64,000 nucleotides of DNA, taken from IMG/VR virus record IMGVR_UViG_3300047564_001818. One strand, 5' to 3'. Numbering within the stretch: position 1 is the stretch's first letter; each line of letters begins with the position of its first letter. The position numbers and the translations under genes were made by a program. The notes beneath the pieces are model-generated. The model did no database searches. It worked only from the letters and a program-made list of their open reading frames with translations, and was not told the DNA's origin. Shown here piece by piece: positions 1 to 64,000 of this stretch. Source of the stretch: a virus (taxonomy: Duplodnaviria > Caudoviricetes).

Positions 1-8
1 AATAGAGG

Positions 9-37
9 TTGACACAGCCCTGCTCATGTGCTATTGT
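9..37 (+). promoter_or_regulatory. sigma70-type early promoter
   Basis: TTGACA-17-TATTGT with extended -10 TG; TAGGGCAA at 45-52. Confidence 0.8.
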
Positions 38-68
38 ATATGAGTAGGGCAACACAACGGAGGGCAAG

Positions 69-212
69 ATGAAGATCCAGATCAAAAGCGAAGACATCCA
101 ACGCCGCAACCCTGTTGCACGTGAACTCGCCGCTGCTCAGTTCCGTGCCCGCACTGTGCGTGATCGCACCAAATACACCCGCAAACAGAAACACCGCAAA
201 GGAGAACTTTGA
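69..212 (+). CDS. 47-aa basic protein, ArfA-like (alternative ribosome-rescue factor A family)
   Basis: Missed by ORF track; hand translation MKIQIKSEDIQRRNPVARELAAAQFRARTVRDRTKYTRKQKHRKGEL; GGAGGG RBS upstream; NPVA..L....F..R.V.D...Y.RK.KH pattern. Confidence 0.65.
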   Translation: MKIQIKSEDIQRRNPVARELAAAQFRARTVRDRTKYTRKQKHRKGEL

Positions 213-388
213 TGACCTTCTACCACTACTTCAAAACCGTTTGCCTTGTGATCGCCAGCCTTGTGGCCTTTGTTGTGATCATGAGCCCAGAGACTGTGGG
301 GCAATGGCAAGCCCGCAAGGCCATTGCATACGATCAGATCTGGATTGAATGGGTTGGTGACTGCGACTGCACCGAGCCGCTAGAGTAA
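212..388 (+). CDS. 58-aa hypothetical membrane protein
   Basis: Hand translation MTFYHYFKTVCLVIASLVAFVVIMSPETVGQWQARKAIAYDQIWIEWVGDCDCTEPLE; AAAGGAG RBS, TGATG coupling, N-terminal hydrophobic helix. Confidence 0.7.
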   Translation: MTFYHYFKTVCLVIASLVAFVVIMSPETVGQWQARKAIAYDQIWIEWVGDCDCTEPLE

Positions 389-419
389 GCGAGAATCCGC
401 TGACGGTCAATAAAACCCG

Positions 420-447
420 TTGACTATCCTGTAGAAGCTGCTATAAC
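420..447 (+). promoter_or_regulatory. sigma70-type promoter
   Basis: TTGACT-16-TATAAC with extended -10 TG; lacks the TAGGGCAA motif. Confidence 0.65.
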
Positions 448-477
448 TACTATACGAACGACAAAAAGGAGAAACCA

Positions 478-1065
478 ATGCGGATGATTCACATCCTCGG
501 CGGCGTTGCTTCTTCAGCCGTGATCGTTGCAATGGCAGTGGTTTACTTGACGGCAGATGAGGCAAAGGCGGCCGTCAACCCCAAAGAGATAGTATACATC
601 GAACGAGTGGTGGAGCGTGTGGTCCATGTGCCCATGCCCACTAGACCTGGACAGGATCCCAAGGCCATCTTTGCTGATGCAAACGAAGAAGACCGCTACT
701 GCCTTGCTCAGAACATATACTTCGAAGCACGTGGTGAAAGTCTACTGGGACAAGCTTTGGTAGGTTGGGTAACACTGAACAGAGTTCAGAACTCTGACTT
801 CCCCGAAGATATCTGCACTGTGGTTTGGCAGAAGGGACAGTTCAGCTGGACACATGATGGCAAGAGCGATCGACCTCGAAACAAAGAGTCTTGGGCCGCT
901 GCTCAGATCGTTGCCGATGAAGTGATCCAAGCTTACGGAGTAGAACGTGATCCCACTGAAGGCGCAACCTACTTCCATGCTGATTCAGTTAACCCAAGTT
1001 GGGCCAAGAGCTTCGAACGAGTGGTTCGTATCGATAATCACATCTTCTACGCAGATCGAGGTTGA
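478..1065 (+). CDS. cell wall hydrolase, SleB/Hydrolase_2 family, with N-terminal membrane anchor
   Basis: CLAQNIYFEARGES, VTLNRV, ICTVVWQKGQFSW, GATYFHA, RIDNHIFY motifs; AAGGAG RBS. Confidence 0.9.
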   Translation: MRMIHILGGVASSAVIVAMAVVYLTADEAKAAVNPKEIVYIERVVERVVHVPMPTRPGQDPKAIFADANEEDRYCLAQNIYFEARGESLLGQALVGWVTLNRVQNSDFPEDICTVVWQKGQFSWTHDGKSDRPRNKESWAAAQIVADEVIQAYGVERDPTEGATYFHADSVNPSWAKSFERVVRIDNHIFYADRG

Positions 1066-1090
1066 CAACACCCTACTCTGGTGCTATAGT
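1062..1090 (+). promoter_or_regulatory. sigma70-type early promoter
   Basis: TTGACA-17-TATAGT; TAGGGCAA at 1098. Confidence 0.85.
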
Positions 1091-1117
1091 ATTAGAGTAG
1101 GGCAAGAGGAACACGTC

Positions 1118-1267
1118 ATGAACATTGATGAGCTCAAGACACTGTGGCGGTTTTGGACTGCGGGCGGCGTGTGGCAAGGTTGCCGTGCTACAGGGCAGAT
1201 AGTCCGTGCGGGCACCTACTCTGCGGTGTTGAAGCAGGCGGAATGGTTTGAACAAAGCACGTGGTGA
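1118..1267 (+). CDS. 49-aa hypothetical protein
   Basis: MNIDELKTLWRFWTAGGVW...; true start inferred from the promoter and GAGGA RBS inside the longer ORF 947..1267. Confidence 0.65.
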   Translation: MNIDELKTLWRFWTAGGVWQGCRATGQIVRAGTYSAVLKQAEWFEQSTW

Positions 1268-1473
1268 ACCAGATGTGGCAAGTAAGAACACAATTCTCCA
1301 AACCACCAGCAGAGAATCCTACAGGAGCGTGGGAGTGGAACACGGTGTTGGTGGATACCGAGGCAGAAGCCGAAACATGGTGGCACACTCGTACCACTGT
1401 TAAGACGGTGGGCCGCAGAGTCTGCACCATGTTCAACCCTGCAGGCGATTTGGTTAGAGTCCAATTCAAATAG
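1261..1473 (+). CDS. hypothetical protein (start uncertain: GTG 1261/1264 or ATG 1273)
   Basis: ORF overlaps the upstream stop (GTGA) and fills the gap to the next promoter. Confidence 0.6.
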   Translation: MVNQMWQVRTQFSKPPAENPTGAWEWNTVLVDTEAEAETWWHTRTTVKTVGRRVCTMFNPAGDLVRVQFK

Positions 1474-1476
1474 TGG

Positions 1477-1505
1477 TTGACACACCGACTGTGTCGTGCT
1501 ATAAC
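1477..1505 (+). promoter_or_regulatory. sigma70-type early promoter
   Basis: TTGACA-17-TATAAC; TAGGGCAA at 1513. Confidence 0.85.
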
Positions 1506-1533
1506 TAACGCATAGGGCAAGAGGAGCAAGACA

Positions 1534-1674
1534 ATGATCAAGTTCACTACGGGGCTGCTGGGGCTGATTGCGATTGCTAGCGCACATGACAACGTCAGCT
1601 TGCTGTTGTTAGCGGCGGCTGCAATGCCTTTCCTAACGCTGATGATTGCTTCCATTCGTGACATTGCGGAGTAA
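1534..1674 (+). CDS. 46-aa hydrophobic membrane peptide
   Basis: Missed by ORF track; MIKFTTGLLGLIAIASAHDNVSLLLLAAAAMPFLTLMIASIRDIAE; GAGGAG RBS. Confidence 0.7.
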   Translation: MIKFTTGLLGLIAIASAHDNVSLLLLAAAAMPFLTLMIASIRDIAE

Positions 1675-1722
1675 CACTGTGAAGCAGATCGGCTTTATGT
1701 GGGTCGCAGTGACATATCACAG

Positions 1723-1751
1723 TTGACAAACACCACGACAGATGCTATAAC
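1723..1751 (+). promoter_or_regulatory. sigma70-type early promoter
   Basis: TTGACA-17-TATAAC; TAGGGCAA at 1758. Confidence 0.85.
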
Positions 1752-1778
1752 ACAGCATAGGGCAACAAGGAGCACGAC

Positions 1779-2060
1779 ATGAAACTGAACGCTGCAAACA
1801 TCCAACGGATCCAAGGCTACCTCCGCAACGTTGCTGAAGTGGATCCCAACGACACTATCGCTAACAGAGCAAGCCAACTGGCTGTGGACTTGGAACTGGT
1901 GTGTGTTCCGTTTGAATACGACACACTGAGTGAAGCAGAACAGGTGCTGGTACAGTATGCCGTCAGCAAGCGCGAGCAATATGTATTGCTGCAGGGGCAC
2001 CGTCACGCAACTGATCTACAGCGTGTAGAAAAACAGCGCAGAACACTCAAAAGAGGTTGA
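1779..2060 (+). CDS. hypothetical protein
   Basis: 93-aa ORF, AAGGAG RBS, own promoter. Confidence 0.75.
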   Translation: MKLNAANIQRIQGYLRNVAEVDPNDTIANRASQLAVDLELVCVPFEYDTLSEAEQVLVQYAVSKREQYVLLQGHRHATDLQRVEKQRRTLKRG

Positions 2061-2084
2061 CACTAGATCAACTGATGTTAGTAT
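2057..2084 (+). promoter_or_regulatory. sigma70-type early promoter
   Basis: TTGACA-16-TAGTAT with extended -10 TG; TAGGGCAA at 2092. Confidence 0.8.
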
Positions 2085-2116
2085 TAGTGTATAGGGCAAA
2101 CAAGAGGGAACACACT

Positions 2117-2311
2117 ATGAAGAGACTTGCTGCTATCCTAGCACTGATTGCTGCTGCCTCGGGCCTGTCGGGCTGTGCTGCCACTGGCATTGATCACAGT
2201 GAAGATCGTGCTGCGCACGACGCATACCTTGAGAGCATCTATACCAAGTATGATCCCGAATATGTAGACGACTGCTTCTACTACGAAGAGTTGGTGTGCG
2301 AGTTCGAATAA
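2117..2311 (+). CDS. putative lipoprotein (64 aa)
   Basis: GAGGG RBS; MKRLAAILALIAAASGLSGC signal peptide with LSGC lipobox (Cys20). Confidence 0.75.
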   Translation: MKRLAAILALIAAASGLSGCAATGIDHSEDRAAHDAYLESIYTKYDPEYVDDCFYYEELVCEFE

Positions 2312-2315
2312 ACGG

Positions 2316-2344
2316 TTGACACACTGACTGTTCGACTGTAGTAT
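2316..2344 (+). promoter_or_regulatory. sigma70-type early promoter
   Basis: TTGACA-17-TAGTAT; TAGGGCAA at 2352. Confidence 0.8.
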
Positions 2345-2402
2345 CAGTGTATAGGGCAAGGCAAGAAAGACTTCTTGCTTCAACACAAAGAGGGAATACA
2401 CT

Positions 2403-2795
2403 ATGATGATCACCATGGACACTATCGCAGTGCGTGACGAAACTCTCACTGCGGCTGCTGAGGCTGCACAGGACTACATCCAGGAATGGAAGCGCAACAC
2501 TGGCGGCAATGCCTACGGTGAGCCTGCATACTGCGGCTTTGCTTGGGTCACTGTGTATCCCAAGTTCGATCACAAAGGCAACACCCGACAGGGCAAAGAT
2601 GAACGCAAACTGTTTGACACTGTGATGACTGAGCTAGGCCTGCGCAAAGACTGGACTGGCAAGGCTTATGAACTGTGGAACCCCAGCAAGTGGGGCGGGC
2701 AGAGCATGGATGTCAAGGAAGCAGGTGCTCGCGCTGCGGCTAAGGTACTGCAGAAGTATGGATACGCTGCCTACGCAGGCAGCAGAGCAGACTGA
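2403..2795 (+). CDS. hypothetical phage protein
   Basis: 130-aa ORF, GAGGG RBS; YCGFAWV and KEAGARAAAKVL segments resemble a common phage hypothetical family. Confidence 0.75.
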   Translation: MMITMDTIAVRDETLTAAAEAAQDYIQEWKRNTGGNAYGEPAYCGFAWVTVYPKFDHKGNTRQGKDERKLFDTVMTELGLRKDWTGKAYELWNPSKWGGQSMDVKEAGARAAAKVLQKYGYAAYAGSRAD

Positions 2796-2822
2796 CACTG
2801 TCACTGTTGAGAGAGCAACTGG

Positions 2823-2848
2823 ACACAGCCCAAGGGCTGTGTTTTTTT
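2823..2848 (+). terminator. Rho-independent terminator closing the early cassette array
   Basis: ACACAGCC-CAAG-GGCTGTGT followed by a T run. Confidence 0.85.
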
Positions 2849-2927
2849 ATCACTGTGCTCTACACACGAGATAAGAGAAAGCACAGCGCAATGGCTGTGC
2901 TCTCTGTAAGCCTAACGTGCGCTGTGC

Positions 2928-3137
2928 TTAGTAGTCCGTGTCATACTCCCCGTCCGCATTGTCGTAGTAGTGTTCCTGTGCTGCACCCCCTACAGTCATA
3001 CGAGCTTCGTTTAGCTGACGCAGTGCTGCGCGAGCAGTGCGGCTGTCAGTGGCTGCTAGCAGTGTGTGCGCTTGTGCTAGCAGTGCTGCGACTTGCTGCA
3101 TAGTGTTTACGTGCTGCTGCTGTGCGTCGTTAAGCAT
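2928..3137 (-). CDS. hypothetical protein
   Basis: 69-aa ORF, GAGAGG RBS, own promoter. Confidence 0.65.
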   Translation of the reverse strand: MLNDAQQQHVNTMQQVAALLAQAHTLLAATDSRTARAALRQLNEARMTVGGAAQEHYYDNADGEYDTDY

Positions 3138-3169
3138 GTGTGCCTCTCAGTGTGTTGCGCTATACATAA

Positions 3170-3198
3170 TGTATAGCATATTTTTGAGTGTCGTGCAA
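3170..3198 (-). promoter_or_regulatory. early-type promoter, inverted relative to the array
   Basis: TTGCAC-17-TATACA, then TAGCGCAA (one mismatch to TAGGGCAA) 7 nt after the -10. Confidence 0.6.
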
Positions 3199-3232
3199 GC
3201 ACTAAGTTTTGTTTAATAACAAGGGGTTAGAG

Positions 3233-3262
3233 AAAAAATTTTTTGAGAGGGGGGGTGGGGGG
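3233..3262. other. A6T6 palindrome plus G7-T-G6 tract
   Basis: AAAAAATTTTTT at 3233-3244; GGGGGGGTGGGGGG at 3249-3262. Confidence 0.9.
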
Positions 3263-3345
3263 TATATAAAAATAAATCTTTATAAAACAAGCACTTAGCT
3301 TAATGATCTGTTTTTTTGTCACTTTTCTAAAACTGGGTGATGCAG

Positions 3346-3509
3346 AATCACCACCTCACTTCTGTAAGTACTTCACCATAATTTTTTGCGCGGCAGTTTT
3401 TTTACACTGCAAACTGAATTTCGGGCGCACACAATCACCACCTCACTTCTGTAAGTACTTCACCATAATTTTTTGCGCAGTGATTTTTTTTGGGTACAAA
3501 CTGAATTTC
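3346..3509. repeat. 87-bp tandem duplication with an identical 46-bp core
   Basis: AATCACCACCTCACTTCTGTAAGTACTTCACCATAATTTTTTGCGC at 3346-3391 and 3433-3478; CAAACTGAATTTC at 3410 and 3497 (same 87-bp period). Confidence 0.95.
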
Positions 3510-3518
3510 ACTCTCTGA

Positions 3519-3686
3519 TCACTGTGAGTCTAAAAGTTCCTCTTTCACCGTAAGAAATCTTACCTCTACTGGCAAACACAGATCCGCAGGCTGTGTTTTC
3601 AAACCTTCGCACTGTGCTTTTGTCTGTACCACAATGCCATTACGGTACGCTCCACTTTCCAGTGCTATTAACAGCATCCACCACAT
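3519..3686 (-). CDS. small hypothetical protein, hydrophobic N-terminus
   Basis: MWWMLLIALESG...; GAGGGAG RBS; TAAATA upstream at 3707-3712. Confidence 0.55.
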   Translation of the reverse strand: MWWMLLIALESGAYRNGIVVQTKAQCEGLKTQPADLCLPVEVRFLTVKEELLDSQ

Positions 3687-3970
3687 GTTTGTCTCCCTCA
3701 ACTGCTTATTTAAGCACAGTGTTCACTGTTAGGGTCTGCAGGTGCTCACTGTGCGTTATAGGGTGCTCGGATCAGTTTCAAAAGAGCCGTATTTTTTCAA
3801 ACCAGGTCGTACGGGGTATTGCAGTGCGTTGTTTTCGGTGTTTTGACGTGGTTGTGTCAAAACAGTTTTAACACTGGCGGTTCAACACAGTGCTTGCGGC
3901 TTCACTAGATCTGTGTAGGTAAACGCTGGTTTACTGTTGTAAAAGCGTTTACCGCTTCGCGGCTTTGGGG

Positions 3971-5386
3971 CTACTCTCCGTTCAGCGTGTTGAGGAACTG
4001 ACGCAGTTTGGTACTGTCTGTTTCTGCACGTATACGCTTAACGGGTTCACCGTCGTCCGGTGCTGTGGTTTGTGCTGCTGTGTTGCGTTTCAGTGCGTCC
4101 AGTATCTTTGAGCCGCCCTGTGGTGCAGTGGGTGCGTCTTCTGCGTCTTCGCCCAGATCAAAGATTCTCAGTGTGTCCACATCAAAGCCCAGATCGATTT
4201 TTGAGTTAACACCGCTTGAACTGCGAGTCTTCATCAGCTGTATCTGATAGCGGCCACGCTCTCTCATAGCTCTGCTGGTAAAGATACCGATCAAGTTGTC
4301 TGCTGTGTTGATCTTTGAAATGCCGCCCGAGATATGACTGTGGTCAAACTCAATCTCTTCCACACTGCTACGGTTCAACTGACTTGCTGTTACAAATACC
4401 ACGTTGAGCTCCATGGCCAAGTTGCGCAGTTCTTCTGATACATACTTGTCTTTCACAAACAGATTTTCTGCTGAGATTTTGGCTGCGATAGGATGCATCA
4501 GGTCCAAATAGTCTACCAGTACCACATCTACTCTACGACCCATTTTGATTTCGTATTCTTTGATGTAGCTGCGGATGTCGTTAGCGTTCTTGCCTGTGGG
4601 CATGTACTTGACTTGGAACGCACCACTCTTTTTGCCTATGATGCGCACTCGCATCTCAACGTCATCGATCTGTTTGAAGATGTCTCGGCTGGGGATTTCT
4701 GAAGTCATTGAATCCAGTCGCATACTCACTAGATTTTCACTCAGTTCGAAAGTGAGATACAGCACGTTCATGCCTGCCAAACACCAGTTCACACCTAGGT
4801 TGGCCATGAACAGACTCTTGCCCGAACCGCTTCCACCTGCAAAGATGTTCAGTTCACCTCTGTTGAATCCGCCAAACAGTTTACGATCCAGTGTGGGCCA
4901 GCCTGTGCTGACCTGTCCGTTTTTGTCTTTGATTGCTTCCAGTCGTTTGCGTGGATTCTCAAAGTAGTCAGTGCCTAGATCTTTTTGCAGTCCGATCTGC
5001 ACTGCACGTTTGACCAAATCTTCAACTGGACCGTACTCACCTTTTTCTAATAGATCAGCACTCTTAAGGATCGCTGCTTCCAGTGCTTTGTGACGACTGA
5101 ATGTTTCAAACTCGCTCAGCAGCCAGTCATAGTGATTTTCCTGCAGGTCGCCTGGGTTCTTTAGATCTGTTCGGGTAGCAGCATTGATCATGTCAAAGGT
5201 GGGCAGTGCATTGTGTTCGCCCACATAGTTTTTAAGAAACTCTGCTGCGGGCTGTAGTCGTCTATCAAATGACGTAGGATCAAACACAGCTTGGCAGCGC
5301 ACAAAACTTTCTGCGTCAGTGAGAAACATTTCTAGATACACACGCTGTATGTCGTATCCGTAGTCAGTGTTTTGTCTTGTTGCCAT
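3971..5386 (-). CDS. replicative DnaB-family helicase (T4 gp41-like)
   Basis: Walker A GGSGSGKS, VLVDYLDLM, TASQLNR, QLMKTRSS. Confidence 0.95.
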   Translation of the reverse strand: MATRQNTDYGYDIQRVYLEMFLTDAESFVRCQAVFDPTSFDRRLQPAAEFLKNYVGEHNALPTFDMINAATRTDLKNPGDLQENHYDWLLSEFETFSRHKALEAAILKSADLLEKGEYGPVEDLVKRAVQIGLQKDLGTDYFENPRKRLEAIKDKNGQVSTGWPTLDRKLFGGFNRGELNIFAGGSGSGKSLFMANLGVNWCLAGMNVLYLTFELSENLVSMRLDSMTSEIPSRDIFKQIDDVEMRVRIIGKKSGAFQVKYMPTGKNANDIRSYIKEYEIKMGRRVDVVLVDYLDLMHPIAAKISAENLFVKDKYVSEELRNLAMELNVVFVTASQLNRSSVEEIEFDHSHISGGISKINTADNLIGIFTSRAMRERGRYQIQLMKTRSSSGVNSKIDLGFDVDTLRIFDLGEDAEDAPTAPQGGSKILDALKRNTAAQTTAPDDGEPVKRIRAETDSTKLRQFLNTLNGE

Positions 5387-5528
5387 GTCTTACCTCTTTT
5401 ATGTGTGATGTGGCTTTGACAGTGCCACAACTGTTGCAGTGTACAATCACAACTTTAAAACTGTGAGCGCCGATGGTGATTACCTGTTCTGCGCTCACTA
5501 TATGTGAGTGTTCACAACAGCTTAACAT
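5364..5528 (-). CDS. 54-aa putative zinc-binding protein
   Basis: Missed by ORF track; MLSCCEHSHIVSAEQVITIGAHSFKVVIVHCNSCGTVKATSHIKEVRHGNKTKH; TGATG coupling to the upstream gene. Confidence 0.6.
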   Translation of the reverse strand: MLSCCEHSHIVSAEQVITIGAHSFKVVIVHCNSCGTVKATSHIKEVRHGNKTKH

Positions 5529-6493
5529 CAATGCCACGCTGTGTCAATATTATCAATACGCTGACCGTTGCGAGCCAGCACACAGCCCACAGCACTGCCT
5601 GGGTCACCTGGACGAGGCGGAACCCACACACTGTGCCAATCACCAGTGATACGCTTTACTGCATCACGGTTCATAGCACCACCGCCTGCCAGTGCTAGGT
5701 GCTGTGCACCAGTAGTGTAGTGTGCCCAGTTACTTAGTATTTTAACAGCCCAGCAAAATATTTCTTGTGTGGTTGCTGCTAGATCTCGTAGGTCTTGCTC
5801 AGTGGTTAGATCTGGTCTCCACTGCCTGCAACCTCTGTGTAGGTTAGTTCTCATACGTATGTGAGGTCGACCTGCGTCCTGCTGTATGTCCACAATGTCG
5901 CTGGTCATGCTGCTCCACAGTCTCCGTGGGTCTCCATGGCTGGCCCACTCTGCTACACGGTATTCGTCCTGCTGTGGCGTCAGACCCAGTCGCTGCGTCA
6001 TAGCACTATAAAACAGTCCTAGACTGTGTGGGTAGCTTTGACTGTGAATCTTTTTCAAACTGTTGTTCTTGCCATGCCACACTGTGAGTGTTTCGAACTC
6101 GCCTATGCTGTCTAGGCAGATCACAGCACAGTCGTCCTGTGGTTGTGTGTAGTAGGCGTAGGCAGCGTGACTGAGGTGATGCTGTACACAGTGTATGGGT
6201 ATATTGCCAAAACCTCTGTTGCTCAGATACTTGCGAATATTGTTTTCTTCTCCAAGCCAGCCTTGACCGGCCCAAAACTGTCGCAGTGTTTTTAACCTTG
6301 GGCGTTCATACCAAACTATTTCGTCCGGATCTCCCCATTGACGTTTTGCTTGCTCAAAAAACTCTACACTGTGATCAGCTGAGCCAGTCACACCTGCCCA
6401 GCGCAGACCATTGTCACCGTAGCTGTTACGGTCATGCCAAACAGCTAGACTAGCGTCATGGCTGTTACCTACCAATCCCCAAGTTACTTTCAT
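5528..6493 (-). CDS. carbamoyltransferase (NodU/CmcH family), N-terminal Kae1-like domain only
   Basis: HDASLA, HHLSHAAYAYY, CLDSIGE, SLGLFYSAMT; no C-terminal GPRALGNRS/RPFA domain. Confidence 0.8.
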   Translation of the reverse strand: MKVTWGLVGNSHDASLAVWHDRNSYGDNGLRWAGVTGSADHSVEFFEQAKRQWGDPDEIVWYERPRLKTLRQFWAGQGWLGEENNIRKYLSNRGFGNIPIHCVQHHLSHAAYAYYTQPQDDCAVICLDSIGEFETLTVWHGKNNSLKKIHSQSYPHSLGLFYSAMTQRLGLTPQQDEYRVAEWASHGDPRRLWSSMTSDIVDIQQDAGRPHIRMRTNLHRGCRQWRPDLTTEQDLRDLAATTQEIFCWAVKILSNWAHYTTGAQHLALAGGGAMNRDAVKRITGDWHSVWVPPRPGDPGSAVGCVLARNGQRIDNIDTAWH

Positions 6494-6603
6494 TTGTATA
6501 TAAACGGATCTCTCTTGCGCAGTTCTTTGATACGCTTTTTAAACTGTCTGTGATCTTGCCAAGTTCTCCAAGGCCACAATATTAGATCTTTTAACCAAAC
6601 CAT
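6490..6603 (-). CDS. 37-aa basic hypothetical protein
   Basis: Missed by ORF track; MVWLKDLILWPWRTWQDHRQFKKRIKELRKRDPFIYK; ATGA coupling to the carbamoyltransferase. Confidence 0.65.
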   Translation of the reverse strand: MVWLKDLILWPWRTWQDHRQFKKRIKELRKRDPFIYK

Positions 6604-7583
6604 CGTTTCATCCTTATTCTAATCTTAAGCGGAGATTCTTCCGCAGCACTCACAATACTGTGCAGTGCATACAGTCTTCCGTACTTATTTACAACGTCGC
6701 TCACATCCTTGCAATCTTGTGGCCAATCAGGCAAGCTCACGCTCCATCCGCGTTCTATGGCCTGTTCTGCTAGATTTCGGCCGTTTCTGTCTCTGTCAGG
6801 CACTATGACGATCTGTTTGCCCAGTCGATCCAACAGCAGAGCTTGTGAATCGTTGATGTCTGATCCACACAGAGCGCAGCCTTCTATGTGTATAGCGTCA
6901 ATAGGACCTTCCACAACTATACAGAATATTTTGCTGTGATGTTGCTCGTCAAGCCCATAAACAAATCCAGGCTGGCTTTCCATAAGATAGCGAGGGTTTT
7001 TATCACTGGTGACCGTTCTTGCAGTCCAGCCCACAATCCTATCTTCATAGTAGAACGGAACAATCAGCCTGTCTCTATAGGCTAGACTGGGGCTCCAGTA
7101 GTAGTCTGTGTCATCTACATTTAGATGTCGTTGTGCCATATATTCCAGTACGTTCATGTTGTAACGATCAAAGTCAGTAAGATCTACAATCTTTACAGCA
7201 TCATCAGGCAGTGGCACAGTGTTGAACTTGGGCAGTGTGGGTGCACCTCTAAGGCTGTTGATAGCTTCAATGCCTTCGTTCTCTCTCATCACATCCAGTG
7301 TGAGCTTGTTGATTACACTGTCTGGTGCGTTCATCCATTCCAACATTCTACGCATCTTGTAGCTGAGATTGCGACCAGGTTGCCAGCTGGTTTTGAATCC
7401 ACAGTTAAAACAGTGATAGCTTACTCCGCCGTCTGGATTGGCGATCAAGCCACCTCGGCCTCTAGTGTCTGCACTGTGTCCGTTGTGAACACAGCAGGGC
7501 GCATTGAATGAGGTCCAGCCGCCCTGTGTAGCTTTACGCTTGGCGGGAAGATACGCGAGAACTGTTTCGGCAACTATACTCAT
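6591..7583 (-). CDS. DNA primase (T4 gp61-like)
   Basis: Zn-binding CCVH...HCFNC, DRLIVPF, TOPRIM VEGPIDA and VPDRD. Confidence 0.9.
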   Translation of the reverse strand: MSIVAETVLAYLPAKRKATQGGWTSFNAPCCVHNGHSADTRGRGGLIANPDGGVSYHCFNCGFKTSWQPGRNLSYKMRRMLEWMNAPDSVINKLTLDVMRENEGIEAINSLRGAPTLPKFNTVPLPDDAVKIVDLTDFDRYNMNVLEYMAQRHLNVDDTDYYWSPSLAYRDRLIVPFYYEDRIVGWTARTVTSDKNPRYLMESQPGFVYGLDEQHHSKIFCIVVEGPIDAIHIEGCALCGSDINDSQALLLDRLGKQIVIVPDRDRNGRNLAEQAIERGWSVSLPDWPQDCKDVSDVVNKYGRLYALHSIVSAAEESPLKIRIRMKRWFG

Positions 7584-7589
7584 GCTATG

Positions 7590-7618
7590 ATAATAGCGTG
7601 ATTACAAACAGTTGTCAA
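7590..7618 (-). promoter_or_regulatory. sigma70-type promoter for the primase operon
   Basis: TTGACA-17-TATTAT. Confidence 0.7.
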
Positions 7619-8404
7619 TCAGTTTTTGATTAATATTTTAGTCACTGTGTCAGCAGGGTCTGCGTAAGCTTTGATTCGCAGATGGCTGAACACTCCATTA
7701 AAGTTTACTGGAACAGGTTCACTCTCAGTGCCGTCAAACTCTAGTGTTGCTATGTCAGCCCAATAGCTGCTCTCAGTTACTGTGTTGTCTAATGTAGCTT
7801 GAATAACGATATCACCTATGTAACCATCAGTGTACACTGCGGCAGTATGCAGTGCTTCATTTCCGTTCAATGCGGGCTGTGCGTCTACTGTGTCTGAAGT
7901 CCATTCTTGTGTTTCAGGTGCTACACGCAGGAAGGTTGTGATCGAATGAGGTTCTCTTGGACCTGGGAATGTTCTAGCATCAACAAATATACTAGCGTCA
8001 TTGTCGAAGTTTGAATGACTATAGGTCAATACTCGTTCGTTGTTTGCGTCAAGCATATAGATGTTATATTTGAGGTACTGTTGCTTAAGGTTTAGTAGAT
8101 CGTTTTCTGCGATCGTAACAGTAAATAATCCTTTGCTACCGCTAGACCCGTCGTCTAGTATCACACCGTCTTGTTCAATCACAAGATTGTTATTTTCATC
8201 AAACGCAAAAAACTTTGGAGTATAAGCACTGGTGTTTATAGGTCTTTGATCTGCATTCATTAGTCTAAATTCTAAAACGTTATCAATGCCTTTGTAAACT
8301 TTTAATTGTCTGCTGTACACTGGTCTATACTCCGTGATAAATCCCGCCACATCGGCTACTAGTATGGTTCTGTTTGATACTAAATATCTAGGCGTTAATT
8401 GCAT
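7619..8404 (-). CDS. putative virion structural protein (BppU-N-like beta domain)
   Basis: 261-aa beta-rich ORF preceded by ATAAATA. Confidence 0.55.
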   Translation of the reverse strand: MQLTPRYLVSNRTILVADVAGFITEYRPVYSRQLKVYKGIDNVLEFRLMNADQRPINTSAYTPKFFAFDENNNLVIEQDGVILDDGSSGSKGLFTVTIAENDLLNLKQQYLKYNIYMLDANNERVLTYSHSNFDNDASIFVDARTFPGPREPHSITTFLRVAPETQEWTSDTVDAQPALNGNEALHTAAVYTDGYIGDIVIQATLDNTVTESSYWADIATLEFDGTESEPVPVNFNGVFSHLRIKAYADPADTVTKILIKN

Positions 8405-8409
8405 ACTAA

Positions 8410-8416
8410 TATTTAT
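8410..8416 (-). promoter_or_regulatory. T4-type late promoter
   Basis: ATAAATA just upstream of ATG 8404. Confidence 0.6.
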
Positions 8417-8423
8417 CGGAATT

Positions 8424-8795
8424 ATGTTAACAAAAGATATACAAGAAAATTTTCCATTTCTAAGTGTTGTAACCTACGGGGGCAACGAATATGTCGGTAT
8501 CATTATAAATCAAGATCAGTCAGTTACATCGATGTATGTTTATACTGACTTGAGATCAAGAACTGAGCAGGCAAAATTTTTAGAACTTGGAGAAGCATGG
8601 TGGTGGGAATCAAATAGGATGATTCCTATTAATATTTTTTTAAAGAACGAAATGGATTCTTTTAGATATTGTATAATAACGATGAATTCAAAGGACGTAA
8701 AGGTAGCAATAGGACCATGCGTTAATCTTAACAATCTAGCACTCAAACGTGTAAAAAGAAAAAGCGTTCAGTTAGTTAGGCGTCCTCGAGATTAA
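8424..8795 (+). CDS. hypothetical protein
   Basis: Start placed at ATG 8424 (MLTKDIQENFPF) because the upstream part of the ORF overlaps a divergent gene. Confidence 0.7.
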   Translation: MLTKDIQENFPFLSVVTYGGNEYVGIIINQDQSVTSMYVYTDLRSRTEQAKFLELGEAWWWESNRMIPINIFLKNEMDSFRYCIITMNSKDVKVAIGPCVNLNNLALKRVKRKSVQLVRRPRD

Positions 8796-9345
8796 GCTGC
8801 TCGCATAGTAAATTCATATGAACAATCACTGCTACAGCATAACTTACTGCGTGGCTTTTCTTAAAATAGTAATCTCCATTCTCTGGCTTCGTCCATACTT
8901 CTTTTAAGATTGTATTCCAGTCTTGTCCTATTAGATGTCTCTTGGCTGGACGTATCATAGCAAGTACAGCAGCTAGTTGTTCTACCGAAGTTGGACCGGT
9001 CTTCCTCAGTGTGTCGCTGTGGCCGCTTAAATGAAACAGTTGATCCACAAACTCATTGTAGTGTAGCAGTTCCCACAACGGTTGCTTCTCCATCAACTGT
9101 TGTAAATGTTGTTCACTTTTTATATCTTTATAGATACCAACATTAAGGAAGTCTAGTTTAAAATACCCTCTATCCTCTGCGGTCTTGTAATCTATTGTGG
9201 ATAGATTGTCAATAGGGTTACAAGGTATTTCTGTGACGTACACACCTGTGTTGTGTTTTTTACCGTTGGGCAATGCAGCTATTCTATGCTGTAGCTTTGA
9301 TAAAACTAGATCTCTATTTGGAAAGTCTAGGTCGATATCAGGCAC
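8776..9345 (-). CDS. miniature DNA polymerase III alpha (DnaE)-like catalytic core
   Basis: MPDIDLDF, HNTGVY, GYFKLDFLNV, FKKSHAVSYA: ordered DnaE motifs within 189 aa. Confidence 0.85.
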   Translation of the reverse strand: MPDIDLDFPNRDLVLSKLQHRIAALPNGKKHNTGVYVTEIPCNPIDNLSTIDYKTAEDRGYFKLDFLNVGIYKDIKSEQHLQQLMEKQPLWELLHYNEFVDQLFHLSGHSDTLRKTGPTSVEQLAAVLAMIRPAKRHLIGQDWNTILKEVWTKPENGDYYFKKSHAVSYAVAVIVHMNLLCEQLNLEDA

Positions 9346-9835
9346 TGAGCTTCTCCAGCTTTTGTGCTTTCTTAGCGGCCATGTTCCATTTAAGCTTACT
9401 TACACGATCTTTGAAAGTTATACCCTGTAGGTGATCCCATTCGTGCAGATAGCACTTAGCACTGTAGCCATCTATCTTAACTACACACTCTTCTAAATGT
9501 TCATTATAAAACTTAGCAAGTATTTCTTTTGGCCTAGCAATTTTTACATAAACATTAGGAAAGCTAAGACACCCCTCAACGTCTGTAAGTGTGTCCGATG
9601 TGTATTGTAACACTGTAGGATTGATACAGATTGTGCTGTTAGCAGCACTGTCTCCAAATACAAACACCTGTGCGTCTAAGCCTATTTGATTTGCTGCTAG
9701 TCCTATGCCACTGTGACCAAGCATGATGTCTACCATCTGCTTTTTTAATTCAACAGGATCAAAGCTTGGATTTTCTAGATCAACTGCTGTGACCTGTCGA
9801 TCTAAAAATTCGTTTGGATAATACAATAGATTCAT
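9338..9835 (-). CDS. def: peptide deformylase
   Basis: GIGLAANQIG, EGCLS, HEWDHLQG. Confidence 0.95.
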   Translation of the reverse strand: MNLLYYPNEFLDRQVTAVDLENPSFDPVELKKQMVDIMLGHSGIGLAANQIGLDAQVFVFGDSAANSTICINPTVLQYTSDTLTDVEGCLSFPNVYVKIARPKEILAKFYNEHLEECVVKIDGYSAKCYLHEWDHLQGITFKDRVSKLKWNMAAKKAQKLEKLSA

Positions 9836-10524
9836 AATTTACTTTCCTTAACAATTTCTTTTACTAGTTCTACGTCTTTGAGTTGACGTTTGAAACGCAA
9901 TGCCCAGTGCTCTGGGTTAATTACATGATATACTAATCCCAACTGCTCGTCATTAAATTTGCTGAGCATTTCTTTTCCAGTGCAACAGTTAAGTATGAGC
10001 CATGGCGATACCTTTCCGTCCTTGATGTCCCACACTGCTCTGTTGGTGCTTACATAGTTAAAGTAATGATTCCATGCGCTGTTTTTTTCTTCAGCCCATT
10101 CTACCATATGCTTTACACTGCGTTCTAAAGCAGTGGTTACGTCTTCTTTAAGAATCAGTTCAACTGCATATTTTTCATACATTTCATCTCGACACCAATG
10201 ATCCAGTTTAACTCCGCTGGTTACTACATAGTCAATATACTTTTCAGGATAAAGGGGCTTAACGTTATTAACAAAACTGCCAAATTTAACAAAAGCGTTA
10301 TAATAAGGAGACTGCGTAAAATCTTCATAAGTTTTTTCTTTTTTTGTACCTGCCGATAGTGCATAGAATCTTTGAAACGCATAGAGCCCATATCTTACTC
10401 GTTTTTCGTCCTTTTGTAACCAACGTCTTTTCTTTTCGCACATGTGCGCCGCGAGAGTTTTCTCTCGCATGTATCCTGTACCACAGTATTCGCACACATA
10501 AGGTTTGTCAGAGTTTGATATCAA
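9832..10524 (-). CDS. hypothetical protein with N-terminal zinc finger (start uncertain, TTG assumed)
   Basis: YVCEYCGTGYMREKTLAAHMC resembles a C2H2/C2HC finger. Confidence 0.65.
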   Translation of the reverse strand: MISNSDKPYVCEYCGTGYMREKTLAAHMCEKKRRWLQKDEKRVRYGLYAFQRFYALSAGTKKEKTYEDFTQSPYYNAFVKFGSFVNNVKPLYPEKYIDYVVTSGVKLDHWCRDEMYEKYAVELILKEDVTTALERSVKHMVEWAEEKNSAWNHYFNYVSTNRAVWDIKDGKVSPWLILNCCTGKEMLSKFNDEQLGLVYHVINPEHWALRFKRQLKDVELVKEIVKESKL

Positions 10525-10999
10525 TGTTATGTTCTTCAGCCAGTTCTCGGAGTTCTTTTTTTGTAGATATTCTAGCAAGTAATTCTACCTCATCATGTTT
10601 CATGTTTGGATAAATCTGTTCTAGTAATTTAGTAGCACTATTGGTACTGCTGTCTTTTTTCTTAAATCCTATCCATGCATGGTTTTCTTTTTGTCCAGTG
10701 TTTCCACATTGACATAGCAGTAACCATTGCAGTTTAGGATGTTTGCTACCAAGTACTGCCCAGTTTTTATTATAATACTCATTGGTCTTAAACACAGCCA
10801 GTTCTTGTTGATCTCTTGAATATTTTTTATACGGAGGAAATTTGCTTTCGGCTAACACACTCATATAACGATTTAGGTTCCATAAGTCACCTTTGATTTC
10901 TTTCTGACCATCTTCTCCAGCGGCATCCCACAGTTCTTTAATACCAGCATCAAGTGCTGGCATCATTTCTTTGAATAGGTCTATGTGTTTGTTCGCCAT
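10508..10999 (-). CDS. putative clamp-loader small subunit (T4 gp62-like)
   Basis: LNRYMS...NEYYN...HPKLQW...WIGFKKK...LEQIYP pattern resembles gp62; replication context. Confidence 0.5.
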   Translation of the reverse strand: MANKHIDLFKEMMPALDAGIKELWDAAGEDGQKEIKGDLWNLNRYMSVLAESKFPPYKKYSRDQQELAVFKTNEYYNKNWAVLGSKHPKLQWLLLCQCGNTGQKENHAWIGFKKKDSSTNSATKLLEQIYPNMKHDEVELLARISTKKELRELAEEHNIDIKL

Positions 11000-11658
11000 G
11001 CTTCTGCATCCTCCGGAGTATTGATTTCTATACCTTTAAATTCTACAGGAAGAACTCCGATTTGCCAACCATTTTTTAACCAACGCAACTGTTCTAGTTT
11101 TTCGATGCGTTCTTCTCTAGTTTCAATAAGGTGCATGTAAGCTTCTAGTGCTGCTTTGGTATAACCGTATACACCTAGGTGCCAATCGCCGTATCCAGTC
11201 ATGCCGCGACCGAACCAAAGACATTGATCCTTTGCTCTAACCAATTTAACTGTGTTAGGATCGTTTAGACGTTCGTCAGGCATTTGAGCGCACAGTGTAG
11301 TCACAGGATAGTGTTGAAGCATAATCACAGCTTTCTGTATCATTTCAACTGTAACATCGGGCATGTCGCCTTGAACATTTATAAACTGTTCATAGTCATC
11401 AAATTGTCTGCTTAGAACAGCGCCGGCGCATCGTTCAGTACCGTTTTCGTAATCTTCCTTGTCAATATACACTCGTTTACTGGGAATTAAATCAGCTACA
11501 CGCTGATCATCTGTGAGAACATAGGTATCAAACCCTGCGTTCCAACAGGCGTTGAACACTCTCTGTATCATAGGTGTACCACCTAGATCCACAAGAGGTT
11601 TACCAGGAAAACGAGTTGAGCCGTACCTAGCCGGTATAAGAATAGCGGTGGATTTCAT
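10981..11658 (-). CDS. kdsB: CMP-Kdo synthetase
   Basis: IPARYGSTRFPGKPL, NGTERC, INVQGDMP, EKLEQLRWL. Confidence 0.93.
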   Translation of the reverse strand: MKSTAILIPARYGSTRFPGKPLVDLGGTPMIQRVFNACWNAGFDTYVLTDDQRVADLIPSKRVYIDKEDYENGTERCAGAVLSRQFDDYEQFINVQGDMPDVTVEMIQKAVIMLQHYPVTTLCAQMPDERLNDPNTVKLVRAKDQCLWFGRGMTGYGDWHLGVYGYTKAALEAYMHLIETREERIEKLEQLRWLKNGWQIGVLPVEFKGIEINTPEDAEAWRTNT

Positions 11659-12388
11659 CGATTAACCTTTCAAAGTCAGATAGTTTTATCATGTTAGGAC
11701 CATCCGACGGTGCGTTGTCTGGATCAGGATGTACTTCTAAAAAGAAGTTTGTAATCCCAAGAGCACTTGCTGCCCGGCAAAGGCTAGGAACATAAGAACG
11801 ATTGCCATCGCTGCTAGTTCCTCTGCCGCCTGGCTTTTGTACACTGTGCGTGGCGTCGAAAACAATAGGTACGGTAAAGTTATCAAGCATATAGTTAATG
11901 CCGGTAAAATCAACAACCAAGGTATTATATCCAAAGCTAGTTCCCCTTTCAGTTATCCAAACTTCTTTTGCATCTGTACACTTACTTAGTATTCCTGCCA
12001 CATCCCATGGTGCCAAAAACTGACCTTTTTTGATATTAACAATACAATCTGTAGCACATGCTGCCTGTATTAAGTCTGTTTGCCGGCACAAAAAGGCAGG
12101 TATCTGTAGCACATCAACAATGTCTTTTAACCACGCAATTTGGTCTTTTTCGTGTACGTCTGTTAATACCTTTACATTTAATATGTCTTTTAGTGCTAAG
12201 ATATCATGTATAAAAGGATGTAGTCCTACACCACGTTTACCGTTAGCACTAGTACGATTGGCTTTGTCAAAACTTGCTTTGAAAATGTATTCAATATTAT
12301 ACTTGTCACACACCCGCTTACATTCACGTGCAATCTCTACACTCTGTGCTAGTGTTTCATGCTGGCACGGTCCTGCTATAATTCTCAT
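11627..12388 (-). CDS. kdsA: Kdo-8-phosphate synthase
   Basis: IAGPC, FDKANRTS, QIPAFLCRQTDL, NIKKGQF, DATHSVQKP, SDGPN. Confidence 0.95.
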   Translation of the reverse strand: MRIIAGPCQHETLAQSVEIARECKRVCDKYNIEYIFKASFDKANRTSANGKRGVGLHPFIHDILALKDILNVKVLTDVHEKDQIAWLKDIVDVLQIPAFLCRQTDLIQAACATDCIVNIKKGQFLAPWDVAGILSKCTDAKEVWITERGTSFGYNTLVVDFTGINYMLDNFTVPIVFDATHSVQKPGGRGTSSDGNRSYVPSLCRAASALGITNFFLEVHPDPDNAPSDGPNMIKLSDFERLIDEIHRYSYTG

Positions 12389-12741
12389 ACTCGAGTACCT
12401 ATAGTTCTTCTTACAATGTCATCGTGGGCGAATTCAGCCCAATACAGTTCAAATGCCACACCATCCTCGAGACCTTCGAACTGATGAATCTTACCTGGCT
12501 TGACTTGTGTAAAGTCGCCAGCTTCGAGAACAGTTTCATCTACTAGTCCTTGCTGCTCAGCATCTTGCCAAACACGTACCAACATCTTACCAGATTCAAC
12601 AAAGAAACCATTCCACTTAAATTTGTGTTCATGTTCTGAACATTTGTATCCTGCTTTGAATTCAATACGATGAAATTCTAATACACCGTTGGCATGTATT
12701 AGTTCAGTGTTACCCCATACTTTACCAGCTTTAATTCCCAT
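12385..12741 (-). CDS. cupin, type II phosphomannose-isomerase-like
   Basis: KVWG, SEHEHKFK, PGKIHQF metal-binding cupin motifs; coupled to kdsA. Confidence 0.75.
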   Translation of the reverse strand: MGIKAGKVWGNTELIHANGVLEFHRIEFKAGYKCSEHEHKFKWNGFFVESGKMLVRVWQDAEQQGLVDETVLEAGDFTQVKPGKIHQFEGLEDGVAFELYWAEFAHDDIVRRTIGTRV

Positions 12742-12751
12742 AGTGTTTTCC

Positions 12752-13258
12752 TTACAATAACAATGAATAATCTATTAATTCACACTGTCTGCTGATATCT
12801 TTTACAAAATAAGCACACAGTGGATTCTTTCCTTCTGTAAGTGGAACACTTAATAGTTGCCCGTTCTTCATTTTAGGAAAGTACCATTTTACATCTGTAT
12901 AAAAGTTAGTGACTTTTATATTTCCAAACTCAGTTTTAAAACTACTGAGGGGATTAAAAAGAAAAGCTTCAAACCCTCTATCGTTCAAACTAGTTAACGG
13001 CAATATCTCTAGATCGTTTCCTGATTCACTACAGCCTACTGCTAAACTCCAATCTACAGGCATTGTGATTTCTTTGCCTGCTATTTCTAATACCATTGCC
13101 GGTGCATTGAACGATTCTAAAAATATTAACGGTACAAAAAAGAAATCAGGATTTTTTGGGTCCGAATTATCTAGTACTGAAAATCTTATATCTTCATCAA
13201 TTTGGTCAGGCAAGTCGTCTAGATTAAAACACTTGTTTTCTAATGTTAGTATTCTCAT
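12752..13258 (-). CDS. hypothetical protein
   Basis: 168-aa ORF, operon position downstream of uvsW. Confidence 0.7.
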   Translation of the reverse strand: MRILTLENKCFNLDDLPDQIDEDIRFSVLDNSDPKNPDFFFVPLIFLESFNAPAMVLEIAGKEITMPVDWSLAVGCSESGNDLEILPLTSLNDRGFEAFLFNPLSSFKTEFGNIKVTNFYTDVKWYFPKMKNGQLLSVPLTEGKNPLCAYFVKDISRQCELIDYSLLL

Positions 13259-13264
13259 TTAAAT

Positions 13265-14728
13265 TTAATTCCAATCTACCTTTTCTATGGTAAATGGGTA
13301 TTGAGCTTCCTTGTAAAACTTCTTTCGTTCGGTAAGGTGCCGCTTCGCATACTTGCACGTTGATGTCAAGTCCCATATTTGTACGAAGTCTTTGTCTTTT
13401 GCCTTTCTAACGCCTCTACCGATTGATTGAATTACTCTAACAAAACTTTTACCCGGTTCAAGCAATACAAGATTAAAAATACGCGGAATGTTAAGTCCAA
13501 CCGCAGCAACACCATACGTAGCAATAATTACTTCGTTTGTGCCTTCTCGAATTGTATCGTATGTTTCTTTTCTGTCTTTTACTTTAACAGCACCGCTAAC
13601 AAATGTGCTGCCGGGTATGAGTTTTTGTAACTCTTCGCCTGCCGAAATTCTGTCTACAAGTATTAGAGTGTTGCCTGATTCTTTAACCGTGTTTAATAAT
13701 TTGCCTATATATTCTATACGTTCTTTGTTTGTAACCAAATATTTTAATTCGTCTTGATAACCTCTGTGCGCTACTGTATCAATCAACTGTACAATATTAA
13801 CATGACAGTCTGCTAGCACACCTTTATCCTGTAGTTCTTTTGCTGTAATCTGTCCAATAACCGGTCCAAGGCTTGCGTGAATACTTTCAAACTCAAACTT
13901 CTCTTTGGGCACTGTACCAGTTAGTCCCCAGCGAATAGGAGCGTTACGCAAGTTACGGGTAAGTAGATTTTTTAGTACTTCTGCTTTGGCTTGGTGTACT
14001 TCGTCAACAATAACTGTGCTTACACCTTCCAAGAACTCTGCTAGGCTTAGCACTGCATCACCGTCTTTGTGACGCTTATCAAGAATGTTTAAACTTTGCC
14101 AAGTACAAATTGTGTGAGTTTTGCCCAACTGCTTTCTGTCACCAAAATACACACCCACATCAAGGCCGCAGTTGATATAATCTTCTTCAGTTTGTTCAAC
14201 CAAGCTTTTGTTAGGTACAATAACAAGACTGCGGCCATATGGTTCGCTAATGTGACTTAGAGTTGCTGTGGTAATAGTTTTACCTGCGCCAGTAGCAATC
14301 TGCTGTAGACTTTGAGGATTAGCAATAAAGTTGTTGATTGCTTCAACTTGATAATCACGCAACATAATTAACTCGCCTTCAGCAGGGTGACCCTTAGGCC
14401 AGCGTACATCTTGATCGGCCCAATAGGTTTCAGTGACAGGTGTAAAGTTTATCTGTATAGGATGTCTGTTATCCTCAATGTCTGCAATCTGAACATTGTT
14501 CTTTTGTAGAATGTCAATGATAACATCAAGGTGATTGACGTAACCGGTGCCGCCAATACCAAAGAACGCAACCTTGCCGTCCCATCGCCCTAGCTTAAAC
14601 TGAGGCATGTGTTTTGCATATGGCACTTCAAACTTTAGTGCATTTGCAAGTTTACGACGAACGTCAACATCAAGTCCTTCAAACTTAATGTTTACTTCGT
14701 CTTCAATAATTAACTTACACGTGGCCAT
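13265..14728 (-). CDS. uvsW: SF2 DNA helicase (UvsW-like)
   Basis: LRDYQ, ATGAGKT, DEVH, GLTGT, QSIGRGVR; start placed at MATCKL. Confidence 0.9.
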   Translation of the reverse strand: MATCKLIIEDEVNIKFEGLDVDVRRKLANALKFEVPYAKHMPQFKLGRWDGKVAFFGIGGTGYVNHLDVIIDILQKNNVQIADIEDNRHPIQINFTPVTETYWADQDVRWPKGHPAEGELIMLRDYQVEAINNFIANPQSLQQIATGAGKTITTATLSHISEPYGRSLVIVPNKSLVEQTEEDYINCGLDVGVYFGDRKQLGKTHTICTWQSLNILDKRHKDGDAVLSLAEFLEGVSTVIVDEVHQAKAEVLKNLLTRNLRNAPIRWGLTGTVPKEKFEFESIHASLGPVIGQITAKELQDKGVLADCHVNIVQLIDTVAHRGYQDELKYLVTNKERIEYIGKLLNTVKESGNTLILVDRISAGEELQKLIPGSTFVSGAVKVKDRKETYDTIREGTNEVIIATYGVAAVGLNIPRIFNLVLLEPGKSFVRVIQSIGRGVRKAKDKDFVQIWDLTSTCKYAKRHLTERKKFYKEAQYPFTIEKVDWN

Positions 14729-15938
14729 AATATTGTGAATATCTCCGCATAGGGCTGAGCATGTCTTCTCTATACACAACTAGATCGCATCTGTTGTAAA
14801 CGTATGCGTCTACTGTACGATCTAGTTTGCTGGTATAACTAAAAGTTGCACAAGGTTGCCATTCGCTGTTGATCAACAGTTTAGGTAACTTGTCACTGCT
14901 AATATATACTATTTTTGTGTTGTTGTCAACCCAGTTGTTGAGTTTGCGATCTTTGACTAGTGTATTAAAACTGCTGTCGCCTTCTTGACGGAATAAAACA
15001 CTTTGCGATTCTGTAGGCAATATGTCTCTATAAAAGTTAGTTAAATCGTGTAGTTGATGTTCTGCATATTGACGATCAAGAATCACTAGCATCGGAAATC
15101 TCTGTAGATTCCACAATGCAAGTAGTATGTCAGATAGAGATTGTTCACTGGGTTTGCTTTGATAGCTAACATCATCTCTATATGCAATTGACTCTGTTAC
15201 TGATCTAGGATCAACAACTTCAACTTTTTCAATACCGTATCTGTGTCTTCGATCAATGTACAACAGCGCAGTTGATTGATCAAATGCTCCGATTTCTTTC
15301 TCTGCAACAGTTTGTGCATTAGGATGTAAATTTTTTAATTCGCCTTGATAAATGCCAGGAACATAATCCTGTTCACAGCAGCGAATGTCTACAATCTTTT
15401 GATAAATGTCTACAAGTTCACTATCAATTTTATAGTTTTTATCAACGAATCTGCTCAGCAGATTATACACATTGATTTCGTTTAGTACAAAATAATGTTC
15501 ATGTGTGCCTTTACTGTGATAATAATCTTTAGTATTGTTAATCTGATCAATCAGTGCTATATCTGATTTTTTAAATGGAAATCTAATTTTGATATACTTA
15601 CAACGTTCGTCAGCAGGATATGGAATATTTTCAGGATGATCTACTACAGTAATATATTTGCTGCGATCGATTTCACGCAGAGGATTGCGCAGTTTTTCTA
15701 ACGCACGATCAAATCCTATAACATCTTGATTTTCAAACTGCGATTTGTACTTGAGCAGTTTTTCTTTCATAAGAGTGTATTGACGATCTGTCATAGCAGT
15801 ATTACGAAAAACTTGACGAGCAACACTTTCTATGATTGAACGATCGCTTACGTCAACGTTAAATGCGAGATTATGCTTTTGAAGTCCTGACAGGATTTCA
15901 AGACAATCTTCTATTGTGTGTATACCTATTTTCTGCAT
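14715..15938 (-). CDS. hypothetical protein
   Basis: Long ORF with own promoter, overlapping the uvsW start. Confidence 0.75.
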   Translation of the reverse strand: MQKIGIHTIEDCLEILSGLQKHNLAFNVDVSDRSIIESVARQVFRNTAMTDRQYTLMKEKLLKYKSQFENQDVIGFDRALEKLRNPLREIDRSKYITVVDHPENIPYPADERCKYIKIRFPFKKSDIALIDQINNTKDYYHSKGTHEHYFVLNEINVYNLLSRFVDKNYKIDSELVDIYQKIVDIRCCEQDYVPGIYQGELKNLHPNAQTVAEKEIGAFDQSTALLYIDRRHRYGIEKVEVVDPRSVTESIAYRDDVSYQSKPSEQSLSDILLALWNLQRFPMLVILDRQYAEHQLHDLTNFYRDILPTESQSVLFRQEGDSSFNTLVKDRKLNNWVDNNTKIVYISSDKLPKLLINSEWQPCATFSYTSKLDRTVDAYVYNRCDLVVYREDMLSPMRRYSQYYGHV

Positions 15939-15944
15939 ACACAC

Positions 15945-15973
15945 AATATAACTTAAAAAAGCTTGTGTGTCAA
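15945..15973 (-). promoter_or_regulatory. sigma70-type promoter
   Basis: TTGACA-17-TATATT. Confidence 0.7.
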
Positions 15974-16828
15974 CTGTTTAAGTGGTAGGCCTTGTGCTAT
16001 TTCTTCCGCAGTCCATTCTGTATAAGCATAATCGTTTAACCATTGTGTTCTGTCTAGCATCAACGGATTTTCTATGTCGTGTAAGAAATCTATGTCGTTG
16101 GCTACATCATAAGCAAGGCTATGATTACTAACAAAGCTAGGAATCCCGTTGATAACACTGTGTATGCCAGGATTGCTACTCCAATTAATAGTAGCAAATA
16201 TATTGTCAAAAGCCATATTAAAATCGTCGTAAGTACCGTCAATGTGCTGTGGTTCCTGTCTGTACACATATTTAAGTCCGTGTTCTATATCAGGTAATCT
16301 ACATCTAGGATGTGGACGAAATATAATAGGCCTAAGTGTATGCTTGCGTATTTCAGTATAAACTTTTAAAAACCAGTTGCTTATACTGGGTTGATTTTGC
16401 CATTGTAAGCTCTTATCGTGTTGCCCAGCAATAAGAATGTATTCTCCAGTTGTACGCCAAGGCTTAACTGTTAGACCTAGTGTCTGCGCTCTCTCTCCAG
16501 TATTTCCGCTATCACAGAAGTAGGCGTCGCGGTTGATGCCATTAAGGCCGACCTTCCACGTTGTGCCTCTTTGTATGCCCCCCACTTCAAGAACAATGAT
16601 AGGTTTATTACTAGCAGTGACAGCGTTCCAGATATTACGATTGCTAGCCATGCGGCCGTGAAATAAAACACTCCAAATAACATGAACATCGGAATCGACA
16701 TAATTAGTAGAATTGGAAATAATACCACCACTGCTAGTAACAGCATTAGCAAAGGCATCAAAAACAGGACGTGAATTAAGCGCACCGTATTCTCTCCACA
16801 GTTTAAATTTTTTGCCAGTAAGGTTCAT
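15953..16828 (-). CDS. capsule-synthesis (KpsS/KpsC-like) glycosyltransferase
   Basis: GQHDKSLQ, IFRPHP, NWSSNPGIHSVINGIP. Confidence 0.6.
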   Translation of the reverse strand: MNLTGKKFKLWREYGALNSRPVFDAFANAVTSSGGIISNSTNYVDSDVHVIWSVLFHGRMASNRNIWNAVTASNKPIIVLEVGGIQRGTTWKVGLNGINRDAYFCDSGNTGERAQTLGLTVKPWRTTGEYILIAGQHDKSLQWQNQPSISNWFLKVYTEIRKHTLRPIIFRPHPRCRLPDIEHGLKYVYRQEPQHIDGTYDDFNMAFDNIFATINWSSNPGIHSVINGIPSFVSNHSLAYDVANDIDFLHDIENPLMLDRTQWLNDYAYTEWTAEEIAQGLPLKQLTHKLF

Positions 16829-17651
16829 TTCTATGACCCATTAGATCTTTGCATTTACTAGCGCCTTCAAACTTGCGATCGCCTTTCATGTGATCCATCC
16901 AACGTCCTAGTTTACTATTGATCAATGGATGGCCGCCGCCGCCTGTTTTAGCAGTATTTGACAAGTATATTTCAGCTGAATAATCTAATACATTAGGTGC
17001 TGTTTGTTTCATATTTTCTAATATATGGCCAAAAACAAAACTGTCATGCCATTCATCTAACATAAAGATCCCATTCTCTGCATCTTTATACATTCGTTCA
17101 AACTCTGTTAAAAATTCTTGACACACTGGGTCTTTTAGATTCATTCCATAAAACCCACACTCAGGCCAAGTCTGACTTCCTTTACCTCGACCTACATATG
17201 TAATCCAACTGGTATTAGGAAGCAGATCACAAAAATCATTATAATCCCACGGTGAGTGTATAAAACTGTCAGCATCCATCCATACACACCAGTCTATTGA
17301 ACGTTCGCAAGCATCAAACACAGCATATACTTTGTTGGCAAATCTTACTGCGTCCCATTTAAATTCTTTGTTCCAGTCTCTTAGTCTGCGTTCTGGCCAC
17401 GGACATTTACCATTTGCTTTAGGCACATCCTTCCATTGTTCTTTAAATGCATTTAATTTTGGTAATGATTTTTTAGCATCTAATATTTCTATACGCATAG
17501 GATCAGGGTTATTAGGCATGCAATCTTCAGCATAAACTAAAAGTTTAATTCGTTTGTCTACGTGTCTAGCAAAGCTATCTAAAAATTTTTCTCCATAAAC
17601 ACTATAATGTTTGTTATGAAAGGTAGTTACTACTGTAATGTGTTTTGTCAT
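16803..17651 (-). CDS. GT-A-like glycosyltransferase
   Basis: RFANKVYA, WMDADS DxD motif; ATGA coupling to the upstream gene. Confidence 0.7.
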   Translation of the reverse strand: MTKHITVVTTFHNKHYSVYGEKFLDSFARHVDKRIKLLVYAEDCMPNNPDPMRIEILDAKKSLPKLNAFKEQWKDVPKANGKCPWPERRLRDWNKEFKWDAVRFANKVYAVFDACERSIDWCVWMDADSFIHSPWDYNDFCDLLPNTSWITYVGRGKGSQTWPECGFYGMNLKDPVCQEFLTEFERMYKDAENGIFMLDEWHDSFVFGHILENMKQTAPNVLDYSAEIYLSNTAKTGGGGHPLINSKLGRWMDHMKGDRKFEGASKCKDLMGHRNEPYWQKI

Positions 17652-18580
17652 TTTTTGGCCCAATTCCTTAGATGCTTCCATGCAGTTCCGTCTTTGAGTT
17701 CGCTTAAACTCCAGTGCATTTGTGCCATTTTCTTTACCCATAATTCTCTATCGAATTCTTTAATATTTTCTAATCGTGACAAATCATGATGAGAAACTTC
17801 AGCTGCTTGACTGTGCTTTGGATCAAGCACGAATGTAGGTACACCTTCTATAGCCGCGGCCACTGCTGGACTTGAATTATAATTTATTACTGCGTGTGCA
17901 AACTTAAAATCCTGAAGTATGCTTTCGTTATGACTAATAACTACGTTTGATAACCTATATCTTGCTAAAGATCTTTTATGAGTTAGCACATTTTTATCGC
18001 CTGGATGAAATCTTACTATTATACGTCTATCGCTATATTTCCTGATGTCAGTTACAGTTTTTACCAACCAAGGTAATAGTTTATTATCTCCCATGCTCCA
18101 ACCTCCGTCTCGTTGACAACAGATTAGTATGTCCTTACCTGTTTTCTGTAACGGTTTGAGAGTTAGGTTAAGATTCTTACTAATTGTTTCCCATCTTTCA
18201 GGATCAGGATTGCTATTACAGTATTCTCCTGTATTAGGAAAAATACCGTCATAACTGTATCTCAAATAACCTCTGCTGTTGCCAGAGTCTGCATATAAAA
18301 AGAGATTACTGTCAACAATAATGCTTCTTTTACCATCTCGCTGTTGTTTTTCAAATACTTCTTTTCTTAGATTAAGGTGAGGTACATTTTTGCTACCAGG
18401 ATGTACATAACCTTGTACAACAGCTACATCAGCATCGATGGGATTGTAATCAGTTACTATAGTTCCTTCATCGCCGCAGCGCCATACACCTTCTATAAAA
18501 TTTACAATAATAGCAGGCTTTTCTGGATTGGTATTTCCTGGCGGAATGCCCATTAAGTACGACGCTACTTTAGTAGTCAT
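17648..18580 (-). CDS. capsule-synthesis (KpsS/KpsC-like) glycosyltransferase
   Basis: VRFHP, NYNSSPAVAAAIEGVP. Confidence 0.6.
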   Translation of the reverse strand: MTTKVASYLMGIPPGNTNPEKPAIIVNFIEGVWRCGDEGTIVTDYNPIDADVAVVQGYVHPGSKNVPHLNLRKEVFEKQQRDGKRSIIVDSNLFLYADSGNSRGYLRYSYDGIFPNTGEYCNSNPDPERWETISKNLNLTLKPLQKTGKDILICCQRDGGWSMGDNKLLPWLVKTVTDIRKYSDRRIIVRFHPGDKNVLTHKRSLARYRLSNVVISHNESILQDFKFAHAVINYNSSPAVAAAIEGVPTFVLDPKHSQAAEVSHHDLSRLENIKEFDRELWVKKMAQMHWSLSELKDGTAWKHLRNWAKK

Positions 18581-19383
18581 TTTAGATCATACTCCTCTAT
18601 TAATCGCATTGCAGTTCCATTTAGCATTTCTTCAGGAGTATACTGACAGTGTCCTAGCCAATGCTGCCATTTAATTACTTTGGATTCATCTTCATACAAC
18701 GGTGTTTCTATTTTGCTAAGATCTTTTAAACAGAAAGGATCTGCTGCATTTGGTGCAAGTGTAAAACATGGAATACCGTAACCTATTGCTTCAGTGGCTG
18801 CTATACTGTTGTACGTAACTACAGCAAATATACCGTCTTCTTCAAATTGATTGTATATGCTCTTATCACCTGTTCGATCTTTTCTTAGGCCTTTATTTCT
18901 TATTATAATTTTTCTATCAGTGTGTTTGGTTAATTCTGTAATAGTATTTTCTAACCATTCGTCTCTGTTTATACCGTAAAAGTTACAAGGTTTATCGCTA
19001 GGAGTAACAATTAAAATATTATCTCCATCTTTTCGCCATTTATTAAAACGCACAAATTCTTGACCATTAATTATAAAATTAAATCGATTGTCTGGCAAAT
19101 CGTATCTAATATTAGAGTGTTGCATTCCGTTTTTTACCACACGATGCCAGTCCTTTCTTTTAAATAAATTTCCGTAATAACCTGTGTCTATATAAAAATA
19201 ATCTCTATTTGTTTTAACGCATTCTGATACAGTTTTACGCTGAGCCATACTTCTAAAAATAACAGGAATATCCTTGTTGAAATTCTTTAAATCTTTATAG
19301 GTAGATATAGGAGTTGCGTTGACAGACTTAGCTAGACATCCAACAATAGCATCATTTACATCAATGGCTAACATGTCAGTCAT
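18577..19383 (-). CDS. capsule-synthesis (KpsS/KpsC-like) protein
   Basis: TYNSIAATEAIGYGIP; HP motif replaced by RNK. Confidence 0.5.
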   Translation of the reverse strand: MTDMLAIDVNDAIVGCLAKSVNATPISTYKDLKNFNKDIPVIFRSMAQRKTVSECVKTNRDYFYIDTGYYGNLFKRKDWHRVVKNGMQHSNIRYDLPDNRFNFIINGQEFVRFNKWRKDGDNILIVTPSDKPCNFYGINRDEWLENTITELTKHTDRKIIIRNKGLRKDRTGDKSIYNQFEEDGIFAVVTYNSIAATEAIGYGIPCFTLAPNAADPFCLKDLSKIETPLYEDESKVIKWQHWLGHCQYTPEEMLNGTAMRLIEEYDLK

Positions 19384-20053
19384 TCATCATTGCCTGTAAT
19401 TCTTCTTTCCATATTTCATGGAATTTGCAGTTTCTATAATGTTCAAACCAAGGACCGCCTTCGGTATAATGAATTAGGTTAGGAACATCAATATCATCAT
19501 ACACACCTACTAGATAATTCCAAGTATGATCTAGAGATCCAATTTCTTCATCTTTTAACCAGCTAAATCTGTGTAGATAGGCACCAGTTATGCTAGGATC
19601 GTTAACTAGTTCTTTTGTAAGCTGCTTGTTACTAGGATGACTGCAATTGATAAGCATAGCACTCGACCAATTTTTGCGTGGGTAAACAGTCTGTTTTTGA
19701 CCGTCCATCTTTGTGCCTTCTGCCACAGCGTAATCATGCTGAACACACATTACAGCATAACGATCGTCTGCTTGATCAAACAATTCTTTGATGTCTGTAG
19801 TGAGAATCATATCACAATCCATAAACAATGCCCAACCACTAAAATCAGTTAGTTCAGGAATAAGGAAACGAGTAAACGTAAATTCTGTGCTTGCTAGTTT
19901 GTCAACATCTCTCCAATACATGCCCTGTTCTCTGAGCTCAGGTTGCTTCAACGGAACAACTTCTGCTGCAGGTTGTCTACTTATAATACTATGCTTGCAC
20001 ACTTGATATGCAATGTCTTCTCTACTGTCCCATCCTACAAATATTTTCATCAA
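19376..20053 (-). CDS. GT-A glycosyltransferase (GT8-like)
   Basis: IFVGWDSRE, TEFTFTRF, FMDCDM, RKNWSS, HYTEGGPW. Confidence 0.85.
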   Translation of the reverse strand: MMKIFVGWDSREDIAYQVCKHSIISRQPAAEVVPLKQPELREQGMYWRDVDKLASTEFTFTRFLIPELTDFSGWALFMDCDMILTTDIKELFDQADDRYAVMCVQHDYAVAEGTKMDGQKQTVYPRKNWSSAMLINCSHPSNKQLTKELVNDPSITGAYLHRFSWLKDEEIGSLDHTWNYLVGVYDDIDVPNLIHYTEGGPWFEHYRNCKFHEIWKEELQAMMND

Positions 20054-20826
20054 TCTCTTCTTTCAATATCTTCTTCTATACATTTATCACCATATTGTAC
20101 TTCTAATATATGGCAAGGCTGGTCTGTTTCATTAATAGCTTTGTGCCAAACTTCGACGCCAACAACATAGGTACTGTTTTGATAAAGGTGTTGGGAGTCT
20201 TTGCGATTGTTAAATTCAGTATCCATTCTAAGGGTTCCACTTAGAACATACCAGTGTTCAGCTCTAAAACTGTGCCGCTGATCTGATAGACTACACATAG
20301 GATTTATTACAAGTTCTTTTACTTTAATTCCTTGATTGGGTTTGTCATCCAGTACTCGCCAATATCCCCAAGGACGTTCAGTTTTTTGTGTGCGCCAGCT
20401 ATCTAATATCCAGCTTGATGAATTACGTTTATCTTCGCCGCCGATGCCCCATGCAAACTCTAATCCATAGGTATTTTTGTACAATTCATATTCAGGAGTA
20501 GTACCGTTATTTCTATCTCCGCCGTTTGCAAATATTACAGTATTGCTTTCTCCGTAGGTGCTTAACATTTTGTAGATAGCATGGCAAGCTGTTCCGTCTT
20601 CGTCGTTAAATGCAACAACATCATCTACCATTTTGAGATTTTTTATAATAGCTGCACGTTCTTCCCACGGCATAAAAGGACGACCTTTTTTTCGAGCAAG
20701 CCAAGCATCACTGTTTAAACCAACAACCAGGCGATCGCCCAAATGTCGCGCTGCTTTAAAATACTCAATGTGTCCTGAGTGTAGAGGATCAAAGCCTCCT
20801 GTTACAAGTACTATACGTTTGTTCAT
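20050..20826 (-). CDS. cytidylyltransferase-like nucleotidyltransferase fused to a PMI-type cupin
   Basis: GGFDPLHSGH, GLNSD, FANGGDR; C-terminal RPWG...RAEHWYVLSG...EEDIER. Confidence 0.85.
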   Translation of the reverse strand: MNKRIVLVTGGFDPLHSGHIEYFKAARHLGDRLVVGLNSDAWLARKKGRPFMPWEERAAIIKNLKMVDDVVAFNDEDGTACHAIYKMLSTYGESNTVIFANGGDRNNGTTPEYELYKNTYGLEFAWGIGGEDKRNSSSWILDSWRTQKTERPWGYWRVLDDKPNQGIKVKELVINPMCSLSDQRHSFRAEHWYVLSGTLRMDTEFNNRKDSQHLYQNSTYVVGVEVWHKAINETDQPCHILEVQYGDKCIEEDIERRD

Positions 20827-20831
20827 ACAGA

Positions 20832-20839
20832 TATTTATA
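20832..20839 (-). promoter_or_regulatory. T4-type late promoter heading the glycosyltransferase operon
   Basis: exact TATAAATA 5 nt upstream of ATG. Confidence 0.7.
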
Positions 20840-20854
20840 TGAGCAGTTAATTGG

Positions 20855-21379
20855 TTAAATTATTTTTTGTCCTACAAACACATGATCCTTCCACCTAAAA
20901 GAATCCTTTGCAGTAGCGTTATAATCTATCCAATTATGTAAAAGTTTTATTTCACACTCTTCTGCAATAGCTTTAAAAGAATCATCCATAAATCTCCAGC
21001 AGTCTCTAACATCATGTCTAGGCCCAGAACTGGGAGCAATCAATATCATATGTCCACCATTTTTTAAGACACGCTTCATTTCTAATACGCTTCGAAACGG
21101 ATTTTTTACATGTTCTAGTACCTGGCCAGAAACAATCAAATCAATACTGTTATCATCAAAAGGCAACTCATATTCTCCTAGCATAACATGTGTTACATTT
21201 TCTCCAGGAATAATATCTGCTATGTAATAATTTAAAATTGGAATTGAAAATAATGATTTATAAGATCTGTCTCCATTTAAACCACGACCGCCTATATCTA
21301 AGATATTTAGATTAGATCTTTTATTAATCTCAATAAGAGAAAGTGCAATTTTCATATTTTCAATTGAAGAAGTGTGCAT
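20855..21379 (-). CDS. class I SAM-dependent methyltransferase
   Basis: ILDIGG, DLIVSGQVLEHV. Confidence 0.85.
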   Translation of the reverse strand: MHTSSIENMKIALSLIEINKRSNLNILDIGGRGLNGDRSYKSLFSIPILNYYIADIIPGENVTHVMLGEYELPFDDNSIDLIVSGQVLEHVKNPFRSVLEMKRVLKNGGHMILIAPSSGPRHDVRDCWRFMDDSFKAIAEECEIKLLHNWIDYNATAKDSFRWKDHVFVGQKII

Positions 21380-21975
21380 TAAAAAACTTCCTTTATAAGA
21401 TCTTGATATGTAATTAAAGGTAGATCATATACGTTTTTTTCATAAAATGTCCATGAATTTTCGACATTAAATTTTTTAGGAACTTGAGATTCTTTTTTTA
21501 TAAATCCACATCCTTCATCTATTAACACTAATTTAAATAAAATGTCTTCTCGAGATGCTAGATCAAAACTTAATCTCCATACATCCCCTAGCCATGTTTT
21601 AGGAAAAGGATCGGGAATAGGAACAACAGCTTCGTCTTGGATTCTAGGTAACATGTCATGAATTATTATTATTCCATTATCGTTCAAACAGTTTAAAGAA
21701 TTTTCAAAATCCTTTAATACCTGTTCATAATAATGTAATCCATCTATAAATATCACATCAAAGGTGTCTGTATTTTGAAGGAAAAATTCATCACTAGTCA
21801 TTCTTCTATTTCCACCTTGAACGGGATCAACACCAATTTTGTAACTGCATTTTGCGTTGTTAAAAATTTTATCTTTAAAGCAACCTATTTCTAAATATTT
21901 TTTTGCGTTTGTTTTGTCAATAGACAAATTAATCAAATCTAACCTAGATTCGTTAGTAAATGAAAAGTTAAGCAT
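21379..21975 (-). CDS. class I SAM-dependent methyltransferase (Methyltransf_24-like)
   Basis: YLEIGC, FDVIFIDGLH, IIIIHD. Confidence 0.85.
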   Translation of the reverse strand: MLNFSFTNESRLDLINLSIDKTNAKKYLEIGCFKDKIFNNAKCSYKIGVDPVQGGNRRMTSDEFFLQNTDTFDVIFIDGLHYYEQVLKDFENSLNCLNDNGIIIIHDMLPRIQDEAVVPIPDPFPKTWLGDVWRLSFDLASREDILFKLVLIDEGCGFIKKESQVPKKFNVENSWTFYEKNVYDLPLITYQDLIKEVF

Positions 21976-22870
21976 TTAACATTTCCTTAATATATTCTTC
22001 GATGTTTTTAGTAGGCTGCCAACCAAATGTTTCTTTTAATTTATTATTATTAGCAAGAGTTTCCTTTGCTTCACCTAATCTAGAATCAATAAAAACAGTG
22101 CTTTTACTAATCATGTCTGCTAATTCAAGAACACTATAATTTATACCGGTTCCTACATTAAACACAGTTCCATAAAGATTGTGATCGTCATGTGTCATTG
22201 CTAACATATTAGCAGAAACAACGTCGTCTACATGTGTAAAATCTCTACGCTGTGTTCCAGGAGGCACAATTGTTAATGATTGTCGAGCTTTAAATTGTCT
22301 AATAAAAAGTCCCACAACAGGAGCATATGGACCCTTTAATGGTTCTCTCGGGCCGTACACATTAAAATATCGAAAAATAATAGTCTTTAGACCAAAAAGA
22401 TCTGTATACATTTTACAAAGTTTTTCACCGGCAACTTTTGATACACTGTAGGGATTTAGGCAATCATCTGGCATAGTTTCGTTAAGTGGAGGATTGTTTA
22501 TTCTTCCATACCCTGAACTAGTACTACTGTATATAACTTTTTTTACGTTAGCTTCTCTAGAACATTGTAATACCGTTGCAGTACCTAACGTATTAGTTTT
22601 AACAGCAAGTAAAGGATTGTTAATAGACGGTTGTATTCTTGATTCTGCTGCGCAATGAAATACATAATCTACATTTTCATAAAGTGTTCTTGTATTTTCG
22701 TAATCAGCTATATCTAATTTGTAGTATTTTGCTTTGTTATTATAATAAAAATTATTGTGTACTTGAGATGTTTCGTTGTCTATAACAGTAACTTCATAAT
22801 TATCATTTACTAGTTTATCAACAATATGAGAGCCAATAAAGCCGGCGCCACCAGTAACTATACATTTCAT
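21968..22870 (-). CDS. NAD-dependent nucleotide-sugar epimerase/dehydratase
   Basis: TGGAGFIG, YSVSK (YxxxK), RYFNVYGP, RDFTHV. Confidence 0.92.
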   Translation of the reverse strand: MKCIVTGGAGFIGSHIVDKLVNDNYEVTVIDNETSQVHNNFYYNNKAKYYKLDIADYENTRTLYENVDYVFHCAAESRIQPSINNPLLAVKTNTLGTATVLQCSREANVKKVIYSSTSSGYGRINNPPLNETMPDDCLNPYSVSKVAGEKLCKMYTDLFGLKTIIFRYFNVYGPREPLKGPYAPVVGLFIRQFKARQSLTIVPPGTQRRDFTHVDDVVSANMLAMTHDDHNLYGTVFNVGTGINYSVLELADMISKSTVFIDSRLGEAKETLANNNKLKETFGWQPTKNIEEYIKEMLNA

Positions 22871-22896
22871 TTTTAATCCTTGATAAATTAACTGTG

Positions 22897-22915
22897 TATT
22901 TATCTCCAATAAATA
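22897..22915. promoter_or_regulatory. back-to-back late promoters
   Basis: TATTTAT (22897-22903, minus) and ATAAATA (22909-22915, plus). Confidence 0.55.
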
Positions 22916-22934
22916 TTACTTTAATGAGATCTCA

Positions 22935-23567
22935 ATGAAAAAAATTATATTTCAAATCAATGTTCCTAATCATATACAAACAACTAATCTTACAGCGTAT
23001 TCTTTTATTTCAGAAATGTATGAAGTAAGCGAAAGAAATGCAAAGATGTACGCTAAAAAATGTGAGGCGGACTATTATAAAGTTTCAGTTGCTGATGATT
23101 TTCTTCCTGCAAAAGGAAAACATCTCGATTATCAAAAATTAAAAATATATGATTTTATTGATTATGACAGAGTTGTATACCTTGATTCAGATTTTATTAT
23201 CAAAGATAATGCACCTAATATTTTTAATCTTTGCGGGGATAATTTTGCTGCTGTAATAGACCCTGGAAAAACTGTTGGCGAGTTAGCATCTAATTTAGGT
23301 ATTCCTAGAGACAATTATTTTAATGCAGGATTTATGCATATTACTAAAAATGTATTAAACAAAACAAAGGAATTTCTTGCAGAATATCTTGAAAAAGAAT
23401 ATGAATATCAAGGACAAGGTCTGCTTAACAAGTTGTTTTATGATAAAAATATTAATATAAAGCAGTTAGATGCTAGAGAATGGAATCCTGTTAACAAAAC
23501 ATTTGGATTATATGCCGATCATTATGCAGGCGGCAGAAAAAGAAAATGGGGTACAGTTATCTACTAA
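22935..23567 (+). CDS. GT8-like glycosyltransferase
   Basis: YLDSDF DxD motif, YFNAGF, QGLLN. Confidence 0.75.
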   Translation: MKKIIFQINVPNHIQTTNLTAYSFISEMYEVSERNAKMYAKKCEADYYKVSVADDFLPAKGKHLDYQKLKIYDFIDYDRVVYLDSDFIIKDNAPNIFNLCGDNFAAVIDPGKTVGELASNLGIPRDNYFNAGFMHITKNVLNKTKEFLAEYLEKEYEYQGQGLLNKLFYDKNINIKQLDAREWNPVNKTFGLYADHYAGGRKRKWGTVIY

Positions 23568-24139
23568 ACTGAGTTTAGATGCCATGTAAAACTAAAGTTA
23601 TGATTTTCTAATGTTACAATATTATTCAAATCAAAACTCATATCTACTATGCCAGTGTTTAACATTGTATCAGCTGGCATAACTCCTTCATTTTTTGAAA
23701 ATGTAACTAATTTTTCAGCACCTTGAGGTGAAACACAATATCCAGCACCGCTAGCCCACCAATCTCCTATGTATATAGGTTTAGCTAAAGAGCCTTTTAC
23801 AAATTTATATACGTCAGTGAATTCTATTTGTGGAAAGGGTGCATTAATAATTACGTCATGTTCGAATATACAGATTGATTCGTTTAACTCTATACTTTTT
23901 TGCCATAAACTATAATGACTTAACAAACAACCTACAGTTCCCGGACGTTCAAACGATTTTCTACTTTTGCGATGATTTGGATTTCTAAAAAGATCAAATT
24001 CTTCTAATGAATGATGCAGACCATTTATACCTTCAAAATATTCAATGTTCCAATTATGATTAATTGCAGAATTGTATGCGTTTGTTGACCATTCTACACT
24101 ATTAGGAAAATCTGATAAACGTATTATATAACTTTTCAT
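23564..24139 (-). CDS. GT25-family glycosyltransferase
   Basis: GCLLSHYSLW, IFEHDV, GYCVSPQGA. Confidence 0.8.
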   Translation of the reverse strand: MKSYIIRLSDFPNSVEWSTNAYNSAINHNWNIEYFEGINGLHHSLEEFDLFRNPNHRKSRKSFERPGTVGCLLSHYSLWQKSIELNESICIFEHDVIINAPFPQIEFTDVYKFVKGSLAKPIYIGDWWASGAGYCVSPQGAEKLVTFSKNEGVMPADTMLNTGIVDMSFDLNNIVTLENHNFSFTWHLNSV

Positions 24140-24900
24140 TCTTTAAAATTTTTCCAAATCTGAATTTCGTTAATAAAAGTTTCTTCAGATTTTTTGTTGC
24201 CTTTGGCAGTTTTAAAATAAGAATTGTTCTTTTTTAAATTCCAAGAATTCCATGTAAAAGGCAAAGATTCAAAATCTGTTTGATCAAATTCTTCTTTTAG
24301 AACAACTTGGTCAATATACCAATATGCATTTTGAGAAAAAGCATTAAAAAGTTTAGTAGCTAGAGATTTTCTAAACTCATTACCTACAATTCCTGCACCG
24401 AATGATACAATACTAGCCATAATTTTATCTGGAGATTTTGGTTTGCGCATTGCTCGTGGTGTACTTGCGGCCCATAAAAATTGTTCTTGAGGTATAGGCT
24501 GATACAATAAACTATCACAGTCTACTTGCAATACATGATGATGTTCATTAAAAATTTTATCTACTTGCATAAATCTTGCACAAGAATAATACAATATTTC
24601 AGGAGTAACTATCAATCCATATTTTCCGATTGGACCGTTATCTTTAAACGGTATACTATTTAAAAATTCTTGATCTATAATTTCGTAGCTGTGTGTTGTT
24701 CTCGGAAATTCTTCAAACGTAATATTGGGATTTTTTGTAATAACATGGCAATGAACACTAATCCAATCCATTTGATAGATAATACTTTTTATTAGTGCAA
24801 CAGCATATTCTTCGTAATATTTTTCATCACAACTAAAATATATAATATTTTTTTCACTAGGAAGTGTGCCGTTTATTTTAGGTAATTTAAAGGCTTGCAT
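24136..24900 (-). CDS. putative glycosyltransferase
   Basis: YSCARF, QVDCDS, WYIDQVVL; cluster context. Confidence 0.55.
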   Translation of the reverse strand: MQAFKLPKINGTLPSEKNIIYFSCDEKYYEEYAVALIKSIIYQMDWISVHCHVITKNPNITFEEFPRTTHSYEIIDQEFLNSIPFKDNGPIGKYGLIVTPEILYYSCARFMQVDKIFNEHHHVLQVDCDSLLYQPIPQEQFLWAASTPRAMRKPKSPDKIMASIVSFGAGIVGNEFRKSLATKLFNAFSQNAYWYIDQVVLKEEFDQTDFESLPFTWNSWNLKKNNSYFKTAKGNKKSEETFINEIQIWKNFKE

Positions 24901-25342
24901 CTTCCATCCCTGCTACTCGCAACTTTACAATATTAGTTATCTGCCATTGCTTTTGATCAAGTGCCTTGAGAACACCTAACCATTTGTTGCGAATAAGAGC
25001 AAACTCGTTGATAATTTTTTCGTAATCAACAACGTCTGCTTCACCGTCGACATATTTTTCTACGTCACGGCTTGACAGGGCACGTGGATAGTTTTCAAGA
25101 TATTTTTTAAAATAAGAACTGCGCAATCTACGCAGTTCTATGTTTAGATATTCTAGAATTGCTTCTAGTTCTTGCAATTGATTAAAACGTTGCTCAACAA
25201 TGCCGGGCATTTCTGCTGCGGCACGTTCAATTGAACCTTTAATTTTTACTTCATAACGAGCTTGATTAAGTTCGTCTTCAAAGTATTGTATTGCTTCAGG
25301 AATACGTGAGATATCTCTCGATATTTCTGAATACCATCCCAT
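24887..25342 (-). CDS. uvsY: recombination mediator UvsY-like
   Basis: Coiled-coil; LSSRDVEKYVDGE; downstream of uvsX. Confidence 0.75.
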   Translation of the reverse strand: MGWYSEISRDISRIPEAIQYFEDELNQARYEVKIKGSIERAAAEMPGIVEQRFNQLQELEAILEYLNIELRRLRSSYFKKYLENYPRALSSRDVEKYVDGEADVVDYEKIINEFALIRNKWLGVLKALDQKQWQITNIVKLRVAGMEDASL

Positions 25343-25566
25343 TACTCGTCCCAATCCTCATCGTCTTGATCAATGTCCATGTCTAGATAGTAGCCTATAG
25401 CTGCATCAAGATCAGCGTCTACCCCCAGTACATCCTTAAACACATTGTCGTCTACTCCATAGTCAGCTAGTAGATCAACAAACTTTTCTGCTACAATTTC
25501 TACCTGCTTTTTATCAACATACTCTTTAAACAGTGTCCAGATATCACCAATCTGTCCTTCATTCAT
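25342..25566 (-). CDS. acidic hypothetical protein
   Basis: 74-aa ORF between uvsX and uvsY. Confidence 0.65.
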   Translation of the reverse strand: MNEGQIGDIWTLFKEYVDKKQVEIVAEKFVDLLADYGVDDNVFKDVLGVDADLDAAIGYYLDMDIDQDDEDWDE

Positions 25567-26647
25567 TAGTAGTAAACTCCTCGTTATGATCAACCTCAAC
25601 ATCAGCTGAGTCAGCCATATTTACCATTTCACGTTCTTTGAGAGGAAAATCAGCCATAACCATTTCGAGTAGATCTCCAGTCCAATTCTTACGATATTCT
25701 AACGTTTCAACACCGTTACTGTCAACATACTTGTAGCGATTGCCTTGCTTTTCTAGCAAGCCTTTTGCTTCAAACAAATCAAACAACCCTGAGTAAGGAT
25801 CCATACCTGTTTCATAAGGAATCTTAACCTGTACACTTTCAAACGGTTTAGCATAGCGTGTTTTCATAACTTTACAAGCTGCTCTAATACCTTGAACTGT
25901 TGATGTTTTATTACCATCTTCGTCTTCTTTTAGTTTTAGCTTTTTCATAGCTACAACCATTGAACTTGCATAAACAAAGCCCGAACCGCCCGAAATCTTG
26001 TCATCAGGATCGAACATGTCTTGCGATGCATAAGTATGGTTAGTAACAACCATGCCTACATTGTAACTACCAAACATATTAACACAGTTAGTCACAAGTG
26101 CTTTGAGTGCTTTGGCCTTACGACCCATGTCACCTTTCATATCACCGGCTTCAAACTGATTAACTTCAGTTGGGCTCATAAGCATACCCAAACTGTCGAT
26201 TACAAACAATACCTTAGGACGATCTTTTTCATCCATTGCTCTATAATCATCCATAAACGTTGAGATAGTTTTAGCAACATCATCGATCATAGCCATGTTA
26301 AGTTTTAGCAGCTTGTCTTCGCCAGTATCGACGCCGAGTGCCTGTAGCCAGCTTTCGTCCAGTGCGTTTTCACTGTCAATCAACACAACAAAGATGCCTT
26401 GTTCTTGAGCATGTTTTACCATGTTACCGCTTACAATATAAGATTTACCTGCGCCGCTTTCGCCAGCGAAAACACTTACTTTACCTAAGGGAATGCCTTT
26501 ACGGAAATCACCACTCAGTAGATAGTTGAGAGCGTAGTTTCCAGTTGATACCCAATCAGTGGGATCGTGGAAGCCTGCACTCATGCCTTTGATTGATTTT
26601 GTAAGTTGTGTTCTGAACTTACTAGGATCAAACGCCTTGGTTGCCAT
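25559..26647 (-). CDS. uvsX: RecA-family recombinase UvsX
   Basis: AGESGAGKS, IDSENA, IDSLG, SGGSG. Confidence 0.95.
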   Translation of the reverse strand: MATKAFDPSKFRTQLTKSIKGMSAGFHDPTDWVSTGNYALNYLLSGDFRKGIPLGKVSVFAGESGAGKSYIVSGNMVKHAQEQGIFVVLIDSENALDESWLQALGVDTGEDKLLKLNMAMIDDVAKTISTFMDDYRAMDEKDRPKVLFVIDSLGMLMSPTEVNQFEAGDMKGDMGRKAKALKALVTNCVNMFGSYNVGMVVTNHTYASQDMFDPDDKISGGSGFVYASSMVVAMKKLKLKEDEDGNKTSTVQGIRAACKVMKTRYAKPFESVQVKIPYETGMDPYSGLFDLFEAKGLLEKQGNRYKYVDSNGVETLEYRKNWTGDLLEMVMADFPLKEREMVNMADSADVEVDHNEEFTTNE

Positions 26648-26684
26648 GTATAACTCCTAATCTAAAAAAACTTTGGGCAAGTGA

Positions 26685-26714
26685 GAGAGCTTGCTTAGTT
26701 AAAAACAAGCTCTC
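26685..26714 (-). terminator. stem-loop between gp32 and uvsX (possible attenuator)
   Basis: GAGAGCTTG / CAAGCTCTC 9-bp stem; T run lies about 15 nt further on the minus strand. Confidence 0.45.
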
Positions 26715-26722
26715 GTTATTGC

Positions 26723-27736
26723 TTAACCTTGACTTTGACGTGCGCGAATCTTTGCAAGGATGTCCATTGCGCCGCTTCCACCTGTTTCTGGCATAGCTGC
26801 TTTTTGAGGAGCAGGAGCAGCGGCCTGTTTGACCTCCTCAGTTGCCTTAAAAGGGATATCGTCATCCTCGTCACGTGCTGCTGGTGCGCTTTGGCTTGTA
26901 GCGGTAGCACGAGGGCTTGCTGCTACATTAGGATCACCAGTACGTGCTGCCATACCTGCGGGACGGAAATATTGTCCCCAACGATCCATGTCATATGCTT
27001 CGCCGTCAACGCTTGCTTCGAACATTTCTTTTAGCACTTTAACTTCCACATCAGTGGGTTTTTTAGGAAGGAAATCATTGAGATTGTACAGACCATGATC
27101 GTTGATTGCTCTCATTTCTGCATCGCTCAACGGACGATCACGACGTGCCCAGTTACTAGCACCGTAGTCTGCATAACCACCTTTGCTTCCTTTGCTAAGA
27201 CGGAAATCAACGCCGGCTGTAAAATCAGTTGGCAGTTCTTCCATATCTGGATCCATTAGTGCAGCTTTGATCAGTTGGAAAATTTGAGGACCAATGATAA
27301 AGCGGCGAATTGGATTTTCTGGAACAGTATCGTCTTTGAGTGGATTGTCTGTCACAAAACCTTGGAAGATATAGCTACGCTTCTTCCAATACTTACGACC
27401 CATGTCTTCTAGAGTAGGATCTTTAAACCAGCCGCGAACTTCGTTAAGAATTGGGCAGCTTTCACCGTACATTTCCATACACGGAACTTGTACTTGTACA
27501 GGACGGCTGTCAGTTTCACCTTTGACTCCTGCAAAGGGCAGTTTGATCATAAGACGCTCGACCCAGAAAAATGTGTTGCTCGGGTTGCCGTCAGGAAGGA
27601 AACGCAGTGTTGCGGTTTGTCCTTCAGCCATGTTCCAGAAAGGGTAAATTGCGTTGTCGCCGCCGCCTGTAGAACCACCTGTTGAGCGTGTTTCTTGTTC
27701 TTTGAGCTTTGCTCTAATTTCTGATAATGATGCCAT
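26723..27736 (-). CDS. single-stranded DNA-binding protein (T4 gp32-like)
   Basis: ATLRFLPD, PCMEMYGESCP, KYWKKRSY, GVDFRL, YADY; flexible C-terminal tail. Confidence 0.92.
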   Translation of the reverse strand: MASLSEIRAKLKEQETRSTGGSTGGGDNAIYPFWNMAEGQTATLRFLPDGNPSNTFFWVERLMIKLPFAGVKGETDSRPVQVQVPCMEMYGESCPILNEVRGWFKDPTLEDMGRKYWKKRSYIFQGFVTDNPLKDDTVPENPIRRFIIGPQIFQLIKAALMDPDMEELPTDFTAGVDFRLSKGSKGGYADYGASNWARRDRPLSDAEMRAINDHGLYNLNDFLPKKPTDVEVKVLKEMFEASVDGEAYDMDRWGQYFRPAGMAARTGDPNVAASPRATATSQSAPAARDEDDDIPFKATEEVKQAAAPAPQKAAMPETGGSGAMDILAKIRARQSQG

Positions 27737-27795
27737 AGTTTTGCCTCCTATATGTTGCCTATGTGCTTTGTGCCTAATATGTGCAGCACTCTTAC

Positions 27796-27824
27796 ATACT
27801 ACACACTGTTATTTATCTTGTCAA
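27796..27824 (-). promoter_or_regulatory. nested sigma70 and late promoter for gp32
   Basis: TTGACA-17-TAGTAT with ATAAATA (27810-27816) inside the spacer. Confidence 0.7.
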
Positions 27825-27859
27825 CCAGAAAAGATAATATTTTTCAACCAGTTAGCGGA

Positions 27860-30187
27860 TCAAAGACCCGCTAACCTTGAGATGTCGTTTAGTTCGTAGT
27901 TGTCTTCTTGTATGTCTGGTTCTCTAAAACCAAAGCGTTCTGCTACAAGATTGTTGATTTGTTCAATGAATGCCTTTGCGGGTTCTATGAACTCTTCGCC
28001 ATAGTCCTTTTCAATCATTGTTAATACTGCGGTTTCGCCTTTAGGAAACTGGCCTGACTCTCTGTCAAAATAACTTAGAATAAATTCGCCTAGTGGTGTC
28101 TTTTTTTCTTTGTCACCCTTACCCATAGCTTTTTTAATAGCAATGTCTTTTGCCTTCATGTAGTCATCTGAATCAACATCGCCGTCTTTGTCTAGATCTT
28201 TTCCTTTAGTCTCTTGTACATTCATTTCAATCCACTGCATTAGCGGATAAAGTGTGTTTACGATTTCATTACCGAAACGAGCATCTTTGCCTGAGCCCGG
28301 TTGTCTTTCCATGCCTTTTGCTTTTTTACGTAGTTCAATTACAGGTGCTATTATTTGTTTAAATTTAGGGTCACTGGTGTCGGCATTGCCCTGTAGCCAT
28401 GAAATAACATCGTAAACATCATTGGCATATTCGCCTGCAAGGTTACCATCGTATGTACCTTGACCTCTTTCAATGCTTTTGCCTATCTTGCGTAGATTGC
28501 CTAGTACTGCTATAGCGTCTTTGCTTGTGTTAATATATGCTTCTTCTAAATCGTCTTCACCAAATGTTCTGCGATATGAATTGCCTGCCATAGAGCCCTT
28601 TGAGCCAATAACAGCGTTACCGTCTCCCGACAGCAGTAGATCATACATCAGTTTAATTACATCCATTGGTGTTCTTTTACTTGCTATTGCTCTTTTAAAC
28701 CATGCTACTTTTTCTGGTTTCATTGGTCTACGAGATTTAGTAGTAATAAGTTCTATTGCTCTACGTTTAACATCATCTACGTTATTCATCTTTTGTAGTT
28801 GTCTTAGATCGTCGGGTGTAAAGTTATCATCTTCTGCTTCACTAACTTTAACACAATTGTCTACACGACGGCCACCCTTCATCTTGGTGCCCATACGCTT
28901 GTAGCCTTTCCAGCATACTTTGCCGTCCACGCCTTTTTGTTTTTCTTCGCTGAGTGTACGCCAACTTGGGTTGCCACAATCTTCACATATATGATCTGCA
29001 AACTGACCCATTGTGTCTTCAAATGCCTGCTCTAGTTCAAACTCTTCTTTGGTTTTCTTTTCTGCTTTGCTGTACTTGTCTTTTAAGCGGCCTAGTTCTT
29101 CTTGACTTGCGCCTTCACGACCTGCTTGTGCAGCCTTTTTCATATATTCTTTACCGTGCTTTTTAACACCTGTGTAATACTGTAGTCCACTTTCGTCCAG
29201 ATCATCTGGCCCTAATGCTTTGGCCTTTGTGCCTTCTTTAACTAGGTTGTAGATATAAGGAAATACATCTGCTAATTCTTCGTTAAATTGTTTAATAGTT
29301 AATTCATCTATCCAGTTTTCAGCAACATCACTTGGTACATCCTCAAATACTGGAGTTTCAAATGAATCAAATGCTTCTTTGTAATATGCTGGTTTTTGGA
29401 GACCTTCGATTGTTTTCTTAACTGTGCTAATACGCTCTTTGACAATATCCATATAACCTGCTAGGCTTTCTGCCATTACACTGCTTCTGCCCATGTATGA
29501 TTTAAACTTACGCAGTTTAGCTAACTCTTCGCTCATATTAGTAATGTGTGTACCAAAGTCATCGTAGGGCTTGCCGCCTTCACTTACGTGACGTGCCATT
29601 GCTCTAGCACCGCTTAGATGACGATATGGATATTTAAATCTTTCGCCTTCTGAGCTTTCAATGTAGATAGCACCAATCTTTTGTGTGCGACCAGTTACAC
29701 TTTCTGCGTTAATGCTTTCTGTATGTTTAATAACAAGTCTTGAGTTGTCAAACTTTTGATAGCTAACTTTGTGTGTTCCGTATAGTTTTGATTCGTTCAT
29801 TTTATCGTCCCCAGAGCGATTGGCTAAAAACTGATAATCTCTTTTATTTAGATTTGATTTGTTGATGTCTCTGACGCTGAAATCTAGCATACGTTTTTTA
29901 CTAAAAACTCTCAGTTCTTTTAAAAAATTATACCATTCGTTTTGCGTCATTTCATTTTCGTTTTGAATAAAATCACGTGAATAGATCACTGTAAGTCCGT
30001 CGTCTTCTGATATGCTTACACTGACCTTGCCCAGTGTTCTTGAGTCTGTTTTGTAATCAAAATCAAAAAAACGAGCAGCTAAAGGTTCATTGGTCACGTT
30101 GCCATCTTCATCACCTATGGTCACGCTAGGAAAGCGTCCACGTATTTTATTGAAGAGATCTTCACCTATTTTATCAAGTTGTGTCAT
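27860..30187 (-). CDS. modular virion/head-internal protein (putative)
   Basis: 775 aa; late promoter; modules such as CWKGYKRMGTK and DLDKDGDVD separated by xxE motifs. Confidence 0.6.
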   Translation of the reverse strand: MTQLDKIGEDLFNKIRGRFPSVTIGDEDGNVTNEPLAARFFDFDYKTDSRTLGKVSVSISEDDGLTVIYSRDFIQNENEMTQNEWYNFLKELRVFSKKRMLDFSVRDINKSNLNKRDYQFLANRSGDDKMNESKLYGTHKVSYQKFDNSRLVIKHTESINAESVTGRTQKIGAIYIESSEGERFKYPYRHLSGARAMARHVSEGGKPYDDFGTHITNMSEELAKLRKFKSYMGRSSVMAESLAGYMDIVKERISTVKKTIEGLQKPAYYKEAFDSFETPVFEDVPSDVAENWIDELTIKQFNEELADVFPYIYNLVKEGTKAKALGPDDLDESGLQYYTGVKKHGKEYMKKAAQAGREGASQEELGRLKDKYSKAEKKTKEEFELEQAFEDTMGQFADHICEDCGNPSWRTLSEEKQKGVDGKVCWKGYKRMGTKMKGGRRVDNCVKVSEAEDDNFTPDDLRQLQKMNNVDDVKRRAIELITTKSRRPMKPEKVAWFKRAIASKRTPMDVIKLMYDLLLSGDGNAVIGSKGSMAGNSYRRTFGEDDLEEAYINTSKDAIAVLGNLRKIGKSIERGQGTYDGNLAGEYANDVYDVISWLQGNADTSDPKFKQIIAPVIELRKKAKGMERQPGSGKDARFGNEIVNTLYPLMQWIEMNVQETKGKDLDKDGDVDSDDYMKAKDIAIKKAMGKGDKEKKTPLGEFILSYFDRESGQFPKGETAVLTMIEKDYGEEFIEPAKAFIEQINNLVAERFGFREPDIQEDNYELNDISRLAGL

Positions 30188-30191
30188 ACTG

Positions 30192-30199
30192 TATTTATA
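30192..30199 (-). promoter_or_regulatory. T4-type late promoter
   Basis: exact TATAAATA. Confidence 0.75.
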
Positions 30200-31780
30200 T
30201 CAATATCCTGTGCTAACAAAGATTGGCATAGGCGGATCATAGCTGTCGTCATGATCTGCTTGTGTAAATGTACTGTAAACTCTAGGATCCCAATCCTTGA
30301 GTACGTTCATCATTCTCAGTGCTAACAAGGTTGCTGACACTAGGTCGTCGGTGAGACCTAGCTTGGCTTGAAAACTACTGCCTGTGGCCACATAACCTTT
30401 AAGTTCACTGATCAGTGGCTTTGAACGTATCAACATTTTATCATTTTCTACCATGGTTTTTAGTCGACTACAGGCAGTTATTTTTGAACTGTGAGTAGTG
30501 TTGAATCCTTTGCGGAATTTACGAACATGTCCTTTGCGTATAGGTTCACTGATAAACAATCCCGGAATGTTTTCTTCGCCAAAGTCGTTTATAACGATTA
30601 GCGCAGCCTCGCCTATACCATTGTTTTCCACGCTCCAATAAATTCCGTTAGGGTTACCAGTTTCGTCTGATATGTATCTGCAGATGTCTGCTAGCACCCT
30701 AATCTGGCCAGGAATGGCTGTTGTATTGTGTTGCCATTCGGCAACTTGCTCATAACTAGGTAATTCGTAAACTTCAATAGCAGCATAATCGCCACCTGTG
30801 CCCATTGATGGATCAAGTGCTACAACATATGAATATTGATTAGATGGTTTTTTATACCATCGAGTCTGCCCCATATTGATCAGTGGACTAGCACCTTCCA
30901 TAGCAGCTAGTTTAATTGAGTTAATCAGTGTTTCGTCAAATACTAGGAATTCGCAGCCGTATTCTCTACGGAACTTTTCTTCGCCTATACGTCCTACTTC
31001 AGCACGCATCCATTCTTCGTCGCGATCAGGATGTTCGTTCCAGCTAGCTCTAAAAGCGTGAAATCCGTTTATGCCTACTGTGCTTTCGTTGCCGTAATCG
31101 TCAAACTTTTGTTCTGCTTGTTTCCAAATAGTAGCAAATGTATCTTCATCTGAGTTTGGTGTTGAAGTAATAATAGCACGACCACCAGTTGCCAGTGTAG
31201 GTGATATCGAAGTCCAAAACTCTTCTGCAATGTTGGGTTGTACAAACGCAAACTCGTCACAGTACAGCAGCGAGATACTCATACCACGTCCTGTGTTGCC
31301 AGTTGTGGTCATTGACACAATACGTGAACCATTTTCAAATTCTATTGAGCCTTTGTTGTATGATGTAACACCTGCTCTGATAAAATCTGGACAAGTTTCA
31401 TACACATAGCGTATTCGCTGCATAATTTCCTGCGCACCAGTATATTTGTGTGCAGCAATAAGTATGGTCTGATCAGGATGGAACATCGCATACCAGCACA
31501 AATAGATAGCAGCACAAGTTGTTTTACCTGTCTGTCTAGGCATCATGTTTATATTGAAGCGATAGTTATGATAGCTGTGCATCAAACGCAACTGATACTC
31601 GTAAGGATCAAACAGCAGCTTTCCTTTAACAGGATGTTGAATGTATGCAAAGTGTTTTGCAAAATGCAAATACCCTTCGTTAGGATCCATACACTTTAAA
31701 AGATCCTGTATTTGTGCTTCTGTATATGTTTCTTTAGTATTAGCCTTTTTTGTTAAGACCCCATCTAAACTTTTGCTCAT
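30200..31780 (-). CDS. terminase large subunit (gp17-like)
   Basis: PRQTGKT, LLYCDEFAF, ITSTPN, ALDPSMG, DDLVSA. Confidence 0.95.
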   Translation of the reverse strand: MSKSLDGVLTKKANTKETYTEAQIQDLLKCMDPNEGYLHFAKHFAYIQHPVKGKLLFDPYEYQLRLMHSYHNYRFNINMMPRQTGKTTCAAIYLCWYAMFHPDQTILIAAHKYTGAQEIMQRIRYVYETCPDFIRAGVTSYNKGSIEFENGSRIVSMTTTGNTGRGMSISLLYCDEFAFVQPNIAEEFWTSISPTLATGGRAIITSTPNSDEDTFATIWKQAEQKFDDYGNESTVGINGFHAFRASWNEHPDRDEEWMRAEVGRIGEEKFRREYGCEFLVFDETLINSIKLAAMEGASPLINMGQTRWYKKPSNQYSYVVALDPSMGTGGDYAAIEVYELPSYEQVAEWQHNTTAIPGQIRVLADICRYISDETGNPNGIYWSVENNGIGEAALIVINDFGEENIPGLFISEPIRKGHVRKFRKGFNTTHSSKITACSRLKTMVENDKMLIRSKPLISELKGYVATGSSFQAKLGLTDDLVSATLLALRMMNVLKDWDPRVYSTFTQADHDDSYDPPMPIFVSTGY

Positions 31781-31785
31781 ACTAT

Positions 31786-31791
31786 TATTTA
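31786..31791 (-). promoter_or_regulatory. late promoter for terminase
   Basis: TAAATA upstream of ATG. Confidence 0.55.
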
Positions 31792-31794
31792 CTC

Positions 31795-31822
31795 AAAAAA
31801 ATAGCGCCCTGGGGCGCTATTT
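31795..31822 (-). terminator. Rho-independent terminator
   Basis: AAATAGCGCCC-TG-GGGCGCTATTT with a T run on the minus strand. Confidence 0.85.
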
Positions 31823-31841
31823 GATGTTACTACATTATAGA

Positions 31842-33155
31842 TTATTTTGCCATCGCAATTAGTTCTTTAAAACGATCCGGGTTAAATTCAGGATATCCGT
31901 GACCTTCTTCGTTACGATCATTAGTATATTGAACCATATGAGCCATAACATCTTTCATTGACTTGGGTCCGAAGCTAGTGCCAAATCTAGAAAGTATAGC
32001 ACCTAGTTCTGCCATTTGATTGTAGTCACGGTCGTCCATTTGCTCGCCTGAGTTGATCTTACGTTTGATTTTTTGAGCAATGCTTGTTGCTTTGCGAGCA
32101 AGATCGCTTAGTTCGTGGGTAGGTGTTTGAACTTCTGCTTCTTTGTATTTTATCATGCCGCCTGGAGTTTTGTTTCTTAGATAAAGTTTGGCCATTTGGC
32201 TTACATGTGGAATATTTGCGCTCATAAGAGTTTTGATATTTTCAATGCTCAACTTGTTTATCATATCTTCAACTTTACGCATTTCACTGCGAGACAACTG
32301 TGCCTTGTCGCTGAATGTCATTTGTAGATGCTTAATGAAGGTAGGGCTAAGAGCCGCACCTTCTTTAACAGATTCTTTTTTCTTTAAATCTTTTATTTTT
32401 TTATCATAAGCGAGATCAAGTCCGCGATCTCTCTTTTTTACAGTTTTTTTGTCTTTACTGGCTAGGGCTTTGTCAAGGCTATCATTTGCTGCCTTAGTGT
32501 ACGACTGTCTAGTTTTACTAGATACTTCTTTAACAGGTGATTTTTTCTTGCCAGCAACAGCTTTTTTAATAGCTTTATCGCGTGAACCTTTCCACTCGTC
32601 TGACGACTTTTCAATTTTGCCATCGCCGTCAAAATCCTTGGCTGCTTTCTTTTCAGTCAAACTTTTCATTAGTGCTTTTTTAATACTTTCACGCATTTCG
32701 TCTTCATCTTCTACAGCCATAGCATTATCGCCATCTTGTGCTGCACGATATGCTCTTTTTTCTCTGTTGAGGCCGCCTGCAAGATCTTTGGTCATATACT
32801 TGTGATCTTGATATTCTGGCTCAGGCTCGTTGTCCCATTCTTCTAGATCTTCATCATCTGCCACTACTTCGCTGTAAGCAGCATCTGCTTCCATTTCTGG
32901 TTCACCTACAATAGCACGCAACCGATCCATGTCTTGACGCATCGGTAGTCTTGGTGCAGGAGAAGGTCCCATAGGTGCTAGACCTGCGTTCTTTATCATA
33001 CCTAGTAGATCTTCTACATTCTCTTTACCGCTAGCATTAAAGTTTACGCTGATAGTAACTGGGTTACCCGGGTTTGACATTGCTGCCATTGGTGCGTCTG
33101 GTGGACATTCGTTTAATCTATCAATAGATTCTAAAAGTTTTTTCATGTCTGACAT
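31842..33155 (-). CDS. modular, charged putative head-internal protein
   Basis: 437 aa; DFDGDG module; repeated L/V-x-E motifs. Confidence 0.6.
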   Translation of the reverse strand: MSDMKKLLESIDRLNECPPDAPMAAMSNPGNPVTISVNFNASGKENVEDLLGMIKNAGLAPMGPSPAPRLPMRQDMDRLRAIVGEPEMEADAAYSEVVADDEDLEEWDNEPEPEYQDHKYMTKDLAGGLNREKRAYRAAQDGDNAMAVEDEDEMRESIKKALMKSLTEKKAAKDFDGDGKIEKSSDEWKGSRDKAIKKAVAGKKKSPVKEVSSKTRQSYTKAANDSLDKALASKDKKTVKKRDRGLDLAYDKKIKDLKKKESVKEGAALSPTFIKHLQMTFSDKAQLSRSEMRKVEDMINKLSIENIKTLMSANIPHVSQMAKLYLRNKTPGGMIKYKEAEVQTPTHELSDLARKATSIAQKIKRKINSGEQMDDRDYNQMAELGAILSRFGTSFGPKSMKDVMAHMVQYTNDRNEEGHGYPEFNPDRFKELIAMAK

Positions 33156-33157
33156 TG

Positions 33158-33715
33158 TTAGCTCCCTATCGGACTTTTAGTGTTTATTTTATCGTCGATG
33201 CTAGTTGATTCACCGACAGGGGCACCTTCTGCGCCGCTGTGTTTGTTTTCTTTTTGTGCTTTTTCAAGTTCTTTAAGCAGTTCCATTACACGACTGCTGC
33301 CAACCTTATCTTGTGCGCTTTCGCCGCCAAGCTCTGTTTTAGTTAGTATAGTCTCATATGGATCAGCTTCTTTAGTGTCTTGATAACGTTCTTGTGGTTC
33401 ATCCGGATTGCGTACAATAATGTGACTTTGCGGAACAACACAGCACTTACCAATATATTCTTGAAGTACTTGAGTGGTAGTCGGATATTCTACTTCTGTT
33501 TCAAAATAGGTAACTTCCATATTTTGTAACTGCGGAAAATCTAGCGGACGCTCTTGTATAGGAGTTTTCTTCCCTGAATTTATATTCAATAATCCAAATT
33601 TTTTCAGTGCAGTTTCCATACGATCCTGGAAACCTTCTGGTAACGCACCGGCTACACCTATTTTAAACTTATAGGTTTTTTTAGATTCTGTTAGTATTTC
33701 TTTAAAAGATCTCAT
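33158..33715 (-). CDS. putative virion protein with a capsid-targeting-like N-terminus
   Basis: MRSFKEILTES; late promoter ATAAATA at 33739-33745. Confidence 0.6.
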   Translation of the reverse strand: MRSFKEILTESKKTYKFKIGVAGALPEGFQDRMETALKKFGLLNINSGKKTPIQERPLDFPQLQNMEVTYFETEVEYPTTTQVLQEYIGKCCVVPQSHIIVRNPDEPQERYQDTKEADPYETILTKTELGGESAQDKVGSSRVMELLKELEKAQKENKHSGAEGAPVGESTSIDDKINTKSPIGS

Positions 33716-33737
33716 TGCGTAACAATCCCATTATGTG

Positions 33738-34241
33738 TTATTTATCTTTGTCAAGCCCTTTGAGACGTTCTAGAAGGCTATTACGGTCAGTTACTACGTA
33801 TCCTTCGCCGTTGATAACGCCGTTGTCGCTGTTGTCCGAATCTTTATCTAGTTTTTCTTTCTTAAGCTGTAGTTCTACCATTTTTAGTTTTTTATCTAGT
33901 TTGGCAATCTTAGCATTTAACCCTGTCTGAAGCATACTATTTGCTACTTCAAATACACGCCCACTGTAGCGACTTTCTACATTCATACCTAGGTCCATTA
34001 AATCTTCGTATGCTTGCATAGCTTTGTCAGCTACATCATTCAGTTCTTTGTCAGCCATTTCGCCTAGACCTTGAACTGCTGGCAAAGCTGCGGAGATCTT
34101 ATCAAACTCTGCAATATCTCTAAAAGCACGTTCTGCCTGTTTAGCTTCATACTTTTTTTGATCAAGTTCTTGTTTTTCAGCTTGTTTGATTATTTCTTTA
34201 GACTCAGGTAAACCTAATAAATCTTCTAGTTTTTTTGTCAT
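33738..34241 (-). CDS. terminase small subunit (gp16-like)
   Basis: Helical core RVFEVANSML...KLDKKLKMVELQLKK, C-terminal VVTDRNSLLERL; late promoter at 34267-34273. Confidence 0.6.
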   Translation of the reverse strand: MTKKLEDLLGLPESKEIIKQAEKQELDQKKYEAKQAERAFRDIAEFDKISAALPAVQGLGEMADKELNDVADKAMQAYEDLMDLGMNVESRYSGRVFEVANSMLQTGLNAKIAKLDKKLKMVELQLKKEKLDKDSDNSDNGVINGEGYVVTDRNSLLERLKGLDKDK

Positions 34242-34269
34242 AATAGCTTCCATTATATGCTACTATTAT

Positions 34270-34707
34270 TTATCTTCTACGTCCAGTATGAAATATATCG
34301 TCTTCTGTAACTATTCTAAAGAATATGCCTTTTTGCTTGCACCACGCTCGTGCAGCTTCCCATTTAGCTTGATTGATTACCCAATGTGCTTGATTAGATC
34401 TACTGCGTCCAAGGCTTTCTTTTACTGATTGATTTTTTGGTTTAACTTCTATTAGCTCTACACGTTGTTTACCGCCTCGATCACTGTATGCGATAAAAAA
34501 ATCTGGAACATAGATAGTTTGTTTGCCAGTTAGTGGATTGCGGTAAGGTATACGTATAGCTTCACTTGCCCATTGTGTTACGCTAGGGTGTTCGTCACAG
34601 AATTTCATAAAATGAAATTCCCAACCTGATCTGTAGGTAGGTGTTCGTGTGCCTACATACTTGTCTGGGTTTTTGAGATTGAACTTACCTTGCGCAAATC
34701 TTGCCAT
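34270..34707 (-). CDS. head completion nuclease (T4 gp4-like, TnsA-type fold)
   Basis: YRSGWE, WASE, YVPDFF, IEVKPK, KWEAARAWC. Confidence 0.88.
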   Translation of the reverse strand: MARFAQGKFNLKNPDKYVGTRTPTYRSGWEFHFMKFCDEHPSVTQWASEAIRIPYRNPLTGKQTIYVPDFFIAYSDRGGKQRVELIEVKPKNQSVKESLGRSRSNQAHWVINQAKWEAARAWCKQKGIFFRIVTEDDIFHTGRRR

Positions 34708-35069
34708 TACACTATAATCTGTCTCTGGTCAAACAGTTGAAATGCTTCGGGCACTCTGTATCCAACTGTGCTAGTCTTTGATCTGTTCAAATTAAGAATC
34801 TGAGCTACCACATTTGATAGCTGTACATCATTAATACCTTTAAGAGTGTCGATAAGCTGAAACACTGTTAGACCATCTATGCTAGCTTGTTGTAGCAGTA
34901 TACTTGCAGTATTAACTGCTGCTACTTTGTCAAATCCTCTCTTAAGAAAATAACCTATTGCAGCATCTACTTCACTAGCTTTGTAAGGTATTTGTTGATT
35001 ATAATAGTTGTCAAAAAATTGACGTGTAAGTTCTTTTGTTGTTTCTGGTGTGTTGTCTGATTTTGCCAT
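34707..35069 (-). CDS. hypothetical protein
   Basis: 120-aa ORF in the tail operon; start placed at MAKSDN. Confidence 0.65.
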   Translation of the reverse strand: MAKSDNTPETTKELTRQFFDNYYNQQIPYKASEVDAAIGYFLKRGFDKVAAVNTASILLQQASIDGLTVFQLIDTLKGINDVQLSNVVAQILNLNRSKTSTVGYRVPEAFQLFDQRQIIV

Positions 35070-35070
35070 G

Positions 35071-36279
35071 TTAGCCTCTTGTGCTGTTAATTGCTTGTTG
35101 TGCAAAACTTGATAGTTTTTTATCACCTTTTCTAATAGAATTTCTTAGATCTGTTTCTATTGCAGCTTTTGCGCCTGCATCTAAACGATTAAATGAACTA
35201 TAGGTAACACCATTGACTGTACCGCTGTTTAGTGCTCTAGCTAAGAAACTTCTGTTAGCACTTGGGTTACTAGCTAGGCCGTTTATTAATGCGTCCGAGT
35301 TTCTAACCTGTGTTTGATTTGCAGCTAGTCTACTTGTAGACCTATCTCTTTGACTATCTTGTGTTGGTATTAGATATTGAGGCAATGCTCCTGGTAATCT
35401 TGGTCCTGTGTCAGCAATATTAGTAGTAGGACGTTTGCTAGCACTATTGCTCATTCTAGCTAATAATCCTACAAATGTATTTAATAGAGGATTTAACAGT
35501 GTAGGTTCTGTAGTATAAAAATTGCTTAAACTTTCATCCCAGTACCCTAACGGACTTGGTACATTATCGTAGCGGGTTTCTTCTGATGTAAATCCTGCAG
35601 GTTCATTTCCGTCTATTTTGCCGTGGTCGTAAAGAACACCTTCGTAGGCCACTACAATACTGTTTTCCATCATGCCGGCGCCGTCACTGTTATCTAGTGT
35701 GTCATGGCCCCATTGTGTAATTAATGGATTTATAAGTGTATAACTGAACCAGTTGCGTCTTGCTAGCTGGTATATTTTTATGTAGTTAAAAAACGGCATT
35801 AACTTATTGTTGTCTAAACCGTATTTTGGAACTATAGTTGAGTATTTGTCTCTTGGATTATACGCACCATCTCTAGGATTATTGTTGCCATCACGGAAAT
35901 AATATCTGTAGTATTCTTCTAGCATAGCTCTTGTAAGGCCGTTGTTATCATCATGAAATCGTATGTTTACGTCTTGATAGTCTATGCGTGTTTGAATATT
36001 CTTTTTACGGTTATATTGTTGTTTGTTATCAACTGATGCTCTATACTGCGGCAAGTCTACGTTTTTGGCTAACACACCTATTTCTTTTTGAAACTTAAGG
36101 CTATTACTAGTAGCACTATCGCCTACGCTAGAAAACGGTTGGAATACTACATGATAGAGAAACTTTGTCTTGGGTGCTAGCGCAAAACTATGCTCAGTAT
36201 ATAATCTATGTGCATGACGGGCATCTCTTAGATGTACGTCAAGGTCAACATTGCGTAAATATGGGTCTCTTATACTCAT
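35071..36279 (-). CDS. tail-tube-fold baseplate protein (gp48/gp54-like)
   Basis: VDLP..., QYNRKKNIQTRIDY.DVNIRFHDD resembles the tube fold; adjacent to tube gene; late promoter at 36285-36291. Confidence 0.65.
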   Translation of the reverse strand: MSIRDPYLRNVDLDVHLRDARHAHRLYTEHSFALAPKTKFLYHVVFQPFSSVGDSATSNSLKFQKEIGVLAKNVDLPQYRASVDNKQQYNRKKNIQTRIDYQDVNIRFHDDNNGLTRAMLEEYYRYYFRDGNNNPRDGAYNPRDKYSTIVPKYGLDNNKLMPFFNYIKIYQLARRNWFSYTLINPLITQWGHDTLDNSDGAGMMENSIVVAYEGVLYDHGKIDGNEPAGFTSEETRYDNVPSPLGYWDESLSNFYTTEPTLLNPLLNTFVGLLARMSNSASKRPTTNIADTGPRLPGALPQYLIPTQDSQRDRSTSRLAANQTQVRNSDALINGLASNPSANRSFLARALNSGTVNGVTYSSFNRLDAGAKAAIETDLRNSIRKGDKKLSSFAQQAINSTRG

Positions 36280-36316
36280 AATAATATTTATCTGTAAAAT
36301 AAACTGTGTAGATAAT

Positions 36317-36349
36317 AAAAAAGCGAGAACTGATGCTCTCGCTTTTTTT
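36317..36349. terminator. bidirectional Rho-independent terminator
   Basis: AAAAAAGCGAGA...TCTCGCTTTTTT. Confidence 0.85.
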
Positions 36350-36373
36350 GAATAGACGCCAAACTAAGCTGTG

Positions 36374-37018
36374 TTAGCCAGTAACGCCAGTGCCGCCAAT
36401 TGAAGCTGCTACAGCTCTTACAATAGATTCGCCTACGCCAACGAATTCTTCGTCTGCACCAAACTGTATTGCGTTATCGTAACGAATAGTCAGTGTGGTT
36501 GTTACTGGTTCGTTAGTAGCATATGCTAGTGTGTTATAGTTTGCTGATTCGATATAGCAACCCACTAGATGGAAACGATCAATTACGTTTGCACCCGATG
36601 CACCATTGCCGCCGTCTAGTATTTCAATTCTAGTTTGGAACTTATAGCTGCCGCTTGACACTGCGCTCGATTGTTCAAAGAAGTCGAATTGACGTTGTAG
36701 TTGCTGACCAACGATTTTTTGTACGTTGTTGTTAGCATCTTCACGTAGGGTAAGTGTGATTGGTTCCCATGTGTGCTTGCCAGCAAGATAAGTTCTTGAG
36801 TTGTAAGCATCAATGGTCATTTGTTCAAAAGTTAAGTTTGGACGAGTTACGTCTACTACTTGTCTTGATATTTCTCTAATTCCGTCAGGCCCGCCTGTAG
36901 TTCCAAAATTATCTAGGAAAACACGGAAACGATACTGTAGCTTAGGCATCAATAGAGAACTGTTTGAGCCGCCGCCTTCTGTTGGTATCGATATATTTGT
37001 AAGTGTTGTGATTGGCAT
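36374..37018 (-). CDS. tail tube protein (gp19-like)
   Basis: LMPKLQYRFRV, VTRP, YLAGKHTWEPITLTLR, LTIRYDNA. Confidence 0.85.
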   Translation of the reverse strand: MPITTLTNISIPTEGGGSNSSLLMPKLQYRFRVFLDNFGTTGGPDGIREISRQVVDVTRPNLTFEQMTIDAYNSRTYLAGKHTWEPITLTLREDANNNVQKIVGQQLQRQFDFFEQSSAVSSGSYKFQTRIEILDGGNGASGANVIDRFHLVGCYIESANYNTLAYATNEPVTTTLTIRYDNAIQFGADEEFVGVGESIVRAVAASIGGTGVTG

Positions 37019-37039
37019 TCTATTCTCCTATTACAGTAG

Positions 37040-37047
37040 TATTTATA
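37040..37047 (-). promoter_or_regulatory. T4-type late promoter
   Basis: exact TATAAATA followed by AGGAG RBS. Confidence 0.8.
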
Positions 37048-37090
37048 CGCTTTTGGGCTGGCTTTTATACCAGCCCATTATATGCGTATA

Positions 37091-40000
37091 TTATCCTAGA
37101 GCTGCAATTTCTCCTGTGTTCTTAATGCGCAACGGAATGTAGATGAATTCAATTGCTTTAACTGGTTCAATTGCGATATCTAGCCATAGCTCGTTACGAT
37201 CAATTCTAGCCGGTGTGTTGTTAGATTCATCACACACTACTAGGAAGTCGTATAGTGCTCTTAGACTTACTAGTTCTAGAAGAAGTGCATCTGCTGCGGC
37301 CTTAACTTGATCACGAGTGATTTTGTCATTTGGTTCAAACAGATATGGTCTTGCTAGTAATTCTAGCTGTCCTCTTAGATACACAATCAAACGTGCTACG
37401 TTTACACGATCTAGCGCACTAGCATTTCTTGCGCGAGTCTTTTGACCAAATACTACTAACCCGGCACCACTAATAGTTGTGATTGGGTTAATGTTGTTTT
37501 GATAAAGTGTGTCACGTTGTCCGGTGTTCAGTGCAATTGAAACAAATTCGCCTTCTGCGTTAATGTAACCGCTTGCAGTTGCATTTGTTACGCCACCGCG
37601 TCTTGTACCTGCAGGTGCAAACCAGGGGAATGCTACTTGGTCGTTTAGTACAAGTGTGCGCAGTGCCATATGGCTCGGAGGAACAACAACATTTCTGCCA
37701 AAGTTGTCGCTTGTAAAGCCCCATGGATAATACATTGCTAGATACTCATCACGGCTTACCGCACCGTCGTCATTGTCTTCAACGGCTAGTCTAACATTAG
37801 TTGCCCATTCGTTTAGTGAAGTAGCATCTGGTGTTAATCTTGCCGGAGTGTCACCTACAACAAACGCAGTTAGACGACGGTCATAGTTTAGTGTAACCAT
37901 TTCGCCTATCAGTTCAGGATATCCTGGTGTAGCAATCAAGTTAAACTGACGAGTTTCTTCGTCGCGGATTTCTTGGTTACTGTTGACCATTGCTTGTAGT
38001 GCTTGAACAACACTCTTACGCTGCGCAAAACGTCCAAATGTACCTGAACCGTCTACGTTATTGCCGCTATCAGTTACCCAACGATGTGGATAGTAACCAT
38101 CCATAGATTCTCCGCCTGCTCTATCGTTGTCGCCTGCTAGGTCGATATAGTTACGAACAAAACGCTTTACGTTATATCCACTACGACGTAGATTCCATAG
38201 CAGCATACCTTTTGGGTACAGAGCAGGATCTGGAGCATCAGGATCTAGGTAATCACTAGTTAATAGATCTTCAATAGTTGCTTCTGCACTGTTGCTACCT
38301 GCATCGCTCCAACGAGCATCAGCAAATAGAACTCCATTTTCTGTAGTTTGGTCTGTTTTGTCTAACAATACCCATTCGCCTAGTGTTCCGTTGTAACGAT
38401 GTATTTGCGGATAGTTTTCTGTATCAGCAGTTGAAATCCAAAGATCACCGTCTACTAGTGCAGTATCGTCTGTTTGAACAGTTGGCTCACTAGCACTTAC
38501 AATAGGACCAGTTGGGTTAGTGTCTTCATATTCTGCCGAATAGTTTTGATATCCTACCCAAGTTGTACCGTCATGAATCATAACGTCAACTTCTCTTACT
38601 ACTGAACTATACCATAGTTCACCGTCTGCTGTTAGGCTTAGCGGCTCATCAGCAGAAGCAGTATAGCTTAGTTCTTTCCAGTTTGATGCTACCCAATCAT
38701 TATTACCATCACCGGTTGGTACAGCATATAGATTTACGGTACCAGTTTCGGTTACTAGATTAAATGGTGCAAATCCAGCTAGATTAAGAAGACCAATAGT
38801 ATCTGCAATTCTAATGTCGCCGCCTGTTTTATGTTGAATTACTATTCTATTATTTGCATCAACTGAAGCTATAATATTAGTAAATCCTGCTGCATTTATT
38901 GCACCAGCTACTGCGTCAGCATCAGCTGCTGCGCCAGCAGTAGTCACACTGATAGTTTTGGTACTTCTAATCAGTGATCCAACTAATGTTTCTTCCATAT
39001 TAAATGTATATGTACTACCTACATCAAATTGTGAAACTATTCTGCTACTTACAATCTGAGTTGCTCCACGTGTAACACGACGGTAAATTTTAAAGTTAGC
39101 TAGTGCAGGTGAAACTTCTTCGATATTTGCTTTTACATAAAGATCACCTATTGCTAGGTTTGCGCCACCACCGGAGCGATCAAGGGCAACTAGAGCAGCT
39201 TCTGATGTTGTGTACACAGGAGCACTTAGAGTTTCCCAAAGTTGTGTATCGCCATTGTACTGCTTTACACGAATGTCAGCACCTGCATTTGGTATAGTTG
39301 TTTTTACCCAAAGGCTTCCTGTTGGCGCAGGGCTTGCGTCTGTTGACTTGTAAGTTGGTACTTGTGTGTGAGGTTGGATTACTAATCTAGGAGCACTGTA
39401 TGTTCCTTCGATAATTCCTAGTGCACCTGCATCTGATGCTGAACCTGCGCTTCCTGTTAGCGTACCAATGCCACCTGCAATAACTACACCGTTAGGATAG
39501 TTTGAATCAGATCCATCATAGTATATTTCAAGAGAACCGTTTACTACCGCAGCACTAACACCAGTAATACCAGCATCGTTAATGTCTGTAGCTAATGCGC
39601 TTACAGTAGCACCATCGAGCACAACAGTTGACCCGTTAATTACAATACTGTCGCCATTTGTTAATGTAGGATTTGGGCTTGATCCGCGTACAGCTGGCCA
39701 ACTTGCTTTCCAATCAGGTGATCCTACTTCTACCCAACTACCAGGTGTAATACCTGCTGCGTTTCCAGCAGTCTTGTACCATACTCTGTTAGCAGTAGTA
39801 GTAGCGTCAACTGCATAATCGCCAATTGCACCAATTGATGTTTTTGGTGCATCAGTGTTAATGTCAATGTCTGATGTTTCTGTAATTACAACTGGTGTTC
39901 TTGATGAGAAACTTTGTCCGCCTGTTGTAGTAACAGGTGCTGCATTCCATTCTAGAATACCAAAACGTGTAACCTGTGTGTCAAACCAGTAAGCACCATC

Positions 40001-40393
40001 TGCTGGCTCACCGCCCGGCGCAGTGGCACTAGCTTCTAGTTTGCCTAGGTCTAGATCAGCACGAACTACATATGCACGATTTGAAACACCTAAAAGTGAG
40101 TAAGCTGTGTGTAGTCCGTATTCGTTTAATTCGCCGCCGTGGATTGGATTGTTATTGTTGTCTGTATAGAACAACGCATCTCCAAATGTTTCACCAAGCT
40201 CTCTCTGGCTGGTGATTAAATATGCTCTACCAGCGTTCGCTTTGAGTGTACCTCGTGCAATTCCTGAGCCGCTGCTTGAAGTTTTATTTTCTGCTGTAGC
40301 TACAAAAATTAGTGGTACAGTACCAGCTGCTGCCGGAGTGTAAAAGCTTTCGTCAATTACGCTAACTTCTACGCCTGGTGATACTAATGCCAT
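37091..40393 (-). CDS. tail sheath protein (gp18-like)
   Basis: MALVSPGVEVSVIDES, WFAPAGTRRG, SALDRVNVARL, FEPND, IEFIYIP; late promoter TAAATA at 40431-40436. Confidence 0.95.
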   Translation of the reverse strand: MALVSPGVEVSVIDESFYTPAAAGTVPLIFVATAENKTSSSGSGIARGTLKANAGRAYLITSQRELGETFGDALFYTDNNNNPIHGGELNEYGLHTAYSLLGVSNRAYVVRADLDLGKLEASATAPGGEPADGAYWFDTQVTRFGILEWNAAPVTTTGGQSFSSRTPVVITETSDIDINTDAPKTSIGAIGDYAVDATTTANRVWYKTAGNAAGITPGSWVEVGSPDWKASWPAVRGSSPNPTLTNGDSIVINGSTVVLDGATVSALATDINDAGITGVSAAVVNGSLEIYYDGSDSNYPNGVVIAGGIGTLTGSAGSASDAGALGIIEGTYSAPRLVIQPHTQVPTYKSTDASPAPTGSLWVKTTIPNAGADIRVKQYNGDTQLWETLSAPVYTTSEAALVALDRSGGGANLAIGDLYVKANIEEVSPALANFKIYRRVTRGATQIVSSRIVSQFDVGSTYTFNMEETLVGSLIRSTKTISVTTAGAAADADAVAGAINAAGFTNIIASVDANNRIVIQHKTGGDIRIADTIGLLNLAGFAPFNLVTETGTVNLYAVPTGDGNNDWVASNWKELSYTASADEPLSLTADGELWYSSVVREVDVMIHDGTTWVGYQNYSAEYEDTNPTGPIVSASEPTVQTDDTALVDGDLWISTADTENYPQIHRYNGTLGEWVLLDKTDQTTENGVLFADARWSDAGSNSAEATIEDLLTSDYLDPDAPDPALYPKGMLLWNLRRSGYNVKRFVRNYIDLAGDNDRAGGESMDGYYPHRWVTDSGNNVDGSGTFGRFAQRKSVVQALQAMVNSNQEIRDEETRQFNLIATPGYPELIGEMVTLNYDRRLTAFVVGDTPARLTPDATSLNEWATNVRLAVEDNDDGAVSRDEYLAMYYPWGFTSDNFGRNVVVPPSHMALRTLVLNDQVAFPWFAPAGTRRGGVTNATASGYINAEGEFVSIALNTGQRDTLYQNNINPITTISGAGLVVFGQKTRARNASALDRVNVARLIVYLRGQLELLARPYLFEPNDKITRDQVKAAADALLLELVSLRALYDFLVVCDESNNTPARIDRNELWLDIAIEPVKAIEFIYIPLRIKNTGEIAALG

Positions 40394-40515
40394 ATTAATT
40401 CTCCTGTTGGATAGTTCAATTATCTAACAGTATTTAGTTAATCTCATTTAAAAAAGCCCGTATAACAGCCTGGAAAAGGGGTCGAAAAGGTTAGTTTCGC
40501 GAAGTTAAATACAAT

Positions 40516-40851
40516 ATGAGACCATTGTGCGTATGTGGACAACGTCCCGCAGCTATAAATTATATCAAAGAAGGAAAAACCTATTATCGCAAGAAATGCG
40601 AACGCTGTTTGCGCAACGGTATAGGGCACGGTATACCTAAATGGCAGCAAGCAGGATACGAGAAAAAATGCTACTGCGAAAAATGCGGTTTTAAATCAAA
40701 ACATTTAGAACAGTTTAATGTGTATCACATAGACGGAGATTTACTAAACACTAGGCCTAATAATCTCAAAACCATATGTGCCAATTGTCAGCGTATACTA
40801 CAAAAAGAAGGTGTACGCTGGCGTCAGGGCGATTTAACCCCTGACTTCTAA
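40516..40851 (+). CDS. zinc-binding HNH-like protein
   Basis: CxC, CERC, CEKC, YHIDGDLLNTRPNNLKTICANC; TAAATA at 40506-40511. Confidence 0.7.
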   Translation: MRPLCVCGQRPAAINYIKEGKTYYRKKCERCLRNGIGHGIPKWQQAGYEKKCYCEKCGFKSKHLEQFNVYHIDGDLLNTRPNNLKTICANCQRILQKEGVRWRQGDLTPDF

Positions 40852-41343
40852 ATACTTCATTAACTGAGCGAGATTAAACTCTAGTTCTTCTAATGTGCCG
40901 TTGTTATCTAATGTAAAATCAGACATCCACTGCTCTAGACTCATACTAGTAGGCGCTTCTAGTGGCAAATGATCTGATCTGTCAACCCAAACTGCATAAT
41001 CAAACACACCGGTGTTTCGCATGGCATGAAATTCACGTTTGTTGCGCAAGCCGCAGTAAATATCATGCGCAGCGAATATTTCTCTGCCTAAACGACTTGC
41101 ATCAGGAACATTATAAGCGCAGATAGCATCATACCATTCTGCTCTGTGATTGTGCCTGTCAGCATAGCACTCTTCTTCATTATAATATCCATATTTGTCC
41201 TTTAGCATGTCAAAGATAAAAAGTTTGCTACAAAACTGGCTGCTACTCTCGAAACTATAGCTATATTTGTCTTTCAGCATTTCGCACACAGTATCTTTAC
41301 CGTGGCGGCCGTGACCTATTACTAACAGTTTAAATTTATGCAT
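40834..41343 (-). CDS. deoxynucleoside monophosphate kinase-like P-loop protein
   Basis: GHGRHGKDT, WYDAI, GLRNKRE, LDNNGTLEEL. Confidence 0.75.
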   Translation of the reverse strand: MHKFKLLVIGHGRHGKDTVCEMLKDKYSYSFESSSQFCSKLFIFDMLKDKYGYYNEEECYADRHNHRAEWYDAICAYNVPDASRLGREIFAAHDIYCGLRNKREFHAMRNTGVFDYAVWVDRSDHLPLEAPTSMSLEQWMSDFTLDNNGTLEELEFNLAQLMKYLEVRG

Positions 41344-41363
41344 TGCTACCTCTTTGTGTTTTT

Positions 41364-41393
41364 ATTATATAGCACAAAGAAGAAACTTGTCAA
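41364..41393 (-). promoter_or_regulatory. sigma70-type promoter
   Basis: TTGACA-18-TATAAT. Confidence 0.65.
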
Positions 41394-42373
41394 CCTATAA
41401 TGAAGCCGTAGCCGTTGCCGCCGCTGACTGCTGTTGAAACTTGTAGCTCTAGCTTTTCTAGTTCAGCCTGTGCTTCTGCTTTGAGACTGTCACCATTCAG
41501 CGTTGACCCACCTTGAGGTCCAGCAATAGTAGCAAACTTACTACGTGCTTCACCTAGCATGTACTTACACATGGCCAGCGTGTAATCTTTGATCCATTCA
41601 CGTGCTAGATAGTCGTTGAGGAGATCAAGATCTGGACGATAGTTGTAGGCATACAGCATCATAGTTTCTTCTGCTCTAGGACGCTGTAGCAGTGTTAGTT
41701 TTTTACTACCACTGTTCCATTTAAACTCTATAAAGCTACCAAACATACGTCCTACCAGTTCTTGATACTGCGAGAAGAAATCGTATGTCGCCAAGCCACC
41801 TAGTTGCGATCCGCTGAGTAAGTAAGCGTTAGTATAAGCAAGGCTAAAAGGATCGAACAAGCTTCCGCCACCGCTTTGACCACTAGTAAACAAGCTAACT
41901 CCTACTGTGTCGCCTGCGTTTAAGCCTGTGTTAAACGTGATAGATCTTTGCGCTGTATCTGTAACATAGTTTGTGTTTTCTTGACCGTTTACAGTTACTA
42001 TCACTGTTTGAACGCTGAGTAGATTATAGTTAACGTCAAAGGTTTGTTGACCTGCTGTAGCTGTAAAACTTTTGGTAAAGATAGGACCACCGGTAGAAGA
42101 TGTGCTAGGTCTTGATCCTATACTGCGACGAAAGATCTGTCGCACTTCTATAACTTCTCTAGGCAGCACATATTCGTTTTGATCTGGCACTGTAGTTAGA
42201 AACAGGTAACTTTCTTCAACTGACGCATCTGAACGTTGTCTATACTTGCCTAGTGCTTTACTAAGTGCTGTTTCGTAATGTATTGGGTCTAGTTCAACAT
42301 CGACCATCCCGCCGCCTAATAGAGCGTGTACATAATCAAATACTTCTTGTTTGCTTGTTGCTAAATCTGCCAT
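41390..42373 (-). CDS. neck protein (gp13-like) with an inserted beta domain
   Basis: VELDPIHY, WIKDYTLAMCKYMLGEARSKF, PQGGSTLNG; start placed at MADLAT. Confidence 0.85.
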   Translation of the reverse strand: MADLATSKQEVFDYVHALLGGGMVDVELDPIHYETALSKALGKYRQRSDASVEESYLFLTTVPDQNEYVLPREVIEVRQIFRRSIGSRPSTSSTGGPIFTKSFTATAGQQTFDVNYNLLSVQTVIVTVNGQENTNYVTDTAQRSITFNTGLNAGDTVGVSLFTSGQSGGGSLFDPFSLAYTNAYLLSGSQLGGLATYDFFSQYQELVGRMFGSFIEFKWNSGSKKLTLLQRPRAEETMMLYAYNYRPDLDLLNDYLAREWIKDYTLAMCKYMLGEARSKFATIAGPQGGSTLNGDSLKAEAQAELEKLELQVSTAVSGGNGYGFIIG

Positions 42374-42390
42374 GCGAGTTCTCCACACAG

Positions 42391-42411
42391 TATTTATCGC
42401 AGCGATAAATA
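42391..42411. promoter_or_regulatory. palindromic divergent late promoters
   Basis: TATTTATCGC-A-GCGATAAATA perfect inverted repeat. Confidence 0.8.
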
Positions 42412-42416
42412 TGTAT

Positions 42417-43580
42417 ATGCCAAGATTAAGCTTATATAAACCAGAACGCGGCAATGACTACAACTTTCTAGATCGTCAGATCCAGGAGATGTTTACAGTT
42501 GGCGGTACTGATATTAACATTCACAAATATCTAGGACCTGAAAATCCTGCAGAAGGAACAGGTACTGCTGATCAACCTACTTATGATGCTGTTAAAGAAA
42601 CAAACATACAGGATCTACTGTTTTTAGAAAATAGAGATCGCAAATATGATCCTGATATCTACAATACTAGAGGTATCTATAATGTCCAAGACATTGATTT
42701 TAATCTAAGTCAGTTTGGTTTATTTTTAAGCAACGATACACTGTTTCTTACAGTGCATATTAACAGTATAGTAAAGACACTAGGACGCAAGCCTTTGTCA
42801 GGCGATGTAATAGAGTTGCCGCATCTTAAAGATGAATATGCGTTGAACAACTATGACTTTGCGCTCAAAAGATTTTATGTAATAGAAGATGTAAACCGTG
42901 CTTCTGAAGGCTTTAGTCAAACTTGGTACCCGCATCTATATAGACTTAAATTAAAGCAAATCTATGACGGACAAGAATACGCAGAAATCTTAGACTTGCC
43001 AGCAGGCGAAGATACTGACACTACACTGCGTGATATACTGTCAACCTATGAAAAGGAGATGCAGATCAGTGCTGCTGTGGTAGCACAGGCTGAAGCAGAC
43101 GCTCCTAGGTCAGGATTTGAAGTCAGTCATCTTTATAGTATTGCTGCCAACGAAGACGGCACTATAGATTTAAGAACTGCTGATCAAGACGATCTTGATG
43201 CCAGCGGTATTACAGTTACAGCAGATGAAATAAACAACATGCCTGAACGTTTAGGATATGCAGGATACTTAATAAACTACGGCGACGATGCTGCTCCAAA
43301 CGGTGCACCTTTTGGTTTTGGAATTCAGTTTCCTAGAAACAATCTCGAAGGCGATTTCTTTTTGCGAACAGATTTTATGCCAAACAGAATGTTCCGTTAC
43401 GATGGTCAACGTTGGGTCAAAGTGATAGACAGTTTACGTATGACACTATCTAACACACTAGAGCGTCAGACTCAGAAATCTAGCTTTATTAATAATACCA
43501 ATACTAATCAGATCGGTGGCGAAACTGTTGAAGAAAGACAGAGCTTGAGCAAAGCACTTAGACCAAGGGCAGATAACTAA
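42417..43580 (+). CDS. neck/head-closure protein (gp14-like)
   Basis: LFLENRDRKYD, LSQFGLF, GDVIELPH; divergent from gp13. Confidence 0.8.
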   Translation: MPRLSLYKPERGNDYNFLDRQIQEMFTVGGTDINIHKYLGPENPAEGTGTADQPTYDAVKETNIQDLLFLENRDRKYDPDIYNTRGIYNVQDIDFNLSQFGLFLSNDTLFLTVHINSIVKTLGRKPLSGDVIELPHLKDEYALNNYDFALKRFYVIEDVNRASEGFSQTWYPHLYRLKLKQIYDGQEYAEILDLPAGEDTDTTLRDILSTYEKEMQISAAVVAQAEADAPRSGFEVSHLYSIAANEDGTIDLRTADQDDLDASGITVTADEINNMPERLGYAGYLINYGDDAAPNGAPFGFGIQFPRNNLEGDFFLRTDFMPNRMFRYDGQRWVKVIDSLRMTLSNTLERQTQKSSFINNTNTNQIGGETVEERQSLSKALRPRADN

Positions 43581-44992
43581 TGCTTCACTTCTACGATGGA
43601 CAACTTAGACGCTACACCACACAGATGATGCGTATACTCAGCAACTTTCCTGTCAAAGACGGCAGGGGCATCATCAAGCAAGTGCCTGTAATGTATGGTG
43701 ATCTTACTCGTCAAGTAGCTAACATTATACGTGAAAACTCAGAAAACAAGCTGCCTAGTGCGCCTAGAATATCAGTCTATATTACTGGGTTAGAACTAGA
43801 TAAAGAACGACTAACTGATGCTACTTATACTCGTAGAACCAATATTAGAGAACGTGCATACGACGAACAAAACAACGAATATCTTAACTACCAAGGCAAA
43901 AACTACACAGTAGAACGCCTTATACCTACACCTTATTTGATGAGATTGAACGCTGATATATGGGCATCAAACACTGATCAAAAACTTCAGTTGCTAGAAC
44001 AGATACTGGTGCTGTTTAATCCAAGTCTTGAAATGCAAACCACTGACAACTTCATAGACTGGACCAGTATCACAGTGGTTAATCTTGAAAATGTTACATG
44101 GTCAAATCGCAGTGTACCTGTAGGTGTAGACAGTGAAATAGACGTAGCAACTCTTACTTTTAGTATTCCTATCTATATTAGTCCGCCTACTAAAGTTAAG
44201 AAAATGGGTGTTATTACAAACGTTATTACTTCAATGTTTGACGAAACTAGAGGTACTATCGAAACTGGTGTTAGTACTCCCGAGCTTAATCAATACGACG
44301 ATTTTGCAAAATCTGGTGTTGCAGTTAATGAGTTTGGCGTACGAGCACAAACTGAGATTGCTGAACAAATGGCCAATGTTAATTATAATACCTATGGTGT
44401 ATACTTAGAAAACGGATCAGCACAGTTGATTGCAAGAGGTGTAGTTGGCAGCGTTAACTGGCGAGAAATATTCGAAGCACTGCCCGGTTTTTATAGAGCT
44501 GACGTAAGTCGTATCTATCTAACCAGTATAGACAACGGTAACACTGTAACAGGTACTTTCACACTTAATCCATTCGATGAAGGTAAGATCGAAGTAAACT
44601 TTGATACTGACACTTTTCCAACTGACAGTGTTATAGCGGGCAGAACCAGTATAGATTATATCATAGATCCTACTAGATTCAATCCAACCAGTATAAAAAC
44701 AGCAGGTCTAAGACTGTTGTTGTTAGAAGACGTAGGATCCGTAGAAGCAGTAGAAGTAGCTGCGGCATGGCGTAACAACGATAATACAGGTCTTGTTGCT
44801 AGTGCTAACGATATAGTTGAATGGACAGGCACACGCTGGAATATAGTATTTGATGCTAGTGCTACAACTGAGCTGACCTATACCACTAATTTAAACACCA
44901 GCATACAGTATAGATTTAAAGACGGCGAGTGGTTCAAATCAATAGACGGCGACTACTCAGTTGGTACTTGGCGAGTTGAACTAGACGGCTAA
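43580..44992 (+). CDS. tail terminator / sheath stabiliser (gp15-like) with C-terminal extension
   Basis: HFYDGQLRRY, VPVMYGD, LPSAPRISVY, LLEQILVLFNP. Confidence 0.8.
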   Translation: MLHFYDGQLRRYTTQMMRILSNFPVKDGRGIIKQVPVMYGDLTRQVANIIRENSENKLPSAPRISVYITGLELDKERLTDATYTRRTNIRERAYDEQNNEYLNYQGKNYTVERLIPTPYLMRLNADIWASNTDQKLQLLEQILVLFNPSLEMQTTDNFIDWTSITVVNLENVTWSNRSVPVGVDSEIDVATLTFSIPIYISPPTKVKKMGVITNVITSMFDETRGTIETGVSTPELNQYDDFAKSGVAVNEFGVRAQTEIAEQMANVNYNTYGVYLENGSAQLIARGVVGSVNWREIFEALPGFYRADVSRIYLTSIDNGNTVTGTFTLNPFDEGKIEVNFDTDTFPTDSVIAGRTSIDYIIDPTRFNPTSIKTAGLRLLLLEDVGSVEAVEVAAAWRNNDNTGLVASANDIVEWTGTRWNIVFDASATTELTYTTNLNTSIQYRFKDGEWFKSIDGDYSVGTWRVELDG

Positions 44993-45000
44993 CTATTTGT

Positions 45001-45441
45001 ATGAATGACAGGATAGTTTGTAGCGGTGCTCTCTTTTATACACTAGACACCAATCGTTTTTTATTTTTACATCGTAGTCAAGGCAAGCGAGCAGATCTTT
45101 GGGGGCTAGTCGGCGGTACTAACGAAGCCTGTGAAACACCCTGGGAAGGCTTGCAAAGAGAAATACGAGAAGAAATAGGTCAGTTGCCTAAGATTAAAAA
45201 AACATTGCCTCTAGAAAGCTTTGTTAGTACAGACGAAAAGTTTCATTTTCACACATATTTGTGTATAGTAGAGCATGAGTTTATTCCTATACTAAACAAC
45301 GAACACAACGGTTATGCTTGGTGTAGTTTTAATAAATGGCCCAAACCTTTACATCATGGACTTAAGAATACACTTCAAAGTCGCGTCAATCTTCGCAAGT
45401 TAGAAACTGTATTTCAAACTATAAATCTTCTTGACTCTTAA
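45001..45441 (+). CDS. NUDIX hydrolase
   Basis: GGTNEACETPWEGLQREIREE Nudix box. Confidence 0.85.
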   Translation: MNDRIVCSGALFYTLDTNRFLFLHRSQGKRADLWGLVGGTNEACETPWEGLQREIREEIGQLPKIKKTLPLESFVSTDEKFHFHTYLCIVEHEFIPILNNEHNGYAWCSFNKWPKPLHHGLKNTLQSRVNLRKLETVFQTINLLDS

Positions 45442-45459
45442 TAGGTTAGAACATATAAT
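45431..45459 (+). promoter_or_regulatory. sigma70-type promoter for the heptose operon
   Basis: TTGACT-17-TATAAT. Confidence 0.75.
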
Positions 45460-45465
45460 ACTCTT

Positions 45466-46605
45466 ATGAAAGTCTTAGTTATTGGCGATATTATTATTGA
45501 CAAGTACATCTACGGAACAGCTACGAGGTTAAGTCCAGAAGCGCCTGTGCCTATAGTCAGTCAAACACAAACTTCTCAATCATGGGGAGGTGCTGGTTTA
45601 GTTTATGAAAATCTCAAAAGCTTAGGTGTAGATGTTGCACTGTATGACTACGATCAGCCTAAAAGCATAAAAACTCGTGTCGTTTGTGACGGTCATTATG
45701 TCACACGCATAGATGAAGATTTTTATGCTGACGGTTATGAAATACTTGAAGAACTACAAGAATACCCTTTTGATAGATATGACATTGTTATACTAAGTGA
45801 TTATAATAAAGGTGTGTTAGATTTTAGTGAACAGATTATAGAACTTGCAAACAGTGCAGGATGCCGTATTATCGTTGACCCTAAACGTCAAGCAAGTGCG
45901 TACACTGGTGCTTGGTTAGTTAAACCCAATCGCAAAGAATATGACGAACTGTCGTTTTCTAAATGGCTAGGAAATATTGTCACTACCAGTGCCAGTAAAC
46001 CTGTAATAGCTAAAATAGATGGTAAAGAATACTCTGTATCTGTTGATCCAGTAGAAGTGGCAGATGTTGCTGGCGCAGGAGATTGTTTTCTAGCTGCATT
46101 TGTATATGGATTGACCAAGAGTTATGATTACAAAACCTGTTTAAAAATAGCTGTGAGAGGATCGACTGCTAGTGTAAAACATAATGGCACCTATATTCTA
46201 AAAATAGAAGATATAGAAGATAAGATTGTTTTTACTAACGGTGTGTTTGATATATTACACAAAGGTCATCTAGAACTGTTGAAAAAAGCTAGAAGCTTAG
46301 GTAGTAAGTTAATAGTTGGTATCAACTCAGATGCTAGTGTTAAACGTCTCAAAGGTGAATTAAGACCTGTCAACAATCAAACTGCTCGCATGGAACAGTT
46401 AAAAGCATTACCTTGGGTTGATGCTGTTATAATATTTGACGAAGATACCCCCTACGAAACTATCTATTATCTACAGCCAGATCTTATTGTTAAAGGTGGC
46501 GACTATACTGTAGATCAAGTAGTAGGTAATGATCTAGCAGAAGTATATATTTTTCCTACCATAGAAGGCTATTCAACTACACGAATTATAGAGGCGAGCA
46601 AATGA
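45466..46605 (+). CDS. hldE: bifunctional heptose-7-phosphate kinase / heptose-1-phosphate adenylyltransferase
   Basis: RLSPEAPVP, LSDYNKG, DVAGAGD; FTNGVFDILHKGH, GINSDASV, KGGDY. Confidence 0.92.
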   Translation: MKVLVIGDIIIDKYIYGTATRLSPEAPVPIVSQTQTSQSWGGAGLVYENLKSLGVDVALYDYDQPKSIKTRVVCDGHYVTRIDEDFYADGYEILEELQEYPFDRYDIVILSDYNKGVLDFSEQIIELANSAGCRIIVDPKRQASAYTGAWLVKPNRKEYDELSFSKWLGNIVTTSASKPVIAKIDGKEYSVSVDPVEVADVAGAGDCFLAAFVYGLTKSYDYKTCLKIAVRGSTASVKHNGTYILKIEDIEDKIVFTNGVFDILHKGHLELLKKARSLGSKLIVGINSDASVKRLKGELRPVNNQTARMEQLKALPWVDAVIIFDEDTPYETIYYLQPDLIVKGGDYTVDQVVGNDLAEVYIFPTIEGYSTTRIIEASK

Positions 46606-47198
46606 ATTATGATTTTATCGAAATAGGTACATCTGATTTTAGTTCTTTAATAGAAGAAGCAGATAATACTACCATTGGAATCTCAATAGAACCTATTAAA
46701 TATTATTTAGATCGATTACCTAATCCAATTGGAGTTAAGAAACTGAATTGCGCTGTTTCGTTAGATGGTAAATTAGGTCAAGCTAAACTTTATTATATAC
46801 CAGATAAGAGAATTAAAAAATATAACTTACCGTGGTGGATTCGTGGTTGTAATTCAATAAACAACTATCATCCTAAACATCAAGAATTAAAGATACAGCA
46901 CTTAGTAACTGTAATTGAAGTTAACACTATTCCCCTTGCAGATATTTTACAAGAACACAATGTTGAAGAAATAAAAATTCTTAAAATAGACACCGAAGGA
47001 GCAGACTGTTTTATTCTACAGTCTTTTATTGCTACATTGCAAATAAGACCTAAGCTATTTTGGCCAAAGCAAATTCAATTTGAAAGCAATAGTTTAACAG
47101 AGACATCGGTAATTGACGAGACAGTTACTCTTTATACTAATTTAGGATATAAAGTAGTTAAACCCGATGAAGAAAATACTATATTACTATTAGAGTAA
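46602..47198 (+). CDS. FkbM-family methyltransferase
   Basis: FIEIGTSDF, SIEP, LKIDTEGAD. Confidence 0.75.
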   Translation: MNYDFIEIGTSDFSSLIEEADNTTIGISIEPIKYYLDRLPNPIGVKKLNCAVSLDGKLGQAKLYYIPDKRIKKYNLPWWIRGCNSINNYHPKHQELKIQHLVTVIEVNTIPLADILQEHNVEEIKILKIDTEGADCFILQSFIATLQIRPKLFWPKQIQFESNSLTETSVIDETVTLYTNLGYKVVKPDEENTILLLE

Positions 47199-47202
47199 GC
47201 AA

Positions 47203-48021
47203 ATGAGAATACTAATAACAGGACATAAAGGATTTATCGGATCAAATATAGCACAATATCTGTTGTCAAAAGGGCACGATGTAGAAGGCTGGGAATATAC
47301 GCCTGGCGTTGTACCTAATACAGAAGACTATGAATGGTGCGTTCACACCGGTGCTATTAGTTCAACTACTTACACAAACGTTGATCAAATACTAGAACAA
47401 AACTTTGAGTTTAGTGTTCGTCTAGCACAGGTATGCGAAAACTTTGGTACTAATCTGCAATACGCTTCAAGTGCTAGTGTGTATGGTCCTACTGATCATT
47501 TTAAAGAAGATGGGCCGCTATTACCGCAAAGTCCTTATGCTTGGAGCAAATATTTGTTTGATAGATTTATCAATCAATTTCGAGACGAGTTTGAAATAAC
47601 AATACAGGGCTTTCGCTATTTTAATGTGTATGGACCAGGTGAAAGTCACAAAGGTGATCAAGCATCACCGTATACTAAGTTTACCAAACAAGCTACAGAA
47701 AACGGTGTTGTTAAACTGTTTGAAGGTAGTGAAAACTTTGCAAGAGATTTTGTATGCGTAGAAGACTTGTGTGCGCTACATGAAAAAATGTTTGATGTAA
47801 CAGCAAGTGGGATATTCAATGCGGGCACAGGTCGTGCAACCAGCTTTGACACTGTGGGCCGCGCAATAGCCAAAAAGTACGGCGCTGATCTACAGTATAT
47901 ACCCATGCCAGATGCATTAAAATCGCAGTATCAAAAATATACCTGTGCAGATTTAACCAAACTAAATTCAGTTGTAGATCAGTCTTGGACATCAATAGAG
48001 GATTATATAAATGGAAAATAA
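47203..48021 (+). CDS. hldD: ADP-L-glycero-D-manno-heptose 6-epimerase
   Basis: GHKGFIGSN, GAISST, YASSASVYG, YAWSK, GESHKG, QYQKYTCAD. Confidence 0.88.
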   Translation: MRILITGHKGFIGSNIAQYLLSKGHDVEGWEYTPGVVPNTEDYEWCVHTGAISSTTYTNVDQILEQNFEFSVRLAQVCENFGTNLQYASSASVYGPTDHFKEDGPLLPQSPYAWSKYLFDRFINQFRDEFEITIQGFRYFNVYGPGESHKGDQASPYTKFTKQATENGVVKLFEGSENFARDFVCVEDLCALHEKMFDVTASGIFNAGTGRATSFDTVGRAIAKKYGADLQYIPMPDALKSQYQKYTCADLTKLNSVVDQSWTSIEDYINGK

Positions 48022-48409
48022 CGAGCCTACTAGACTCAGCGGAGTAGTTAAAAAAGGATGGGGTTACGAACTGATTTGGGCTACTACAGACAAATACTGC
48101 GGTAAGATCATGGTTTTCGAACGTGCAGGTGCTAAATTTAGTATGCATTTTCATCGTGAGAAGGACGAGACTTGGTTTGTAAATACTGGAAGATTTTTGG
48201 TAAGATGGATTGATACTAAAACTGCTACTCTACACACTCAAGAACTAAAGGAAGGCGAAACTTGGCATAATCCTCCACTACAACCGCATCAACTAGAATG
48301 TATAGTTGCAGGTTCTAGTATCACAGAAGTTAGTACAGCCGATAGTGTAGAAGACAATTATCGAGTTTTTTCCGGTGACAGTCAAAAAACGGATGTTAGT
48401 AATGGTTGA
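48011..48409 (+). CDS. cupin, type II phosphomannose-isomerase-like
   Basis: KGWG, SMHFHREKDETW, PLQPHQL, EVST. Confidence 0.78.
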   Translation: MENNEPTRLSGVVKKGWGYELIWATTDKYCGKIMVFERAGAKFSMHFHREKDETWFVNTGRFLVRWIDTKTATLHTQELKEGETWHNPPLQPHQLECIVAGSSITEVSTADSVEDNYRVFSGDSQKTDVSNG

Positions 48410-49031
48410 CATTTATTGGGGCAATAAAGAAATTGATCTTCAAAGTCCTGATTACGTTGCTCCACGTTGTGTTATAGGATTAGATCGTGACGGTGTTTTA
48501 AATGTTGATCGTGGCACGTACACGTGGCAACGCAAAGATTTTGAACCTATACCTGGTAGTTTAGAAGCAGTTGCTAGGCTTCGTCGCATGGGACACAAAA
48601 TTGTTATAATAACAAATCAAGGCGGTATAGAAAAAGGTTTGTTCACAGAACAAGATGTCGAAGACGTACATCAATATCTGTTAGATTTATTAGGTCAAGC
48701 CGGTTGTCCTAGCATAGATGCAATTTATTATAGTGTTAGTAGTCGCAAAGACGATATGTATGCTAAACCTAACACAGGTATGTTTAAAAGATGTGAGCAA
48801 GAACAAGCACACAAAAAAATTAAATTTTCAAAAGGCTACTACGTGGGCGATAAAATAAGCGATCTTAAAGCAGCCGTTAAGATCAGTGCTAGGCCAGTAT
48901 TAGTTCGCTCCGGGTATGGTAGAGAAACTGAGCAAGAACTTAAAAAGTTTACTTATAGAGATATAAGAAAAAAGGTTATCACGTTTGATGATCTTGGTGC
49001 GTTTGTTGATTGGTTAGAAGCACAGGATTAA
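48402..49031 (+). CDS. gmhB: D,D-heptose 1,7-bisphosphate phosphatase
   Basis: LDRDGVLN, ITNQGGI, KPNTGM, VGDKISDL. Confidence 0.9.
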   Translation: MVDIYWGNKEIDLQSPDYVAPRCVIGLDRDGVLNVDRGTYTWQRKDFEPIPGSLEAVARLRRMGHKIVIITNQGGIEKGLFTEQDVEDVHQYLLDLLGQAGCPSIDAIYYSVSSRKDDMYAKPNTGMFKRCEQEQAHKKIKFSKGYYVGDKISDLKAAVKISARPVLVRSGYGRETEQELKKFTYRDIRKKVITFDDLGAFVDWLEAQD

Positions 49032-52000
49032 GCCTGTGCTTCTCCCCATTTTAGAATAATATTAGCAATCGATGCTGCTCCACTAACTTTATACACGTTA
49101 ATAGCAAGAACATCAGGACCGTTAGGATAGGTACCTCTACCGCCAAGTGGAGTATTGGTTAATTCTTTCAGGGTCGAAAAGTCTACTGTTGCTCTTTCTC
49201 CAGGAGTAGCAATAAACGAAAATACTGTTTCGCCTGGTAAAGCAAATCCAGGTGTACCAAATTCAAACGTCACAGTGTTTGCTGCGCTAATAGCACTCAC
49301 TGAAGTTTGGTTAAATGTAACTTCATAAAATTGTGTGCTACCTAGCTGTAACAATCTTACATTGGAAACAGCAGTACCTGCAGGAAACTTTGTGTCACTA
49401 ACAGCTACAGGAGTACCTATAGTTGCACCGGATGCTTCCCAAGATGCTTTAGTAAACAGTAATCTATTGGTTATACCTGTAAAAGTTCTATATACAAATC
49501 TAACCAGCGGAGGACTCGGCCAGTTACTGGCTCTTTGTGTACTACCTGTAGTTGATCTAATAGATACTTCATACCCTGAACCTCCAGCTCCTGCTAAATT
49601 ACTGCTAGTTCGAACCTGTGTAACAAAATAAGTGCCTTGGGTTCCGTCGGTGTAGACAGTATCAGCTCCTGCGGCTGCACCATTGCCGCCGTATACAACT
49701 GAACCTTGTAGAACTGGACCTCTTAGATTATATTCAGCATCTGTAAATTCAATAGGTGATTGGTTTTCGTTAGTACCGTTTGCAGGAACATATACATATC
49801 CTGTATCAATATCAGCACTTACTGTAGCGGTTGCAGTACTTGTAGTGGCGCCCCAATCTACGCCGCCTCCCGGTGCAATCTGAGCAAAGCTAGGTTGGCC
49901 ACCTTGTGCTCTAGTACTTAATCCTGACCAACTAATATTTGAAGGATTGATAGGATAGTTTATGGGATTTAGTACTCCTTCTACAACTATACCACCAGTA
50001 ATAGGAGTTGCTGATGTGCCGCCTTCTGAAGTAATTTCTAATGACTGTAACAATAGTTGAGCACGATTAAGTAGTTCTCGTTCTCCTAAATCTCCTATAA
50101 TTGCATTAGATACACTAGGTGCAAGTCGAATAAGGAAAGAAGTTCTTTTTGTTGTAGTAACTGAAATACCTGTTGCTGCATACGAGAAGATATAGCCTCG
50201 ATCCTCGTCAAACCCGCCGTCTGTTAGAAACGCACTACCCCAATGGCTAATCAGCGGAGTAATAGTTTGAGATATGAGTATCACTCCAGTTCTAGAATCA
50301 TGCGTTGCTGCTATGCCTGCGGTATAACTTCTTGTAGCACCGGCTTGGAAGTTAGTAAACGTAGCTGCTCTAATACAACCAGTTAGTGTGTTAGTGGCTG
50401 TGTTGTTGCCTGCAAAAGATATAATTTCGTTATCAATATAAACAACTCCACTGTCTGGGAAAAAACTACTATCTTCTAGTACAACTGTTGTTTGACTGTT
50501 AGTCATAGCACTAGCTAGTTTACCACTCGGTCCTTCATTAGTAACTTCATAGCGAACAGGCAAGTTGCCCGAACGCATAAACGCTTCTGTGTTTACGTTG
50601 GAATTACGCATTCTATGTGCAAACACAAAGTTGCCGTCGCTGCCTCTTAACATAAAATCAATAAATCCAGCACCATACCAACTAAACTGAATGCCGATCA
50701 TTTGCATTTTAGCAATATCAATATCGTATCCGCTAGGACCAGTTCCGTCTAATCTGTCTAGATTAAACTCACTTTGTTTAACTTTTTTATCTGTTACTAG
50801 ATTTGCTTTTGTACCAGTAATATTTACAGTGCCTCGCCAATCGGGTGTTACAGTAATTTCTGTTTGACTGTTAACATGGCTTACTACGTGTGTCATACCT
50901 TTGATAACAATCCTATCGCCTGCTTTTAGTTGATCGCGGAATCTAGTATTTGTTCCAGTAATTAAATTGTTATCAACTTGCATAGCAATAGTGCCGGCTA
51001 GTTGTCGTGTACCGGATCTTTGATTTACACTAATAGTGGTGCCATCATATTCCCAGAAAATACCGTTTTGATCATCAAATATACCAGAACGTACTGTGGC
51101 GCCGTGCCATCTTACAACACTCATTTGAGAGCCAAATCCTAGTACAGCAGTGGTATTACCTAATCTTCTTTGAGCACGTATTTGAAATGTTCGTTCGTCT
51201 ATAACATTTACAACTTCGTAATCAAATGTAGGAGGAGTAGCAGTTTCAGGTCCACTGTTATATCCCGGAGTTTCTATACCTAGTAAACGTACAATGCCAC
51301 CTTCTTGAACTCCATGATCGTTGTCGTCAGTTACTACTGTGATTAAAGATCCTACTTCGACACTTTCGGCTGTTACACTGCGAATATCATAGCTTGGTGC
51401 AAATAAAGCACCAGTAGTGTACATGATGCCTTTACCTGATTGGTAACGGATATATTTTTTACTTTGACGTATTGCTTGTGCGCCGTGTTGTGGACCACCT
51501 GTTCCTAGTTGCACGCCGCCGTCATATGGTCTATGTATAAAGAAGCTGTCTGGTCTAGGATAAACTATTGCACTTATATCTGTACTATTATCAATTGTGC
51601 CTGCCGCCCTAGCTTGATATCTTAGTTTTAATAAGGTAGGAATTTCAGTAGCAAAAAATGATCCTGCTGCTAGCGCATGATTATTAGAACCGTTATCTGA
51701 AGTAACAGTTACAATAAATGTATTTCCAGGTACTAGACCGTGAGCTGTTGTAAAAGTAATTTCTAGTGTTGCAAGAGCTGCATAGTTAACTGTAGTGTTT
51801 GCTGGCAATAATGCTGTGGTAGATTCTGAAATTAATATAGTGCTGATTAAATCAAAATCATCACCTAAATCAGCAGTACCTAAACTGACTACATCAGTAA
51901 TTACTCCACTCGAAACTGTGTTAACTCGTAAAGTTAAGTCGTTTGCAGGTTGAGTCCCTCCAAGAATATCTCCTGGTATAATAATACGATTGCCTACTTG

Positions 52001-55000
52001 ATAGTTTGTGCCGCCATTAAGTACTATAGCTGAGTAAACTCCGTTATCTCTAGTTACTGCAAAAGTGGCGCTTGCTCCAGTAGGTGTACTATTTGCACCT
52101 TCAACGGCTGTATGAGAACTAGTGCTACCGTTAGCAGTTCCGCTTGGGCTAACTGAAGTAATTGTGCCGCTTGCATTAACTGTACTAATAGTGATAGTTA
52201 AATCGTTAGTAGGAGTAGTTCCAATTAGACTAGACCCAAGAATTGTGAAGGTTTGACCTGCTCCATAGTTTGTTCCGCCACTGTTGACTGTAATCGAGTA
52301 TATGCCGCCCGATAAGCCGACATTTATATCAAAACCAGTTCCGATTAAATTATTGCCAGTTAAGAAAGTTCTAGCCTGGCTGTTAACGGCAGTACCGGAC
52401 ACACTAGATGCTGTAATTTCGCCAGAACCGCCTACATTGTCTACTGTGATTGTTAAATTATTAGTAGGTGTAGTTCCGCCTAATTCAGCACCAACAACAG
52501 TAATAGTTTCAGTTGCTAAGAATCCCGATCCAGGATTATTAAATACCACCGAGTAGGTAGTTCCTGATCGTGTTACAGTAAAATCTATTCCTATTCCCGA
52601 TCCGCTGGTAGTATACGCAGGGTTGTCGTAACTAACTAGTGCATTTGGAGCAGTTCCTGATATAGATACTGAAGTTATAGATCCATCTAATCCTACACCT
52701 GTAACTGTTAGTTTAGCATCGTTGGTAGGCGAAGTTCCATTTGAGTTAATAGTATTACCAGGAATTATAATTATATCGTTTATTGCGTAACCAGTTGAAC
52801 TGTCAGGCGATGTTATGTCAGCTGTTAAGAACACGTTGTTTGCAAATGTAATATCAAATTGCGCATTAGTTCCTGTGCCACTGTTAACTGTAGGAGTTAA
52901 CCCAGACACGGTTGTTGTACCATTAAATGCTGTTCCACTAGAATTAAAGGTTGTAATAATTCCATTGTTAGTACCAGTTACAGTAATTGTAATATCGTGA
53001 GTAGGCGTTGCGCCACCTACACTATTGCCTAATATTACAATAATGTCACCTATTTCATAATTTGTGCCGCCGGTATTCAAACTTATACTGTACACACCAG
53101 CAGCTCTTGATACATCAAATGTAGCGCCTGCACCTGCTGGAGAATCGTTTGATCCACTAATGCCGGTATAGACTTCAATGTTTCCTATAATTGGCGATGT
53201 AAAATTACCACTGAAGATTATGTCATTTCCGTCAATTTCATCAACAAATATTGCAACACCGTCGCCTCTGTCTACTGCTAGATTAGGAACAATACCAGTT
53301 GGATCATCAACTGTTATTGTATTAACTCCGCTAGAATATGATCCTACTACATCCGGAGTTATGTAGGTGCCGCCACCGGCACTGTTATCAATAATTCCAG
53401 TAACTTGAGCTCCAGTAGGTATTGCTCCTGTGCCATCTACTAGTGGTGCACCAATTTCAGGAGATGCTCCGTCAAACGGTATAATTGTGCTTCCTGTTGA
53501 CACAGCAAGTTCGGACACAAAAGATCCCGACGTTCCGTTACTTAATACTGCAACTGTAGGTGATCCAATACTTGCTCCGGTATAAAATCCAGCTTGTCTA
53601 AGCTGTGTATAGGTTGTACTTAATACATCGCCATTAGTAGTGCCTACTTTAGATTTTGCAAAGAAAGTAAATGTAGTAGCAGTAGGCACAGTATTAATTA
53701 CAAAGCTGCCTTCAGCTCTTGCTGCACCAACTATCGAATCTTCTAGTGCTTTAATAGTAATAGGTGTACCTGCAATAAAACCATGAGGACCAACTGTAGT
53801 AACTGTAATTAATGATTGACCTACTCCACTGGTACCAGAGCTTGCATCAGTAACAACACTAAGAACTCCAGTATCAGTTCCTGGAATTTCATATACTGAC
53901 GGATAACCTCTAAGAGTACCTATTGCTGCCCATTTTGTTGGCTGTAGACCATATTCAAAGTCTGCGTCGAGCATAGACAGTGCAGGAGCAACACGCATAC
54001 GTTCAATTGCATCTGTTCCAAAGCTGTGTGGTCTAACAGTGGTTATGCTTTTACCGTTTTCTATATTTTCTACAAATATTTGCAGTTCGTCTGTTAAACT
54101 GTGATTACTAGTATCATAATTTAAAGTGATAGTTGTAATAGCGTCAGTGGTTTGAAGATACTTTGGAAAACTAGAATCAGTTTCAATTCCGTCTGTCTTA
54201 AGTGTAACTACGCCGCCTGTTGTAGGATTATTAAAACTATAGATAATTTCATTCTTTGTTGCATTTGTAATCAAAAGCATTTGATCAAGATCGTATCGAC
54301 CTTGTATTTTAATAGTGCCAACTCCAGTCGGTATTGCAGTTGGCATCGCAGTTAAACCGTTGGTAATAACATCTACTGTATTAAAGGCTAGTGTGTTTAT
54401 TTTAGCAACAGCACCGGACGTTAAACTGTTGGCTGTAGCACTAACAAAAGTATGTGTACTAGTGTCTGAACTTATGCCTACATTTACCGTAATTGTTGTA
54501 GCAGTTACAGACGTAATAGATAACGGAGCATAATAATAAGGATCTTTTCCTGTGCTGTTAGGAACACCAGAAGCTCTAGGATATGAATGAGTAGTAGCAT
54601 TACCGTTAAGAGCACAAGTAAAAGTTATGCTTGCTGGAGCAATAAAAATTTCTGTTCCAGCAGTTAAACTATGACTGCCTATTGTAAGCGTCATGTTTCC
54701 GGTTGATGGATTATAAGTTGCTGCGGTTGGAGTAAATTGAAGATTTGCAACAGTTTTTGATACATCTATAGTTTGTGCGATTTCAGTGTTAGAAGCTGAA
54801 TACGCAGTATTAGTAAAAATATAATTTTTTATTAGTGTTCCAATAAATGTGTGAGTTTGTATTTCTGGCTGGCGTGTTCCATCAACTTGTGCAACTCCTT
54901 GGTCCCAGTAATACTTTATAGTATTTCTTAACTTTTCGTTGCCGCCATATCTTAAGTCATACAGATAAGCATCAATAACAAATCCTACATCTCTTTCGCA

Positions 55001-55192
55001 TTTAGGTTGATTGTAAGTATAGCCTACAAAACCACTAACACCTGCATCTATTTGATCTTGTATCCAGGCATTTGCTTCTTTTTGAATAAACTCTTTGTTA
55101 CTACTTAACAGGTCATATGCATTAGGATAAAGATTATCTGCTGCTCCTATACCTGGTTTAAATACGTAATTTTTTATTTGTGTTTTTGCCAT
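49028..55192 (-). CDS. 2054-aa tail/baseplate structural protein with internal repeats
   Basis: Gly/Thr/Ser-rich beta repeats; structural-gene context. Confidence 0.8.
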   Translation of the reverse strand: MAKTQIKNYVFKPGIGAADNLYPNAYDLLSSNKEFIQKEANAWIQDQIDAGVSGFVGYTYNQPKCERDVGFVIDAYLYDLRYGGNEKLRNTIKYYWDQGVAQVDGTRQPEIQTHTFIGTLIKNYIFTNTAYSASNTEIAQTIDVSKTVANLQFTPTAATYNPSTGNMTLTIGSHSLTAGTEIFIAPASITFTCALNGNATTHSYPRASGVPNSTGKDPYYYAPLSITSVTATTITVNVGISSDTSTHTFVSATANSLTSGAVAKINTLAFNTVDVITNGLTAMPTAIPTGVGTIKIQGRYDLDQMLLITNATKNEIIYSFNNPTTGGVVTLKTDGIETDSSFPKYLQTTDAITTITLNYDTSNHSLTDELQIFVENIENGKSITTVRPHSFGTDAIERMRVAPALSMLDADFEYGLQPTKWAAIGTLRGYPSVYEIPGTDTGVLSVVTDASSGTSGVGQSLITVTTVGPHGFIAGTPITIKALEDSIVGAARAEGSFVINTVPTATTFTFFAKSKVGTTNGDVLSTTYTQLRQAGFYTGASIGSPTVAVLSNGTSGSFVSELAVSTGSTIIPFDGASPEIGAPLVDGTGAIPTGAQVTGIIDNSAGGGTYITPDVVGSYSSGVNTITVDDPTGIVPNLAVDRGDGVAIFVDEIDGNDIIFSGNFTSPIIGNIEVYTGISGSNDSPAGAGATFDVSRAAGVYSISLNTGGTNYEIGDIIVILGNSVGGATPTHDITITVTGTNNGIITTFNSSGTAFNGTTTVSGLTPTVNSGTGTNAQFDITFANNVFLTADITSPDSSTGYAINDIIIIPGNTINSNGTSPTNDAKLTVTGVGLDGSITSVSISGTAPNALVSYDNPAYTTSGSGIGIDFTVTRSGTTYSVVFNNPGSGFLATETITVVGAELGGTTPTNNLTITVDNVGGSGEITASSVSGTAVNSQARTFLTGNNLIGTGFDINVGLSGGIYSITVNSGGTNYGAGQTFTILGSSLIGTTPTNDLTITISTVNASGTITSVSPSGTANGSTSSHTAVEGANSTPTGASATFAVTRDNGVYSAIVLNGGTNYQVGNRIIIPGDILGGTQPANDLTLRVNTVSSGVITDVVSLGTADLGDDFDLISTILISESTTALLPANTTVNYAALATLEITFTTAHGLVPGNTFIVTVTSDNGSNNHALAAGSFFATEIPTLLKLRYQARAAGTIDNSTDISAIVYPRPDSFFIHRPYDGGVQLGTGGPQHGAQAIRQSKKYIRYQSGKGIMYTTGALFAPSYDIRSVTAESVEVGSLITVVTDDNDHGVQEGGIVRLLGIETPGYNSGPETATPPTFDYEVVNVIDERTFQIRAQRRLGNTTAVLGFGSQMSVVRWHGATVRSGIFDDQNGIFWEYDGTTISVNQRSGTRQLAGTIAMQVDNNLITGTNTRFRDQLKAGDRIVIKGMTHVVSHVNSQTEITVTPDWRGTVNITGTKANLVTDKKVKQSEFNLDRLDGTGPSGYDIDIAKMQMIGIQFSWYGAGFIDFMLRGSDGNFVFAHRMRNSNVNTEAFMRSGNLPVRYEVTNEGPSGKLASAMTNSQTTVVLEDSSFFPDSGVVYIDNEIISFAGNNTATNTLTGCIRAATFTNFQAGATRSYTAGIAATHDSRTGVILISQTITPLISHWGSAFLTDGGFDEDRGYIFSYAATGISVTTTKRTSFLIRLAPSVSNAIIGDLGERELLNRAQLLLQSLEITSEGGTSATPITGGIVVEGVLNPINYPINPSNISWSGLSTRAQGGQPSFAQIAPGGGVDWGATTSTATATVSADIDTGYVYVPANGTNENQSPIEFTDAEYNLRGPVLQGSVVYGGNGAAAGADTVYTDGTQGTYFVTQVRTSSNLAGAGGSGYEVSIRSTTGSTQRASNWPSPPLVRFVYRTFTGITNRLLFTKASWEASGATIGTPVAVSDTKFPAGTAVSNVRLLQLGSTQFYEVTFNQTSVSAISAANTVTFEFGTPGFALPGETVFSFIATPGERATVDFSTLKELTNTPLGGRGTYPNGPDVLAINVYKVSGAASIANIILKWGEAQA
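51870..53135 (-). repeat. five ~85-aa protein repeats (G..F.V...G.Y......GG..Y...I.I.G....G..P.ND..I.V.....G.IT....SGTA)
   Basis: Read in the translation of 49028..55192; boundaries approximate. Confidence 0.8.
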
Positions 55193-55195
55193 CTT

Positions 55196-56068
55196 TTAAC
55201 TTCCGAGTGCTATTGCAAATGCTGCGCTTGTTAGATCTACATAAGACTTTTTTGTAACTTCGTTTGGACCAGCAGGTTCGTTAACAACAGATGCAGTACT
55301 AAATGTAGCTACTGCTGGAGTAATTGATCCTATTACAGTGTTATTTATTTGACTGTCTTTTATAGGAATTGACAATCCTGTGCTGTCAATAACACCTACA
55401 ACACTAGAGTCTCCTGTTATCAAACGTATTTCTAAGTCTGCTTTAAGTGTTAATGTAGAGTTAGATTCGATATCAGTAGTACTAATTAAATCACCTACTC
55501 TTAGAGTTTTTGCAATAGCTACTCCACCTGCAACAGTTAATGCTCCATTAGATAAAGTTGTAGTGTCTGTTGTACTGTTTATAGATACTGTACTAAAGGA
55601 ACCTATAGGATCTAGGACATTAATTGTACCAAACACTGAAGCTGTATCATTAGAATAATAAATGGTAGATTCAGTATACGTACTGGGAATAGTTATAGAA
55701 AGTGTCCCTGTTCGTTTTGCTTGTGCTTCGGCGCCTCTATCACCTGAGCTGTGTATAAGATTAATACTGTATAAGGTAGTTTGATCTTCTCTATAAAAAG
55801 TAATCCCAGTAGTAGTTAAATTTAGATCAAATACATAAGTTCTTGATTTAAATAAACTTATTGTTGGATTAGTACCAGCAACGTCTTGAATTAAAAAATT
55901 ATTAGAGACATCATTTGTTAATATAAAATCAGCAAGTGTTCCAGGACCAGGAGCAGTTTCTGATAAAGTAATAGAGGTGGCAGTAATGTTTCCTTCATCA
56001 TCAACAGTAAAATTATTACTTTTAAATCCAAAATCCGAAACAAATTGTGTTTCACTAACTCTTTTCAT
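55196..56068 (-). CDS. virion structural protein (fibre/baseplate-associated)
   Basis: GALTVAGGVAIAK repeat-type motif; ends FAIALGS; late promoter at 56086-56092. Confidence 0.7.
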   Translation of the reverse strand: MKRVSETQFVSDFGFKSNNFTVDDEGNITATSITLSETAPGPGTLADFILTNDVSNNFLIQDVAGTNPTISLFKSRTYVFDLNLTTTGITFYREDQTTLYSINLIHSSGDRGAEAQAKRTGTLSITIPSTYTESTIYYSNDTASVFGTINVLDPIGSFSTVSINSTTDTTTLSNGALTVAGGVAIAKTLRVGDLISTTDIESNSTLTLKADLEIRLITGDSSVVGVIDSTGLSIPIKDSQINNTVIGSITPAVATFSTASVVNEPAGPNEVTKKSYVDLTSAAFAIALGS

Positions 56069-56104
56069 GCCAGTCTCCTATCATATATTTATTTAAAATA
56101 CGGA

Positions 56105-56521
56105 TTAGAGATTTAGAGGAGTTTGATTAACGAAATAATTACCTGTATAGAAAAATTTTGCACCATTCACTTTTACATCTTTAGGCGAAATATATAGTTC
56201 TAAATAAGTTTCATTTACTATAGCAGACAGTTCCACTAGATCTATGTTAGTATTGTTTCTTGCGTATACGACTAAACTTGCATCATCTACTGTTGCAACA
56301 ACTAAACATTTGACAATTTCTTTATTATTAGCATTTAAATCAACTGTTATAGTATAGTCTGCACCGGAGAAATCTCCTAGATACCAACGCTCTATTAGAG
56401 TTTTTTCATAAATTTGTTGCCAAGAGTTATTGTAGGAAAATCCTGTATTGTTAATTTGGACAGTGTTATTCGATCCTCTACTAAAAACTTCGTTAGCATT
56501 AAACATATTTTTTCCATTCAA
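56105..56521 (-). CDS. putative virion protein
   Basis: 138-aa beta-rich ORF; ATAAATA at 56535-56541. Confidence 0.55.
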   Translation of the reverse strand: MNGKNMFNANEVFSRGSNNTVQINNTGFSYNNSWQQIYEKTLIERWYLGDFSGADYTITVDLNANNKEIVKCLVVATVDDASLVVYARNNTNIDLVELSAIVNETYLELYISPKDVKVNGAKFFYTGNYFVNQTPLNL

Positions 56522-56540
56522 AAGATTACAAATCTATTTA

Positions 56541-58331
56541 TCAGTTTTTAATAGATAGAATTTTCTGATATTCTGGTAGATATAGGTATTCAATATCGCT
56601 TTGCTGTAGGGTCCATAATGCATCTTCTAGTGTTTCTACTAGAGGTTCGCCGCCTAGATTGAAACTGGTATTAAACACTATAGGAACGCCTGTACGCTCT
56701 TTAAATTTTTTTATAATATCGTAGTAGTGAGGATTTTGTTCTCTATTAACTGTTTGAATTCTACAAGTTCCGTCAATATGAATGATACTAGGAATTTTTT
56801 CTTCTACACCCGGTTGACAATCTACAGCATACATCATTGTAGGTGATGACTGCATTCCACGTAGATTAAACCATTCGTGTACATCTTCTTCAAGAATTGA
56901 TCCTGCAAATGGACGGAAATATTCTCTGCGTTTAACTGTATTAACAAAATCTTTGCCATCTTCAAATGTTGGGTCAAAAAGTAGACTTCTGTTGCCCAAT
57001 GCTCTTGGCCCATTTTCTGAACGACCTTGAAATACTGCTACAATGTTTTTATTTGTAATTAAATTCACCAAGGTTTCATGATCAGCATCTTCTACTACAG
57101 CACCGTATTTTTCTGCTACAGAATCTATATCTGCGCTGGTATACTTGTATTCTGGCCCTAAATAGAGATTGTCATCTCTATTTTTTGTATTGTTGTTGCC
57201 GGTAATATTATGATACCAATAGTAAGCAGCACCTATAGAAGTGCCAGCATCGTTTGATATAGGTTCTACATAAAGATTTATATCTAACTCGGCTAACTCT
57301 TTCAAATAATAATAGTTTGCTACACAATTTAACCCATAGCCGCCGCTTAATACAACGTTTTTATTACCGGTTTTTTCTACTGCTAATTTTATCAAATCTA
57401 ATATAGCTTCTTGACTTTCTTTTTGAACTGCATAAGCCAAGTCGCGTCTTGATTCTAGTTGAGTTAAATCTTCTTGTCTTGCTAAAATTTCACTAGGAGT
57501 TTCTAAAAATTCAAATCGCCCTTCGTTAACTACAGCACCATTAGGATAGGTAGGAACAATTACATTTCGATCTGCAGACTGCCATTTTTTGCCGTTACAG
57601 TCTGTATAAATCTTTGGTACTAGACTGTTAGGTTTACCGTAAGGAGATAGACCCATTGTTTTTCCAGCTTCAATTGGACTCCAGCCACAATATTGTGTTA
57701 CTGCTTCGTATGCTTTAACAATGCCTGCTGTTTCGTCTATAATTAGATCAAAGGGATCTTCGTTTTCGTAAAGTTGTATATTAGTTAATTTGTTACTTCC
57801 CCATGGTCCACGACCACCGACGTGTTTGTAAACAGTTTGGAATTCATTTGGGTATGAGCAATCAAACACAGTTTCTAATTCCCATACAGTTGTAGATTCT
57901 CCTCCGGTATTCAAAGGAATAAATGTACCTGCACCATCTACTATCACAGCCGTAGCGGTTTCAAACCCGCTTCTGTAAAAAGCACAGGCTGCGTGTAATT
58001 TGTGATGAACAAAACTAAGATCAATTACCTGTGGATGATCGTACATATTAGCTTTTCGATCAATCAATCCTAATTTTCTTGCAAGACCAGTATAAATGTC
58101 GTCGCCTGTAAAATCTATTTTTCCAGCAGTATCTTTTAAACCTTGAGTATGAGCTATTACAAGATAATCAATCTTGTCTGTATAATCTAAAATTTTAACC
58201 ATAGCAGCAAGTGGGCCGCCGTCGTATTTGTGTCTACTAAGACGTTCTTCTTCTATGCTAAAAACGATCTCGCCATCTTTGAGCAAGCACACACTGGCAT
58301 TGTGACCTCTTGATATTGCTGCGATCCACAT
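56541..58331 (-). CDS. full-length carbamoyltransferase (NodU/CmcH family)
   Basis: HNASVC, EEERLSR, HHKLHAACAFY, GKTMGLSPYG, GGYGLNC, GPRALGNRS, RPFA, NTSFN. Confidence 0.95.
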   Translation of the reverse strand: MWIAAISRGHNASVCLLKDGEIVFSIEEERLSRHKYDGGPLAAMVKILDYTDKIDYLVIAHTQGLKDTAGKIDFTGDDIYTGLARKLGLIDRKANMYDHPQVIDLSFVHHKLHAACAFYRSGFETATAVIVDGAGTFIPLNTGGESTTVWELETVFDCSYPNEFQTVYKHVGGRGPWGSNKLTNIQLYENEDPFDLIIDETAGIVKAYEAVTQYCGWSPIEAGKTMGLSPYGKPNSLVPKIYTDCNGKKWQSADRNVIVPTYPNGAVVNEGRFEFLETPSEILARQEDLTQLESRRDLAYAVQKESQEAILDLIKLAVEKTGNKNVVLSGGYGLNCVANYYYLKELAELDINLYVEPISNDAGTSIGAAYYWYHNITGNNNTKNRDDNLYLGPEYKYTSADIDSVAEKYGAVVEDADHETLVNLITNKNIVAVFQGRSENGPRALGNRSLLFDPTFEDGKDFVNTVKRREYFRPFAGSILEEDVHEWFNLRGMQSSPTMMYAVDCQPGVEEKIPSIIHIDGTCRIQTVNREQNPHYYDIIKKFKERTGVPIVFNTSFNLGGEPLVETLEDALWTLQQSDIEYLYLPEYQKILSIKN

Positions 58332-58332
58332 A

Positions 58333-59283
58333 TTATTTTTTGTCCTTTTTATTTTCTATATGACTTTTAACCGAATTTACAATATAATCAACAATTTTAT
58401 CATTTAACTGCATTAATCTTTCGTTGTTAAGCATACTAACTTCGTCGTAACTAATTCTTATAGGATCGTATATTCTTCTTCCTTCACCTAAGTCAATAAT
58501 ATTAAAATTAGTATCACTAGGATAAGATGTATTGATAGGAAATGTAGAAGATATTAATACCGAAGATCTTTTTTCAAGCGCATGTGCAATGTGTTGGCCG
58601 ACACTGTCGATTCCTACAAAATAATCTGCTTCTGCAATTATTCCTGCCCATTTCTTTAAAGATATATTAATCGGCATTGCTACCGGATCTAACTTATTTT
58701 TTTCAGCTTCTATTTTAAATTCACTCATTAAAACAATACCGTAGTCTTTTTGTAATTTTCTAATAATTTCAATAGTATCAGTTAAAGTTAAAGATCTTCC
58801 GCTTTGATCTACTATAGTATTTCCAAATTCATTGGTTCCTCTACCAAATGGCTGGAATACAATTGTTTTTGATTTTTTAGTTTTTTCTTTTACTTCGTTA
58901 ATTACTTCAATTCCGCTATAAAATTCTTCAGAACTTAGACTGATGCTAGGTCTAGGCAAATCTCTAACGCCCTTGTTGTTTATAGCAATATCAAATGCTT
59001 GTGCTAGACTACACTGTTGATTGTAGTATTCCCAAACTCTATAAGGCTCAGGAGTTACACAATTTCGATTTTTAATTTTATCTACAAATAAATCTTTGTG
59101 TCCTACATCAAATGATCTAGCATGAAGTGTTGAATGTCCTTTAAAAAATTCCATTCCGCCTTCACACACAATAATAAAATCGTCAGTTGGGTTTTCTTCT
59201 TGGTATTTTTCAAAAGCAGGTATGCTGCAAATTACTCTTCCGGCGCCGCCATTTATAAAAAAAGCTGAACTTCTAGCTGTCAT
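58333..59283 (-). CDS. GT9-like (heptosyltransferase-type) glycosyltransferase
   Basis: GGAGRVICSIP, VFQPFG, FVGIDSVGQHIAHAL resemble GT-B family 9 motifs. Confidence 0.55.
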   Translation of the reverse strand: MTARSSAFFINGGAGRVICSIPAFEKYQEENPTDDFIIVCEGGMEFFKGHSTLHARSFDVGHKDLFVDKIKNRNCVTPEPYRVWEYYNQQCSLAQAFDIAINNKGVRDLPRPSISLSSEEFYSGIEVINEVKEKTKKSKTIVFQPFGRGTNEFGNTIVDQSGRSLTLTDTIEIIRKLQKDYGIVLMSEFKIEAEKNKLDPVAMPINISLKKWAGIIAEADYFVGIDSVGQHIAHALEKRSSVLISSTFPINTSYPSDTNFNIIDLGEGRRIYDPIRISYDEVSMLNNERLMQLNDKIVDYIVNSVKSHIENKKDKK

Positions 59284-59304
59284 TGGAATTCCTTAGTGTT
59301 CAGA

Positions 59305-59310
59305 TATTTA
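59305..59310 (-). promoter_or_regulatory. late promoter for the GT9/carbamoyltransferase operon
   Basis: TAAATA directly downstream of a terminator. Confidence 0.55.
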
Positions 59311-59348
59311 CAAAAGAAAAAAGATTCAGACAACAAGTCTGAATCTTT
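59311..59348 (-). terminator. Rho-independent terminator
   Basis: AAAGATTCAGAC-AACAA-GTCTGAATCTTT with a T-rich tail on the minus strand. Confidence 0.8.
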
Positions 59349-59373
59349 CTATTAATTATAAATTTTATAAAAT

Positions 59374-60039
59374 TTAAACTTCGTGAATATCTGGAACTAT
59401 GACTTTCCACGGTTTTGTTGTTTCTAATAAAATTTCGTCAGCATATTTTAGTATTGATATATATCTATTACATCTGTCAATTGCTGATGGTATTTCCAAT
59501 ACTACTGGGTCTTTTAATTTTTCTTCTGTTTGTTGAATTTTATTAAAAATAATAGACTTTATAAACTCTTTGTATCTATCTAAATCTATCGGAGGAAAAT
59601 AAGCATAGGTTACTACTCCATTTTCGTCTACATGCGTTTCTTTTATATCGTAATACCTTACAGCAGAAGGTTCTTCAAAATCAGAAAAACTAAACATGTA
59701 ATTGGGTGCTCCGCTAATGTCACCAATTTGATTTAATTGTTCATTATACTCTGTATTATTTGTATGACCTCTAGATGTTGATAAAAGATCCATCAACAGT
59801 ACATGATTAGGATTATCCGCAGTTAATAGTACAGATCTATGTCTCCAAGTATTAGTAGGATCTGGAAGATCTCCTTCAGACATAAATTGAGGATTTTTTC
59901 CGGTGTTTATGTCAACATAAATCCAGATAGTGTCGGCACCTCGATATGTTGTAGATATTTCTCTATAAGTTGTACCTTCAACATTAAAGTCATCGTTAGG
60001 TGCAGTAAAGACAAATTCTTTTGTAATGTTTTCGCTCAT
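59374..60039 (-). CDS. hypothetical protein, possible fibre-assembly factor
   Basis: 221-aa ORF downstream of the Cys-rich fibre-like gene; AAGGA RBS. Confidence 0.6.
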   Translation of the reverse strand: MSENITKEFVFTAPNDDFNVEGTTYREISTTYRGADTIWIYVDINTGKNPQFMSEGDLPDPTNTWRHRSVLLTADNPNHVLLMDLLSTSRGHTNNTEYNEQLNQIGDISGAPNYMFSFSDFEEPSAVRYYDIKETHVDENGVVTYAYFPPIDLDRYKEFIKSIIFNKIQQTEEKLKDPVVLEIPSAIDRCNRYISILKYADEILLETTKPWKVIVPDIHEV

Positions 60040-60049
60040 AGTTTATTCC

Positions 60050-61087
60050 TTATGTGTTCCAACTTACTAGTATTAGACCCGGACCGCCGATTGTGCCGCA
60101 GCAGCATCCACCGCCGCAAGCAGCTGAACTTTTGCCGCCGCCGCCGGGTAAATTTCCTGCCCAACCACAATAAGCAAAGTTCCCCATACTAAAGTTATTT
60201 TTTTGTTGACGTCCTCCGGCATATGCGGCGCCGCCCACACCCCAATCACAAAAATTCCAAGTGCCGTTATACCCTATCAACGGAGTGCCTTTGCTCCATC
60301 CACACGCTCCGAGTTTGTAAACGTCAAAGCAGGTACAAGTTCTAGCTTCGAAAATTTGATCAATAGTTTTGTATAATGACGAACCTGCAGATAGACTAGT
60401 ATCAACACAAACTTCATTAGATCGGTGTGCAAACCCGGCACAAGTTGATGAACAATACTGTGTAGCACAGTAGCAGGCTGATCCTGCACAACAAGCCATT
60501 GATCCCCCGTTACATGAACCGTTTTGCGCAGTGCTCATACAGTTTGAAATACTGTAGTATTCTGGAAGTGGTGAAGTTGCACTAATACAGTCAGTATCAT
60601 ATCCAGTATTATAATTAACGCCGCAGCCGGAGCACACATAGCTAGTAGCATCTTGTCGACATTGGCCGCCGGTGCCGCCTTCGACGCAACCTACCCAGCT
60701 GCCGATGCCTGCGCCGCCGAGAGTATTACAGTTTGTTAGTCTACTAAATTGCCCGTTATGGCCGCACATACTGCAAAAAGTTAAACAATCACATGCACAC
60801 ACGCAACCGCAAAAACGCATGGGTTGGCCTGTAGTTACAGGTGCTGAACTTCCTTCCCAAACTTTACTAGCATAAGAGCCGCCTTGGCCGCCGGTGCAAC
60901 TCCACGAACAACATCTACCTGGAGCGCCGCCACCGCCTTGGCCCCACATTTCTACTACAACTCGTGTAGCTGTGGCAGGAACACATATACAGCAAGCACT
61001 ACCTGCCAGTATTACACATCTATTTGCACCTGGTGTAGGTCGATTCCAACTTGGATTCCCTATAAATAAATCTCTTAACGTCGCCAT
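60050..61087 (-). CDS. Cys/Gly-rich tail-fibre-tip-like protein
   Basis: VEMWGQGGGG...GGQGGSY and GGPGLILVSW Gly-rich domain motifs; about 38 Cys in 345 aa by hand count. Confidence 0.7.
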   Translation of the reverse strand: MATLRDLFIGNPSWNRPTPGANRCVILAGSACCICVPATATRVVVEMWGQGGGGAPGRCCSWSCTGGQGGSYASKVWEGSSAPVTTGQPMRFCGCVCACDCLTFCSMCGHNGQFSRLTNCNTLGGAGIGSWVGCVEGGTGGQCRQDATSYVCSGCGVNYNTGYDTDCISATSPLPEYYSISNCMSTAQNGSCNGGSMACCAGSACYCATQYCSSTCAGFAHRSNEVCVDTSLSAGSSLYKTIDQIFEARTCTCFDVYKLGACGWSKGTPLIGYNGTWNFCDWGVGGAAYAGGRQQKNNFSMGNFAYCGWAGNLPGGGGKSSAACGGGCCCGTIGGPGLILVSWNT

Positions 61088-61114
61088 ATATAATTCCTAT
61101 TAATTCAAATATTA

Positions 61115-61498
61115 TTAAAACACTATTTTCCAATCACTGCCGTAATAAATGCATTTAAAAGAAGCACTAAGATTAACAGTTAAGTCTGCGTCTGCACCTT
61201 CTATGGTATTTCCGTTTCTACCTATTGTGATGTTTTGACTTGAAAAATTTGTTCCGTCTATAATTTCTATTATTCTTCCTTCTGTAGTGGTTGCAGGTAA
61301 AATAATAGCAATGCTACTGCTGGCTACAACATAATAAGATGCGTCCGAGTCTAGCAATGTCTGCGATGAAGTTATAATAGTTGGTCCCAAAATATTTTCT
61401 GTACCTGCTTGTGGAGATAGCAAGCCAGTGGTTGTTAATTTTACAGTAGTAATATTTCCAAAAACATCACTATCAACTGTTCTTAATAATCTACCCAT
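61115..61498 (-). CDS. small fibre-associated protein
   Basis: IILP...GRIIEIIDG...ITIGRNG.TIEG..ADL motif seen in long tail fibre domains. Confidence 0.6.
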   Translation of the reverse strand: MGRLLRTVDSDVFGNITTVKLTTTGLLSPQAGTENILGPTIITSSQTLLDSDASYYVVASSSIAIILPATTTEGRIIEIIDGTNFSSQNITIGRNGNTIEGADADLTVNLSASFKCIYYGSDWKIVF

Positions 61499-61507
61499 TA
61501 TATTTCC

Positions 61508-61828
61508 TTATACAGTTGAAGTTTCTATACCGTATGCTATTGCATTTACACCGGTAGCACTAGAATAAACAACAATGTTTTTTGTAGCATCTAAAACTAA
61601 TCCAGTTCTTTCTAAAACACCTTTTGCAGCAATACTTACGTCATATTCTATATATTCGCTGTTTGCTGGGGTTCCAGTTGCAGATAGTGCTAATCTTACA
61701 GTTACCGCAGTAGCTCCTCTGTTGCAAATTGTGACGTTAGCAACAGTAAAAGTGTCTGCAGGAACAGTATATAGTGTAGTATTAGTTGTCAATGCCAGGT
61801 CTGCTGTTCCTAAAATTCCTGTAGCCAT
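61508..61828 (-). CDS. small virion structural protein
   Basis: TTLYTVP...VTICNRG; GGAG RBS; ATAAATA at 61854-61860. Confidence 0.7.
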   Translation of the reverse strand: MATGILGTADLALTTNTTLYTVPADTFTVANVTICNRGATAVTVRLALSATGTPANSEYIEYDVSIAAKGVLERTGLVLDATKNIVVYSSATGVNAIAYGIETSTV

Positions 61829-61863
61829 TTTTGTTTTCTCCGTTATCTATATGTATTTATCGA

Positions 61864-64000
61864 TTATGAATTTAAAAAGTAATTCATTGCAATAGGAACT
61901 CCGCTAACTCCTGCTTTAAGATTTAGTTTAGCTTCTACATCAATCTGTCTAGAATTAGTAGTAGTTATCTCTCTTCCTGATATTCGAACCTGTCCTGCTG
62001 TTACACTATTCACATTAAGAGTAGCAGCGCCGCCGCCAATTTGAGAAGTAATATAAGTTTTTATTGCTTTTTGTGTAGGAACAATATTATCACTGTTGGC
62101 ACTAAAAGTGCCGTCGGTGCTAAATTCTGTAATTGTTGCGCCAGTACCGCCTAATCCAAGTTCACCTAGTGACAATTCTTGTAAACCACTTATATTAAAT
62201 GCATCTGCATTAAGTGTAGCAATACCAGTTGATTGTTCGATCGAGAACAAGTCACCTACTCTAAAGTTACCGTCTTGATCAGTACTTGTAAAGAATACTC
62301 TGCCGCCTGCTGATTCTACTGTTTCTTTTGCAGAATCAGGATTATTTACTGGAGTATTTGGATAGTTGGTATCTATAAAGTTTCCTGTTCCTATGTCTAA
62401 GAAGTCGTGTCCAGTTAATCGAACTTGCGAATATCTGCTTCTAACTTCAATTGCTTCTAAGTGCTCAGGTGCATCACTAATTGAAATTTCTGGACTAACT
62501 TGGAATTGTGCAGTATAATTTCCGAGGGTGCCAGCAAGTTCTCTTACAACAACCAATTTAAAGAATTGTCCAGGTAGCCCTGCAAAGGTCACGTTTGAGC
62601 CTGCTAAAGGTTGTTCAGTTAGTCCTTCGACTCTTACAAAAGAACCTGGTTGATAAATGTCAGCAAAGCCGTCACCTGATACTGTAGCACTTGCAGTTAC
62701 AAAACCTGTTCCTCTGTTGGTCCATGTAGGTTGACCTAAAACTCCGTCTTCTATTCTAACCAGTGTCGGTGCTTCGCTAGTATTATTAGGATCAGTAATT
62801 GTTAACAATGGTGCAGTCACATATCCTGCACCTGGATCTAAAATTAATATTTTAATAATTTTTTCATCTTCTACAACTGCTCTCGCCTTTGCCCTGTCTG
62901 AGTATAGTCCGGAAGGTGCAGCATCAAACACTAGTCTAGGTTCAACTATGTACTGTGTAGTGTTGTCAAGAACTGATTCAATTGAGGCTCCAGCAAGATG
63001 ATTCCATCCAGCTGTTCCATCACTGTCTTTATATATTGTAGCAACTTTTGTGCCACTGTTGTAAGACTGTATGTAACCGTACTGTCCAGCACCAGTTCCT
63101 GCAATAATATATATTGCCATGCCCGTGTACTGTCCGCTTGTAGCAACATCAGTATTTGACAGTGTTATAGTTGTTGTATTTCCGCCTTGTGCAGCATTAG
63201 TTGCTGTAACATATCCTGCTCCGCCAAACTGTCCACTACTGTCGTCTAGATCTAGTAATCTAACTTCAAAAACGCCACCGTTTCTTGCGGTAACGGTATT
63301 AATAGTTGCTCCAAATCCCTCACCTTCTAGAGTAATGGTAGTAGCTCCTGAAGTGTAGCCTTGTCCTGCATTTAGATATTGTAGCGAAAGTATATTATTA
63401 CCATCAGTAAACACACTGTCGACCACAGCTTCAAACGATCTATTCGTTACATTACCAGTTATTGGAACTTCTGTAGAATCAATACCTTCAGACACTGTTC
63501 CAAATGAACCATACGAACTGTTACCGTTTGTTGCACGAATTTTTCCGCCGTTTTCTGCTAGATAACCGATATGAGCATAATAAGAGAACACACTTACAAG
63601 TTCTGTTCTGCCTAGATTAGTGCACCATACACCGATACCATCGCTTACTAATTGTGTAAAGTCGTTAGCAACAATACTGTCATTGCCACCGTTGTGTAGT
63701 GCGCCATCTATTTTACAACCGATACATCCTGTGCCAAATGTTGTTACGTTTTGTACATACGGAGATTTATTAGTAATCCACGCACTGGTATCATCTGGTC
63801 CCCAGCCTGGATCGAGACTAACAAACGCACCTGCACTAGGTCTGCGTGTACCGTAAGCGTTTACAGAACCTAAAGTTCCGATCAACCCTTGTACGGTACA
63901 GTTTCTTAATCCAGTTCCGTTTCTTACATAGAACATATCAAGAGCTGTAGAACCTTGTACTGCGTTTACATAATAACGAGCAGCCATTAGAGACTTATAG
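61864..64000 (-). CDS. large tail/baseplate structural protein, 5' end outside the window
   Basis: Frame stays open to the window edge (YKSL-MAARYY); beta-helix-like and GxGY repeats. Confidence 0.8.
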   Translation of the reverse strand, partial: YKSLMAARYYVNAVQGSTALDMFYVRNGTGLRNCTVQGLIGTLGSVNAYGTRRPSAGAFVSLDPGWGPDDTSAWITNKSPYVQNVTTFGTGCIGCKIDGALHNGGNDSIVANDFTQLVSDGIGVWCTNLGRTELVSVFSYYAHIGYLAENGGKIRATNGNSSYGSFGTVSEGIDSTEVPITGNVTNRSFEAVVDSVFTDGNNILSLQYLNAGQGYTSGATTITLEGEGFGATINTVTARNGGVFEVRLLDLDDSSGQFGGAGYVTATNAAQGGNTTTITLSNTDVATSGQYTGMAIYIIAGTGAGQYGYIQSYNSGTKVATIYKDSDGTAGWNHLAGASIESVLDNTTQYIVEPRLVFDAAPSGLYSDRAKARAVVEDEKIIKILILDPGAGYVTAPLLTITDPNNTSEAPTLVRIEDGVLGQPTWTNRGTGFVTASATVSGDGFADIYQPGSFVRVEGLTEQPLAGSNVTFAGLPGQFFKLVVVRELAGTLGNYTAQFQVSPEISISDAPEHLEAIEVRSRYSQVRLTGHDFLDIGTGNFIDTNYPNTPVNNPDSAKETVESAGGRVFFTSTDQDGNFRVGDLFSIEQSTGIATLNADAFNISGLQELSLGELGLGGTGATITEFSTDGTFSANSDNIVPTQKAIKTYITSQIGGGAATLNVNSVTAGQVRISGREITTTNSRQIDVEAKLNLKAGVSGVPIAMNYFLNS

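What the first reader, a model, noticed from the sequence alone, without database searches (positions are those of the whole stretch)
10981..19383. CMP-Kdo pathway (kdsA, kdsB) together with three KpsS/KpsC-like transferases
Seen: kdsA and kdsB, plus three ORFs with capsule-synthesis-like motifs (RPHP or RFHP, NSS.A..A...G.P); the third has RNK where HP is expected. Established: KpsS/KpsC (GT107) are CMP-Kdo-dependent beta-Kdo transferases. Inference: the phage encodes donor and acceptor enzymes for an oligo-Kdo or related ulosonic acid glycan. With the heptose genes, it would make both LPS inner-core sugar donors.
Basis: partly seen in the sequence, partly recalled or inferred. Interest (0 to 1): 0.8.

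Follow-up and report, generated by a model that had tools for sequence, protein, structure and literature searches.

The report
Phage Kdo genes plus novel CMP-sugar transferases
An uncultured aquatic giant phage carries genes for making the activated bacterial sugar CMP-Kdo next to three related enzymes from a large unnamed viral family that are shaped like known Kdo-transferring enzymes but lack their key catalytic residue, so they probably attach Kdo-type sugars by a different chemistry.

Summary
On the minus strand, 11627-12388 is a true Kdo-8-phosphate synthase: it passes the NCBIfam kdsA cut-offs. ORF 10981-11658 is a divergent CMP-Kdo synthetase: all its best hits are KdsB models, just below cut-off, and it is 34% identical to E. 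coli KpsU.

ORFs 15953-16828 (A), 17648-18580 (B) and 18577-19383 (C) are paralogues with the motifs as described. C has RNKG where the others have RxHP.

- **Not PF05159/GT107 by profile.** None of the three has any hit, even at E<=10.
- **Fold supports the link.** A confident model of B (pLDDT 95.9) is closest to the retaining beta-Kdo transferases KpsC, WbbB and KrkA (Z 12.9-14.4; next unrelated GT-B 11.1). Profile-profile comparison aligns B to KpsS across the catalytic motifs (84.8%).
- **Motifs are incomplete.** A and B keep the CMP-binding (K/R)xHP motif and the Gln of QXXXD. All three lack the Asp nucleophile (Ser, Gly, Pro). C also lacks Gln and His.
- **Each variant is a conserved subfamily** of a large family without a Pfam model (4254 clusters).

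Fifty-three related phage contigs keep the five-transferase operon, which sits behind a T4-type late-promoter motif. kdsB, or the whole Kdo gene set, is sometimes absent.

Most likely these are CMP-ulosonic (probably Kdo) transferases with a non-canonical mechanism. The acceptor is unknown.

The parts
10981..11658 (-). kdsB-like CMP-Kdo synthetase (225 aa), divergent
   Evidence: PF02348 at 6e-30. The top five NCBIfam hits are all KdsB models, 179 bits against a cut-off of 193. It is 34% identical to E. coli CFT073 KpsU. It is cleanly absent in relatives L004, L005 and L053.
11627..12388 (-). kdsA, Kdo-8-phosphate synthase (253 aa)
   Evidence: NF003543 340.5 bits (cut-off 242) and TIGR01362 322.3 bits (cut-off 314). 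A homologue is found in only 7 of 50,697 phage records.
12385..12741 (-). 118-aa cupin, start/stop-coupled to kdsA and lost together with kdsA/kdsB in L008. It is a candidate sugar-phosphate isomerase (inference only).
   Evidence: Cupin_2 at 1.2e-6. It is conserved at 88% in relatives and co-absent with kdsA/kdsB in L008. No SIS-type KdsD was found in any ORF scanned.
15953..16828 (-). Paralogue A (291 aa): motifs GQHDKS (Gln kept, Ser at the nucleophile position) and RPHP
   Evidence: BLASTP to B gives 32% identity, E 1e-20. The motifs are conserved in orthologues. The A-type subfamily makes up 60 of 153 sequences.
16803..17681 (-). GT-A glycosyltransferase with an invariant DAD motif (about 292 aa; the real start is M21 of the 312-aa ORF)
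   Evidence: Relatives carry stop codons upstream of M21, and the Atlas record starts at residue 21. The AF2 model has pLDDT 85.7. Foldseek top hits are GT6 alpha-1,3-Gal/GalNAc transferases, E 8e-9. The gene is present in all 53 related loci.
17648..18580 (-). Paralogue B (310 aa): motifs CQRDGGWS (Gln kept, Gly at the nucleophile position), RFHP and NSSP
   Evidence: AF2 model pLDDT 95.9. Closest structures are KpsC, WbbB and KrkA, Z 12.9-14.4. hhalign to KpsS gives probability 84.8%. Weak NCBIfam hits to TIGR04396 (8.8e-7) and BFO_1060 (3.9e-5). Motifs are conserved in 39 orthologue sequences.
18577..19383 (-). Paralogue C (268 aa): motifs TPSDKP (no Gln, no Asp) and RNKG (Lys for His); keeps Arg190, Ser236 and Glu241 equivalents
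   Evidence: BLASTP to B gives E 6e-11. The C-type is a conserved subfamily of 30 of 153 sequences, with Pro for Gln almost always coupled to Lys for His. The Lys is kept in nearly all orthologue motif variants listed.
19376..20053 (-). GT8-like glycosyltransferase (225 aa)
   Evidence: PF01501 at 4.7e-5 and phrog_28018 at 7e-55. GT8 domains are fused to this HP family in P0185 and P0243. The gene is in all 53 loci.
20050..20826 (-). Nucleotidyltransferase (RfaE domain II / TagD-like) fused to a PMI-type cupin; first gene of the transferase operon
   Evidence: PF01467 at 9e-15 and PF01050 at 1e-17. TIGR02199 at 2.9e-22. The gene is in all 53 loci.
20832..20839 (-). TATAAATA, a T4-type late-promoter-like motif heading the operon
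   Evidence: Eleven of the 18 ATAAATA copies in the window lie within 60 nt upstream of a same-strand gene start, mostly virion genes.
20855..24900 (.). Variable sugar-modification cassette: two methyltransferases, an NDP-sugar epimerase/dehydratase, a GT8 gene on the + strand, a GT25 gene and an unknown ORF
   Evidence: Pfam hits. MT1, MT2 and GT8b have no counterpart in any of the 53 related loci.

Best explanation
This is a phage-borne glycan-building module in an uncultured T4-like jumbo phage. It has two parts. (1) KdsA and a divergent KdsB, probably with the adjacent cupin, top up the infected cell's CMP-Kdo pool. They are accessory genes, because close relatives lack kdsB or the whole set and would rely on the Gram-negative host's own CMP-Kdo. 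(2) A conserved, tightly packed operon sits behind a late-promoter-like motif. It encodes a nucleotidyltransferase-cupin fusion and five soluble glycosyltransferase-like proteins: a GT8-like enzyme, a GT6-like GT-A enzyme, and the three paralogues A, B and C. The paralogues belong to a very large family with no Pfam model; those of its members that could be traced are viral or metagenomic. The family shares the modified GT-B fold and the C-terminal-domain CMP site of the retaining beta-Kdo transferases (GT99, GT107, GT140): Arg-x-His-Pro, a phosphate-binding Ser, and a conserved C-terminal extension. A and B most likely bind a CMP-activated ulosonic acid, with CMP-Kdo the best candidate, and transfer it to a growing oligosaccharide made with the two GT-A enzymes. 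The Asp nucleophile of QXXXD is replaced by Ser in A and by Gly in B. They therefore cannot use the established covalent double-displacement route. They probably act by direct displacement using the family-wide acidic residue at position 90, which would give the opposite (alpha) anomer. C has lost Gln, Asp and His but keeps the Arg, Ser and Glu nucleotide contacts under purifying selection. It is either a non-catalytic partner or an enzyme with altered chemistry. Shown: gene identities, paralogy, fold, motif states, synteny and promoter-motif position. Inferred: CMP-Kdo as donor, inverting mechanism, cytoplasmic acceptor (possibly virion proteins) and late timing.
For: kdsA passes equivalog cut-offs and kdsB's best hits are all KdsB models; kdsB is 34% identical to KpsU. 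Paralogy. Model of B: pLDDT 95.9. Foldseek top 18 ranks are almost all KpsC, WbbB or KrkA, E 2e-8 to 2e-6. An independent all-against-all structural search puts KpsC (Z 14.4 and 14.1), WbbB (14.0) and KrkA (12.9) first, then generic GT-B at 11.1 or below with much worse rmsd. The family profile's best PDB sequence hit is WbbB, aligned over RxHP and NSS (E 0.08). hhalign against a KpsS profile gives 84.8%, E 6.6e-6, aligning Q156 to Q233, H192 to the HHP His, and NSS to NST. The best viral structural matches are Tetraselmis virus 1 proteins named 'Capsule polysaccharide biosynthesis protein', TM 0.75. (K/R)xHP is the CMP motif of sialyl- and Kdo-transferases, and QXXXD supplies the nucleophile and the Kdo-carboxylate contact (PMC12887879). 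Family-wide conservation of D/E90, R129, Q156, R190, H192, P193, S236, R278, W281, E294 and G298. Twenty-two of 153 family sequences do have canonical QxxxD plus HP. Operon synteny holds in 53 contigs, with motifs conserved in orthologues. There are no transmembrane segments. A late-type motif lies just upstream of the operon's first gene.
Against: No Kdo-specific feature was demonstrated in A, B or C, and the one residue that forms the Kdo adduct in all characterised relatives is missing. The closest sequence-family hits, all sub-threshold, are to predicted or proven nonulosonic-acid transferases (TIGR04396; BFO_1060, which is the Tannerella Pse/Leg transferase family, PMC5420450), not to Kdo enzymes. 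Family members in Caulobacter phages, Pelagibacter phage Mosig and a spring podovirus occur without phage kdsA. Conversely, the kdsA-bearing phages S-SCSM2R and LR756500 have no family member within 12-20 kb of kdsA. Within this lineage kdsA/kdsB are dispensable. kdsA/kdsB are separated from the transferase operon by replication genes and have no late motif of their own. The mechanism and the acceptor are pure inference. Model coordinates could not be inspected to see what fills the nucleophile position.
Confidence: 0.5

Rival explanations
1. A and B are transferases for a CMP-activated nine-carbon sugar (pseudaminic, legionaminic or sialic-type acid) supplied by the host or by genes elsewhere in the roughly 360-kb genome. 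On this reading kdsA/kdsB sit nearby for an unrelated reason, for example keeping host LPS synthesis going during infection.
For: The only recurrent sequence-family hits are TIGR04396 (8 of 50 members, best 8.8e-7) and the BFO_1060 Pse/Leg transferase family (3 of 50) (PMC5420450). One member weakly hits polysialyltransferase. The HP motif is shared with sialyltransferases, and those enzymes are inverting and lack a QXXXD Asp. The family is common in phages without kdsA. An unchecked scan note reports a Maf/DUF115-like transferase elsewhere in this genome.
Against: No NeuB/PseI-type synthase or NeuA/PseF-type synthetase appears in any ORF scanned in the window. The cytidylyltransferase present is KdsB-like, with PseF at only 1e-4. 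All four best structural matches are Kdo enzymes, whereas a polysialyltransferase scores only Z 9.8. The Gln that binds the Kdo carboxylate is kept.
Confidence: 0.22
2. The paralogues are TagF/TagB-like polyol-phosphate or sugar-phosphate transferases. They would use a CDP- or other NDP-activated substrate made by the nucleotidyltransferase-cupin fusion that heads the operon.
For: The first operon gene has a cytidylyltransferase-like domain with a TagD (glycerol-3-phosphate cytidylyltransferase) match at 5.9e-13. TagF and TagF-like capsule polymerases appear in the Foldseek list (ranks 35-41). The Tannerella enzymes were originally assigned a TagB-like domain.
Against: TagF matches are far weaker (E 2e-5, TM about 0.3) than the Kdo transferases. 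The nucleotidyltransferase matches RfaE domain II better (2.9e-22). The R-x-H-P, Gln and Ser pattern aligns residue for residue with KpsS and WbbB.
Confidence: 0.08
3. Some or all of the three are catalytically dead scaffolds that organise the active GT-A enzymes. C is the likeliest, since it has lost Gln, Asp and His.
For: The canonical nucleophile is absent in all three, and C lacks three of the four motif residues.
Against: Each variant is a conserved subfamily with its own invariant signature (A: Q-x-x-[KHR]-S, W163, R194; B: QRxGGWS, E245; C: P-x-x-K, R-x-K, E241) across many 50%-identity clusters and 53 syntenic loci. That argues for selected function at these positions. A and B keep every CMP-contact residue.
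Confidence: 0.15

Closest known systems
KpsC / KpsS (CAZy GT107, Pfam PF05159), retaining beta-Kdo transferases that build the capsule glycolipid linker
   Same: They share the modified GT-B fold (Z 14.1-14.4; Foldseek E 2e-8). They also share the (K/R)xHP CMP motif, the Gln of QXXXD, and the N-S-S/T phosphate loop, aligned by hhalign at 84.8% to KpsS. In E. coli a kdsB paralogue (kpsU) sits beside them, just as kdsB is nearby here.
   Different: There is no PF05159 match. The Asp nucleophile is replaced by Ser, Gly or Pro. The phage proteins are about 270-310 aa single modules, not KpsC's dual modules. The genes sit in a phage late operon with GT-A enzymes, and there are no kps export genes.
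WbbB N-terminal domain (GT99), a retaining beta-Kdo transferase that caps an O-antigen
   Same: It is the best PDB hit of the family profile by sequence, aligned over RAHPGS and TINSSVGLEA. Fold match Z 14.0.
   Different: The sequence match is only E 0.08. WbbB's Asp232 nucleophile has no equivalent here.
KrkA (GT140), the E. coli K13 capsule retaining Kdo transferase (PMC12887879)
   Same: Fold match Z 12.9. Like this family, it is 'deeply divergent from structurally homologous enzymes' yet keeps QXXXD, HP and an acidic general base in the N-terminal domain. A conserved Arg (R129 here, Arg127 in KrkA) and a conserved C-terminal extension are also present.
   Different: KrkA has Q189TLND193 with an essential Asp, which the window's paralogues lack. 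There is no detectable sequence similarity.
Tannerella forsythia Tanf_01245 / BFO_1060 family and TIGR04396: nonulosonic-acid (Pse/Leg) transferases
   Same: These give weak but recurrent HMM matches over the HP-containing C-terminal domain. They share the HP motif and the use of a CMP-activated acidic sugar.
   Different: Scores are far below the family cut-offs (28 against 125 bits; 23 against 200 bits). Those proteins are 365-445 aa, and no nonulosonic-acid pathway genes are seen here.
Synechococcus phage S-SCSM2R kdsA/kdsB (PMC12801897)
   Same: It is a phage-encoded kdsA plus kdsB pair among cell-surface sugar genes. Its kdsA is 42% identical.
   Different: That phage has no member of the HP-motif family within 12 kb of kdsA. 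The authors interpret the genes only as host cell-wall modification genes.

Membership tests
GT107 / PF05159 Capsule_synth (KpsC, KpsS) | Match to the PF05159 profile at or above the gathering score | tested here: not met
   A, B and C have no hit even at E<=10. Only 1 of 50 family members matches, at E 0.087.
GT107 / GT99 / GT140 retaining beta-Kdo transferases | Modified GT-B architecture shared by KpsC, WbbB and KrkA | tested here: met
   The model of B (pLDDT 95.9) puts KpsC (Z 14.4 and 14.1), WbbB (14.0) and KrkA (12.9) in the top four of 48,161 chains. Foldseek gives E 2e-8. A and C were not modelled; their fold is inferred from paralogy.
GT107 / GT99 / GT140 retaining beta-Kdo transferases | (K/R)xHP CMP-binding motif | tested here: met
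   A has RPHP and B has RFHP, aligned to KpsS HHP and WbbB AHP. The motif is not met in C, which has RNKG.
GT107 / GT99 / GT140 retaining beta-Kdo transferases | QXXXD motif: Gln binds the Kdo carboxylate and Asp is the covalent nucleophile | tested here: not met
   Gln is present in A and B. The Asp position holds Ser (A), Gly (B) and Pro (C), by MAFFT and hhalign alignment to KpsC QTFND and KpsS QVYND. The acidic residue at Q+2 is not conserved in orthologues (D to N) or across the subfamily.
GT107 / GT99 / GT140 retaining beta-Kdo transferases | Transfer of Kdo from CMP-beta-Kdo with retention | not testable with these tools
   This needs an enzyme assay and product NMR.
KdsA (Kdo-8-phosphate synthase) | Equivalog-level HMM score | tested here: met
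   NF003543 scores 340.5 against a cut-off of 242. TIGR01362 scores 322.3 against 314.
KdsB (CMP-Kdo synthetase) | Equivalog or subfamily HMM score above cut-off | tested here: inconclusive
   The best five hits are all KdsB models but fall below cut-off (179 against 193; 131.8 against 155.2). Other cytidylyltransferases score 1e-4 or worse. It is 34% identical to KpsU over the full length.
Nonulosonic-acid transferases (BFO_1060 family, TIGR04396) | HMM score above the family cut-off | tested here: not met
   The scores are 22.9 bits against 200 and 28.4 bits against 125, and the matches cover the C-terminal domain only. They are a sign of superfamily relatedness, not membership.

The most novel reading that the evidence does not exclude
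The three paralogues represent three subfamilies of a new, very large glycosyltransferase family (candidate new CAZy family) that descends from the retaining Kdo-transferase fold. Its traceable members so far are viral or metagenomic. These subfamilies have dispensed with the Asp nucleophile and would make alpha-linked Kdo (or another CMP-ulosonic acid) by direct displacement. Together with the phage's own CMP-Kdo and ADP-heptose supply, they would build an LPS-inner-core-like oligosaccharide on phage virion proteins in the cytoplasm late in infection.
Probability: 0.2. Interest if true: 0.85.

Novelty: new variant of a known kind. Interest (0 to 1): 0.6.

Why it matters
Only three small CAZy families of retaining Kdo transferases are known (GT99, GT107, GT140). 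All use a covalent Asp-Kdo intermediate. The KrkA paper (PMC12887879) says the enzymes that put Kdo into the variable part of capsules had not been investigated before that study.

This finding shows a fourth, much larger branch of the same fold: 4254 clusters at 50% identity, with no Pfam model. Its traceable members are spread across jumbo phages, pelagiphages and Caulobacter phages, with structural look-alikes in a giant algal virus. Most of the sequences nearest to the window's paralogues have replaced the nucleophile. That gives a natural experiment on how this fold changes mechanism or donor.

For phage biology, a lytic jumbo phage carries CMP-Kdo and ADP-heptose supply genes plus at least seven transferases behind late-type promoters. 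This suggests phage-directed assembly of a bacterial-core-like glycan. Whether it decorates virions or remodels the host envelope can be tested by expressing the operon.

Tried and rejected
- **PF05159, PHROGs and PDB sequence searches on single proteins:** no usable hit.
- **Apparent 440-nt insertion in paralogue B in many relatives:** this was an artefact. The tool merged the weaker upstream paralogue-C match, and the gene is contiguous.
- **Whole-genome search:** no genome is held for this window.
- **The search for related loci with the family alignment:** failed because no stretch was conserved enough. The single-protein scan worked.
- **Family members next to kdsA in other phages:** S-SCSM2R and LR756500 have none within 12-20 kb of kdsA, so there is no wider kdsA-family association.
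- **Origin of the canonical QxxxD members:** the cluster look-up gave only unnamed metagenome records.
- **Sigma-70 promoter and terminator scan:** not above shuffled expectation.
- **Exact TATAAATA:** not enriched overall, 5 copies against 6.2 expected. Only the positional test on ATAAATA was informative.
- **'Moraphage' paper (PMC12619734):** it is not evidently this lineage and does not mention Kdo.
- **Asp158 (Q+2) as a displaced nucleophile:** rejected. It is Asn in some orthologues and variable across the B-type subfamily.

Full report
**Setting.** The window comes from an uncultured T4-like jumbo phage.
- Its UvsW-type helicase (13265-14779) is 52-56% identical to those of Sinorhizobium phage Phosso, Agrobacterium phage Atu_ph07 and Pseudomonas phage PA5oct.
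- Nothing in 50,697 phage records matches the region at the DNA level.
- IMG/VR holds 53 contigs, up to 358 kb, with 66-85% identical copies of the central gene. Metagenome protein sets hold over a thousand homologues (E <= 0.001), the closest at 97% identity.
- From 25.4 kb down to 7.6 kb nearly all genes lie on the minus strand and are tightly packed.

**Kdo supply genes.**
- ORF 11627-12388 is a bona fide Kdo-8-phosphate synthase. It exceeds both NCBIfam equivalog cut-offs (340.5 against 242; 322.3 against 314), while DAHP-synthase models score far lower.
- ORF 10981-11658 is a CTP_transf_3 protein. Its five best NCBIfam hits are all CMP-Kdo synthetase models, just under their cut-offs. The pseudaminic-acid cytidylyltransferase model reaches only 1e-4. 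It aligns end to end with E. coli CFT073 KpsU at 34% identity.
- kdsA is very rare in sequenced phages, appearing in 7 of 50,697 records. One of those is Synechococcus phage S-SCSM2R, whose authors called it the first kdsA/kdsB in a cyanophage (PMC12801897).
- No SIS-type KdsD or KdsC was found among the ORFs scanned. A 118-aa cupin is start/stop-coupled to kdsA.

**The three ORFs are paralogues of a large family with no Pfam model.**
- BLASTP links them pairwise at 26-32% identity, E 1e-20 to 6e-11.
- None matches any Pfam model even at E<=10, including PF05159, and none matches a PHROG.
- A profile of the three finds 4254 clusters (50% identity) at E<=1e-3 and 2739 at E<=1e-10 among 1.84 billion representatives.
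- Scanning 50 members against Pfam gives only sub-threshold hits: DUF6716 in 10 members, and PF05159 and polysialyltransferase in one member each at E about 0.09-0.1.
- NCBIfam gives recurrent sub-threshold hits to TIGR04396 (8 members) and to the BFO_1060 family (3 members). The latter is the Tannerella forsythia pseudaminic/legionaminic-acid transferase family, described as carrying the sialyltransferase HP motif (PMC5420450).
- Longer family members are fused to GT8 domains or weakly HAD-like domains.

**Fold.** With a 50-sequence alignment, paralogue B folds at mean pLDDT 95.9 and pTM 0.92 into two Rossmann-like domains plus a C-terminal helical extension.
- Foldseek against the PDB ranks KpsC (8fuw, 6mgc, 8fux, 6mgd, 6mgb), WbbB (8csf, 5fa1 and others) and KrkA (9yfx-z) first, E 2e-8 to 2e-6.
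- An independent search of 48,161 representative chains puts the same enzymes in the first four places: KpsC Z 14.4 and 14.1, WbbB 14.0, KrkA 12.9, with rmsd 3.8-4.8 A over 239-258 residues. Ordinary GT-B proteins follow at Z 11.1 or below with rmsd 6-9 A.
- By sequence, the 50-member profile's best PDB hit is WbbB (E 0.08), aligned exactly over RAHPGS and TINSSVGLEA.
- Profile-profile comparison with a 22-member KpsS profile gives 84.8% probability (E 6.6e-6) over 104 columns. E. coli KpsS alone gives 77%, and the KpsC N-module 30% over 178 columns.
- Among viral models, the best matches are four Tetraselmis virus 1 proteins (TM 0.69-0.75), two of them named capsule polysaccharide biosynthesis proteins, and a CcrColossus protein.
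- Taken together, homology with the retaining beta-Kdo transferase superfamily is well supported. Membership of GT107, GT99 or GT140 is not.

**Active-site motifs.** The KrkA paper lists what the three characterised families share (PMC12887879). QXXXD provides the Asp that forms the covalent Kdo adduct and the Gln that binds the Kdo carboxylate. (K/R)xHP binds CMP. A Ser pair sits on the phosphate, and an acidic general base lies in the N-terminal domain.

| Paralogue | QXXXD region | HP region | State |
|---|---|---|---|
| B | C-Q156-R-D-G-G160-W-S | R190-F-H192-P193 | Gln kept, Gly at the Asp position |
| A | G-Q-H-D-K-S | R-P-H-P | Gln kept, Ser at the Asp position |
| C | T-P-S-D-K-P | R-N-K-G | Gln, Asp and His all lost |

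- Both hhalign alignments place KpsC D160 and KpsS D237 on Gly160 of B.
- The Asp two residues after Gln is not a displaced nucleophile. It is Asn in some orthologues and varies (E, N, S, P, H, I) across the B-type subfamily.
- Across 153 sequences the states are discrete: Q...S with HP (60), Q...G with HP (26), canonical Q...D with HP (22), and P with Lys replacing His (about 28). Gln-with-HP and Pro-with-Lys are almost perfectly coupled.
- Family-wide conserved positions include an acidic residue at position 90 in the N-terminal domain, R129, W171, R190, S236, G246, P248, and R278, W281, E294, G298 in the C-terminal extension.
- So the CMP site and a candidate general base are kept everywhere. 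The covalent nucleophile is kept only in a minority, and in none of the window's three genes.
- Each variant carries its own conserved signature, and those signatures are preserved in orthologues from 53 contigs. These are selected states, not decay.

**Genomic context.**
- A 292-aa gene lies between A and B. Its true start is M21 of the 312-aa ORF, as shown by upstream stops in relatives and by the Atlas record.
- Its model (pLDDT 85.7) is a GT-A fold closest to GT6 alpha-1,3-Gal/GalNAc transferases, and it has an invariant DAD motif.
- Upstream of C lie a GT8-like gene and a fusion of an RfaE-domain-II/TagD-like nucleotidyltransferase with a PMI-type cupin.
- The order fusion, GT8, C, B, GT-A, A, o409, uvsW, o168, cupin, kdsA, kdsB is conserved wherever the contig is long enough. 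The six operon genes are present in all 53 loci.
- kdsB is cleanly missing in L004, L005 and L053, the closest relatives. In L008, cupin+kdsA+kdsB are replaced by two ORFs, one of them HNH-like.
- The stretch between the fusion gene and o155 is a variable cassette. The window's two methyltransferases and its plus-strand GT8 gene occur in none of the 53 loci. L034 and L036 carry an extra family member there with a canonical QxxxD.
- None of the transferase-like proteins has a hydrophobic segment, and no flippase or exporter gene is in the cluster.
- ATAAATA, the core of the T4 late promoter, is strongly positional. Eleven of its 18 copies lie within 60 nt upstream of a same-strand start. These include the fusion gene that heads the operon, the plus-strand GT8 gene, and tail and structural genes.
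- A second sugar block at 45466-49031 encodes HldE-, HldD- and GmhB-like enzymes, an FkbM methyltransferase and another cupin.

**Interpretation.** The fold and the intact R-x-H-P, Ser and Gln set make a CMP-activated 2-keto-3-deoxy acid the most likely donor for A and B.
- CMP-Kdo is the best candidate. It is the only CMP-sugar pathway the phage encodes here, every Gram-negative host makes it, all four nearest structures are Kdo enzymes, and the carboxylate-binding Gln is kept.
- Without the Asp, the established double-displacement route is unavailable. Direct displacement using the conserved acidic residue at position 90 is the simplest alternative, and would yield alpha-Kdo. This is inference.
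- The main rival is a nonulosonic-acid donor. The sub-threshold NCBIfam hits favour it, as does the family's wide occurrence in phages without kdsA.
- C may be a partner protein or an enzyme with changed chemistry.
- Soluble enzymes, a late-type promoter motif and the absence of export genes fit a cytoplasmic acceptor such as virion proteins. Host lipid-linked acceptors are not excluded.

**Earlier scan notes.** Notes on this genome had already flagged the late-promoter motif, the cupins standing where SIS isomerases are missing, and the heptose module.
- I tested the late-promoter claim.
- I confirmed the heptose gene identities.
- I saw that the cupin is lost together with kdsA in L008.

Noticed in passing
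L004:6467-9249 (relative of window 13265-14779); also L053: In close relatives the UvsW helicase gene is split at its DExH box. One ORF ends in an N-intein-like '...VIVDE/CLAGDTLV...'. The next begins with a C-intein-like '...NDAVVAN/CHQAKAE...'. A free-standing 302-aa ORF lies between them. This looks like a split intein with an inserted gene. L053 has two interruptions, and the window's copy is intact.
   Followed up: partly
L008:15444-16563: Where other relatives have cupin-kdsA-kdsB, this contig has two unrelated ORFs, one with an HNH-endonuclease-like His/Cys pattern. The Kdo genes are therefore a swappable accessory block.
   Followed up: partly
window 12385-12741, 48011-48409 and 20050-20826: Small cupins sit beside kdsA and inside the heptose operon, and a third is fused to a nucleotidyltransferase. 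No SIS-type KdsD or GmhA was found in any ORF scanned. The kdsA-linked cupin is lost together with kdsA/kdsB in L008. This is a possible non-orthologous isomerase replacement, already noted by the scan.
   Followed up: partly
window, 18 copies of ATAAATA (e.g. 20832-20839, 30192-30199, 37040-37047): Eleven of 18 copies lie within 60 nt upstream of a same-strand gene start, often only 4-5 nt before the first ATG. This suggests a T4-type late promoter, and that several annotated starts may be too far upstream.
   Followed up: partly
window 20855-23567: Two methyltransferases and the plus-strand GT8 gene have no homologue in any of the 53 related loci (the epimerase/dehydratase matches only 4, at about 25% identity). 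Relatives carry other genes there, such as GT25-like genes or extra HP-family members with canonical QxxxD in L034:6119-7093 and L036:4384-5292. This is a hypervariable glycan-tailoring cassette.
   Followed up: partly
window 45466-49031: An ADP-heptose pathway block holds HldE-like, FkbM methyltransferase, HldD-like, cupin and GmhB-like genes. All score below the NCBIfam cut-offs but have the right best hits.
   Followed up: partly
window 49028-55192: A 2054-aa protein with 23% Ser+Thr lies next to the heptose block. It is a conceivable glycosylation target.
   Followed up: no
window 14715-15944: A 409-aa ORF between paralogue A and uvsW is conserved in 40 related loci at about 48% identity. 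It has no Pfam, PHROG or NCBIfam match. A strong sigma-70-like site (TTGACA-17-TATATT) lies just upstream at 15973-15945.
   Followed up: no
BFVD matches of model m719472d51af2: Tetraselmis virus 1, a giant algal virus, has four proteins with the same fold as paralogue B (TM 0.69-0.75). The family therefore spans phages and eukaryotic giant viruses.
   Followed up: no

Follow-up and report, generated by a model that had tools for sequence, protein, structure and literature searches.

A candidate cupin-type sedoheptulose-7-phosphate isomerase in the ADP-heptose module of a T4-like jumbo phage

A small cupin encoded in the ADP-heptose module of an uncultured freshwater phage is likely to replace GmhA, the isomerase that is missing from the module. 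The phage is a T4-like jumbo phage, part of which is covered by the 64,000-nucleotide stretch analyzed here (the window); no nucleotide match to this stretch was found among GenBank phages with megablast or blastn, and an exact 44-mer had no match in IMG/VR or in metagenome contigs. We propose that this cupin, cupin2, would act as a metal-dependent aldose-ketose isomerase, converting sedoheptulose-7-phosphate (S7P) to D-glycero-D-manno-heptose-7-phosphate, normally GmhA's step. Its product would feed the phage HldE (kinase and adenylyltransferase), GmhB (phosphatase) and HldD (epimerase) and lead to ADP-heptose, probably for a phage-directed glycan. The replacement is supported because cupin2 is invariant in the module and fused to pathway enzymes, because complete genomes of module-bearing phages are free of SIS-fold genes and the usual hosts of these phages mostly lack GmhA, and because a Caulobacter phage displays the reciprocal pattern. 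Two more cupins occur in the window (Table 1): cupin1 is a diverged paralogue of cupin2, probably an isomerase or tautomerase, and cupin3 a phosphomannose isomerase (PMI)-type domain in a fusion protein. On balance, this combined explanation seems to us to hold. We infer every catalytic activity discussed here from directly observed features, namely gene content, synteny, fusions, the absence of SIS genes and the conservation of metal sites.

Table 1. Sugar-related and neighboring genes in the window, with supporting matches
Feature	Coordinates	Strand	Evidence or remark
kdsB-like CMP-Kdo synthetase	10981..11658	-	PF02348 (CTP_transf_3) 6.3e-30; NF003952 179 bits vs cut-off 193
kdsA, Kdo-8-phosphate synthase	11627..12388	-	NF003543 340.5 bits vs cut-off 242
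cupin1 (P0001), 118-aa monocupin	12385..12741	-	Cupin_2 28.5 bits vs cut-off 27.2
Conserved 168-aa gene, phrog_11279	12752..13258	-	Anchors cupin1 beside UvsW-like helicase
NT-cupin3 (P0003), HldC/HldE-domain-II-like nucleotidyltransferase + type II PMI cupin	20050..20826	-	PF01467 9e-15; PF01050 1.1e-17; TIGR02199 2.9e-22
GDP-mannose-dehydratase-like SDR	21968-22909		
Nudix hydrolase heading heptose module	45001..45441	+	phrog_1198 2e-23; syntenic in related loci
hldE, heptose-7-P kinase + heptose-1-P adenylyltransferase	45466..46605	+	NF008454 1.7e-81, 274 bits vs cut-off 521; PfkB + CTP_transf_like domains
FkbM-family methyltransferase, inserted in heptose module	46602..47198	+	PF05050 9.6e-12
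hldD-like ADP-heptose 6-epimerase	47203..48021	+	TIGR02197 5.2e-69, 232.8 bits vs cut-off 274.6
cupin2 (P0002), 132-aa monocupin, candidate S7P isomerase	48011..48409	+	phrog_7851 7.5e-34; Cupin_2 26.1 bits, slightly below cut-off 27.2
gmhB-like heptose-1,7-bisphosphate phosphatase	48375..49031	+	NF006506 4.6e-38, 130.6 bits vs cut-off 178
Nol-like carbamoyltransferase	56541-58331		

A sequence-only reading of the window had described a heptose module in which gmhA is missing and a cupin separates hldD from gmhB, and a Kdo module without kdsD, with a cupin coupled to kdsA. Both modules are indeed so arranged. Cupin2 overlaps hldD by 11 nt and is translationally coupled to it in the window, and the cupin1 stop and kdsA start have the letters ATGA in common at 12385-12388. 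HldE, HldD and GmhB each find the right family as best match and have fitting domain architectures, with scores that all lie below the curated equivalog cut-offs. In the Kdo pathway, KdsA scores above its cut-off and KdsB slightly below its NCBIfam cut-offs, and both KdsC and KdsD are absent from the window. No GmhA-, KdsD- or KdsC-like ORF was detected in the six frames of the window (phmmer --max, best E-value 0.25) with queries including E. coli and Cr30 GmhA and E. coli KdsD. The host of the phage may itself supply GmhA and KdsD.

Cupin2 behaves as a fixed component of the heptose module. In 80 out of 80 related IMG/VR loci it lies immediately after hldD, and with 75-86% identity across loci it ranks among the best-conserved module proteins (hldE, 41-72%; hldD, 49-83%). 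Reshuffled lineages also keep it in the module, in arrangements such as kinase-NTase-cupin-gmhB-hldD, kinase-cupin and nudix-cupin-gmhB. Among five long relatives, cupin2 and a full hldE are both present in three and both absent in two. Gene fusions point to the same pathway: in at least 10 protein clusters an HldC-type nucleotidyltransferase is fused to a cupin2 domain (61-75% identical to cupin2), in P0366 the partner of cupin2 is a complete HldE domain II, and P0272 and P0323 combine an HAD phosphatase with this cupin.

SIS-fold genes are missing from relatives as well. Profiles PF13580 and PF01380 had no match in the complete genomes of cyanophages P-SSM2, S-CAM1, P-TIM68 and Sf-CH8 or in nine related viral records; a 357-kb relative with a completeness of 100% and four further long relatives are equally free of matches. 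The T4-like Caulobacter phage Cr30 offers the reciprocal pattern, with a heptose kinase adjoining an SIS-type GmhA and no cupin2 homologue; used as a query against IMG/VR, its GmhA matched Cr30 itself only. Nearly all members of the cupin2 family are viral, and scans of bacterial genomes with single proteins gave matches solely in phage-like contigs binned into metagenome-assembled genomes. The mutual exclusion of cupin and GmhA thus has few independent lineages and one reciprocal case behind it.

PMI-type cupins convert fructose-6-phosphate to mannose-6-phosphate through a His/His/Glu/His metal site. The S7P step would be the heptose counterpart of this reaction, and cupin2 keeps the site: H46, H48, E53 and H93 are invariant in an alignment of nine canonical cupin2 relatives (alignment A2), in agreement with the His/His(Gln)/Glu/His pattern of metal-dependent cupin isomerases (cPGI, lyxose isomerase, PMI). 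Likewise invariant are K15, K32, K51 and R118, possible phosphate binders. AF2 confidently models cupin2 as a monocupin with an all-beta barrel (pLDDT 91.3), whose highest-identity structural neighbors are D-lyxose/mannose isomerases (20-22%). The D-lyxose/D-mannose isomerases (2y0o, 7nzo, 3kmh) and the cupin phosphoglucose isomerase (1j3p) are, as proposed for cupin2, metal-dependent aldose-ketose cupins with a His/His/Glu/His site; however, they are larger (170-230 aa) and found in a different genomic context, and the lyxose isomerases use unphosphorylated sugars. The type II PMI domain (PF01050; C-terminal in AlgA, XanB and ManC) and the archaeal monocupin PMIs (7zvy, 7zvm) share with the phage cupins their fold, the signature WG...HxH/QxH...E...H and the stereochemical class of the reaction proposed for them, from a 2-ketose phosphate to a manno- or arabino-configured aldose. 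They differ in that PF01050 is not matched by cupin1 or cupin2 (some of their relatives do match) and that the substrates proposed for the phage cupins are C7 and C5 sugars. Cupin2 stands at the point of the pathway, before HldE, GmhB and HldD, that otherwise belongs to GmhA itself (SIS_2 fold, TIGR00441, EC 5.3.1.28), and would catalyze the same reaction, but it is a metal-binding cupin barrel of about 130 aa instead of an alpha/beta SIS domain, with no sequence similarity to it.

The proposal extends to cultured cyanomyoviruses. P-SSM2 (T4-GC 303-308), S-CAM1, P-TIM68 and Sf-CH8 carry genes for an NTase, a PfkB kinase, a mini-HAD phosphatase, a cupin and an epimerase, that is, four known pathway steps and one unassigned gene. 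The cupin is homologous (32-38% identity) and a Nol-like carbamoyltransferase lies close by, as in the window; unlike in the window, hldE is split and a mini-HAD of about 110 aa stands in place of GmhB. As for the hosts, 121 of 151 picocyanobacterial genomes, reached through ferredoxin, have no GmhA-like match, and none of the 151 has one above the TIGR00441 cut-off. A GmhA-like gene is lacking in most picocyanobacterial hosts; unless the cyanophages encode an isomerase, their modules would be left without a substrate. Synechococcus WH8102, the host of Sf-CH8, is described in PMC4515613, citing Snyder 2009, as having a lipopolysaccharide devoid of both heptose and Kdo.

Should cupin2 indeed be the isomerase, the step with which ADP-heptose synthesis begins would no longer be missing in thousands of aquatic phages, among them the well-studied cyanophage P-SSM2, and EC 5.3.1.28 would gain a non-orthologous enzyme class. 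Phages of heptose-free hosts would then make their own NDP-heptose, presumably for virion or cell-surface glycans. Misleading and widespread database labels would also be corrected, by which cyanomyovirus cupins are named 'cysteine dioxygenase' or 'nucleotidyltransferase' and the mini-HAD 'phosphoheptose isomerase'. NDP-heptoses are innate-immune agonists. A recent cross-kingdom catalog of the enzymes that make them includes only isomerases of the GmhA type (PMC11573728). Our full-text searches returned no relevant paper on a cupin S7P isomerase or a cupin arabinose-5-phosphate (A5P) isomerase, and a paper on pelagimyophages mentions neither Kdo nor cupins.

Could cupin2 instead act on a nucleotide sugar? 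Cupin2 and the SDR HldD would then be a CapF- or RmlC-like epimerase or keto-isomerase pair that yields a modified ADP-heptose, the first step being left to host GmhA. The coupling to hldD in the window would fit such a pair, as would a weak match of cupin2 to the WbuC cupin family (TIGR04366, 1.6e-3) and the best VIA match, the C-terminal cupin domain of the NDP-sugar C3-epimerase CapF (2zkl; Z 15.8, rmsd 2.3 A over 120 residues), an SDR-cupin fusion protein working alongside an SDR. CapF, however, is only 13% identical to cupin2, acts on a UDP-4-keto sugar and scores just about 1.6 Z over unrelated cupins; quercetinases, KdgF and oxalate decarboxylases reach similar scores in the fold searches, and over 140 PDB cupins have a Z of 8 or more. 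A PDB sequence search with cupin2 gave weak oxalate-decarboxylase matches only. We had tried to assign substrates by fold, using Foldseek and VIA with the cupin1 and cupin2 models, and rejected the approach since matches to the generic monocupin do not discriminate. The nucleotide-sugar reading is improbable by its genomic context, too: in other lineages the adjacency to hldD is lost and the cupin adjoins HAD, NTase or kinase genes, cyanophage hldD lies on the strand opposite the cupin, cupin2 is never fused to an SDR, its neighbors and fusion partners (HAD phosphatases, nucleotidyltransferases) pointing to sugar-phosphate steps, and most picocyanobacterial hosts have no GmhA-like gene to perform the first step.

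Less probable still is that the cupins are ordinary phosphomannose isomerases serving GDP-mannose-derived sugars of the glycan island, next to heptose and Kdo genes by coincidence. Homologues do bear the JGI label 'mannose-6-phosphate isomerase-like', cupin3 exceeds the PF01050 cut-off, cupin1 resembles Thermococcus PMIs of about 110 aa (TM 0.75-0.79, normalized on the PMI chain), and a GDP-mannose-dehydratase-like SDR is encoded in the window. Yet the window showed neither a phosphomannomutase nor a GDP-mannose pyrophosphorylase, and cupin2 stands in a heptose-type context in all 80 loci and never outside, co-occurs with hldE and is fused to heptose-type NTases, not to GMP-type ones.

The sequence-only reading had also made cupin1 a substitute for KdsD, and here the comparative evidence, which argues strongly for the replacement of GmhA by cupin2, argues much more weakly. 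Cupin1, a relative of cupin2 (29% identity, E 5e-7), is probably a sugar or sugar-phosphate isomerase or tautomerase. That it is an A5P isomerase in the place of KdsD is doubtful, although the positions K42, Q87, E98, D108 and R111 are common to it and the cupin2 family. Its location immediately upstream of kdsA would be a useful one for a supplier of A5P, but it differs from KdsD/GutQ/KpsF (SIS + CBS, TIGR00393) in its cupin fold, its non-obligatory association with kdsA and the composition of its metal site. The phage Kdo module lacks KdsC too and would depend on outside help either way, so that no substitute for the absent KdsD needs to be postulated. If true, the Kdo half would mean for KdsD what is proposed above for GmhA, a claim that the present evidence does not justify.

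The metal site of cupin1 (H37/H39/N44/H86) is invariant and agrees in part only with the His/His/Glu/His pattern, Asn44 invariantly standing where cupin isomerases have Glu. In cupin isomerases, this Glu is a metal ligand and the proposed base. We take cupin1 to be a diverged cupin2 paralogue with Asn for Glu, heading the variable glycan island of the phage. The AF2 model is an all-beta barrel (pLDDT 89.8); a PDB sequence search with cupin1 gave no match, and the closest superposition is with KdgF (7zyc; rmsd 1.3 A over 102 columns, 20% identity).

As a core gene, cupin1 is highly conserved: it is 85-93% identical among relatives, compared with 64-91% for their helicase, and is present in all five long relatives, kdsA being found in three of them (absent from G003 and G005). 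In 20 of 65 informative cupin1 loci kdsA is missing; where it is present, a gap of 8-17 nt separates the two genes in only eight of 45 loci, and elsewhere the distance reaches 2.9 kb. In two loci (L070 and L073) FkbM, NT-cupin3 and GT8 genes follow cupin1 instead of kdsA. Together with the invariant Asn and the likeness to KdgF, these observations give an almost even chance that cupin1 does not substitute for KdsD and is a core phage enzyme of another kind: a tautomerase or anomerase like KdgF or NanQ, with Kdo or other deoxy-ulosonic acids as substrate, an isomerase of another sugar of the glycan island, or a 3-His oxygenase. On the other side, cupin1 and kdsA are adjacent in at least three different synteny contexts and ATGA-coupled in the window, cupin1 agrees with the cupin2 family in its Lys, Arg, Asp and Gln positions, and no dioxygenase co-substrate context is evident around it. 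Bacterial standalone cupins near a KdsC-like phosphatase were considered as support for a Kdo role and discarded: their cluster (GatZ-like aldolase, HAD, cupin, kinase/NTase) belongs to another sugar-nucleotide pathway without kdsA.

The third cupin had been taken for a relative of the other two, fused to a nucleotidyltransferase. The fusion is confirmed; the relatedness is not, as cupin3 has no BLAST similarity to cupin1 or cupin2 and shares only the superfamily with them. We consider it unlikely that the picture holds in its widest form, in which one largely viral family of monocupins of about 120 aa would provide a second, structurally unrelated class of both S7P isomerase (cupin2) and A5P isomerase (cupin1), and a third, PMI-type cupin would form a bifunctional enzyme by fusion with a heptose-type nucleotidyltransferase; jumbo phages of aquatic habitats could in that case build heptose and Kdo glycans from central pentose-phosphate intermediates independently of host lipopolysaccharide genes. 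Judged by its sequence, cupin3 is genuinely of the type II PMI kind, the only one of the three to qualify (PF01050, 64.7 bits against a gathering score of 23.6), and by inspection its site is Q183/H185/E190/H228. Its union with an HldC-like nucleotidyltransferase would resemble bifunctional PMI-GMP enzymes, in which an isomerase is joined to a nucleotidyltransferase, and repeats their fusion logic, except that the partner of cupin3, like that of cupin2, is of the HldC type (PF01467) and not of the GMP type. In 301 genomes of one bacterial phylum we found mostly PMI-GMP enzymes of about 500 aa and a few standalone cupins. Homologues of NT-cupin3 occur in all five long relatives.

The window comes from a T4-like myovirus, and its products include the tail sheath (phrog_10581, 7e-244), the large terminase, an SSB of gp32 type, a UvsX-like recombinase and a UvsW-like helicase. 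A sequence-only reading had described a Kdo module without kdsD, in which a cupin is coupled to kdsA, and a heptose module without gmhA, in which a cupin lies between hldD and gmhB. Both descriptions hold: cupin1 overlaps kdsA, and the heptose genes follow the order nudix, hldE, fkbM, hldD, cupin2, gmhB. The six frames of the window were searched by phmmer --max; the queries were GmhA, KdsD and KdsC of E. coli and the GmhA of phage Cr30, and the best E was 0.25. Hence gmhA and kdsD are missing from the window, and kdsC is likewise missing. Cupin1 and cupin2 share 29% identity (E 5e-7), both match phrog_7851, and are paralogues. A third cupin had been described as related to these and fused to a nucleotidyltransferase. 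The fusion is real, but the common ground of this cupin3 with cupin1 and cupin2 extends to the superfamily only. The stretch that separates the helicase from the GT8 gene (14715-19383) has five ORFs without Pfam match.

Coordinates of the Kdo, cupin and putative mini-HAD genes (positions without locus prefix refer to the window)
Gene	Coordinates	Strand	Remarks
kdsB	10981-11658		Kdo module
kdsA	11627-12388		NF003543, 340 bits vs cut-off 242
cupin1	12385-12741	-	Kdo module; stop overlaps kdsA start as ATGA
NT-cupin3	20050-20826	-	HldE-domain-II-like nucleotidyltransferase + PF01050 (type II PMI) cupin
cupin2	48011-48409	+	heptose module, between hldD and gmhB
mini-HAD, P-SSM2 (P-SSM2_311)	L172:5655-5999		HAD motifs
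mini-HAD, S-CAM1	L173:5673-5996		HAD motifs
mini-HAD, P-TIM68	L174:6360-6698		HAD motifs
mini-HAD, locus L001	L001:7652-8002		HAD motifs

For heptose, GmhA carries out the reaction that corresponds to that of phosphomannose isomerase (PMI), a 2-ketose phosphate being converted to a manno-configured aldose phosphate, and several cupins catalyse ketose/aldose isomerisation: PMI, cupin PGI and the lyxose/mannose isomerases. Close homologues of cupin2 are found by the thousand in aquatic metagenomes. The gene lies directly 3' of hldD in 80 of 80 IMG/VR loci, within a block nudix-hldE-(fkbM)-hldD-cupin2-(gmhB), and at 75-86% identity its product is among the best-conserved proteins of this block. 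Gene order is shuffled in remoter lineages, with the cupin still within the module (kinase-NTase-cupin-gmhB-hldD, kinase-cupin or nudix-cupin-gmhB). Cupin2 and a full hldE occur together in three of the five long viral genomes related to the window's phage and are jointly missing from the other two. We also observed fusions: PF01467 is joined to a cupin2 domain 61-75% identical to that of the window in at least ten 90%-identity clusters (proteins of ~256 aa), one protein (P0366) combines a cupin2 domain with the whole of HldE domain II, which has 37% identity to residues 253-375 of the window HldE, and two others (P0272 and P0323) carry a HAD phosphatase fused to the cupin. The fusion partners are enzymes that handle heptose phosphates. 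The 357-kb relative has hldE split into separate ORFs, that of the adenylyltransferase before that of the kinase (G001:C1:71251-72397); this kinase may be broken or mis-assembled, since three in-frame stops interrupt its match.

Nine canonical cupin2 relatives, aligned as A2, all keep the metal site H46/H48/E53/H93 and several Lys and Arg. In a second alignment, A1, a subgroup of cupin2 relatives (P0278, P0284, P0330 and P0376) has lost the metal ligands, HFH being replaced by YFH, YFN or VFN and PHQ by PCS; these are probably non-catalytic paralogues. The AlphaFold model of cupin2 is a confident monocupin (pLDDT 91.3). VIA ranks the CapF cupin domain first (Z 15.8); many unrelated cupins come next at Z 13-14, among them a Thermococcus PMI (Z 14.0) and a D-lyxose isomerase (Z 13.5), the latter having the highest identity to cupin2 (22%). 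Fold searches provide no substrate assignment. The main rival explanation, in which a CapF- or RmlC-like cupin2 would act on ADP-heptose jointly with HldD, draws on this best fold match and on the local coupling of cupin2 to hldD, but is at odds with the fusions, with the variable gene neighbours of cupin2 and with hosts that lack GmhA. We consider cupin2 a probable sedoheptulose-7-P (S7P) isomerase.

Cupin2 homologues with 32-41% identity were detected by tblastn in 35 GenBank phage records, every named one a cyanomyovirus. In P-SSM2, S-CAM1, P-TIM68 and Sf-CH8, the cupin is grouped with an HldC-type NTase, a PfkB kinase, an HldD-like epimerase and a ~110-aa protein that databases label 'phosphoheptose isomerase'. 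These small proteins have no SIS or Pfam match, display the four HAD motifs DIDGT, TAR, GKP and IDDKG, and are mini-HAD phosphatases; for the cupin, the label is 'cysteine dioxygenase' or 'putative nucleotidyltransferase', and the labels of both genes look wrong. The cyanophage modules thus contain a kinase, a phosphatase, a nucleotidyltransferase and an epimerase, with the cupin as the one gene left unassigned, and no isomerase. PF13580 and PF01380 have no match in the four complete cyanophage genomes, nor in the five long relatives, among them the 357-kb one, whose completeness is rated at 100%. In the T4-like Caulobacter phage Cr30 the situation is reversed, its heptose kinase adjoining a true SIS GmhA, 32% identical to that of E. 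coli, and it is not among the tblastn matches of cupin2 in GenBank phages. Hosts of cyanophages are mostly unable to fill the isomerase gap; in a sample of 151 picocyanobacterial-family genomes, a GmhA-like match is absent from 121, and none reaches the TIGR00441 cut-off. The passage of PMC4515613 that cites Snyder et al. 2009 gives the LPS of Synechococcus WH8102, the Sf-CH8 host, as containing neither heptose nor Kdo.

A Nol-like carbamoyltransferase accompanies the heptose genes in the window (56541-58331), P-SSM2 (L172:2741-4543) and S-CAM1 (L173:2906-4588), a hint that the heptose or glycan is carbamoylated. In P-TIM68, the gene immediately 5' of the heptose kinase encodes a transketolase-like protein (gp190, L174:2935-4080; E1_dh + Transket_pyr), which fits a module drawing on sedoheptulose-7-P.

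Full-text literature searches returned no description of a cupin that acts as A5P or S7P isomerase, and a paper describing viral enzymes (PMC11573728) does not mention a cupin isomerase. The interpretation of the cupins as substitutes for GmhA (S7P to heptose-7-P) and KdsD (Ru5P to A5P) is partly supported. Synteny, fusions, the absence of SIS genes and GmhA-poor hosts make the case for cupin2 strong, whereas that for cupin1 is weak; all catalytic assignments, that of cupin3 included, are ones that we infer. The phage Kdo module is not self-sufficient, because KdsC is missing as well, and the argument from a missing and a spare gene, valid for heptose, is for this reason not transferable to Kdo.

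Conservation is higher still for cupin1 than for cupin2: it is 85-93% identical across relatives (the window and loci L002-L081), compared with 64-91% for the adjoining helicase and 45-69% for kdsB, a degree of constraint that is unusual in a small enzyme of accessory appearance. All five long relatives have cupin1, and three have kdsA. Among 65 cupin1 loci with sufficient downstream sequence, kdsA is present in 45 and absent from 20; the gap between the two genes is 8-17 nt in only 8 loci and 0.2 to 2.9 kb elsewhere. The region 3' of cupin1 is a hot spot of variable glycan genes: the longer gaps contain a Vut_1/YhhQ transporter, SDRs, methyltransferases and a UDP-glucose dehydrogenase. In two loci (L070 and L073) the place of kdsA after cupin1 is taken by FkbM, an NT-cupin3 homologue and a GT8 gene. 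In favour of a cupin1-kdsA link, the two genes adjoin repeatedly, in at least three synteny contexts (behind the helicase and u168, a conserved 168-aa gene; behind uvsX and w24887; and in contigs with neither). Asn44 is invariant in cupin1; in cupin2 and in known isomerases of the cupin family, this position is occupied by Glu, a metal ligand and proposed catalytic base. The closest superposition of cupin1 is KdgF (rmsd 1.3 A), with small Thermococcus PMIs near too. That cupin1 is an A5P isomerase seems doubtful; more likely, it would serve the glycan island more broadly, as an isomerase or tautomerase of sugars or sugar phosphates.

In ten relatives (L066:2139-2855 and nine other loci), cupin1 and kdsA are separated by the Vut_1/YhhQ-type transporter gene. 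Directly upstream of kdsA, and overlapping its start, 45 related loci (L005:3301-3666 and 44 others) have a small ORF without Pfam match, of which ~85 aa are truly coding; it is missing from the window, where cupin1 takes its position. A bacterial operon (G175, L194:182-9161) encodes a B12-radical SAM protein, GT2s, a KdsC-like HAD, a GatZ/KbaZ-like aldolase, a PMI-type cupin, an NTase-kinase fusion and a methyltransferase. Its cupin is cupin1-like (about 30% identity), and the operon represents an uncharacterised sugar-nucleotide pathway.

The C-terminal domain of NT-cupin3 passes PF01050 (64.7 bits), keeps a PMI-like Q/H/E/H pattern and is a genuine PMI-type domain. The N-terminal domain resembles HldC; among solved structures, its nearest relatives are cytidylyltransferase-fold enzymes, including 5x9q. 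Each of the five long relatives, also the two that lack hldE and cupin2, has a homologue of about 258-274 aa. The architecture mirrors the isomerase and transferase of bifunctional PMI-GMP enzymes, although the transferase fold differs, and is parallel to the independent NTase::cupin2 fusions.
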